In this document: positions 1-40,891 of the stretch, in pieces
Layout of the letters: each line of letters begins with the position of its first letter
Position numbering within the stretch: the first letter of the stretch is position 1
NCBI GenBank assembly: GCA_964385185.1
Contig: CAYLOA010000008.1
Coordinates: forward strand, 1 to 40,891
Length of the DNA: 40,891 nt
Reading direction: 5' to 3'
Source: an uncultured Methanosarcinales archaeon
GTDB lineage: Archaea > Nanobdellota > Nanobdellia > Woesearchaeales > CALCXY01
Translations under genes and position numbers: made by a program
Notes under the pieces: generated by a model
Database searches by the model: none
Told to the model about the DNA's origin: nothing
What the model saw: the letters and a program-made list of their open reading frames with translations, nothing else

Positions 1-302
1 GAAGATAAATCAACAAGAGCAGTAAACCCAGAAAAACTTGTTTGATCATTTCCCAAACACTTTTGCATCCATCTAGTTGGAGTGCTATTTGGCATAGCTG
101 TCTTTAGTATATCTGTAAGATAATCTTCAGCAATTGCTACCTCTTCCTTTTTTGAAAAAGGTTCCTTACGTCCACCACGCCATTTCTCCATCAAACTGGG
201 CAAAGTGTCATAAATACCACCTCCACACCGAGCTATAGCTGATAAAATTCCAATATTTCCTTCTATTCTTTGAAGGGGAGGTAATAATTCTCCTCCTCTC
301 AT
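1..302 (-). CDS. Hypothetical protein, 3'-truncated by the window edge; translationally coupled to the upstream repeat peptide
   Basis: Hand translation: ATG at 302 overlaps the TGA (299-301) of 299..574 (ATGA). The frame stays open to position 1 (MRGGELLPPLQRIEGNIGILSAIARCGGGIYDTLPSLMEKWRGG...). Not in the ORF track. Confidence 0.7.
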   Translation of the reverse strand, partial: MRGGELLPPLQRIEGNIGILSAIARCGGGIYDTLPSLMEKWRGGRKEPFSKKEEVAIAEDYLTDILKTAMPNSTPTRWMQKCLGNDQTSFSGFTALVDLS

Positions 303-574
303 TTTTGATACCTCTTGTTAATATTTCGCCAACCTGGACTAGCAGTAGGAGCAACATCTCCTCCCATTCCAATCGGAGGCCCCCCTGAAGATTTTTTTTC
401 GTACCAATCCGAACTAGCAGTAGGGGCAACATCTCCTCCCATTCCGATTGGTGGACCCCATCCACCTGTCCCCTCAAAATCCTTCATACTGCGACTTGGA
501 GGTCCTTGATTTAATCCATTTGATTTAATTTTTTCATCTATAGTTCCTTTGTCTTCATTTTTCATTTTCTCCAT
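299..574 (-). CDS. Small protein with a duplicated GPPIGMGGDVAPTASxxW motif (possible peptide precursor); start may be 565
   Basis: Two identical 15-aa units whose DNA differs only at synonymous sites. SD-like GGAGATG lies before ATG 565. Confidence 0.8.
   Translation of the reverse strand: MEKMKNEDKGTIDEKIKSNGLNQGPPSRSMKDFEGTGGWGPPIGMGGDVAPTASSDWYEKKSSGGPPIGMGGDVAPTASPGWRNINKRYQK
338..457. repeat. Tandem 45-nt coding repeat (413-457 and 338-382, period 75 nt)
   Basis: Direct comparison shows 5 mismatches in 45 nt, all at third codon positions. Confidence 0.95.
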
Positions 575-636
575 CTCCCTTAGACAATATTTATACAGCT
601 CTCGCTAAGATAAGAGCTTTAGTTTAATTACAATTT

Positions 637-663
637 AAAAAAACGACAAACTATGTTGCCGTT
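637..663 (-). terminator. Intrinsic-terminator-like hairpin plus T-run inside the leader of 299..574
   Basis: Minus strand AACGGCAA-catagt-TTGTCGTT followed by further Ts. The G-U pair favours the minus strand. Confidence 0.5.
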
Positions 664-762
664 CAATTTTTCAATATCCAAATAAGAAATTATAGCTAGC
701 AAAGCTAGCTATGAAAGACATGAAATAAATTTAAATTCCTTAAAAAGTTAAAACTAGAAAAA

Positions 763-816
763 CTAACAATGAATACAACCAGCACATAGTGCCTTAGCTC
801 TCGTTATTTTTGTCAT
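763..816 (-). CDS. Putative leaderless leader peptide MTKITRAKALCAGCIHC (17 aa, Cys-rich C-terminus)
   Basis: TTTAAATA at 846-839 with the ATG 30 nt downstream, the same spacing as leaderless housekeeping genes in this window. Confidence 0.55.
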   Translation of the reverse strand: MTKITRAKALCAGCIHC

Positions 817-870
817 AGATAGTGGAGACTATAGGTTATATTTAAAACTTTTGAAAAAGAAAAAAAGAAA

Positions 871-1122
871 TTATTTCCTAGCTTCTAACTTATTATACAC
901 CCAAGCAAAGACATACAATCCTAAGAATGCATCTACAAAACCATAGACTGCACCTATAAGACCACCAACTATGCTAATCTTATATCCATGATACACAGTT
1001 CCTAATAAAGTTAAAAACTCTAAACCATATCCTGTAGCCATAGAAAGTAATGTCAAAGCAAATAATCCTGCTCCCCAGACAATTCCACCAGCTAATCCTA
1101 AGTTTTTTGCATTTAATGTCAT
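871..1122 (-). CDS. Small two-TM membrane protein ('holin-like' family)
   Basis: Two hydrophobic Gly-rich helices (LGLAGGIVWG..., GGLIGAVYGFVDA). GAGGTGA SD lies before ATG 1122. Confidence 0.7.
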   Translation of the reverse strand: MTLNAKNLGLAGGIVWGAGLFALTLLSMATGYGLEFLTLLGTVYHGYKISIVGGLIGAVYGFVDAFLGLYVFAWVYNKLEARK

Positions 1123-1165
1123 TTTATCACCTCTTATCACCATTTAGCAAGAAATCTTTAAAAAA

Positions 1166-1893
1166 TTATTGTAAATCAAGCTCAACATATACAGGTAAAT
1201 GATCTGAATAATGAACGGGAAGCACTTTTGCTTCTTTCACATCTAATCCTTCAGAAATAAAAAAATGATCTATAGAACGTTCTGGTTTATAACTAGGAAA
1301 AGTTGGACCCAATTCCAAACGAGTAAGGCCAGAATGTGTCTCCAAATCTCCCATCCTATGATAGGTACCTTCTGTATTAAAATCACCCATCAAGACAACT
1401 GGAGTATCACAACCACCCACCATACAGATTAATTCCTCTAATTGAATCTCCCGATCATCTTCATCCAAACTCAAATGAACGAGCAAAGTAGTAATCCCAT
1501 TTTTATATTCTACTTTGAGACAAGAATTTTTGATTCCCTCACTAAATTCAAGAATTTCTGCTTTATTATAATCTTCTTTCGACAATAATGAATTGTAATG
1601 TCTTCTAAACATAGGAAAATTTCCTACGGGTCCCAAATATTTAGGACCATTAACAACACCCATCCCATCCGTTCACCCATATACTCAGCTTGATGAACTT
1701 TTGAACGAATGGTATCTCCATCAACTTCCAATAGCCCAATTATATCAGGATCATAACCTTCCAAAGCAGCCGTCATTTTTCTCAATGTAGACATTTTTGG
1801 ACGCAACCAACGTGCAGGATTCAAATGATACCACTTTTTAGAAAAATTAAGACCATATTGTATATTGAAGTTAACAATTTTTATTGATGACAT
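1166..1893 (-). pseudogene. Endonuclease/exonuclease/phosphatase (EEP) family protein split by a frameshift near 1660-1668
   Basis: The N-half (NFNIQYG, DIIGLLEVD) and C-half (VHL, MGDFN, IDHFF, SDHLP) lie in two overlapping frames. Confidence 0.8.
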
Positions 1894-2015
1894 ATGAAAA
1901 ACAAGAATCACTAACAATTAATAAATACATGCATAGCTTAATAAACCCTCAACAGTTCTTATAAACCACAACAAAGGAGTATTCCTTTGATTAATTTAGA
2001 ACGGAGAGAACAACA

Positions 2016-2159
2016 ATGAACGACGGAGAATTTAGAGAACAAGAAAAACACAAAGCAACATGCTCAGATTGTGGTGAAGAATGCGAAGTACCATTTAAAC
2101 CAACTGAAGGTAGACCAGTTTACTGCCGAGATTGTTTTAGAAAAAGCAAAAAGTTTTAG
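2016..2159 (+). CDS. CxxC-x17-CxxC zinc-ribbon protein (47 aa)
   Basis: Hand translation KATCSDCGEECEVPFKPTEGRPVYCRDCF; GGAG upstream. Not in the ORF track. Confidence 0.9.
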   Translation: MNDGEFREQEKHKATCSDCGEECEVPFKPTEGRPVYCRDCFRKSKKF

Positions 2160-2746
2160 GACTTTTGTTTATAACGTCCCCTTTTTTCTACTTTTTTTAT
2201 TTTATTTTTAACTTCACTACCTAGTTTTGCATGTTTTACGTAAGAAGCTAATATCAAAGAATACGCTTTCTCCCACACTTTCCAATGTTTACTTTCTAAA
2301 GCTTGTCGCAACAAATGTAAATCTACAGCCATATCTTCAATACGATGAGACTGAAAACTAAGTCCAAAGTCAATGAGATAAATCTTATCTGTAACAATCA
2401 TATTACTAGTAGTTAAATCTCCATGGATAATGTTATGATTATGTAGTTCAGCAACAACCTTACCAATTTTTCCACATAACTTAGTATAGGTAGCATCTAA
2501 CACATCAACAACAGGATTTCCATCAAGATACTCCATCTTTAATACAAACTCTTCAGATTCATACAACTCAGGAACTATTCCAGTAGGAGATAATTTCTTT
2601 AAGACAGCAGCTTCTAGTTTAGTTCTTCTTTTACGTAATTTAGTATCTAACTCAGAAATACGATAACTCTTTTTCACCCTATCCTTAATGAGAATCTTCT
2701 TATCTCGATAAAGCTTCGCTTCAGCACCCTGCATAAGTAATTTCAT
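2156..2746 (-). CDS. bud32: KEOPS complex kinase Bud32
   Basis: QGAEA, KxRxxKxYR, HGDLTTSN and IDFGL motifs. Confidence 0.93.
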   Translation of the reverse strand: MKLLMQGAEAKLYRDKKILIKDRVKKSYRISELDTKLRKRRTKLEAAVLKKLSPTGIVPELYESEEFVLKMEYLDGNPVVDVLDATYTKLCGKIGKVVAELHNHNIIHGDLTTSNMIVTDKIYLIDFGLSFQSHRIEDMAVDLHLLRQALESKHWKVWEKAYSLILASYVKHAKLGSEVKNKIKKVEKRGRYKQKS

Positions 2747-2833
2747 AATCAACAATATTCTATTTACATTTATAAAACTATCATTTGCATATCAAACACA
2801 AACCTTTTAAACTTTTGAAAGCAAAATCAACAT

Positions 2834-3709
2834 ATGAAACTCATAGATCTGGATGAGTGTGTTCTAAACGCCTTAGAGTTATTTCAAAAAACTAAACTTC
2901 CAAAACTAAAACATAATTTCAAAAGACCTTTAGTGGTTGGCAGTATGAACGCAGCCTTAACTGGTCAAATAATTATGCAGGACACCGATGCTGTATTTGC
3001 AGACGAAGGAACCTTTGAAGAAAAATTAAACACAGTCAAAGGAATTGATGGGTGTTTACTCCTCTCAGCATCTGGGAAAAAACATGCCCCTGTAATTGCT
3101 AAAGCAGTAAAAAAAAGAGGTATCAAAGTAATCTTAATCACAAATAACGACACAGCTCCAGCAAAAGCAATTGCACATGAAACAATCATCCTCCCAAAAA
3201 ATGTAGAACCGTTTACTTACAATACATCCACATACATGGGAATGATTCTTACAAAAACAAAAGAAGATCCAAAGAAAATTCTTGCACATATTAACAAAAT
3301 TAAAAATAAAATTCCAAATATGAAAAAATACAAAGCATTCTATCTTATCATACCTGAAGAATTTCCTTCCATACGTGATATGTTCTTAACAAAGTTCGAC
3401 GAACTATTTGGACCCATGTTAACTTGTAGATGTTGGTCATATGAAACAACAAAACACGCTAAAACAGTAATTCCATGGGATAAAGAATTATTTATTAGCT
3501 TTGGTCATGAAAATAAAATATTTGGAAAGAATAGATACAATGTACCTTTACCAAAAGGTGCTTCCTACGCCACCCTTATGGCAGTAGGATATTATGTCAT
3601 TGGACAAATTCAAAAAGACAACCCTGCCTATTTCAAAAAGAACATTGTAGCATTCACAAAAGCAGCTTCTAAATTATTCGGTTCTGATATACAACCAATT
3701 GTAAAATAA
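2834..3709 (+). CDS. SIS-domain sugar-phosphate isomerase-like protein
   Basis: VVGSxNA, LLSASG and VILITNN match the SIS pattern. Substrate unknown. Confidence 0.6.
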   Translation: MKLIDLDECVLNALELFQKTKLPKLKHNFKRPLVVGSMNAALTGQIIMQDTDAVFADEGTFEEKLNTVKGIDGCLLLSASGKKHAPVIAKAVKKRGIKVILITNNDTAPAKAIAHETIILPKNVEPFTYNTSTYMGMILTKTKEDPKKILAHINKIKNKIPNMKKYKAFYLIIPEEFPSIRDMFLTKFDELFGPMLTCRCWSYETTKHAKTVIPWDKELFISFGHENKIFGKNRYNVPLPKGASYATLMAVGYYVIGQIQKDNPAYFKKNIVAFTKAASKLFGSDIQPIVK

Positions 3710-3715
3710 TAGAAT

Positions 3716-4375
3716 TTAAGCTTCAGCTTTCGCTTCTTCTTTAACTAATTCAGGTTTAACTTCTTGAGCTGCTTCTGCATTCAACATACCTTTTTTGATA
3801 GGCTCAATCTTCATCTCTCGAATTTGACAATGTTGCATAGGTACTATTTTACCCAACACATCTCGTAACTCATACTGTAACTTACCAGCAACAAGTTCTT
3901 GTACTAAAGTATTGTAATCGTTATTCTTTAAAAATCGAGTTAAGAAATCTTCAGTCTTCTTTCGTAGCTGAGTTCCCATAGATTTTGTACTTGCAAATCG
4001 TGTTACTAAAAATGGTTTTATTCTAAGATTTTTACCATCCTTACTTTTGAATACATAAGAAAAGTCAATTCGGTTTTTACCCCGTCTCATCATTCTTTTA
4101 ATACTTGAAGCATTTAGTTTGTAACCAATACAGTGAGCTACACCTTTCTCTGCTTTAAGTTTATCAACTTTAAATTGAACTAGAATATTTTGCTTTTTAG
4201 GATCTCCTGTTAATTCATTCAAATTAACTCGAATACTTTTACCAAGTAACTGTTCCTTTTCTTCAACATGGGATTGACCAATAGTTGCATGCTTAAATGA
4301 TTCATCTGCAACAATATCAAACCAAAGTTTCTTCTTAACCTTAGCTGCCTTTCCTTTAGCTTTAACTTTTGCCAT
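3716..4375 (-). CDS. rps3ae: 30S ribosomal protein S3Ae (eS1)
   Basis: KKKxWFDI, LxELTGD, F+V and RRGKNRID are typical of eS1. Confidence 0.9.
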   Translation of the reverse strand: MAKVKAKGKAAKVKKKLWFDIVADESFKHATIGQSHVEEKEQLLGKSIRVNLNELTGDPKKQNILVQFKVDKLKAEKGVAHCIGYKLNASSIKRMMRRGKNRIDFSYVFKSKDGKNLRIKPFLVTRFASTKSMGTQLRKKTEDFLTRFLKNNDYNTLVQELVAGKLQYELRDVLGKIVPMQHCQIREMKIEPIKKGMLNAEAAQEVKPELVKEEAKAEA

Positions 4376-4470
4376 TGTAAGTTAGAAACGCTAGGGGGTT
4401 TTTAAAGGTTTTCATTTAAAAATACAGGAAAATAACATATTTTTTTAAATAAGTACACACTTTTCAACCC

Positions 4471-5322
4471 ATGTCAGATGAATTACAAGAAAATGACCAA
4501 AGATTAGACTTGATCAAAGAATATGCATCCCCTTTAAGGATAAATGCATTTACAGTTAATGATATCTATGGTCAATCCTGAAATTTACCTCAAAATAAGT
4601 TAGTTAGTAGCAATTTTAATCTCGCTCATGACTGTTCATTTGAAGATACTGAAGTCAAAGATGCACTCAATTCTGAACTTATAAGTCTTAGAGAATACTC
4701 CACGATTATAGAGTTAGCAAAAGCTCATTATAGGGGCGAAAATCTTGAACATATTCATGAAGAAACAATTCAAAATGCAGATACCATAACAAGAAATATG
4801 ATTCATTACTCCTTAGCGTCAAGTAGGTATGGACAAAATAGTGCGGAAAATTGTTTTGGATTCTGGTTATCTGATGCAATTTTCTTTCCTAATTCAAAAC
4901 AATATAGCGATGGTAGTTTTGAAGCATTCTGGATTGAAAAACCAGAAGTTGTAAAAGATAGAGATGGAAATATAACCTATGATTTACAAAAAAAAGATGC
5001 CGTGCCACTATTAATTTCATCTAGAACGGGTTATGCAGTACCAACAAAAAAAGGAATCATAAATCCTAGAACGGGATTTCCTTACAAAATTGATGATTCT
5101 GTTACCCAAGATTTTTTTATAGAAGAAGCTGAAAAAAAAGTACTAGAATTTACAATAGAAGCATATCAAGAAGATAAAGATAAACTAGCATTTTTGCAAG
5201 GTATAGATCTCACCGAACCTAGAATAGATGGTGTAAACCATCAAATTCAAGAAACTGTTAGAATCTTAAGACCATTCCACAATCTGCCTTTGATTACAGT
5301 AATTTTCCAAATTGTGGAATAA
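4471..5322 (+). pseudogene. Hypothetical 283-codon gene with a single in-frame TGA at 4579-4581
   Basis: ATG 4471 sits about 29 nt after a TATA and is in frame with 4798..5322. Only one stop intervenes. Confidence 0.65.
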
Positions 5323-5336
5323 TAGCTGCTAGAACA

Positions 5337-8735
<3,399 letters not shown>

Positions 8736-8868
8736 CTAAACTATACAGGTAGTAATCCTTTATATACTTTTCGTTGTTAAAAGGGTAATACAGAGCCTGT
8801 ACTAGCTATATTCGAGTACTTCATGATACATATAAAGAATAAAAAAAGAAAAAAATATTAAAAAAATC

Positions 8869-9051
8869 TTAAGCTTTGCCTAAAATCCTGTAAGCTTCGA
8901 TTCCTGAAGGAGCTTTTGCAACTGCAAATTTTCTTCCTTTTTTAACAACAATCTTCCATTCTTTTGCAAGAAATTTTTCCTTACCTTTTACGTCATAAAA
9001 GGAAAGCTCGTCACCAGGTTTGTATACAGGTTTTGGTTTATCGTCTGCCAT
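8869..9051 (-). CDS. cc1: CC1-like small chromatin protein
   Basis: FYDVKxKxxF...FAVAKAPSGIxAYRILGK resembles Thermoproteales CC1 as I recall it. GGAGGTGA SD present. Confidence 0.75.
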   Translation of the reverse strand: MADDKPKPVYKPGDELSFYDVKGKEKFLAKEWKIVVKKGRKFAVAKAPSGIEAYRILGKA

Positions 9052-9171
9052 GTCTTCACCTCCAATAAATGATCATATAGACTAATATTCATTCTTAGCC
9101 TTCCTTATATATAAATGTATAGGGTAATACCTTTAAACGGCTCTTGTCACCACCTATCTTGAACAAAATCA

Positions 9172-9642
9172 CTAAATTACAGAAATAAGACCACTCATGA
9201 AGATATCTTCTTGCTCATCAGTGAACAAAGGATCAAAATATGAATAATTTCCAGGTGTGTTAAAGGTATAAGAAAAGGATTCTCCTTCAGGAAACTTATC
9301 TGAATTAAACAATCTTCCCAATTTTCCTTCCTCTAAAGTTTTAGTCTGAATACTATACACACTATGCCATGGTTTAAACTTATCCTCATTAAACCAAGTA
9401 ACCGTCGTGCCTTTCTCAACCGTAGTCACATTAGGAATAAAATTAAGATGAAATATTCTGATAATTTGAGTCTTAGGTTCTTCCTCAACTTCAGGAGAAT
9501 TATTCTCAAACGGCTCTGCAATAACGATGGTTTGAGGAACATCTACCACAACAGGATTTAATTGTTCTTGAGATACTTGAGAACTACAAGCTACAAATAA
9601 AAACAACATTGCAAGAATAAATAGTCTTTTCATCTTCCCCAA
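9172..9642 (-). CDS. Lipoprotein with cupredoxin/plastocyanin-like domain
   Basis: Lipobox FVAC; F-P, GTTVTWFNED, H, FSYTF, PGxYxY and MxGxI pattern. Confidence 0.8.
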   Translation of the reverse strand: MGKMKRLFILAMLFLFVACSSQVSQEQLNPVVVDVPQTIVIAEPFENNSPEVEEEPKTQIIRIFHLNFIPNVTTVEKGTTVTWFNEDKFKPWHSVYSIQTKTLEEGKLGRLFNSDKFPEGESFSYTFNTPGNYSYFDPLFTDEQEDIFMSGLISVI

Positions 9643-9678
9643 AGAGGTGAAAGTGAAGAGATTATATAAAATTTGTCT

Positions 9679-10404
9679 TTATTTAGAAAAAACATAATTA
9701 TTCAACCCATCACCAGACCCATCGAATTCATATTGCTTAAAATTAACACATTTTCGAAATCTGAGTTCTTTAAAATAATGATTCAAAATATTTCCATTAG
9801 TTGCGATAAGCACACCATCATCAAGTAATGCTTTTGAAGCATTGTTAATTATTTTAATAGCTGCCTCATCAGATTGAGAATAGCCATGAATACGATAATC
9901 TGAATTCTGAGAAAGTAAATTTGAATACACTTGATTCAAATATGTAAAATCTAAAAAATGGGGAGCCATGACAACATCAAATGGATATTCGAATGTGTGT
10001 AATACTGTAGCGTCTCCTATCCTAAGATCTATTCCAGCCCCATTCCTTCCAAATACTATAGCTTCTTCATCGGTGTCTATACCTATCCCAATCACACCCT
10101 CCTCATGAACAAGAAAGTCTGTCAATAATCCAAGATGACATCCAATCTCCAGTGCTCGTTTACCTTGCAAATCTCCTAAAACGTGAGATAATAAAGCGTA
10201 AGATACTTCATACCCCTTAAGATCTGTATTACTCTGTGCAAAAATAGACGCAAATCCTGTCTCTCTTGAAGGACTAGCTTGGAAAATTTGATCTTGTAGC
10301 TTAGAAAATTCAGGCGCCTTCTCTGTCAATCGGCTAGAATATTTCATAAGTCTTTCTTTGTAAGGCTCCACATCAACAGGAAACTCTTTTTCTTCATAAT
10401 CCAT
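9679..10404 (-). CDS. Class I SAM-dependent methyltransferase
   Basis: ALEIGCxxG, GID, GDA and FDVV motifs. Confidence 0.8.
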   Translation of the reverse strand: MDYEEKEFPVDVEPYKERLMKYSSRLTEKAPEFSKLQDQIFQASPSRETGFASIFAQSNTDLKGYEVSYALLSHVLGDLQGKRALEIGCHLGLLTDFLVHEEGVIGIGIDTDEEAIVFGRNGAGIDLRIGDATVLHTFEYPFDVVMAPHFLDFTYLNQVYSNLLSQNSDYRIHGYSQSDEAAIKIINNASKALLDDGVLIATNGNILNHYFKELRFRKCVNFKQYEFDGSGDGLNNYVFSK

Positions 10405-10436
10405 ACAAATTAAGAATAAAACCTTCTTTAAAAACT

Positions 10437-11897
10437 CTAGTATTCTCCTTTCTCTCTCAAATCATCCCAATCGAATTTATCAGCAATGAGATGTTTAGCT
10501 TTAATTCCTGTATCTGCAAAAATATCATATCCTAACTTTCGAGCATCATAACAAAAGAATCTATCATCAGTTGCATCCATTTTCTCAGAATATCTAAATT
10601 TAATCTTCTCTAGAACTTCTTTAGCTATAAGCATACATCCAAGACCTGCATAAGCAACCTCTTGTACACCTTCAGCCCACACTTCATCTTTAGTCATTAA
10701 CCGACAAGTGCCCCAGAATCCTTTTTTCTCATGAAATTTATAGAGAACAGGTTTTAGAATAATATCACCATTCTGCAATTTAACATTATTAAAATAAGCA
10801 CCACTCACGATTTTCTTATTCAATTTAAGCAAATCTTGAATAATACTAGGCTCAGGAATAACATCCTGCTCCAATGATAAAAAATAGTCATATTTCAATG
10901 CTTTTTTACGAAGAATATTCCTACTTAATACAATCCGATCTCTTGCTTTTTTCTCATAATCAATATGATCACTAGGGATATGCTCAATATCAAGAAGATG
11001 TTTATAGTTAATCTCTTCTGAATTATCCACTAATAAAATATCATAATTAGGATACATTAAATTCTTTACAATCAATCCATATTGCTTCAAACAATACTCA
11101 TACTTATCATACGTGGGACATCCCACTAAAATTTTAGGAAACAACTCCCTATCAACATCAAAAAGTCTTTGTGGAGAATGTTCCCATTGTTTTTTAAATA
11201 TTTCATAATTATCAAAAATTGCTTTTTTAGCTCGTTTAGGGTCAAGTTTTTTAGTTCCCGCTTCCAAATGATATAACTTTGCCTTCGGTTGATAAATATT
11301 CTTCCATCTTTTGAGTCTTGCTCGCAAACAAAAGTCAACATCTTCAAAATTCCCGTCGGGATACTCCACACTTAATCCTTGTAAACTTTCAAACAATGAT
11401 CTTTTAAATAATGCACAGGCAAAACTCACTGCAGGGTATTCTACCATCCTATTTGTTTTCTCTGAGGGTTCTTCTCCTCTAAATACGTGATAAGGTTGTC
11501 TATTTTTATAACAGGCAACACCTGCATGCTGAAGAGTTCCGTCTTTAAACAACATTTGTGCACCTACAACACCTACTTTCCTATCGGAAAAGGTTTCAAG
11601 CATTTCCTTCAACCAGGGTTGATAAAATTCTATATCATTATTCAAAGCTAAAATATACTCTCCAGAAGATTCATTTACTCCTTGATTAATACTTATAGCA
11701 AAAGATTTGTTCATATCGTTCGTAATTACTTTTACATCAAACTCTTTTAACATTTCAGCAGTATCATCAGGAGAATTATTATTTACTATAATCACTTCAA
11801 ACAAATCCTTGGGAGTATATTTGAAGAGTGTCTCTAGACATTTCTTAGTATAATGTGATTGACCACATACAGGAATGATAATACTTACTTTTACCAT
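10437..11897 (-). CDS. Two-domain GT2 glycosyltransferase
   Basis: VSIIIP, LNND and EDVDFC; second GT-A domain with VDNS, LEQDV and GLGCMLI. Confidence 0.9.
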   Translation of the reverse strand: MVKVSIIIPVCGQSHYTKKCLETLFKYTPKDLFEVIIVNNNSPDDTAEMLKEFDVKVITNDMNKSFAISINQGVNESSGEYILALNNDIEFYQPWLKEMLETFSDRKVGVVGAQMLFKDGTLQHAGVACYKNRQPYHVFRGEEPSEKTNRMVEYPAVSFACALFKRSLFESLQGLSVEYPDGNFEDVDFCLRARLKRWKNIYQPKAKLYHLEAGTKKLDPKRAKKAIFDNYEIFKKQWEHSPQRLFDVDRELFPKILVGCPTYDKYEYCLKQYGLIVKNLMYPNYDILLVDNSEEINYKHLLDIEHIPSDHIDYEKKARDRIVLSRNILRKKALKYDYFLSLEQDVIPEPSIIQDLLKLNKKIVSGAYFNNVKLQNGDIILKPVLYKFHEKKGFWGTCRLMTKDEVWAEGVQEVAYAGLGCMLIAKEVLEKIKFRYSEKMDATDDRFFCYDARKLGYDIFADTGIKAKHLIADKFDWDDLREKGEY

Positions 11898-11917
11898 AGA
11901 ATCAGGGAAGAATTGCC

Positions 11918-12595
11918 CTAATTAAAGCTTTGTGGTTTCTGGGGGGCAGATTTAAAGCTTGATGGATGCATAGTTGTAAAATAGGAAAATACAGAATTAT
12001 ATGCTCCTGGTTCAACTCCAACCGCCGGAACCCAATAGTGTGGCTCACGATTTTTACGATGACCATCTCGTATAACTAATTGGTCAGACTGTATTTGTAT
12101 ATTCTTTTCCTTGTATGTCTGCTTAATCCAAGAAGAATCCTCTTTATTAAACCATTTTCCCAAAAAGAAGGATTTTGCTTCTTGATTTTCATCACGAAAT
12201 CGTAGAGCTACTGATACCTGTCCAAACTTTTCTATAGAGTATTTCATAACCTCATTTGCTAATTTCTCACCATATCCTTGACCTTTCATATCAGGATGGA
12301 CATAGAACTTGTCAACATAGACTATCGGATTATCAGGAATTTGAAAAATTTTCAAAAGAGCCAAAGCCATTGTATCAATAGATTGAATCGCATAATCAAA
12401 AGGAGCCTCAAAAAAATCATCCAAGAGTTCCATCCCCGAGGATTCTTCTATCAAAGCCTTCATAGAATCCTGCATAAATGGAATGTCTACTGAATAATAA
12501 TGCCAAAACAGTGGTGGGTCAACCACATTCTGCAATCCATGACGATAAATTGTTGCTGCCATAAAATAACAAAGTCCCATTTCCTTTAAAAACAC
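11918..12595 (-). CDS. GNAT family acetyltransferase (start possibly 12562)
   Basis: FYVHPDMKGQGYGEKL acetyl-CoA motif A; NxxAxxFF. Confidence 0.75.
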   Translation of the reverse strand: MFLKEMGLCYFMAATIYRHGLQNVVDPPLFWHYYSVDIPFMQDSMKALIEESSGMELLDDFFEAPFDYAIQSIDTMALALLKIFQIPDNPIVYVDKFYVHPDMKGQGYGEKLANEVMKYSIEKFGQVSVALRFRDENQEAKSFFLGKWFNKEDSSWIKQTYKEKNIQIQSDQLVIRDGHRKNREPHYWVPAVGVEPGAYNSVFSYFTTMHPSSFKSAPQKPQSFN

Positions 12596-12732
12596 TCTGA
12601 CCGCATTTGTACAATATTATACATTAATGTCCAAAACAAAACATTTATATAGTTCATGAACTTAATTCGTCTATTACAAAGACCAATTGGGGCTTTTATC
12701 TTTCGCAGTAACAACTCAGCTTCAATAAATAT

Positions 12733-13377
12733 GTGATGGGGGTCACATTGAATGTCACTAAATGTACTGAAAACTACGTAGATCAACGTCCAGATATTAG
12801 GGCATGTCTTCTTCAAAATTTACTCAATTTTTCTAAAGTAGCTCGAGCTATTCAGAAAGAACATGATATTAAAAACTTCGAAGCTATAGTAATCGCCCTA
12901 AGAAGATTTCAAGAAAAAATTCAAAAGAAAGAAGAAAACCTACAACCAACCATCAAACAATTACTTAAAGATTCAACAATGGAGATAAAAAATAAGGTGA
13001 TGGTCACCATAGTGCCCAAAAGTACGCATCCTGATACCTTAGAAGGTCTTGAAAAGACTATTCGTAAAGATCAAGGAGTATACCACCTTATCCAAGGAAC
13101 GACAACACTAACTATTGTTACACAAGAAGTGTACAAAGAAAAAATTAAAAAATTATTCGAAAATAAAATCATAAGTATGGAACATGATCTTGTAGATGTC
13201 ACCTTAAAATCAGATGAATCGGTAGAAACTGCAGTGGGATTTTTAGCTTATCTAACAACTCTAATGGCACACATAGATATTAACATTATAGAAATATTGT
13301 CAGCTTGGACAGACACTGTAATAATTATTCACAAAGATGATCTTTCAAAAATGATGGAATTAACTAAGCTTTGGTAA
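12733..13377 (+). CDS. ACT-domain-containing protein with N-terminal HTH-like region
   Basis: LLNFSKVARAI...IALRR; C-terminal G-F-LA...INIIEILSAWTDT. Confidence 0.8.
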   Translation: MMGVTLNVTKCTENYVDQRPDIRACLLQNLLNFSKVARAIQKEHDIKNFEAIVIALRRFQEKIQKKEENLQPTIKQLLKDSTMEIKNKVMVTIVPKSTHPDTLEGLEKTIRKDQGVYHLIQGTTTLTIVTQEVYKEKIKKLFENKIISMEHDLVDVTLKSDESVETAVGFLAYLTTLMAHIDINIIEILSAWTDTVIIIHKDDLSKMMELTKLW

Positions 13378-13378
13378 A

Positions 13379-13573
13379 TCACTCAAACTGCTCGTCTTCT
13401 TCCTCATCTTCGTCGTCGTCATCTTCATCGTCGTCATCTGCATCTTTCTCATCAGTCTCGTCAGCGTCATCATATCCCTTCATAAAACCTTCTTCTTCAG
13501 GACTAATTTCGTCGCTTTCCACGAGATCTCCACGAGAATCTCCATAGACACCGTCATCTGAGTCTTCTTCCAT
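13379..13573 (-). CDS. Small highly acidic protein
   Basis: DEISPEEEGFMKGY core plus a D/E tail; leaderless TATA spacing. Confidence 0.75.
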   Translation of the reverse strand: MEEDSDDGVYGDSRGDLVESDEISPEEEGFMKGYDDADETDEKDADDDDEDDDDEDEEEDEQFE

Positions 13574-13687
13574 AGGTAAAATTCATTCGATGTAATATAT
13601 AAGAATTATGGTTATATTTTATATAAGAATAATCTGAAATTCGCACCCAGTAGATAGATTTAAATAATTTTAGAAGACAATTAAGGT

Positions 13688-14056
13688 ATGTGGTATTTCC
13701 TACTCATTGCAATCGGAGTTATATTCGCTTTTGTAGCCTGGCTCATAGCAGGATTCTTACATTTCTGGATCATTTTCGGAACCAATGCCATTTTAATCTT
13801 ATTAATTGCACTAAGATCTAAAGCGGAACTCCATGAAAGAGAATTTGTAATTAGATACAAAACAGGAGCTATTATTGGAGGCATAATCACCTTAATTGTA
13901 TTTTTCTTTAACATCTCATTACCATTCTACCTAATAACTACATTCATGATAACTACATTCTTAGCGGTAAAAGGTATGGAGATTGCTGAATGGCACAATA
14001 AAAAGAATCCAAATAATTCTATGAAGTTGTTTTATGAGAAACTAATCAGAATGTAA
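13688..14056 (+). CDS. Hypothetical four-TM membrane protein
   Basis: Hydrophobic segments; TTTAAATA about 29 nt upstream. Confidence 0.7.
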   Translation: MWYFLLIAIGVIFAFVAWLIAGFLHFWIIFGTNAILILLIALRSKAELHEREFVIRYKTGAIIGGIITLIVFFFNISLPFYLITTFMITTFLAVKGMEIAEWHNKKNPNNSMKLFYEKLIRM

Positions 14057-14806
14057 CTACAAATCAACAAACTGGATAGGCTTACTACTCATTTTTATTT
14101 CTACAACATCTCCATGATCAAACTGTCTGACTTCATTTGAAGAATCTGCAACAAGTATACCATTCATTTTGGAAACAATTCTTAAACATCCTGTATGAGA
14201 TAACAATTTCTTCACTTTTGTAGGCCCTGTTCGTTTCCCATAATACGGTTCCCGAACAACATATTGAAAATTCTTTGAACGCAAAGGTAATTTCTTCCCA
14301 CCTGCAGATTTAATCCAAGCAGTACTTCCTGCACCTGTTCCCACTAACACTCCAGAACTTTTTTGAAACTCATCATCAATCTCATACGTTGCTGTGTGAT
14401 AGGGTTCTTCTGTAGTGATTAAAAACTCATTTAACGCTAAACGTGACCATGGTTTTCCATTAATCCAAGCTTCCAATCGATGTACACTCACAAACGTTTT
14501 CTTTTTTACGAAATCTTTAGTAAAATTCATACAATTAGTTCGTGTAAAAAATCCTTCTCTGGTTCCTGGATCAGAGTCGACTCCTAAAATCGGAGTACTG
14601 TCTTCCACAACGGAAGCACAACGTAGGAAGGTACCATCTCCACCATAACTTATGATCATATCTATCCCTGTAATATGATTCTTAGTAAGATGCATCCGCT
14701 CCACAGAAATAAAGGAAATGTCTAATGCACGTAATCCATCTAACACTTTCTCTAATTTATCTTTCTCTTTCGTTCTATAGACAACAAGAACCTTTCGAAT
14801 CTCCAT
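14057..14806 (-). CDS. nadK: NAD(+) kinase
   Basis: GGDGT, ALNE and G-STAW-SAGG motifs. Confidence 0.9.
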   Translation of the reverse strand: MEIRKVLVVYRTKEKDKLEKVLDGLRALDISFISVERMHLTKNHITGIDMIISYGGDGTFLRCASVVEDSTPILGVDSDPGTREGFFTRTNCMNFTKDFVKKKTFVSVHRLEAWINGKPWSRLALNEFLITTEEPYHTATYEIDDEFQKSSGVLVGTGAGSTAWIKSAGGKKLPLRSKNFQYVVREPYYGKRTGPTKVKKLLSHTGCLRIVSKMNGILVADSSNEVRQFDHGDVVEIKMSSKPIQFVDL

Positions 14807-14882
14807 AGGAATATGTTCTTAATTGGTTATTTAAAGATTGTGAATAATAACAATTAAATACTTCCACATTATTTACTATAAT

Positions 14883-14936
14883 ATGAATAGTAAAAACATG
14901 ACACAATCATTGTTATTACTAGTTCTACTTCTATAG
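14883..14936 (+). CDS. Putative leaderless leader peptide MNSKNMTQSLLLLVLLL (17 aa, Leu-rich)
   Basis: ATTAAATA at 14853 with the ATG 30 nt downstream; 7 Leu + 1 Val in the last 8 codons. Confidence 0.6.
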   Translation: MNSKNMTQSLLLLVLLL

Positions 14937-15029
14937 ACATACCTTCCCTACAAGTCTGGTCAACAAGGGGGATGACAAGAAAAACTGAAACCTATTTTTA
15001 TTTTTTGTAAAACCCTATGAGGTAAAAAA

Positions 15030-15278
15030 ATGAAAAAACACATAAACGAAGTAGCAGACTTTGAGACAAAACAACCTGGTATAAGAGGCATCGTAAAAGA
15101 TGTAAGTTCCAATAGCATTGTGATGATGCTCAAGGATGAAAATAGAACAAGAGTCTTTGTTCCAGAAGCCTCAATACTCTTTAAAGAAAACCAGATGGTG
15201 AGTGTGTATGGAAACAGAGAGCGTCCACAAGCAGTAGTAAACTACGAAACGCAGATAGCTTATATCAAGGACCCCTAG
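15030..15278 (+). CDS. Small hypothetical protein (beta-rich, possibly OB-like)
   Basis: ORF with GAGGT SD. The fold assignment is a guess. Confidence 0.65.
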   Translation: MKKHINEVADFETKQPGIRGIVKDVSSNSIVMMLKDENRTRVFVPEASILFKENQMVSVYGNRERPQAVVNYETQIAYIKDP

Positions 15279-16596
15279 AACCTTTTTTATATTTTTTTAA
15301 TTTTATTTTCTTCCATTTTTTAACAATGGCATCAATAAACTTCCAAGAAGCTTCAATCTCATCTGCACGTGTGAACAACGTTTGATCTCCCGTCGCAATA
15401 TCGTGAATCATTTTCTCATAAGCATCTATACCGGTTGTCCCAAACTCTGTTGCGGTTGAAAAATTCATCTTCACTTCTTTACTCGTCATCTCTGTCCCCA
15501 CTTCTTTCGTGTTAAAATAACAATTAATATCTCCACGAGGTTGGATATTGATATCAATCTTATTAGGAACAATAGGAAATCCAAAAATATTAGGAATTGC
15601 TTTGAAATACACCTTGACTCCAGCCTCTCGATTATGAAGCATCTTTCCTGTCTCAATGGTAATAGGAACACCTTTCCATCGTGGATTATTTACTTCCACC
15701 TGTAATTTTACATACGTCTCAGTATCAGAACCTTTAGCAATCTTATCTTCTTTAGTATAACCAACATACTGTCCCCTCACTACTTTAGATAAATCCACTT
15801 TTTTCAAAGATTTTACCACTTTAACTTTTGCATCACGTACATCTTTCTCAGAAAAACTCTTGGGTTTGTCCATAGTAACCAAACTTAAGGTTTGCATCAA
15901 ATGATTCTGAACCATATCTTTGAAGGCTCCTGTTTCGTCATAGTAGCCTCCCCGTGTTCCTACACCAACCGTTTCATGGGCATAAATCTCAATCTTCTCA
16001 ATAGAATCCCCATTCCAATCATTTTGAAACACAGGATTTGAAAATCTTAATAATACTAAATTCTGAACTGCTTCTTTTCCTAAATAATGATCAATTCTAT
16101 AGATTTGCTTTTCATCGAATAACTTTCTAATCTCTTTGTTTAATTTCTTTGCACTCTTAAGATCATGTCCAAAGGGTTTTTCAAACACAACAGATACTTT
16201 TTTTCGATGTTGTTCAACAAATCCACAATGATCTAATTGTTCTACAATCGGAGCAAAGAAATGAGGTGCAACAGCCAAATAACAGATAATATTTTTCTTA
16301 AGGTTCTTACTCAGATAAGAAGGAATCATACAAATCTTCCCTTTATCTTGGAAATCTGCAATAAAATAACTAATTCGATCTACAAATAATTTTTTAGGAC
16401 GTTTTAGAAATGAGGTAACGAAGGTTCGATAGTGTTGATCTTTCCAAGGACGTCTTCCCATTCCAATGATGTTAAAATCAACGCCTTTTTTATAGAGCTC
16501 ATACAATGCAGGGATAAGTTTTCTCTTAGTAAGATCTCCAGTAGATCCAAAAAGAATGATTGTAAATGGCTCTATCTTGCCCCTCTTTTTTTCCAT
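15265..16596 (-). CDS. zwf: Glucose-6-phosphate dehydrogenase (bacterial type)
   Basis: GSTGDL, EKPFG, RIDHYLGKE, DMVQNH and RWKGVP motifs. Confidence 0.97.
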   Translation of the reverse strand: MEKKRGKIEPFTIILFGSTGDLTKRKLIPALYELYKKGVDFNIIGMGRRPWKDQHYRTFVTSFLKRPKKLFVDRISYFIADFQDKGKICMIPSYLSKNLKKNIICYLAVAPHFFAPIVEQLDHCGFVEQHRKKVSVVFEKPFGHDLKSAKKLNKEIRKLFDEKQIYRIDHYLGKEAVQNLVLLRFSNPVFQNDWNGDSIEKIEIYAHETVGVGTRGGYYDETGAFKDMVQNHLMQTLSLVTMDKPKSFSEKDVRDAKVKVVKSLKKVDLSKVVRGQYVGYTKEDKIAKGSDTETYVKLQVEVNNPRWKGVPITIETGKMLHNREAGVKVYFKAIPNIFGFPIVPNKIDINIQPRGDINCYFNTKEVGTEMTSKEVKMNFSTATEFGTTGIDAYEKMIHDIATGDQTLFTRADEIEASWKFIDAIVKKWKKIKLKKYKKGSRGP

Positions 16597-16609
16597 CTAT
16601 ACACCTAAA

Positions 16610-17308
16610 CTATTGTTTTATGTCTAAATCTGTAATAATAATGTGTTCTTTAAGTTTGTTGACTACTTTCAAAGGACACTCTTCTACTGAAGTGCTCCCT
16701 TCAAGGTATCTTTCCATCGCTTCTTTCTTAGAAGCATCAAAAACTAAGACAATTGCAACATTACTCTTCTCTATCATTTTCCGAGATGCTGTTAACCTTT
16801 CAGGAGGGGGTTTAGGACTATCATCCAAAAACATAAACCCCTCACTGTCATCTTTAATGGAATGATGATTAGGGAATAATGACGCAATATGTCCATCAGG
16901 TCCAATCCCTAACAATAATAGATCGAATGATAAATCACCTTGGATTTTCTCTAAAGTTTCATTATAATCTGATACCATTACACTTCGAGCTTCTTGATAG
17001 GGAATCGGATGGATATGATCATCATCAATGATTTTCTTTAAAGGATCAAAAAATAATTCTTTTGCTTGACGAAAGTTGCTATCTTCATGGTCTAAAGGGA
17101 CTACACGATCATCAACAAAGAAATAATGAGCTTTTCCTAATACAGGATCTGCCCTATTTGCCAATTCTTTAAAAATTCCTACAACAGTACTTCCCCCAGA
17201 AAGGGCGACAACAGCTTCTTCTTTAGTATCAAGAATCTTTCTGAGATGTTCTAGAAAGATATCTGCAGATTTCTTAGTTATCTCTCCGAATTTAACTTTT
17301 AATAGCAT
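16610..17308 (-). CDS. pgl: 6-phosphogluconolactonase
   Basis: LSGGST, DDRVVP, DSN, LLGIGPDGHIASLFP and PKPPPERLT motifs. Confidence 0.95.
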   Translation of the reverse strand: MLLKVKFGEITKKSADIFLEHLRKILDTKEEAVVALSGGSTVVGIFKELANRADPVLGKAHYFFVDDRVVPLDHEDSNFRQAKELFFDPLKKIIDDDHIHPIPYQEARSVMVSDYNETLEKIQGDLSFDLLLLGIGPDGHIASLFPNHHSIKDDSEGFMFLDDSPKPPPERLTASRKMIEKSNVAIVLVFDASKKEAMERYLEGSTSVEECPLKVVNKLKEHIIITDLDIKQ

Positions 17309-17446
17309 TGTATAACCCTAACTGACCATAACGACAGAACTTTAAAAACATTTGTGTTTTAATTATAAATTCAAAGTTAATTTAAATCAAGTATAGAAAT
17401 ATTTATATAACTTCATCCTAGGAGTAAACTATCAGGGGGAATTCAT

Positions 17447-18340
17447 ATGACAAAAATAGGAATTGTAGGATTAGGAAGAATGGGGTATAATATGGTAGAG
17501 CGTTTGCTCAAACATAAACATACCGTTGTAGCTCATAACAGAAGTCCAGAGAAAGTTGATTCTATTGCTAAAAAAGGAGCAATTCCAGCGTATTCTATCA
17601 AAGAGTTAATGGATAATCTAGATGAAAGAAAAATTGTATGGTTAATGCTTCCAGCAGGAGATGTGACTGATAAAAATATGAAAGAAGCTCTTGAATTAAT
17701 GAAAGAAGGAGATATTATGATCAATGGAGCAAATTCATTTTACGAAAATGCTGAGAAACACGATAAATGGTGTAAAGAAAAAGGAGTTTATTTCTTTGAC
17801 TGCGGAGTTTCCGGTGGAGTCTGGGGTTTAAAGAATGGATATCCACTTATGATTGGAGGTCCAAAAGATCAATTCAAAGTAATTGAACCATTTATGAAAT
17901 CACTATCTACTAAAAATGGCTATAAATATTTTGGTCCAGCAGGATCTGGCCACTTTGTGAAAAGTGTACACAACATTGTTGAGTATACTTATTTACAAGG
18001 CTTAGCTGAAGGGGTAGAACTCTTAAGTAAGTTCAAACATAAGATTAAATTAGACGAAGCAACTGAAGGATGGCAAGATTCATCTGTAGTGAGAAGTTGG
18101 TTATTAGATTTAACAACAATTGCATTACGAAGACCTGATTTTAAAGACATTGGAACTGAAATTGGTTCAGTAACTATAGAAGAATTGCAACACACCAAAG
18201 AAGCTGTGAAAGGATACGCTCCTGCATTTGATGTTGCTGTTAAAATCCGTAAAAGCAAAGGAGATGATTTTCAATTAGGAAAACGAGTAATCTCTGCTGT
18301 TAGAAACGAATTCGGCGGTCACGCAGTTGAGAAGAAATAA
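17447..18340 (+). CDS. gnd: Short-chain decarboxylating 6-phosphogluconate dehydrogenase (YqeC-like)
   Basis: GLGRMG, WLMLPAG, VSGGVWG, GHFVKxVHNxVEY and RNEFGGH motifs. Confidence 0.93.
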   Translation: MTKIGIVGLGRMGYNMVERLLKHKHTVVAHNRSPEKVDSIAKKGAIPAYSIKELMDNLDERKIVWLMLPAGDVTDKNMKEALELMKEGDIMINGANSFYENAEKHDKWCKEKGVYFFDCGVSGGVWGLKNGYPLMIGGPKDQFKVIEPFMKSLSTKNGYKYFGPAGSGHFVKSVHNIVEYTYLQGLAEGVELLSKFKHKIKLDEATEGWQDSSVVRSWLLDLTTIALRRPDFKDIGTEIGSVTIEELQHTKEAVKGYAPAFDVAVKIRKSKGDDFQLGKRVISAVRNEFGGHAVEKK

Positions 18341-18378
18341 AACATACCTTTAAAAAAGAAAAAGGACTCTCTATCCAT

Positions 18379-18921
18379 ATGGATAGTACTCGAAGACAAT
18401 TTGGTGAAAGTGTAAGAAATCTAGGCATAGGAATATGTAGTTTATCATTTCTTCAAGCAGAAGACAATGTTTCTGTTGAACAATTAATTGAACAAAATAA
18501 AAAATACCTAGCAGATACTTTCAGCATGTTAGATGAAATGGGAGATGTATATGACCATACTGTAAATGAATTAGATCGGAGAAATGTACATAAATGGGAA
18601 TTTGCACATATACAATTAAGATATAAATTTGATCTAGTACGCCAATCAGGAAATGGAGAAATACGTCCCAATGTAATTATTAAGAGATATGAAGGACGTG
18701 CTGCAACATACATTGATCAAGATGGAGATGGACAATTAAATCATCTATTAAGGAAAAGAAATCTCGAAAAAATTGAATCAGGAGATATAGCTTCACTTGA
18801 AGTACCAAGTAATATTCAAATGCAAAAAGAGTATAATTATGCATTAAGAACAATTCACAATCATGTAAAAAGAGGATATTCGTTTGCTCAAAAGATAAAA
18901 GTCATAAATCAAAAGAAATAA
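18379..18921 (+). CDS. Hypothetical exported protein, twin-arginine-like N-terminus
   Basis: STRRQFG; DQDGDG Dx[DN]xDG-like loop. Confidence 0.55.
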   Translation: MDSTRRQFGESVRNLGIGICSLSFLQAEDNVSVEQLIEQNKKYLADTFSMLDEMGDVYDHTVNELDRRNVHKWEFAHIQLRYKFDLVRQSGNGEIRPNVIIKRYEGRAATYIDQDGDGQLNHLLRKRNLEKIESGDIASLEVPSNIQMQKEYNYALRTIHNHVKRGYSFAQKIKVINQKK

Positions 18922-18977
18922 ATCCAAATTACCCACTTTTCCTATAATCTTTTAAATCAAAGGAAATTCCATTCTAC

Positions 18978-19376
18978 ATGGTTGAAAGAAATCGATTACT
19001 GACATATGTATTGCCCGTAGGATTTGCAACTGCTGTATCAGTTTATCTCCTATTTGATACTTGGCAAAAGAACCTTAGAGATGATACTCTGCAAACAACT
19101 GCAGACATATGTGACATTCTCAAACAAAATAATGATGCTGTAACCTATAAGGGTCAAAATGGATATACCATCACAATGCACACATTAACAAAAGATGGAA
19201 TAGAATATAGGTGCATAAATTACTCAAATAGTCCTAAAGAAGTTTCTTTAACGATTCAGGATCCAACATCTAAGGAAGAACCTTGTGTCATGATTAGTAA
19301 TTCTCAGGTAGTGTTAGAGAATAGTAATTCTCAGTCACTGCGTCAAAAAGTAGTATCAATATGGCAAAGTTATTAA
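18978..19376 (+). CDS. Hypothetical membrane-anchored protein
   Basis: N-terminal TM segment; TATA upstream. Confidence 0.65.
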   Translation: MVERNRLLTYVLPVGFATAVSVYLLFDTWQKNLRDDTLQTTADICDILKQNNDAVTYKGQNGYTITMHTLTKDGIEYRCINYSNSPKEVSLTIQDPTSKEEPCVMISNSQVVLENSNSQSLRQKVVSIWQSY

Positions 19377-19421
19377 AATAAAATAAAAATAAATCGTAGA
19401 GTTTCTGAATACCACGACAAA

Positions 19422-19760
19422 CTAACAGGTAAATAGTTCAAATTGATGATTAGAGGGTAACGAATTCAATATGTAATCATCCTTTAAACTATTCCATTCT
19501 TTAAGTCCATAAAAAGAAACACCAAAAGCATCAATCTCTTTTTTATGCAATACAGCATTATCTCCTAATATCAATTCTCCAATATCACAACAACCTGGCT
19601 TTGTGAAATATTTAAAAATCGGATGATTAGCTCTAGCTCTATGTTCTTCATAAAAACCAACTAACATGACAGATTGGTGTATAGCATACAATTGTTCAAC
19701 AGAGGGTTGTACTTTCATAGCTACTAGAGAATATAGATCATTTATTAAATAAATTGACAA
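19422..19760 (-). CDS. Hypothetical protein (start may be the MKVQ Met)
   Basis: ORF only. Confidence 0.5.
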   Translation of the reverse strand: MSIYLINDLYSLVAMKVQPSVEQLYAIHQSVMLVGFYEEHRARANHPIFKYFTKPGCCDIGELILGDNAVLHKKEIDAFGVSFYGLKEWNSLKDDYILNSLPSNHQFELFTC

Positions 19761-19777
19761 ATATATTCCAATAAGAA

Positions 19778-20044
19778 TTAATCCAAATCAACAACATTAC
19801 TTGTCTTCACTTTAATACCTAACTTTCTAACATTAGCTTGATCAGTAATTTCTTTGTTAGTAATAGACATAAATTCACTATACCCTTCAGGTTTTAATTT
19901 ACGCATAAGAAATCTAAAGGTATCGATATGTGTCTTCTGAACCTTACCAAATAAGGTATGTTTACCAACACATCGATTACAGATGAAATTTTTTCCAATC
20001 ATCTCTAACCATTGATCTTCTGTCTTGCAATTATCACACTTCAT
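19778..20044 (-). CDS. Small CxxC...CxxC zinc-finger protein
   Basis: MKCDNC...ICNRC. Confidence 0.7.
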   Translation of the reverse strand: MKCDNCKTEDQWLEMIGKNFICNRCVGKHTLFGKVQKTHIDTFRFLMRKLKPEGYSEFMSITNKEITDQANVRKLGIKVKTSNVVDLD

Positions 20045-20132
20045 ATCTTAATAACCTCTAGTGTATATTATAAAGCTTTCTTTATAAAATTTAAACAAAA
20101 AATTATTATAGTTTAAAGCCTCAATACATCAC

Positions 20133-20246
20133 ATGAAACATAAAAATTACGACACAGATCAAATTCTTTTACATTTTGCATATGCATTGGGATGTACTTC
20201 AATTATTGTTACTGTATTCATGATATTTTGGGCAATCTTACAATAA
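20133..20246 (+). CDS. 37-aa single-TM microprotein
   Basis: Hand translation MKHKNYDTDQILLHFAYALGCTSIIVTVFMIFWAILQ; TA-rich box about 30 nt upstream. Confidence 0.55.
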   Translation: MKHKNYDTDQILLHFAYALGCTSIIVTVFMIFWAILQ

Positions 20247-20311
20247 AATAGAACTATCTTCTATATCTATCTTGAATACCCTTTATAAAGGACTGAGCTA
20301 ATATACATATT

Positions 20312-20460
20312 AGTCTAAACACACTCCGATATCAACCCTGATATCATGTTACAATTGAAAAATTGTAACGTTTGGAAATGTTCACATTTCCATCAATTTA
20401 ACGCAATCAAAAGACGGGTTTAAGCACCTCTTTTCCCCGTCGATTGATTCTTTTTTTTCT
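20312..20460 (+). ncRNA. Candidate structured small RNA (four hairpins plus T8)
   Basis: TTTATAAA at 20282 with no ATG at the expected start. Hairpins at 20328-20345, 20348-20369 (GAAA loop), 20373-20392 and 20405-20449, then T8. Confidence 0.65.
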
Positions 20461-20505
20461 TTATTATTATCAACTTTTATATACAAGTTCTTCCTAAATC
20501 ACTCT

Positions 20506-20769
20506 ATGGTCAAAGTAGAATCTTGGGGATATTTAGTAGCACTATTAGCTGTAATCGTTATAGGGACTAACTTTGTAGCCAATACAGACACCGTCGGTAG
20601 AGCTTATGGAGTTCTTTCAAGAGAAGATACTCGATGTTCTAATGGTGAAGCTTACGTAACTTGCTTGGATAACCTAAGAGATGCTAAAATATGTGACGAA
20701 ATTCTTGAATCACCTCAAAATTTTCCAAATATGGCTCAAACAGACTTTGGATATGAAGGTTGTGCATAA
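20506..20769 (+). CDS. Small secreted or membrane-anchored Cys-containing protein
   Basis: N-terminal hydrophobic helix; TATA upstream. Confidence 0.65.
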   Translation: MVKVESWGYLVALLAVIVIGTNFVANTDTVGRAYGVLSREDTRCSNGEAYVTCLDNLRDAKICDEILESPQNFPNMAQTDFGYEGCA

Positions 20770-20896
20770 CTTTTTCTTCAAAAAATGACCAAATACAAAC
20801 TATAATTTCTGTTTTAGTAAGCAATTATCAAAACCATTTTCTTTTCACTAACAAGTAATTATAAACATTTATATACTACCTGTATACATAAAGGTA

Positions 20897-21130
20897 TACT
20901 AACATACACCATATGTCTAACTGGACATATGGTCTTCGAGACAACATAGCAGTGAAGAAATAATGTTGATCGATAAATTACATCAAATTAAAGTTAATTT
21001 GGGTAGCGAATTTGGCCCAAATTTTCTTTGCTTACATTCATAGGCAGGCGCAGTAAGGCGTCCAGATTTGGACACCAAACAACCGCTAGACGGCAAACAG
21101 CCTTATTTCCACAGCCTGCCATGATTTTTT
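20897..21130 (+). ncRNA. Candidate structured leader RNA or ncRNA upstream of 21134..21373
   Basis: TTTATATA at 20868. Hairpins at 20908-20933, 20942-20968 and 20996-21023, a multibranch domain at 21039-21123, then T6. Confidence 0.6.
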
Positions 21131-21133
21131 ACT

Positions 21134-21373
21134 ATGCAAACCGAAACATTTCAAACAAACGTTGACTCCTGGATCAAAGAGATTAATGGACGAGTATCTA
21201 AATCTGAAGAAGCTAATAAAATCTTGACTGAAAATCAAGGCAATATTGAGCATAATTACGAATTAATCCATGAATTAAGAGATACAGTGGAAGAATTAAA
21301 AGCTGAAATCAGAAAATTAAAGTTAATTCAACTCTATACACTCAAAAAGAAAGTACCTGAGTTACAACATTAG
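21134..21373 (+). CDS. Small coiled-coil protein
   Basis: Heptad pattern (NIEHNYELIHELRDTVEELKAEIRKLK). Confidence 0.75.
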   Translation: MQTETFQTNVDSWIKEINGRVSKSEEANKILTENQGNIEHNYELIHELRDTVEELKAEIRKLKLIQLYTLKKKVPELQH

Positions 21374-21385
21374 TTCTAAGCAAAT

Positions 21386-21718
21386 CTAAACAATTTGATT
21401 CTCAATATTCTTTAAAATATCAGACAATCCAAAGAATAGATTTCTATGTGTAACTTCAGAAGTAAACTGCTTTCCATTCACTAAACATTGGGCATGTAAT
21501 TCACATTGACCATGACCTTCTTTTTTCTCATGAACTTTTTTAAGTGTAATTTTAATAGAACCAAACTTTGGAGCTTTCTCTGAAATTATTTTTACTCCAT
21601 GACCGACAATCTTCCTAATAATAGGCATACTCCCTTGTTGAAGTTCTCTGAACCCAGTTAACTCTATCTGACTTCCTAATTGTATATCCTCAGAATCTGC
21701 CACCCCTGTTTGTTCCAT
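21386..21718 (-). CDS. Hypothetical protein, possibly HPF/RaiA-like fold
   Basis: beta-alpha-beta-beta-beta-alpha-like pattern ending NLFFGLSDILKNIENQI. Confidence 0.5.
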   Translation of the reverse strand: MEQTGVADSEDIQLGSQIELTGFRELQQGSMPIIRKIVGHGVKIISEKAPKFGSIKITLKKVHEKKEGHGQCELHAQCLVNGKQFTSEVTHRNLFFGLSDILKNIENQIV

Positions 21719-21775
21719 CTCGATATTACATTTTAAGAAGTCAAGGTTTAAAAAGATTATGATAATACACTTTAT

Positions 21776-21892
21776 ATGAACGTAGAACCGTTACCAAAAG
21801 AATTCTTATTGAAAAGAGGCTACTGTTGTGGTAGTGGTTGCAAGAATTGTCCCTATGATCCTAAATATAAAGAAGGGAATACTAAAACTTAG
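21776..21892 (+). CDS. DUF5522-like Cys-cluster microprotein (38 aa)
   Basis: Hand translation FLLKRGYCCGSGCKNCPY; TTTAAAAA 29 nt upstream. Confidence 0.85.
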   Translation: MNVEPLPKEFLLKRGYCCGSGCKNCPYDPKYKEGNTKT

Positions 21893-22677
21893 GACATATC
21901 TGACATAAATGATAAAGGTAAATTTGGAAGCTCAACCTTACTATCTCCTACACCATAAAGAGTATCTGCCCAATTATTTACTGCCTGGACATGATAAATA
22001 CTCAAGCTAGTAGAAATCTTAATTTCTCTGGGATCCATAGGTGTCGTTAGTAATCTATAAAATCTACGGGCCCCTCCTAAAAAAGTTTGCATTTCTATAA
22101 ATTCTTGCCGTGTTGGAAAAGACTCAAGAATAGCTTCATCAACAGTATCTACAGAGCAAGATGCTAATCGATTAAAATAGGATATGGCATAAAAAAAGAA
22201 TGCAGTTTTATGCTTCTTTTGTAAGGCTTCTACCCTTTTAGGAAAAAGAACCTGCAAAGCTGAAATAAACCCTTGATTTTTTTCAAAAACGTTACTATCA
22301 GAAGTATATCCATCCACAAACCCTTCAATGTTTTCAGATATAGATCTATCCTCTAATGCATAAGCTGCATCTAAAAGATAGCCAACAAGAGGTCTACATA
22401 ACCCTAAAATATCTTCTCTGAAATTTTCATCAGGTTGCTCCGTAGATTCAATAACAGATCCAATTATTTGAGCAAGATCTGCCGAAGAAATATCCTCAAT
22501 ATCCCCCTTCACCTTAATTAATTTCATTCGGGGAAATCCATGGCCTTGCAATTTCCTCCAAAGTTCTGGATCATCTTCTTCAATCATTGTAAGAGATGTA
22601 TCAACTAAATCAATCTCACTATCCAATATACTCTCATACAAATTTCCATTCTCATTATCCATAAGAGTAAGAATCAT
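21889..22677 (-). CDS. Hypothetical protein
   Basis: Long ORF with no recognised motif. Confidence 0.65.
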   Translation of the reverse strand: MILTLMDNENGNLYESILDSEIDLVDTSLTMIEEDDPELWRKLQGHGFPRMKLIKVKGDIEDISSADLAQIIGSVIESTEQPDENFREDILGLCRPLVGYLLDAAYALEDRSISENIEGFVDGYTSDSNVFEKNQGFISALQVLFPKRVEALQKKHKTAFFFYAISYFNRLASCSVDTVDEAILESFPTRQEFIEMQTFLGGARRFYRLLTTPMDPREIKISTSLSIYHVQAVNNWADTLYGVGDSKVELPNLPLSFMSDMS

Positions 22678-22761
22678 CTACCCTTTATAAAAATATTTTT
22701 TTTCCGCTCCTGAAACTATAGAACACACTTCCTAAACATTTATAAAACAATTAATTGACCA

Positions 22762-23961
22762 ATGAGTATGCATAAAGCACTTATTATGGCAGGTGGCCGT
22801 GGAGAACGTTTCTGGCCTCAATCAAGAGTAAATATGCCAAAACAATGTCTTAAAATTCTCGGTAATACTTCTATGGTACAAACAACTGTAGATAGATTAT
22901 TACCTATCTTCAAAAAAGAAGATATCTATTTAGTAACAGGTCATCATCTACAAAAATGCATCTCAGAAGAATGTCCTGATATCAAATATGTCATAGAACC
23001 GTGTGCAAAAGATACAGCAGCATGTATCGGTCTAGGAATTCTACAAATAACTCAAGAGGATCCTAATGCTATCGTCTTCATAGAAACTACAGACCACATG
23101 TATAACCAAAATGAAATCTATCATAACCATGTAAACGCAGCAATCGAGTTAGCAAAAGATGATAAAATAGTATTAATCGGAATAAAACCGTCTCACCCCC
23201 ATACAGGGTTTGGCTATATCCAGCAAGGAGAACTCTACAAAGAAGTCAATGACATTTCATCATACAATATTCAAGAATTTAAAGAAAAACCAGATAAAAA
23301 AACTGCAAAAGAGTATATTGACTCGGGAGACTATCTCTGGAACTCAGGAATGTTCATTACGAAAGCTTCTGTTATGCTGGAAACCATGAAAAAGTATATG
23401 CCTGATTTACATGAAGCTCTTATGAAGATCAAAGAATCCAATTTCGATCAAAAAGTATTAGAGAATGAATTTCAAAAATTAGAGAAAATTAGCATCGACT
23501 ATGGTATCATGGAAAAAGCAGAAAATACTATGGTAATTCGAGGAGAAATGCATTGGTATGATATTGGAGACTGGGATGCCATGGCAGTTGTCCATCCCAA
23601 AGATGATCGAGATAATATTATCAAAGCAAATTGGAAAGGAACCGCCTCTAATTGTATTATCTACGGAGATGAAGAAAGACTGATAAAAACTGAAGGAGTT
23701 TCCGATCTTATCATCGTAGATACAAATGATTCTTTATTAATCTGTAAAAAAGGAAAATCACAAATGGTAAAACAGATTGTCAAAGACATTGAAAAAGAAA
23801 ATGCATCACTATTTTTAGATTACTCTACACCAAAAAAATTATGGATAGATATAAAAAGCTCAAACTGTGATATGAAAGGAGATTATGTGATAGGATTAAT
23901 CGATGTCCATGATCTAAGAATTGAAAAAAATGAGAAAGGAGTTACCATAACTGCACTATGA
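22762..23961 (+). CDS. manC: Mannose-1-phosphate guanylyltransferase
   Basis: MAGGRGERFWPxSR...PKQ, FKEKP, WNSGMF and SIDYGIME motifs. Confidence 0.92.
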   Translation: MSMHKALIMAGGRGERFWPQSRVNMPKQCLKILGNTSMVQTTVDRLLPIFKKEDIYLVTGHHLQKCISEECPDIKYVIEPCAKDTAACIGLGILQITQEDPNAIVFIETTDHMYNQNEIYHNHVNAAIELAKDDKIVLIGIKPSHPHTGFGYIQQGELYKEVNDISSYNIQEFKEKPDKKTAKEYIDSGDYLWNSGMFITKASVMLETMKKYMPDLHEALMKIKESNFDQKVLENEFQKLEKISIDYGIMEKAENTMVIRGEMHWYDIGDWDAMAVVHPKDDRDNIIKANWKGTASNCIIYGDEERLIKTEGVSDLIIVDTNDSLLICKKGKSQMVKQIVKDIEKENASLFLDYSTPKKLWIDIKSSNCDMKGDYVIGLIDVHDLRIEKNEKGVTITAL

Positions 23962-25316
23962 CGGGAATTTTCAGAGCGTATGATATTAGAGGAGTTTTTC
24001 CTGATGAACTTACCGAACAAGTGGCGAATAGAACTGGAAAAGCCATAGTAAATTACATAAAAGAACTAACTAAAGAAGAAAAACTTACCTTAGTTATTGG
24101 AATTGATATGCGTGCATCTTCTCCTCTATTAAAACAACAAGTGGTAGAAGGGATGGTAGATCAAGGTGCAGATGTTATAGATATTGGCATGGTCTCCACT
24201 CCAGCGTTTTATTATGCAGTTGCTTCAGGTGGATATGATGGAGGTATTATGGTAACGGCTTCTCACAATCCTAAGGAATATAACGGTCTCAAATTAGTAA
24301 CGGCTGGAGCCAAACCTATTGGTGAAGGAAATGGGATGGAAGAGGTAGAAAAATTAGTCTTAAACAACCTCTTCGAATCAAAAGAGGTAGGGATCATAAA
24401 AAAAGTAGAAAACATTCCAGAAGCTCATGTTGACTATGAAAGACATTTTTCCAGTGTAGCTAAAATTAAACCTTTAAAGATCGTTGTTGATACTGCCAAT
24501 GGAATGGGATATCAATTTCTTAAAATATTATTTCAAAGTATGAATTGTGAAGTAACGTATCTATTTGATGAACCAGATGGGAACTTTCCAAATCATGAAG
24601 CAGATCCTTTAAAGGAAGAAAATAACAAAGCAATTCAAGAAAAAATAAGAGAAATAGGAGCTGATCTAGGGATTGCAGCCGATGGAGATGGAGATAGGGT
24701 ATTCTTTATGGATGAAACAGGTAAAACCATCCCTCAACAAATTATTCGAGGATTATTGGGACAGATTTTTTTAAGAACTAATCCAGGAGCTACTATTTGC
24801 TATGACATTCGTCCAGGAAAAATAACTCCTGAAATGATCACAAATGCAGGTGGAAAAGCCGTGATGACAAGAGTGGGTCATTCATTAATTAAAGCAACTA
24901 TGTTGGAAGAAGATGCAGTATTTGGTGGAGAAAACTCGGGCCATATGTTTGTCAAATTTCCTTTTGGAACCTATGAAGCTCCTGTAGTCATTATCTTAAA
25001 ATTATTAGACGAATGGTCTCATATGAATAAAAAAGTTTCAGAAATCATTAAACCCTATGAAAAATATTTTCATTCAGGAGAAATAAATTCTGAGGTAGAA
25101 GATAAGCAAGGCAAAATGAAAGCTATAGCTGATATCTACAAAGATACTGCTAAAGACATCAATTGGTTAGATGGAGTGAGTATCGATTGCGAAGACTATT
25201 GGTTTAACATTAGACCTTCAAATACTGAACCTAAATTGAGGTTTACATTAGAAGCGGTCTCTCTAGAAATAATGGAAAAGAAAAGAGATGAAATTCTAAA
25301 GATTATTAGGAGTTAA
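23958..25316 (+). CDS. manB: Phosphomannomutase/phosphoglucomutase
   Basis: FRAYDIRG, TASHNP, DGDGDR, GENSGH and RPSNTEP motifs. Confidence 0.95.
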   Translation: MTGIFRAYDIRGVFPDELTEQVANRTGKAIVNYIKELTKEEKLTLVIGIDMRASSPLLKQQVVEGMVDQGADVIDIGMVSTPAFYYAVASGGYDGGIMVTASHNPKEYNGLKLVTAGAKPIGEGNGMEEVEKLVLNNLFESKEVGIIKKVENIPEAHVDYERHFSSVAKIKPLKIVVDTANGMGYQFLKILFQSMNCEVTYLFDEPDGNFPNHEADPLKEENNKAIQEKIREIGADLGIAADGDGDRVFFMDETGKTIPQQIIRGLLGQIFLRTNPGATICYDIRPGKITPEMITNAGGKAVMTRVGHSLIKATMLEEDAVFGGENSGHMFVKFPFGTYEAPVVIILKLLDEWSHMNKKVSEIIKPYEKYFHSGEINSEVEDKQGKMKAIADIYKDTAKDINWLDGVSIDCEDYWFNIRPSNTEPKLRFTLEAVSLEIMEKKRDEILKIIRS

Positions 25317-25344
25317 TATAAATCAACTATTATTCTTATCCTTA

Positions 25345-25848
25345 ATGAAACTTGAAGATATTATTTACAGCAAAGAGGCACTAGGTCAATATGGAGTTCC
25401 TTTTACAATGTATAAGTTGAGAACTATGTATTCTAATTCAGAACCAGATTATAACAAGTTAGTTCAAGAAAATGTTGATGAATACGGTAAACCAGTAGAT
25501 GATCCAAGAATAATACCTGAAAGAAGATGGATGAGAAATCATGGAATAGATGAACTTCCTCAATTGTATAATATTCTAAAAAGTGAAATGAGTATCGTAG
25601 GTATCAGACCACGAACAGATGATGAATGGACTTGGGAACCTGATGATATAAAAGAAAAATCATTAAGATATAAACCTGGATTAATTTCGCCAATATATGC
25701 CAAATTAGATGTACAAAATAAAGATCATTTCCATGAAATACACAGACAATATTTAGAGCAAAAAAAACAGCACCCGATCATAACGGATATCAAAGTAGCA
25801 CTAAAAGTTATCTACAATTATCTCTTCAAAGGTGTAAGAAGTAGATAG
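25345..25848 (+). CDS. Monotopic phosphoglycosyl transferase (bacterial sugar transferase, PglC/WcaJ core)
   Basis: KLRTM, DPR, DELPQLYNIL, MSIVG-RP and KPGL motifs. Confidence 0.88.
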   Translation: MKLEDIIYSKEALGQYGVPFTMYKLRTMYSNSEPDYNKLVQENVDEYGKPVDDPRIIPERRWMRNHGIDELPQLYNILKSEMSIVGIRPRTDDEWTWEPDDIKEKSLRYKPGLISPIYAKLDVQNKDHFHEIHRQYLEQKKQHPIITDIKVALKVIYNYLFKGVRSR

Positions 25849-25888
25849 CCATTAACTTTATAAATACCCCTTAGCTCCTTAAGAATAG

Positions 25889-27085
25889 ATGGCAAAACAA
25901 TCGATACAACCAGATATCTCTATTGGCTTAGTAGGTCACGTAGATCATGGTAAAACAACATTAACCCAACACTTATCAGGAAAGTGGACAGATACCCACT
26001 CAGAAGAGCTCAAAAGAGGTATTACCATCAGATTAGGGTATGCAAACTTCTCAATTTTTGAAAAAGATAAGAAATTAAACACTAAAGAAGGAACACTCAA
26101 AAGAACAGTCTCAATTATCGACGCTCCAGGTCACGAATCATTAATGGCTACCATGCTTTCAGGAGCTGCTATTATGGATGGAGCTTTATTATTAGTAGCA
26201 GCAAATGAAGTCTGCCCACAACCACAAACAGTTGAACATCTAAAAGCCCTAGAAATTGTAGGGATGAAAAATTTAATTGTAGTTCAGAATAAAATTGATT
26301 TAGTTGAAGAAAAACAAGCTCTAGCCAATTATAAAGAAATTAAAGCAGTCCTAAAATCAACTTCCTTCAAAGATGCTCCTATTATTCCCATTTCAGCGCA
26401 ACATGATGTGAATATGGATATGTTACTGCAAGCAATTGAAGATACCATCCCAACACCAAAAAGAGATACAAAAAAAGATCCTATGATGTTTGTTGCACGA
26501 TCCTTTGATATTAACAAACCTGGATCAAAGCTTTCAAAAATGGTAGGTGGGGTGTTAGGCGGAGCATTGAAAGAAGGAGTCTTCAAAGTAGGAGATGAAA
26601 TTGAGATAAAACCAGGGTATGCAATAGAATCTAAAAATCAACAAATTTGGAAAAGTATTACTACTAAAATAACAGGATTAATGTCTGGTTCAGATCAAAT
26701 TAAAGAAGTAAGTCCAGGAGGTTCAATCGCTGTTATGACAAGCCTTGATCCTTCTATCATTAAATCAGATACCTTAGCAGGTAATGTTGTAGGTCATAAG
26801 GATAAACTTCCTCCTGTGTGGGAAGAAGTCATCATGGACGTTACACTCTTAGATAGAGTTGTGGGAGCAAAAGATAAATTAGTTGTTGATCCTTTGAAGA
26901 CTAACGAACCAGTCATGCTGAATGTGAATGCAGCTACTACGGTGGGAATAATTACAAAGTTGAAGAAGAATGCTATTACTTTTGATCTTAAATTACCCAT
27001 TTGTGCTCAAGAAGGAGCTCGAGTTACACTTTCTAGAAGAATTGGTCAACGATGGCGATTAATTGGTTTTGGTATTATAAAGTAA
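25889..27085 (+). CDS. eif2g: Translation initiation factor aIF2 gamma subunit
   Basis: GHVDHGKT, EELKRGITIRLGYA, DAPGHE, QNKID and RWRLIG motifs. Confidence 0.97.
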   Translation: MAKQSIQPDISIGLVGHVDHGKTTLTQHLSGKWTDTHSEELKRGITIRLGYANFSIFEKDKKLNTKEGTLKRTVSIIDAPGHESLMATMLSGAAIMDGALLLVAANEVCPQPQTVEHLKALEIVGMKNLIVVQNKIDLVEEKQALANYKEIKAVLKSTSFKDAPIIPISAQHDVNMDMLLQAIEDTIPTPKRDTKKDPMMFVARSFDINKPGSKLSKMVGGVLGGALKEGVFKVGDEIEIKPGYAIESKNQQIWKSITTKITGLMSGSDQIKEVSPGGSIAVMTSLDPSIIKSDTLAGNVVGHKDKLPPVWEEVIMDVTLLDRVVGAKDKLVVDPLKTNEPVMLNVNAATTVGIITKLKKNAITFDLKLPICAQEGARVTLSRRIGQRWRLIGFGIIK

Positions 27086-27976
27086 TTATCTTTCTAACCA
27101 GTTTCTAACTTTAACTAAAGAGTCTATTGTTTGTTTTGGATTTGTTTTATCTTTATTGCTAACTTCTATACATATACTAATATCTGAATGTTCCTCCCGA
27201 ATATAATCAAAAAATTTTTCAAATTGCTCATCACCAATTCTTCCTTCTCCAGGAACTAATCCCTCAGTCCAAAGTGATTCATAAGGATCCCAAAATCCTC
27301 CTACATCACTTATATGTAAGAAATTAAGATGTTCTCCAAGAGCCCGTACTCCAGCTACTAAGTCAATTTCTTCAATACCACAAGCATAATGGCAAGTATC
27401 AAATGTTACCTTTAAATTTGTATTTCTAACAACATCTAAACAATCTTCCACTGATTCCACATAATCTCGCCAAACTGTATGAGGATCAGTATCAAAATCG
27501 CCAGCTGAAGGTGTAGGAAGATTTTCAATACCTATAGGAATATGAGTACTATTTTGACCACCTATTAAAGTCCGCCTAACAAGTTCTTTAGCTTCATCTA
27601 AATTTGTATAAAATAAACAAGGACTATTTCCATTATATCCTGCTGCAGCATGCAAGTGAATATATGCAGCGTTTAAAGTTTCTCCCAATTTGATATAAGT
27701 ATCTAATAAATTTTTACCTGCTTCTTTTGTTAAATCTGCTAATCCTTCAGTATACACAGCCAATCCTGAAAAACCATGAATAGCAATTTTAAAGGAGTCA
27801 ACATAAGGTTTCATGTTCTCCCGTACTGTTTCTAAACCTTCTTGAGTTGTAAAATCTTCAGCACTACCAATAACTTTCAATCCTCGTGAACCCTTGGGAA
27901 CATATTTCTCAAGAATTTTAGCCATAACTGCAATATCTGTAGGTCTTGATGCCCAAACCGGTAAATAGAACGTCAT
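27086..27976 (-). CDS. Xylose isomerase-like TIM barrel protein
   Basis: GIEN, FDTCH, LHISD, PGEG and CIEV motifs. Confidence 0.8.
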   Translation of the reverse strand: MTFYLPVWASRPTDIAVMAKILEKYVPKGSRGLKVIGSAEDFTTQEGLETVRENMKPYVDSFKIAIHGFSGLAVYTEGLADLTKEAGKNLLDTYIKLGETLNAAYIHLHAAAGYNGNSPCLFYTNLDEAKELVRRTLIGGQNSTHIPIGIENLPTPSAGDFDTDPHTVWRDYVESVEDCLDVVRNTNLKVTFDTCHYACGIEEIDLVAGVRALGEHLNFLHISDVGGFWDPYESLWTEGLVPGEGRIGDEQFEKFFDYIREEHSDISICIEVSNKDKTNPKQTIDSLVKVRNWLER

Positions 27977-28554
27977 CTAGATTCTCGCTTCATCCTTGCA
28001 AGTAATCTTTCTAAACTATCAATCTTTTGTAATAATTCTAACTTTTCATTATCCATAGATTGGATTTTCTTAATGTATTGAGTTAATTCAAAGTCGGCTT
28101 CTTTAATACCGGAAGAAATGGTAGTAAACTTCTTCAATTCATCTTGAGTTTGTGCTAATTCTATTTTTACACTTGCTAAACTCTCCTTAAGTTCTCCCAT
28201 ATCGCCCATCTCTTTCTTCAAATCGTCAACATAGGATTTAATTTCATCTTTTAACACTTCGTCAAACTTCTCAGTTAATTTCTTCTGCATATCTCCTGAG
28301 AGTAATTTAAAATCATACAATGCTTTTTCGAAATCTTCTCTAACTGAGACTACTTTTTTAGCATTTTCTTCAAATCCAGTAAGAAATTCTTCTTCTTTTC
28401 CTTGTAAGTCTTTCTGCAGATTCATTGCAGTCCGTAACTTACCCACTTCAACGTTTAGATTTCTCACTTCGTTGATCGTTTCCAAAACTCTACCAGATAG
28501 TTGGTCCAGTTCTTCTTTTACTTTTTTATTCTCAAACATAGAATGAAGAAACAT
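27973..28554 (-). CDS. Coiled-coil hypothetical protein
   Basis: Heptad-rich; C-terminal EKLELLQKIDSLERL. Confidence 0.75.
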   Translation of the reverse strand: MFLHSMFENKKVKEELDQLSGRVLETINEVRNLNVEVGKLRTAMNLQKDLQGKEEEFLTGFEENAKKVVSVREDFEKALYDFKLLSGDMQKKLTEKFDEVLKDEIKSYVDDLKKEMGDMGELKESLASVKIELAQTQDELKKFTTISSGIKEADFELTQYIKKIQSMDNEKLELLQKIDSLERLLARMKRESR

Positions 28555-28603
28555 TAAACCCTTTAAAAATGTTTTTACTGTAGAATATACTGTTTAGAGA
28601 ATT

Positions 28604-29191
28604 CTATTGTCTATGTTCTACATCAGCAAAGATTTTATGCTTCTCTTTCCCACTAATTTCATCTAAGATTCGCTTAATTATAGCTCTTTTAGGATCGGGC
28701 ATCAATTTCACACGATTTTTTATGTCTTCAAAACTCTTAAAATCTCCTTCTTTCCGTTCTTCTATGATTTCCCACATGTGTTTTTTGCCTAATCCAGGCA
28801 ATAATTCTAGGGAATGCATTCTTGTAGTTAACGGCTGAGCATTATTAAAAAAGTCAACATACTTTGCTTCATCTTTAACAATAATATCTGCAATAACGTG
28901 CTCCATTTCTGCTTTAGCAGTTGTGGTTAGTTTTTCAATTTCTAACTTTCCAGAAATGTGATGAATTTTATCTCTTTTACCCTCTCCGATGTAAATTTCT
29001 TCTAAGGGTTGTAAAAAGACATCTTTTTTTGGAACTAACTCTAGTAAGACAAAATGTTCTTTTCCAATAGCTTGGGCTATAGCTGTCTTAATGTGTGAAG
29101 GTCTTTGATCAAACGCATAACCGTTTGGCAAAAAGTCCAGCACAATTGCAGTTTCCTCTTTAGTTGATTGTCTTTCCATGTTAATCCCCAA
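28604..29191 (-). CDS. DUF655 putative RNA-binding protein
   Basis: VLDFLPxG, AQAIG, FFNxA, RMHSLELLPGLGKK; canonical position after rpo4. Confidence 0.92.
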   Translation of the reverse strand: MGINMERQSTKEETAIVLDFLPNGYAFDQRPSHIKTAIAQAIGKEHFVLLELVPKKDVFLQPLEEIYIGEGKRDKIHHISGKLEIEKLTTTAKAEMEHVIADIIVKDEAKYVDFFNNAQPLTTRMHSLELLPGLGKKHMWEIIEERKEGDFKSFEDIKNRVKLMPDPKRAIIKRILDEISGKEKHKIFADVEHRQ

Positions 29192-29245
29192 TAAAATAAG
29201 TACCTCGTCTAGATATATAAATCTTACGTAAGAAAAGAGGTTTGA

Positions 29246-29578
29246 TTATCGTTTAACAACAACATCGACAATCTTTTTCAGATTTTCATTGGTGATGGTA
29301 ATCGTATATCCTTGCAGAATAGACTTAAGATCTTCAGGAGTTTCTGGGAGTAAGTCAACAATCTTGCAAATATGCTCTTCTTTTAATCGAGAGATATTCA
29401 ATTTGATTAACTTTTCCTTCAATCCGTCCAATTTTTTATCAGTAACAAATTCATCTAAGTATTCAACAGTTCTCTGAGATCGAAAATTAAGTTCATCATC
29501 GCCTTTGCTAATCTTAGCAAGTTCGCCTTTTAATTCAGACATGGTAATTGGATGTTCTTCTATAATTTCCGGTTTCAT
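29246..29578 (-). CDS. rpo4: RNA polymerase subunit Rpo4/F
   Basis: ELNFR...EYL and KIVDLLP motifs; rpl21e-rpo4-DUF655 synteny. Confidence 0.88.
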   Translation of the reverse strand: MKPEIIEEHPITMSELKGELAKISKGDDELNFRSQRTVEYLDEFVTDKKLDGLKEKLIKLNISRLKEEHICKIVDLLPETPEDLKSILQGYTITITNENLKKIVDVVVKR

Positions 29579-29913
29579 TGTTTCGCCTCAGCTGGTTTTG
29601 GAGCTTCCTTAGCCACATGTTCAGCTTGTTTTGTTAAATGAATGGGATGAATAACTAATTTCTTTACCTTCTTTTGATCATTGAATTCAACTTCGTAACT
29701 TCTTCCTTGTTTACCTGTAACAATAGCAGTCATACCGTGAAATCGTGCGTGGTATAATCCTTTCTGAACTGCAGTTTCTGCGTGTAGATATACTCGATCT
29801 CCTTCTTTAAAAGTTTGTAAATACTTGGTAATAGAAACTTTACCTCGACTTCTAAAGTGTTTTCTAAACTTATGTCTTGAATTACTCCTTGAAGTTCCAA
29901 CTCTAGTTGCCAT
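29575..29913 (-). CDS. rpl21e: 50S ribosomal protein L21e
   Basis: FKEGDRV, HARFHG-T and K-L-IHPIHL motifs. True start 29913 (TATA 30 nt upstream). Confidence 0.95.
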   Translation of the reverse strand: MATRVGTSRSNSRHKFRKHFRSRGKVSITKYLQTFKEGDRVYLHAETAVQKGLYHARFHGMTAIVTGKQGRSYEVEFNDQKKVKKLVIHPIHLTKQAEHVAKEAPKPAEAKQ

Positions 29914-29963
29914 AGTAATGAGAGAATTGAGGGTGTTTTTAAAGGTTTTCATTTGGAACGAAT

Positions 29964-30135
29964 GGGAAAAGGGCAATGGTTCGCACAGCGAACCGACTCT
30001 CGCAGTCTTACGACTGCGAGCCCTTAGAGTAAAACACAACCACAACTACTGTTCGCTCTCAATGGTGCGAAGCATTTTGAGATCTTGTGGAACTTGTTCC
30101 GCTAGATGTGTGAGCCGGTAGTAGTGGTGTCTTCG
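29964..30135. ncRNA. Candidate large structured RNA (two three-way-junction domains), strand uncertain
   Basis: Nested inverted repeats in a GC-richer island. G-U pairs favour +; a GTAA loop and a T-run favour -. Confidence 0.6.
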
Positions 30136-30136
30136 A

Positions 30137-30184
30137 CTATTTCATCACAGTGTGCACAATAAACCAATAAAATAAACAATACAT
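30137..30184 (-). CDS. Putative leaderless micro-ORF MYCLFYWFIVHTVMK (aromatic-rich)
   Basis: TTTATATA starting 30213 with the ATG 29 nt downstream; abuts the structured element. Confidence 0.4.
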   Translation of the reverse strand: MYCLFYWFIVHTVMK

Positions 30185-30274
30185 AATCCTTGTTTCAACC
30201 TATAGTATATAAAAGCAAAACGTTTATATATATCTTAGACCGACTATACTATTGAATTTAAGGAGGACTACAAA

Positions 30275-30694
30275 ATGGGTTTTTTTTCACAAATAAAAGA
30301 TAAACTTTCTGACGGAACTGACGAAGAAGGCGGAGAAGAAGGTTACGTAGAGTTAGATACTGAAACAGAAGAAATAAAATCAAAGATTGTAGTAAGACCT
30401 TTTGTCCTAACAGACTTTGAAGATACAAGAACTATTCTAGATGCTTTAAGAGAAGGATCAACAATTCTAATTATTAACATTAAACCATTAAAGGATAAGG
30501 ATATTGTTGAACTAAAAAGAGCAATCAACAAAATTAAAAAGACAACTGATGCCATCGAAGGCGAAGTTGCAGGTTTCTCTGAAGATTTCTTGATTGTTAC
30601 ACCTTCTTTTGCTGAGATTTATCGAAGCAAAGGAACAAGTGAGATTAAAGATGCTCCGCCAGAACAACCAGAATCTCAACGTCCTGAGATGTAA
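30275..30694 (+). CDS. sepF: Cell division protein SepF
   Basis: D-LREG-ILIINIKPL, ELKRAI and LIVTP motifs; GGAGG SD. Confidence 0.9.
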   Translation: MGFFSQIKDKLSDGTDEEGGEEGYVELDTETEEIKSKIVVRPFVLTDFEDTRTILDALREGSTILIINIKPLKDKDIVELKRAINKIKKTTDAIEGEVAGFSEDFLIVTPSFAEIYRSKGTSEIKDAPPEQPESQRPEM

Positions 30695-30749
30695 TTTCTT
30701 TTTTTGCAACACCAAAAACCTTTTAAACACATCCAATACTTCTTATTTC

Positions 30750-31265
30750 ATGGGGGAAGAAATAGAAAAGGCACCATGTCCTATTTGTAAAAAGAAGTCC
30801 TTAGAGTTACGAGAAGAAGAGACTGAAGTCCCTTATTTCGGTAAAATGTTTCTATTTAGTATGGCTTGTGAAGAATGTAAATACTATAAAGCTGATATGG
30901 AAGCTTTAGAAAAGCAAGAACCTTGTAAATGGACATTTGAAGTTGATGGTGAAGAAGATCTTAAGGTAAGAGTTATCAAAAGTGCAGAAGCAACGGTAAA
31001 AATACCTCATGTAGCTTCTATTACTCCTGGTCCTGCTTCAAATGGATACATAACAAACGTTGAAGGTATTATTAACAGAATCAAACATCAAATAGAGTCA
31101 GCAAGAGATTCTGAAGAAGATAATGCTGTGAAGAAGAAAGCTAAAAATATGTTAAAAAAACTCCAGAAAGTAGTTTGGGGTAAAGAAAAGTTAAAACTCA
31201 TCCTAGAAGATCCAAGTGGTAATTCTGCAATAGTCTCTGATAAAGCAGAGAAAAAGAAATTATAA
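30750..31265 (+). CDS. ZPR1 zinc-finger protein
   Basis: CPIC...VPYFG...CEEC, PGPASxGYITNVEG and EDPSGNS motifs. Start 30750 by TATA spacing. Confidence 0.93.
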   Translation: MGEEIEKAPCPICKKKSLELREEETEVPYFGKMFLFSMACEECKYYKADMEALEKQEPCKWTFEVDGEEDLKVRVIKSAEATVKIPHVASITPGPASNGYITNVEGIINRIKHQIESARDSEEDNAVKKKAKNMLKKLQKVVWGKEKLKLILEDPSGNSAIVSDKAEKKKL

Positions 31266-31270
31266 CTCTC

Positions 31271-32188
31271 ATGAAAATACTCATAACCGGTTCTAATGGA
31301 TATATTGGAAACTTCTTAACAAAACACTTCTCAGAAAAAGGTATACAAGTTATAGGAATAGATCTTGAATCACATGAACGTCAAAAAGACTATACTCATT
31401 TTATCTTTGAAAAAGGAGATGTAAGAGAAAAAGACACGATAGAATCTATTTTCCAAAAACATAGACCTAACGTTGTTATTCATCTAGCATATCTCATGAA
31501 ACCACAACGAGATAAACAGGTAGAAACTGATGTGGATGTAACAGGATCAAAGCATGTCATCTCTGCAGCTAAAAACGTTGAGCATTTCATCAATTATTCT
31601 TCTTCTAGTATCTATGGAGGTCATAAATCTAATCCCTTATTCATAACTGAAGAATATCCTCTACAACCAAGAGATTGGGTCTATGCACAGAATAAAAAAG
31701 CAGTTGAAGAAATGCTCTCAAATTCTAAAATACATCATATTAACATTAGATCGTGTACTGTTGTAGGTCCTTCCTATTTCAATGAAGGGGGAGTAGTATC
31801 AGCTATAGCTAAAGGAAAAATTGGAGTAAAATTAAATTTCAGAGATTCATTAGTTCAATTCATCCATGAAGATGATGTTATCAATATGATTGAATTAATT
31901 ATAGCTAAGAAAACGCAAGGAACCTATAACTTCGCTCCAGAATCCTATGCAGGAGTCTCAGAATTAAACCCAAATAAACTCTACATCCCATTTCCCACAT
32001 TTGTATTCAAGGGAATTATTTCATTATTATGGAATGCCAAAGCAATAAACGTTTCTCCCACATCTGTAAACTTAATTGCCCATGGCATTGTGGTATCTTC
32101 AAAGAAATTAGCCTTCGACTTAGACTATAAGTTTGATTATTCTACCAAAGAAGCATATCTAGATGCTAAAGATAGGAGAGGATTGTAA
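31271..32188 (+). CDS. NAD-dependent epimerase/dehydratase (extended SDR)
   Basis: TGSNGYIG, HLA, SSSSIYG and YxxxK motifs. Confidence 0.9.
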   Translation: MKILITGSNGYIGNFLTKHFSEKGIQVIGIDLESHERQKDYTHFIFEKGDVREKDTIESIFQKHRPNVVIHLAYLMKPQRDKQVETDVDVTGSKHVISAAKNVEHFINYSSSSIYGGHKSNPLFITEEYPLQPRDWVYAQNKKAVEEMLSNSKIHHINIRSCTVVGPSYFNEGGVVSAIAKGKIGVKLNFRDSLVQFIHEDDVINMIELIIAKKTQGTYNFAPESYAGVSELNPNKLYIPFPTFVFKGIISLLWNAKAINVSPTSVNLIAHGIVVSSKKLAFDLDYKFDYSTKEAYLDAKDRRGL

Positions 32189-32347
32189 GTTTCTAAAAAG
32201 CATTATTTAAAATCTTCAGTTCTAACAGCTCCTTGTAGAATATCATGTAAAGATTGTGATTCACTATCCGTTGAGTCATCCATAATTATCAAAGAATAAC
32301 TCATTTGTAGTACTATATATAGATTTAGGTTTTAAAATATACCGATA

Positions 32348-33127
32348 CTACGCATTACGTATGGCCTTCACAATCTCAACAGCTTGCTTAGCTTCTTTCA
32401 CGTCATGCACCCTAATAATATCTGCACCATTTAACATGGAGATAACAACTGCTCCTAATGTTCCTCCTAATCTCCCATCAACTTCAGCTCCCGTTAACTT
32501 TCCAATAAAAGATTTTCTTGAAGGACCAATAACTATTTTTCCTAATACCTTAAATTCTTCTAATCTCTTCAAAATAGTAAGATTATGTTCAACAGTTTTA
32601 CCAAAACCAATTCCAGGATCAAATAATATTTCTTTAACGCCAAAAGATTCAGCTTTTTCTTTAACTTTCTTAAAATCAGAAATGATATCAGTAACAACAT
32701 CTTCATAATGCGGTTTATCCTGCATCGTTTTAGGATCTCCTTGCATATGCATACACACAACAGGAACGTTATGCTTTGCAACCACTTTCATCATTTCCTC
32801 ATCTCGTAATCCAGACACATCATTAGCCCAAGTTGCCCCTGCAATAATTGCTTTATCAACAACTGTAGCCTTGTAAGAATCAATACTAATGGGAACTTTC
32901 ACTTTATCTTTAATTGCTTCAATTACAGGAATAACTCGTCTTAATTCTTCTTCTTCAGATACAGGTTCAGAACCAGGTTTAGTACTCTCTCCACCCACAT
33001 CGATAAAGTCAGCTCCGTCTTTTTCCATCTGGAGAGCATGTTCAACAGCTTTCGAAGTATCAAAAAACTTCCCCCCATCAGAAAAACTATCAGGAGTTAC
33101 ATTAAGAATACCCATTATTTTAGTCAT
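32348..33127 (-). CDS. folP: Dihydropteroate synthase
   Basis: MGILNVTPDSFSDGG, GGEST, DPGIGF, SRKSF and RVHDV motifs. Confidence 0.96.
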   Translation of the reverse strand: MTKIMGILNVTPDSFSDGGKFFDTSKAVEHALQMEKDGADFIDVGGESTKPGSEPVSEEEELRRVIPVIEAIKDKVKVPISIDSYKATVVDKAIIAGATWANDVSGLRDEEMMKVVAKHNVPVVCMHMQGDPKTMQDKPHYEDVVTDIISDFKKVKEKAESFGVKEILFDPGIGFGKTVEHNLTILKRLEEFKVLGKIVIGPSRKSFIGKLTGAEVDGRLGGTLGAVVISMLNGADIIRVHDVKEAKQAVEIVKAIRNA

Positions 33128-33218
33128 AGAAATAAGAATCAATTGTGATATAAAAACATTACCAACCAGCACCCACATCTCAAGATAGATTTATAAGCAA
33201 ACTAATATTTTCACCTAT

Positions 33219-33866
33219 ATGATAGATACTCCTGAAAACGATGCTAACCCTCAAGCTGTATTAGGTGATGTCATTGATAGATTACTAGGTAATGTCCAGG
33301 TCCGTGAACAAGTTAAAAAAAGACTCTTAGATTTGGAAGGGGTTGAAAAATACCTAGGTCCAATGATGGGTATTCCAGATCATAAAATTCAAATTGCAGA
33401 GTATCTTCAAAAAGAAGGGGACGATGAACACCTTAGCCACACCCAATATTTAGGGGCAGTAAAAGTTCATTTCAAAGTCGAAAGTGAATATCATTTTATT
33501 CGAAATGGAATTATCATTGCACTAGATAAACATAAAAAAAATCTACAGAAGACTGCTGATGGGATGAACATTAGTAGAACCACACTAAGTACAAGAATAA
33601 AAGATTATAAAATAGATCGTGAAAGTGATCAAATGGAACTCTCAACAGAAGAACAATTACAAAAATCAGTAGCTTATAGAAGTAATATTTCCTATCAACA
33701 GGGAATACAATTAGTGTGCGCAGACAAAAGACAAAGATCCAATATAATATCTGCATTTGCCTCCATTTTAGAACAACACAGTAATGATAAGACGGCAACA
33801 GCTAAAAGTATAGGAATTCACCGTACAACATTTAATTCTGCATTGCTAGCATATGAAATTTCATAA
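33219..33866 (+). CDS. Protein with two Fis-type HTH motifs
   Basis: AL...N...TA...ISRTTL and IL...DKTATAKSIGIHRTTF. Confidence 0.7.
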   Translation: MIDTPENDANPQAVLGDVIDRLLGNVQVREQVKKRLLDLEGVEKYLGPMMGIPDHKIQIAEYLQKEGDDEHLSHTQYLGAVKVHFKVESEYHFIRNGIIIALDKHKKNLQKTADGMNISRTTLSTRIKDYKIDRESDQMELSTEEQLQKSVAYRSNISYQQGIQLVCADKRQRSNIISAFASILEQHSNDKTATAKSIGIHRTTFNSALLAYEIS

Positions 33867-33932
33867 AAAATCTCTTTTCTACTGCAAAGCCCCATTAATC
33901 TATTCTACAGATGCAGTAAAATTTAAAAATGT

Positions 33933-34727
33933 ATGAAGATTCCCCCCATTATGAACGAACCTCACCAGCTCTATATTGGATTTGACAATTCTTTTTTCAC
34001 TGATAATAAACCTGTTCATGGCAATCTCACCAGAAAAGACTGTACTAGAAGGTATAGGGAATTAATAGAACAACATAGTCAAGATATAGACCAAGTTTTA
34101 CAAAATAAAGCTTCACCAGAAGATTTACCAGAAACTTTTTTTGTTGAGATAAATAAGCTATCCGAATATGAGCAAGGAGTAAGTACATCTTTTTTAGCAA
34201 AAATGTATGATATAGGAAAAGTCATGGATGAGTGGAAAATTGAAAATATTCCAGATCATCAAAGATATTTTTTTTGGGGGAAAACTCCTTTTCATTTAAC
34301 AAGGCTTATCAAACCATATACCTATGCAAGCCATGCGCCAGAAAATGCAAAATTTAATTTTAACAAACAGTTTGGTGAAGACTATCTTAATTGGGTAAAA
34401 CAACTTCCAGAAGAGGAAGAAAGAGGATATAATTTTTCAGAACTGGTAGGGGGAGAAGGTGGGGGAGTCGCAACCTATTGGTCAATTATCCCTTACGTAT
34501 ATGCAGATTTAAGACAAAGAGAACAAAGCAGAAATGAGGCTATGAATACAATCGTAAACTGGATATTGGATAGTGAAGATGACGGAATATTTAATCCTAA
34601 GTTCGCTTCATTTGGATTTGCAGACATATACAGGTTTGATATAGGATTAGGGTATGATGAAAGAATGCCATCACACTTACGATCAAGAATTCTCTCTAAG
34701 GTTGTCACACAAAGATTAGTCGAATAA
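33933..34727 (+). CDS. Hypothetical protein
   Basis: Long ORF with no recognised motif. Confidence 0.7.
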   Translation: MKIPPIMNEPHQLYIGFDNSFFTDNKPVHGNLTRKDCTRRYRELIEQHSQDIDQVLQNKASPEDLPETFFVEINKLSEYEQGVSTSFLAKMYDIGKVMDEWKIENIPDHQRYFFWGKTPFHLTRLIKPYTYASHAPENAKFNFNKQFGEDYLNWVKQLPEEEERGYNFSELVGGEGGGVATYWSIIPYVYADLRQREQSRNEAMNTIVNWILDSEDDGIFNPKFASFGFADIYRFDIGLGYDERMPSHLRSRILSKVVTQRLVE

Positions 34728-34732
34728 AAAAT

Positions 34733-35887
34733 CTACTGCAAAGCCTCTTTAAACTTCTCAGCCAAATCCTTCTTCTCCCAAGAGAATTCTTCTCGACCAA
34801 AATGGCCATAGGCTGCTGTCTGTCTAAAGATAGGTCTTTTCAAATCCAAAGTATCAATAATCCATCTTGGAGTTAAAGGACAATGTTTTTTTACGACTTC
34901 TGCAATACGTTCTTCTTCAACTTTATTAGTTCCAAACGTATTCACATTAATAGAAGTAGGTTGAGGTACACCAATCGCATAGCTTATCCCTAATTCACAT
35001 TTATCAGCTAATCCAGCTGCAACAACATTCTTTGCTACATATCGAGCTGCATACGCACCTGATCGATCCACTTTAGAAGGATCTTTTCCACTAAAAGCTC
35101 CTCCACCATGTCGTCCAATTCCACCGTAGGTATCTACAATAATTTTCCTACCAGTAAGACCAGCATCTGCCTCAGGTCCACCTGAAACAAATTTTCCAGT
35201 TGCATTTATGTGCAATTGAGTATTTTCATCCATCATCGTACCACAAACAGGTTTAATGACTTTCTCAGTAATATCTAATTTTAATTTATCTTCTGTAACA
35301 TCAGCTCGATGTTGTTGAGCAATAACAATTGCAGTAATCTTATGTGGTTTACCATCATGGTATTCAATACTCACTTGAGATTTACCATCAGGACCTAATC
35401 CTTCAATTTCATTACTTTTTCTCACTTCAGCTAACTTCTTAGTTAACTTATGAGCAAGCATAACAGGCATAGGCATTAACTCAGGAGTTTCATTAGTTGC
35501 AAAACCATACATCATTCCTTGATCTCCTGCACCTTGTTCTTTATGTTCACCTTCTCCTTCAGTAACTCCTTGAGAAATATCAGGTGATTGTTCTGAAATA
35601 CTTACAATAACTCCACAATCATCTGCATCAATTCCAAAATCAGGATCAGTATAACCAATTTCTTTTAATGTTTTTCTTACAATTTTTTGAATATCGGCAA
35701 AACCTTTTGTAGTAATCTCGCCCATAACCATAATTAATCCTCTTGTAGTAGCTGTTTCGCATGCTACTCGAGAATCTGGATCTTGTCGTAATAGTTCATC
35801 TAAGATAGCATCACTAACTTGATCACATACTTTATCTGGATGACCCTCTGTTACTGATTCTGATGTAAAAAACTCAATTTTTGTCAT
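34733..35887 (-). CDS. metK: S-adenosylmethionine synthetase (bacterial type)
   Basis: [19 protein letters not shown] and GGGAFSGKD motifs. Confidence 0.97.
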
Positions 35888-35921
35888 GTTATCACCTTTG
35901 TTTTTTAATTCAAATTATTCC

Positions 35922-36545
35922 TTATAAGTTTGTTGGTTTTCTAGTATATACACCTGTAGCTGTTGGATATATCTTAACTAATTTGTCAATTGCTCGATCC
36001 ACATGAAATTTATAGGTACTATTCTTTGCATTATACCTTTCTTGTTGACTCTCAATAGCTATATCTGCCACCATATCTATAGGATGTTGTTTTGTAAATC
36101 CCATTGTCTTAGGTCTAATTTCTACACCATGTTCTTTAACGAGAAAATTTGCAATTGCATGAAACTCAGTTAAAGGATCACTCCGAGCGATTCTTGCTTC
36201 TCTTGAATCTACCCAACTTGCTCCTACATGTCTTAATTGATCTAAAGCAGAATCAACAGATTTTGCATATAATCCTTTTTGATCATACAATTCTTGATGA
36301 TCATGAATTGCTTTTTGTGCAACCTGATCACAAATGTGTTGTTTTGTTGCCGTATCAAGTTTAGGTAGTATATCAATACCAAATTCATGAACAATATATT
36401 TTGCAGTTTCATGAAATTCCTCTAAAGGTTCATTTAATGTAATTCTTGCCTCACGATCAGCAACTAATCGTTGTCTCCGTTCAGTTGAATAACTTGTATC
36501 CTTTTTTGTAGTATATCCAGATTGTAAAACCATTAATATCACCAA
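35922..36545 (-). CDS. Hypothetical protein with an internal duplication of about 80 aa
   Basis: REARI...PL.EFH..A...TKQH..D.VA..AI...QE.Y..K...VD.A.D.L occurs twice. Confidence 0.75.
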   Translation of the reverse strand: MVILMVLQSGYTTKKDTSYSTERRQRLVADREARITLNEPLEEFHETAKYIVHEFGIDILPKLDTATKQHICDQVAQKAIHDHQELYDQKGLYAKSVDSALDQLRHVGASWVDSREARIARSDPLTEFHAIANFLVKEHGVEIRPKTMGFTKQHPIDMVADIAIESQQERYNAKNSTYKFHVDRAIDKLVKIYPTATGVYTRKPTNL

Positions 36546-36651
36546 CCTCTAGACTTAATACACCATTTAAATACCCTCTTGACTAAATTATTCGTATAGG
36601 AATATTGCTATACTCAGAACCTTTAAATAACAGATTAAAGATAACTCAATC

Positions 36652-38682
36652 ATGTGTGGAATACTAGGAATATATGGCCCAAAGGCAACAGAAGCTACTA
36701 TAAAAAAAGGGATTGATTGTCTAAAACCAAGAGGGAAAGATAATCAAGACTTCATTAAAGTAAAGAAAGGAATCATAGGACACACTCTACATTCTATAGT
36801 CCACTTTGTAAAACAACCCTTTGTAAATGAAGGAGTCTTTGTGGGAAACACAGAAATCTATAACTGGCAAGCATTAGCACAAAAACATAATCTCGAAGTA
36901 CAAAATGACTCAGATTTAATCTTCCAACTCCTAGAATCAGGTTTACCTATAAAATTAGTAACTAATCTCCTAGATGGTGTCTATGCATTTGCCTACCAAA
37001 GAGAGGATACTGTGTATTTAGCAAGAGATCTTATCGGAGTAAAACCACTCTGGTATTCTGAAAAGCCATTCGCATTTGCTTCAGAGAGAAAAGCCCTGGA
37101 AAAAATGGGCTTTTCAAGCAAAGAATTGAATCCAAGACAAATCTTAGAATATAATATCAAAACTAAAAAAATTAAACTCACTAAAAGAGCATTTTTTACC
37201 ACAACACCTGAACATACACAGTCAGATATCCAGAAAAAGACTCAAGAATTATTAACAAAAGCAGTCTGGAAACGATTACCTGAAAAGAAATTTGGTTTAT
37301 TATTTTCTGGTGGTGTAGACAGTTCAGTCTTAGCACAATTACTCAAAGCGTTTAAAGTTCCTTTCACATGTTATACAGTTGTTGTAGATCATCCCAGCTT
37401 TCAAGAGCCGTATGATTTAGAGGCAGCGACAACAACAGCTAAAGCATTAGGATTAGATCTTAAAGTGATTAAAATAACAGCAAAAGATATTGAAAAAATG
37501 CTCCCTATTGTTATTCCTCTTATTGAAGATAACAATGTCCAAAAAGTTTCGGTAGCTTTAACTTTTTTCAAAGCAATTGAACAGGCAGCAAAAGATGGCT
37601 GTAAAGTGATGTTTTCTGGATTAGGTGCTGAAGAACTCTTTGCAGGGTATAAACGTCATAAGAATTCTTTACAATTAAACAAAGAATGTCTATCTGGCTT
37701 TAGAAAACTCTACGAACGAGATTTGTATAGAGATGATGTAATAACGATGTATCACTCAGTAGAATTACGATTACCCTTCTTAGATAAAAAATTAATCAAG
37801 TATAGCCTAAAAATTCCTCCTGAGTATAAAATAAAAGGAGAAAAAGATAAATTAGTATTAAGAAAAATTGCTGAAGAGATGGGAATACCCAAAGAGACAG
37901 CCTATCGTAAAAAAAGAGCTGCACAGTATGGTTCTAATGTACAAAAAGCACTTAAGAAGTTAGCAACGAACTTTGAAAGTGTTTCCGCCTATGTAGATAC
38001 CTTTAGTCAAAGAAAAAATCCTAAGTTAGGAGCTTTGTTGTCAACAGGTAAAGACTCTGTCTTTGCTTTGTATAGTATGCAAATACAAAATTATCCTATT
38101 GAATGTGTGATTACCTTAAAGAGTAATAATCCTGATAGTTATATGTTTCATACTCCTACTATTGATTTAGCTAAACAACAAGCAAAATCAATGAAGATTC
38201 CTTTAATAGAACAAGAAACAAAAGGAGTTAAAGAGAAAGAATTGGCTGATCTTCGTAAGGCTTTACAGAAGGCTAAAGAGAAATATGGCATTGAAGGGGT
38301 TGTTACCGGTGCAATTCGTTCTAACTATCAAAGAGATAGAATAGAAAAGGTGTGTGATAGTTTATCTTTGAAAATCTTTGCTCCTTTATGGCACATAGAT
38401 CAAGAGATGTATATGAGAAATGTGCTAAATAAAGGCTTTAAGTTTATCATGACTAAAGTTGCAGCTGAAGGCTTAGATAAAAGCTGGCTTGGAAGAGAGA
38501 TTACAAATAAGGATATAGATAAGTTAGTTAAAATCCATAATAAGAATCAGATTAATATTGCTGGAGAAGGCGGAGAGTTCGAAACATTGATGGTGGATGG
38601 TCCTATATTTAGTGATAAGATTGATGTTAAAGTAAAAGATATTGAAGAAGAGGGATTAGCTGCTGAAGTAGTTCTTAAATAA
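36652..38682 (+). CDS. Asparagine synthase B-like amidotransferase fused to diphthine-ammonia ligase (Dph6)
   Basis: MCGI, SGGVDSS, GAEELFAGY and ELRLPFLD; C-terminal STGKDS, DSYMFH and GEGGEFET. Confidence 0.9.
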   Translation: MCGILGIYGPKATEATIKKGIDCLKPRGKDNQDFIKVKKGIIGHTLHSIVHFVKQPFVNEGVFVGNTEIYNWQALAQKHNLEVQNDSDLIFQLLESGLPIKLVTNLLDGVYAFAYQREDTVYLARDLIGVKPLWYSEKPFAFASERKALEKMGFSSKELNPRQILEYNIKTKKIKLTKRAFFTTTPEHTQSDIQKKTQELLTKAVWKRLPEKKFGLLFSGGVDSSVLAQLLKAFKVPFTCYTVVVDHPSFQEPYDLEAATTTAKALGLDLKVIKITAKDIEKMLPIVIPLIEDNNVQKVSVALTFFKAIEQAAKDGCKVMFSGLGAEELFAGYKRHKNSLQLNKECLSGFRKLYERDLYRDDVITMYHSVELRLPFLDKKLIKYSLKIPPEYKIKGEKDKLVLRKIAEEMGIPKETAYRKKRAAQYGSNVQKALKKLATNFESVSAYVDTFSQRKNPKLGALLSTGKDSVFALYSMQIQNYPIECVITLKSNNPDSYMFHTPTIDLAKQQAKSMKIPLIEQETKGVKEKELADLRKALQKAKEKYGIEGVVTGAIRSNYQRDRIEKVCDSLSLKIFAPLWHIDQEMYMRNVLNKGFKFIMTKVAAEGLDKSWLGREITNKDIDKLVKIHNKNQINIAGEGGEFETLMVDGPIFSDKIDVKVKDIEEEGLAAEVVLK

Positions 38683-38728
38683 ATTCCGGAACAACAAGAT
38701 TTATAACTATAAAAAATAAAAATACTAC

Positions 38729-39259
38729 ATGAATATTAATTATCCAATATTAATTATAACATTCTTACTATTATTAGTTGCCTGTTCAACTACAGAAAAT
38801 AAAAAAAATATTGAAATTACCTGTCAAGAAAAAAATGGACTGGAATTAGAATATACACAACTCACTGCAAATAAAGTAAGTGAATTTATGAATTTGATAA
38901 ACGAAGATTGTTCCGATTTTGATGAATTAGATAATAAACCTATGACTCATATGATTAAATCTTGTTTTGAGTATAAACGAGAAAAATGTACCAAAAATAA
39001 AATAGATTATTGTGATTATATTTACAAAAAAGCAGAAACTTTCTTTAATGCAGAGTTAAATGGTGCAAACTATAAATTCAACTTTCAAATTGACAATAAA
39101 ATAATATGGCAACATGTCAAAGGCCCGAATTGTGGTAATAATCAATATATGTCAATTTTAAAGAATGGTTTAGTGGCAGTTACATTAGATGGAGAACCTA
39201 AAATTGTGCAGGTTAATCTTTATACTTGTGAAGTACCATTAGAATGCACATCTAATTAA
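38729..39259 (+). CDS. Cys-rich putative lipoprotein
   Basis: Lipobox LVAC; many Cys residues. Confidence 0.7.
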   Translation: MNINYPILIITFLLLLVACSTTENKKNIEITCQEKNGLELEYTQLTANKVSEFMNLINEDCSDFDELDNKPMTHMIKSCFEYKREKCTKNKIDYCDYIYKKAETFFNAELNGANYKFNFQIDNKIIWQHVKGPNCGNNQYMSILKNGLVAVTLDGEPKIVQVNLYTCEVPLECTSN

Positions 39260-39338
39260 TCCTCTAATTTTGACTGCAAATGCATTTCTATTTTATAAAA
39301 AAATAAAAAAAGATTTAAAAAAACCCATTCAGGGATTT

Positions 39339-39599
39339 CTAACCATTTTCCCTAAGATATTTTGGGCATGTTTTTGCATAATCCATAGAGCAAATGGAAC
39401 CACACGTATACATTTCTCCGGCATGCCCTAATAATTCATCATCAACAGCACAATAATACCTAGAGGGATCTGGAACAGTCCAACTACTTGAACCCTTGGG
39501 AGGGTCAATTTGAATTAATGGACATACTGTCTTTTTTACCCTTCTTTCTAATGTTTTCTTCTCTTGTTCATCAATTTGGTGCATTTTTATCATCTCCAT
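39339..39599 (-). CDS. Small Cys-rich protein (start possibly 39584)
   Basis: Five Cys; GGAGATGA SD before ATG 39584. Confidence 0.65.
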   Translation of the reverse strand: MEMIKMHQIDEQEKKTLERRVKKTVCPLIQIDPPKGSSSWTVPDPSRYYCAVDDELLGHAGEMYTCGSICSMDYAKTCPKYLRENG

Positions 39600-39717
39600 G
39601 TTTAGAGTCCATATGACTTGTATAGCTTAAGCTAACTTAAGCTCGCTAAAAATTTTGTATAGAAATAACTAACACCAGAGTCCTTGAGAAACTTTGAAAA
39701 TAGTGATATCTAAGAAA

Positions 39718-39756
39718 TTAGTACTTACGCCACCGACAATCACTTTCGTTGTTCAT
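39718..39756 (-). CDS. Putative leaderless leader peptide MNNESDCRWRKY (12 aa)
   Basis: TTTATATA starting 39786 with the ATG 30 nt downstream. Confidence 0.5.
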   Translation of the reverse strand: MNNESDCRWRKY

Positions 39757-39916
39757 AGTAATAATTAATATAGAATTGTATATAAATGTTATGGTTGGAA
39801 ATTAATTTTATTGCCATTATATACATTACCACAGAATACAGCCGAACGCTACAGCCATTGAGCTTTGGAGGGTAAACACCAAAACCATTAAATAATAAAA
39901 AATCAAATTCTCTTAT

Positions 39917-40594
39917 ATGACAAACATCTACATCCTAGGAATAATCCTCTCAATAATCCATTATTATTCACAAGAATATAATATAAGAAAACATAAACAC
40001 ACGGACAAAATAATCTCCTTCTCAGCAGGTGTAGGTGTAACGTATATCTTTGTAGAATTGTTTCCCAGTTTTAATGCATTAGTAAAAGATATCTCTCCAG
40101 CAATATTCCTCACAATCTTAGTAGGATTTGTCACCTTCCATTTAGTAGAAAAATTCATCTATCAACATGCAGGTGGAAAACACGCACCTAAAGAATTAGC
40201 TGTTGAAGATTCAACAATAAGTTTCTTCTACCATTTTATCGTAGGAGCATTTATTGTCTATTTCACTAAACAAAGTTCATTACAAGGATTTCTCTTCTTC
40301 ATACCTATTGCTCTACATACCTCAACATCAGCCCTTCCAGTAGATATCCCCCTAAGTAAGGGGATGAAAATAGTTATCTCTTCATCATCATTCATAGGAG
40401 TACTCCTCACCTCAATCTTCTTTACAAGCATTCCAAAAATAACATTCATTATAGGATTAGGGCTAATGGTAGGAACATTAACATTCACTAATATCAGACA
40501 TTCTATTCCAGAGGGAAAGAAAGGAAAACCATTATACTTCCTAATTGGAGTCATAGCATATACACTCATAATATACTTAACTAAAGGGTTCTAA
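39917..40594 (+). CDS. Multi-TM protein, ZIP metal-transporter-like
   Basis: ISFSAGV, F-ELFP, GF-FHL-EKFIY and His residues within TM segments. Confidence 0.7.
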   Translation: MTNIYILGIILSIIHYYSQEYNIRKHKHTDKIISFSAGVGVTYIFVELFPSFNALVKDISPAIFLTILVGFVTFHLVEKFIYQHAGGKHAPKELAVEDSTISFFYHFIVGAFIVYFTKQSSLQGFLFFIPIALHTSTSALPVDIPLSKGMKIVISSSSFIGVLLTSIFFTSIPKITFIIGLGLMVGTLTFTNIRHSIPEGKKGKPLYFLIGVIAYTLIIYLTKGF

Positions 40595-40670
40595 CAAATC
40601 TTCGACGCATACCGTAATATTTGTATCAGAATTTAAAAAGATTTATAATCTCACATATTCAATAGTAATC

Positions 40671-40891
40671 ATGAATGTTTTATTCATTTGTAACCAAAAT
40701 ATGCACAGAAGTAAAACTGCTGAAGAAATATTTAGCAGTCAATTCAAAACACAAAGTGCAGGATTATATAACGAACCACCTGTTTCAAAAAATCAATTAG
40801 AATGGGCAGATATGATCCTCGTTATGGAAGAAACTCAAAGATCTGAACTAGGAAAACGATTTCCAGACATGTATCTGAAGAAACAAATACT
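40671..40891 (+). CDS. LMW protein-tyrosine-phosphatase-like protein, 3'-truncated
   Basis: Hand translation MNVLFICNQNMHRSKTAE (Cx5R), SAG, WAD-I-VME. Confidence 0.88.
   Translation, partial: MNVLFICNQNMHRSKTAEEIFSSQFKTQSAGLYNEPPVSKNQLEWADMILVMEETQRSELGKRFPDMYLKKQI

Follow-up and report, generated by a model that had tools for sequence, protein, structure and literature searches.

The window, which is the whole 40,891-nucleotide stretch of DNA analysed here, carries four very short open reading frames (micro-ORFs), each with a TATA box 29-30 nt upstream of its ATG. They had been proposed in a first-pass annotation, and their coordinates and translations were verified as follows:

816-763, minus strand: micro-ORF m1, translation MTKITRAKALCAGCIHC
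14883-14936, plus strand: micro-ORF m2, translation MNSKNMTQSLLLLVLLL
30184-30137, minus strand: micro-ORF m3, translation MYCLFYWFIVHTVMK
39756-39718, minus strand: micro-ORF m4, translation MNNESDCRWRKY

The spacers, T-runs and SD-led genes described downstream of them were all present in the sequence. The spacing of 29-30 nt between the first base of the TATA octamer and the ATG, originally read from this window, was found to be valid across the whole genome. For 156 of 3299 candidate ATG starts, the first base of the motif TTWAWAWA lay at -30; it lay at -29 for 71 and at -31 for 29, compared with 3-13 at each remaining offset from -35 to -22. In a refined promoter model with the correct spacing, m4 scored 17.3, m1 14.7 and m2 11.5, and in the first model m3 scored only 5.7; the training median was 13.8.

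The chance expectation was evaluated on 524 promoter-like sites in intergenic DNA at which no gene of at least 25 codons starts. At offset 30, an ATG opening an ORF of fewer than 25 codons was observed at 21 of the 524 sites, compared with a mean of 5.3 at control offsets (sd 2.0, maximum 11). Five of the 21 were 5' ends of tRNA genes, and nine abutted or overlapped the start of the next ORF, the Cys leader described below being one of these. Seven had a spacer of at least 80 nt (three of them in the window), which does not stand out from the background of about five expected per offset. In addition, a preference for A at the initiator contributed to the signal, as the A frequency was 0.44-0.56 at offset 30 and 0.36 elsewhere. 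An excess of micro-ORFs over chance, suggested earlier as a check, was thus not observed in the long-spacer set. Because only these seven cases remain, close to background, and because of the A preference, the micro-ORF class is not established by statistics alone; it is conservation in relatives that establishes two of the four loci. The relatives compared were 151 genomes of the same order, which are mutually related, so that the counts below are not independent events. Over the whole window, Rfam at gathering score yielded no family and ARAGORN no tRNA, and Rfam searches at E<=10 at three loci returned nothing relevant. Readings of the elements as C/D-box, H/ACA, T-loop, split-tRNA or K-turn RNAs were rejected by eye, since the defining boxes were lacking.

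Two of the four loci, m2 and m3, contain the following features:

14883..14936, plus strand: m2, poly-Leu micro-ORF with a promoter at -30, seen in the sequence, its function being unsupported
30137..30184, minus strand: m3, micro-ORF with a weak promoter match, seen in the sequence
29961..30025, minus strand: core of a 25-copy structured repeat with a 9-bp GNRA hairpin and a 7-bp UGU hairpin, found by genome search

A BLAST search with the m2 region and a protein search of 150 genomes with its 82-aa downstream gene found no convincing relatives, and in the same-genus genome G001 the NAD kinase was present and both m2 and the 82-aa gene were absent. The third micro-ORF had been read as a leader containing YCLFYWF, an idea that we abandoned, as m3 lies inside a dispersed hairpin repeat upstream of rpl21e and is not conserved. 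The repeat core sits 48 nt upstream of the leaderless rpl21e (29575-29913), and contigs of the DNA runs break at 29997-30025, as expected of a repeat. The genome holds 25 strong, dispersed intergenic copies. In their alignment, 99% of cells were paired, and double changes occurred in 8 of 16 pairs; 19 of the 25 copies were co-oriented with the downstream gene and typically preceded it by 43-100 nt. Among 60 relatives, the repeat was not found except for one weak match. Many dispersed intergenic hairpins with compensatory changes are also the mark of REP/BIME-type bacterial repeats, which the m3 repeat resembles in its copy number, its GC-rich compensated hairpins and its mosaic of modules; unlike them, it is archaeal, and most of its copies point as the downstream gene does. 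These results indicated that m3 is most likely an ORF that arose by chance on the border of a repeat element. Accordingly, m3, lying in the repeat, and m2, being unconserved, are excluded from the explanation developed below for m1 and m4.

The m1 locus, designated the His leader from the family comparison, is organized as follows:

839..846, minus strand: TATA box TTTAAATA, first base 30 nt before the ATG
763..816, minus strand: m1, putative leaderless His-leader micro-ORF, MTKITRAKALCAGCIHC plus stop (model R2, E=1.7e-16)
782..792, minus strand: 4-bp hairpin within the ORF, GCAC-UAU-GUGC, conserved in homologues
769..771, minus strand: His codon CAT, invariant in the homologue alignment, presumed sensor, one codon before the stop
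742..762, minus strand: T/C-rich tract right after the stop (T5, TTCTAG, T4, T5), a candidate pause or termination site
299..574, minus strand: downstream gene call, an SD-led 91-aa low-complexity ORFan with a GPPIGMGGDVAPTAS repeat

In G001, the promoter block TTTAAATATAACCTATAGT was identical and the ATG and ORF of m1 were kept, with 78% nucleotide identity compared with 66-77% in the neighbouring coding matches. The 91-aa ORFan did not match Pfam, 60 relatives contained no homologue of it, and hisG was not found in this assembly. The cysteines of a CxxCxxC end had been taken as the key feature of m1; they turned out to be unconserved, as the His is invariant, only one Cys is common and the motif is A-G-C-I-H. 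An antisense or guide RNA reading of m1 was rejected, since its conserved 17-mer had no complementary or paralogous genomic site at up to three mismatches.

Model R2 matched 46 of the 151 order genomes at E<=0.01. In all 34 homologues inspected (34/34), an in-frame ATG ORF was observed. The peptides were 9-34 aa long, with a single invariant His codon (occasionally two His) shortly before the stop, which followed 0-4 codons past the His codon in 28/34 and up to 19 codons past it among the listed ORFs. The sensor codon was CAT in 24/34 and CAC in 10/34, all four GCN codons occurred at the Ala of the E-A-K motif, and the indels were multiples of three; in the alignment of homologous leaders, a check suggested in the first-pass annotation, synonymous variation was thus seen at both the His codon and this Ala. 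A simple search detected an SD-like motif before the ATG in 8/34. The conserved ORFs and the SD-like motifs suggested that the micro-ORFs are translated.

The His family also carries signals at the RNA level. A perfect 4-bp stem was present in 31/31 homologues, compared with 3.06 expected from shuffles, and its 12 stem types covaried; it was the only helix that RNAalifold predicted, and it was kept even when its position shifted relative to the codons, the frame still being open. The third positions of GCU-GGU-UGU-AUU and of GAG varied far less than expected from codon usage: GGT occurred in 29/29 compared with a genome usage of 30%, and GAG in 24/24 compared with 27%. The frozen third positions together with the hairpin indicated an RNA-level constraint on the His leader, so that an RNA-based mechanism retains some probability. 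Near the hairpin, GGT was replaced by GAT or GAC in 5/34 (UGG to UGA); a T-box-like UGGN is therefore not invariant. Downstream of the stop, TTCT occurred within 30 nt in 23/34 members compared with 6.4 expected.

The genes that follow the His leader were tallied at the 25 loci with a co-directional ORF of at least 150 aa, and his-related genes were found at 18 of them. HisG accounted for 12 (13 counting G073, where HisG precedes the scored HisH), HisRS/HisZ-type proteins for four and a histidine ammonia-lyase-like (hutH-like) protein for one. A tRNA-His gene lay directly downstream at 7/29 model-search loci and, in addition, at L061, L084 and L085. In about 14 of the 20 genomes having both, the leader lay within 500 nt upstream of hisG on the same strand, and some genomes carried tandem copies before successive genes. 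In G001, the leader, tRNA-His and hisG form one unit. Typical long-form hisG loci had no leader (15/15). At some loci only 11 nt separate the micro-ORF stop from the next gene, a gap too short to accommodate a terminator. When the regions preceding 10 tRNA-His genes from relatives were inspected without bias, the AGCIH motif was absent; two divergent micro-ORFs, DCLHC and DYIHC, were observed. An exact 15-mer scan of contigs gave mostly chance bacterial matches, with at least four useful archaeal loci among the matches listed. Collectively, these comparisons support the view that m1 is a histidine leader, retained in many families of the order and placed before matching genes.

The m4 locus, designated the Trp leader on the same basis, contains the following features:

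39779..39786, minus strand: TATA box TTTATATA, first base 30 nt before the ATG
39718..39756, minus strand: m4, putative leaderless Trp-leader micro-ORF, MNNESDCRWRKY plus stop, from the family comparison
39730..39732, minus strand: Trp codon TGG, invariant in the family comparison, presumed sensor
39647..39756, minus strand: conserved Trp leader RNA of about 110 nt, matching model R3
39735-39744 with 39702-39710, minus strand: helix P1, from alignments
immediately 3' of the m4 stop, minus strand: TTCTTAG element, from alignments
within 39647..39756, minus strand: second GGAYUCUGGYGUUAG box, from alignments
39648-39652, minus strand: U5 tract, from alignments
39339..39599, minus strand: downstream gene call, an SD-led small Cys-rich protein with a likely start at 39584

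Contigs from four DNA runs over 20892-40891 were essentially identical at the m3 and m4 loci. The CRWRKY sequence highlighted in the first-pass annotation does belong to a real conserved leader, of which only the single Trp is the conserved residue. In G146, G083 and G073, too, the Trp leader is followed by a member of this Cys-rich protein family, and trpE was not found in this assembly. As hisG was not found either, the expectation that m1 and m4 here precede small uncharacterised proteins rather than biosynthetic operons was borne out. The Trp leader had no Rfam match, and R3 had no match in G001, which is 77%-complete and whose contigs end at the m4 locus.

Model R3 matched 21 of the 151 order genomes, with one copy each. 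BLAST conservation began exactly at the ATG, and in 20/21 members the ATG was located at the start of the model match (at the first base in 19 and 3 nt in for one). The same proportion, 20/21, carried a leaderless ORF of 9-12 aa with a single Trp followed by 1-3 codons; in the remaining weak match, G094, ACG replaces the ATG and there is no ORF. TATA matches, T-runs and single-Trp ORFs were tallied over the 20 members other than G094. Among these, a TATA-like match 28-32 nt upstream was detected in 17/20, a T-run of at least four at nt 85-135 in 14/20, and TTCT within 30 nt after the stop in 20/20, compared with 3.8 expected. Helix P1 was convincing in the closest members only; these showed P1 and a possible alternative 2:3 pairing that was not conserved family-wide, and no consistent switch emerged from single-sequence folds, whether or not the first ~40 nt were blocked. 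Tryptophan-linked genes followed in 9/21 (TrpE 2, TrpB 3, TrpB-like 1, TrpD-like 1, TrpRS 2), with leader-trpE units in G108 and G077, and the other 12 leaders precede genes without an obvious tryptophan link, such as BtpA, NIF3 and small Cys-rich proteins. Taken together, the comparisons support m4 as a tryptophan leader that is likewise shared by many families of the order and found before matching genes.

The two families share a grammar. The context [D/G]-[C/Y]-x precedes the sensor codon in 19/20 Trp peptides and in most His peptides, and both leaders were present in nine genomes. Both rely on a single invariant codon, and a run of codons for the regulating amino acid is absent. Only a third, Cys family has such runs (2-4 Cys codons). 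On another contig of this genome (G000:C25:4343-4366), the poly-Cys micro-ORF MSTNCCC lies 31 nt before serine O-acetyltransferase, and a leaderless poly-Cys micro-ORF was found at 8 of the 21 serine O-acetyltransferase loci of the order.

From these results, we propose, with a probability of roughly 0.65, that two related and so far undescribed families of leaderless leader micro-ORFs are each represented once in the window (His, 763-816; Trp, 39647-39756; both on the minus strand) and that they would act in cis on amino-acid regulons through translation of a sensor codon. The idea of leaderless amino-acid-sensing leader peptides in a DPANN archaeon is thereby upheld for m1 and m4, given their matching genes and the conservation in relatives that had been named as a check (46/151 and 21/151), and is given up for m3. 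In the proposed mechanism, the TATA box 30 nt upstream would produce an mRNA beginning with the AUG of the leader, which would encode a very short peptide whose single sensor codon, His or Trp, is preceded by [D/G]-[C/Y]-x and lies a few codons from the stop. We infer that sensing occurs via translation: scarcity of the cognate charged tRNA would prolong the dwell of the ribosome on the sensor codon, and this dwell time would decide whether transcription or translation proceeds into the downstream genes. Most probably, the stalled ribosome would stand just behind RNA polymerase at the T-rich tract and protect the nascent transcript from termination, in which case a terminator/antiterminator hairpin pair would be unnecessary. 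Several of the results above count against the proposal: each His or Trp leader has a single sensor codon, the His leader shows no conserved alternative hairpins and has an RNA-level constraint, P1 is convincing in the closest Trp members only, typical long-form hisG loci lack the leader, 12 of the 21 Trp leaders precede genes without an obvious tryptophan link, G094 has no ORF, and the 11-nt gap at some His loci is too short for a terminator. A wider reading, to which we give slightly less than even odds, is that hairpin-independent, ribosome-mediated attenuation is regulon-wide in this archaeal order, with leaderless micro-ORFs for His, Trp, Cys and possibly more. Stalling would be favoured by the [D/G]-[C/Y]-x-sensor context with one codon, or a short run for Cys; the stalled ribosome would abut RNA polymerase paused at the T/C-rich tract and block termination, for instance by keeping the archaeal termination factor off the RNA.

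An unlikely alternative is that the leaders are RNA switches (a riboswitch or a tRNA- or protein-binding leader) that sense His or Trp untranslated, the ORF being a by-product of a transcript that starts with AUG. The covarying hairpin in 31/31 His members and the nearly frozen third codon positions are consistent with such a switch, as is the Trp leader, whose conservation over about 110 nt, with a repeated box and P1, extends well past the 12-codon ORF. However, an ATG, an open frame and a stop near the sensor codon were retained in 34/34 His and 20/21 Trp members, the indels preserve the frame, the His codon changes synonymously, and the hairpin shifts against the codons while the frame stays open. 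The SD-like motifs ahead of 8/34 His ORFs, the lack of any Rfam match even at E<=10 and the varying UGGN (GGT to GAT/GAC in 5/34) also argue against it.

It is improbable, too, that the micro-ORFs encode trans-acting small proteins, for instance Cys/His-containing metal-binding or regulatory peptides, that merely share operons with amino-acid genes. The conserved motifs AGCIH and SDCRW would suit such proteins, as would the SD-led copies that lie within operons and end 11 nt before the following gene, and the retention of both leaders here though hisG and trpE were not found. Against this, the same element precedes various members of a given regulon (hisG, hisS, hisH and tRNA-His; trpE, trpB and trpS) as a cis-regulator would, tandem copies precede successive genes, and the invariant residue fits the regulon each time, including poly-Cys before cysE; moreover, the RNA-level constraint and the conserved post-stop tract would be left unexplained. 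Finally, the null reading of all four micro-ORFs as chance ATGs at or near the transcription starts of 5' UTRs or non-coding RNAs is very improbable: it accords with the near-background count left after removal of tRNA starts and abutting ORFs (7 vs ~5) and with the A-favouring start site, suits m3 with its weak promoter and repeat element and is possible for m2, but it is refuted for m1 and m4 by the conservation of ORF and sensor codon across dozens of genomes and by gene context.

Leader-peptide attenuation is the textbook proof of translation steering transcription, and in archaea there is very little documentation of regulation beyond the initiation of transcription. To our knowledge, translated amino-acid-sensing leaders have so far been reported from bacteria only, and no archaeal precedent for leader-peptide attenuation was found in the literature searched. 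According to a 2021 abstract (PMC8448881), promoter recruitment is the sole known target of transcriptional regulation in archaea. If the wider, regulon-wide reading is true, these would be the first leader-peptide attenuators shown in Archaea, and their control would extend past biosynthetic genes to a tRNA gene and to small uncharacterised proteins in auxotrophic members. Three amino-acid-specific leader families would make archaeal transcription-translation coupling testable with simple reporters and would let amino-acid regulons be read in genomes where few regulators can be recognised. Small uncharacterised proteins, among them the Cys-rich family that follows the Trp leader, would moreover be marked as components of amino-acid starvation responses in auxotrophic symbionts. 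A design in which one codon sits in a conserved peptide and RNA context also poses a mechanistic question, namely how a single codon can provide sufficient sensitivity.

Among known systems, the riboswitch and T-box classes fit poorly, as no curated Rfam family matched and the UGG of a specifier-plus-UGGN layout becomes UGA in 5/34 His members. The His and Trp leaders are closer to hisL, trpL, leuL and pheL of E. coli (Rfam His_leader and Trp_leader). As in these attenuators, a tiny ORF lies upstream of and co-directional with the genes of one amino-acid regulon, biosynthetic or synthetase, carries cognate codons and is followed by a U-rich tract; the TTCT enrichment and T-runs point to such a site between the leader ORF and the structural genes. 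The Trp peptide also resembles TrpL in its size and W-R ending. Classical attenuators use runs of sensor codons. Unlike the E. coli attenuators, the present leaders are archaeal and leaderless, have a single sensor codon within a conserved peptide and RNA context, also precede tRNA-His, and share no sequence or Rfam similarity with them. Classical terminator/antiterminator hairpins were not found, and RNAalifold gave no conserved alternative hairpins in the His leader, which for that leader is another point of difference.

Leaderless poly-Cys sORF attenuators have been described in mycobacteria (bioRxiv 10.1101/834739). The likeness is that the mRNA has the AUG of a tiny ORF at its 5' end, that the codons of this ORF report an amino acid and that the ORF controls downstream operon genes; the Cys family (MSTNCCC and its relatives before serine O-acetyltransferase) has this same arrangement. 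Judged by its sequence, the C25 locus would belong to this type and m1, with its unconserved CxxCxxC, would not; the archaeal leaders differ in the domain of life and, for His and Trp, in having one codon plus a conserved motif. The arrest peptides TnaC, SpeFL and the fungal arginine attenuator peptide mediate ligand-sensing ribosome arrest, and at TnaC the ribosome stalled near the stop shields the RNA from Rho. Unlike in these peptides, the distance from sensor to stop varies here, and biosynthetic genes would need the reverse of the logic of tna induction. As with all three, a conserved C-terminal motif lies near the stop, and a stalled ribosome could shield the RNA.

Four micro-ORFs (m1-m4) followed by structured spacers had been proposed in the first-pass annotation to act as amino-acid leader peptides for attenuation, and all four were verified at their positions with the translations assigned to them. 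Comparison with relatives of the same order indicated that m1 and m4 are genuine members of undescribed archaeal histidine and tryptophan leader families. The leader-peptide interpretation is supported in part: conservation and gene context back it for these two, and no support was seen for m3, which precedes a repeat element. The features are listed below; C-numbers denote contigs of the source genome (G000; the window corresponds to C8), other G-numbers relatives in the same order, and L-numbers individual loci.

763-816, minus strand: m1, a histidine leader as judged from sequence comparison
299-574, minus strand: gene behind the His leader, a 91-aa low-complexity ORFan with a duplicated GPPIGMGGDVAPTAS segment
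14883-14936, plus strand: m2
30137-30184, minus strand: m3
29961-30025, minus strand: structured intergenic repeat, the copy after m3, one of 25 copies in G000
C30:2225-2289, C34:4185-4249 and C16:22291-22355 of G000: examples of other repeat copies
39718-39756, minus strand: m4, a tryptophan leader as judged from sequence comparison
39339-39599, minus strand, also at L268, L280 and L272: small Cys-rich protein behind the Trp leader (VCP...YYC...C..EYAKTCPxY, ~80-150 aa)
G000 C25:4343-4366 (L038:1614-1637), plus strand: leaderless Cys micro-ORF encoding MSTNCCC (TATA at -30)

Leaderless mRNAs are heavily used in the source genome (1.30 Mb, 85 contigs, ~35% G+C). The upstream profile of 1319 called genes shows the BRE, which is A-rich, at -34/-33 and the TATA element from -30 to -23, and the TATA spacing rule claimed for the window was found to hold genome-wide: 156 candidate starts had the first base of the octamer TTWAWAWA at -30, 71 had it at -29 and 29 at -31, compared with 3-13 for the other positions from -35 to -22. 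Promoters were scored with a position weight model built from gene starts, giving 14.7 for m1, 11.5 for m2 and 17.3 for m4; m3 scored only 5.7 in the first version of the model. To assess chance expectation, ATGs opening ORFs of <25 codons were counted at each offset past promoter-like sites. Across all intergenic promoter-like sites, the excess at offset 30 was small (19-21 micro-ORFs vs ~9-11); at the 524 sites without a gene of >=25 codons it was clear, with 21 micro-ORFs where control offsets averaged 5.3 (sd 2.0, maximum 11). Part of this excess arises because A is preferred as initiator (frequency 0.44-0.56 at offset 30 vs 0.36). By ARAGORN coordinates, tRNA-gene 5' ends account for five of the 21; nine run up to or into the start of the following ORF, and seven, three of them inside the window, have a spacer of >=80 nt, which is about background. 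Statistics alone were therefore insufficient for the finding, and conservation was examined instead.

In four leaderless G000 micro-ORFs of 4-10 codons (C5:15986, C48:2633, C5:50952 and C12:20486), the stop overlaps the start called for the long ORF that follows (ATGA-type). Frameshifted gene starts, mis-called starts and termination-reinitiation units are all conceivable explanations. tRNA genes at C11:15396, C15:6346, C28:7784, C4:54340, C17:8283 and other positions start 1-2 nt past the TSS predicted from a TATA 30-31 nt upstream, so their pre-tRNAs would have almost no 5' leader, as reported for Nanoarchaeum equitans. ARAGORN called 19 tRNAs in G000 without intron mode and 30 with it.

m1 is conserved in relatives. 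In G001, the sole same-genus genome compared (77% complete), the match to 769-846 is 78% identical, with adjacent coding matches at 66-77%, and the promoter block TTTAAATATAACCTATAGT, an ATG 31 nt past the TATA and a 20-codon ORF ending in ...SAGCIHPK are retained. When GTDB genomes were scanned for exact 15-mers, most of the matches listed were bacterial and due to chance. In addition, at least four archaeal loci with in-frame micro-ORFs emerged, in MAGs labelled Nanoarchaeota, Woesearchaeota (two) and Methanosarcinales (L084). Of 151 genomes sampled across the order, 46 were matched (E<=0.01) by R2, a sequence-only covariance model of six members. All 34 matches containing the conserved block carry an in-frame, ATG-initiated ORF, and the peptides (9-34 aa) follow M-x(n)-[IF]-E-[AD]-K-[AG]-x3-[SC]-A-[GD]-[CRYS]-[IVL]-H, with 0-4 further residues in 28/34. 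Many of these ORFs are leaderless; a simple search placed an SD-like motif 5' of the ATG in 8/34. Indels are multiples of three, the invariant His codon near the stop, the presumed sensor codon, is CAT in 24 and CAC in 10, near genome usage, and all four Ala codons occur in the E-A-K motif. The frame-keeping indels, ATG-initiated ORFs and synonymous His and Ala variation are coding signatures.

The His leader is also constrained as an RNA. Immediately 5' of UGGUUGUAUUCAY, a 4-bp hairpin, the sole helix predicted by RNAalifold, is perfect in 31/31 members vs 3.06 expected from shuffles and occurs in 12 stem types. Codons are frozen as GGT at 29/29 Gly positions (genome 30%), GAG at 24/24 (genome 27%), GCT at 28/29 and ATT at 26/26. 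Such constraint would suit an RNA switch that needs no translation; set beside the coding signatures, we consider this unlikely.

The gene context was counted at the 25 loci where an ORF of >=150 aa lies downstream in the same direction. This ORF is HisG in 12 (two fused to an aminotransferase), HisRS/HisZ-type in four and histidine ammonia-lyase-like in one; in G073, HisG precedes the HisH scored as the downstream gene. tRNA-His lies directly 3' of the leader in G056, G001, G092, G097, G032, G027 and G072, and at L061, L084 and L085. Of the 151 genomes, 44 encode HisG, 46 carry the His leader and 20 have both, and in about 14 of these 20 the leader lies <=500 nt upstream of hisG on the same strand. 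Counting against this association, the motif was found at 0/15 typical long-form hisG loci, and a divergent version at only 2/10 unbiased tRNA-His loci. In some genomes, tandem leaders precede tRNA-His and hisG, respectively. A micro-protein acting in trans, to which the conserved peptide would lend itself, is slightly less probable still than an RNA switch, considering the position in cis before regulon genes. In the source genome, m1 is followed by T-runs and the 91-aa ORFan, which has no relatives in 60 genomes; a six-frame HMM search found no HisG there, and hisS is SD-led inside an operon. Tandem leader copies in one locus or a second micro-ORF type were observed at L213 (G021), L203 (G006), L217 (G098), L206 (G042) and L250-L253; the second type, [SA]DC[IL]HC..., lies nearer hisG in G120, G027, G102 and G101.

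m4 is likewise conserved. BLAST matches of 39595-39795 in the 150 order genomes begin exactly at the ATG and span the spacer (G146, E=9e-24). R3, the Trp-leader covariance model, matched 21 of 151 order genomes, one copy apiece, and in a phylum-wide sample one genome from another order of the same class; no Rfam match was found. An ATG and a 9-12 aa peptide, M-x(1-4)-[SV]-[DG]-[CY]-x-W-x(1-3), with a single invariant Trp, occur in 20/21, and 17 of these 20 have a TATA-like match 28-32 nt upstream; the weakest match (G094) has ACG in place of the ATG and no ORF. Conservation spans ~110 nt, including a TTCTTAG element immediately 3' of the stop, a second box similar to the ORF's own GAUUGUCGGUGGCGU, and an A-run/U-run around nt 100-110. 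Helix P1, pairing codons 5-7 with a GAYAUCACU box, is convincing in the closest members alone. Downstream genes are trp-related in 9/21: TrpE (G108, G077), TrpB above the NCBIfam cut-off (G031, G061, G060), TrpB-like (G022), TrpD-like, which scores below the cut-off (G094), and TrpRS above it, each past a small ORF (G147, G140). Behind the other Trp leaders lie genes for BtpA, NIF3 (at two loci), a PPDK_N-like protein, an FAD oxidoreductase and small proteins, of which four (G000, G146, G083, G073, genomes of different families) form the Cys-rich family, directly 3' of the leader and without a Pfam match. TrpE was not found in the source genome. Just upstream of the m4 promoter, 36 nt (39837-39872, minus strand) are 89% identical to the 5' part of an intron-containing tRNA-Tyr gene (C21 17040-17170); recombination or integration may have left them there as a tRNA fragment.

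The repeat in the spacer after m3 joins two hairpins through AGU, the first with a 9-bp stem and a GNRA loop, the second with a 7-bp stem and a UGU loop. Of the cells in the alignment, 99% are paired, and double (compensatory) changes affect 8/16 pairs. An additional bulged hairpin with an ACA loop lies upstream in some copies, and in two copies the second hairpin contains an insertion of ~50 nt. The orientation is that of the downstream gene in 19/25 copies, typically 43-100 nt upstream of it; 60 relatives yielded one weak match, and assemblies of other samples break at the copy after m3. This copy precedes rpl21e, a leaderless gene that has a TATA box of its own; rpoF comes next, and SepF is divergent upstream. 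At m2, a good promoter goes with a peptide that ends in a striking Leu/Val tail, and a hairpin and T-runs are present as well. No relative of m2 or of the 82-aa gene downstream was found in G001 or in the 150 order genomes.

The His and Trp leaders occur together in nine genomes and share a grammar. [D/G]-[C/Y]-x immediately precedes the sensor residue (GRU-UGU in the RNA), and a T/C-rich tract lies 3' of both ORFs, with TTCT <=30 nt past the stop in 23/34 His leaders (6.4 expected) and 20/20 Trp leaders (3.8 expected). MSTNCCC, a candidate cysteine leader, is separated by 31 nt from the SD-led serine O-acetyltransferase gene that follows it, and leaderless 7-9 codon ORFs with 2-4 terminal Cys codons occur at 8/21 such loci of the order. 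Given this common grammar and the poly-Cys ORFs, the idea of a recurrent device holds, with His, Trp and Cys members. A non-exhaustive full-text search, within the text retrieved, found no archaeal leader-peptide attenuator; it returned bacterial leader peptides, a poly-Cys leader preprint that is mycobacterial (10.1101/834739), and work on protein regulators of archaeal trp genes (PMC6737238).

The leaders combine a conserved ORF, a regulon-matched invariant codon within it, a cis position before regulon genes, RNA constraint and a T/C tract past the stop, and we infer that downstream expression is controlled by how long the ribosome dwells on the sensor codon. In the His leader no conserved alternative hairpins were found, and the distance from the sensor codon to the T-rich tract is just ~10-45 nt; both favour a model in which a ribosome stalled at this codon would shield paused polymerase or nascent RNA from termination. 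Speculatively, the fixed NNU codons before the sensor (all G:U wobble-read) and the conserved peptide may sensitise a single-codon stall. By our estimate from bacterial expressome structures, this distance is about as far as a ribosome in contact with RNA polymerase would reach, and the proposed shielding resembles TnaC, whose stalled ribosomes block Rho.
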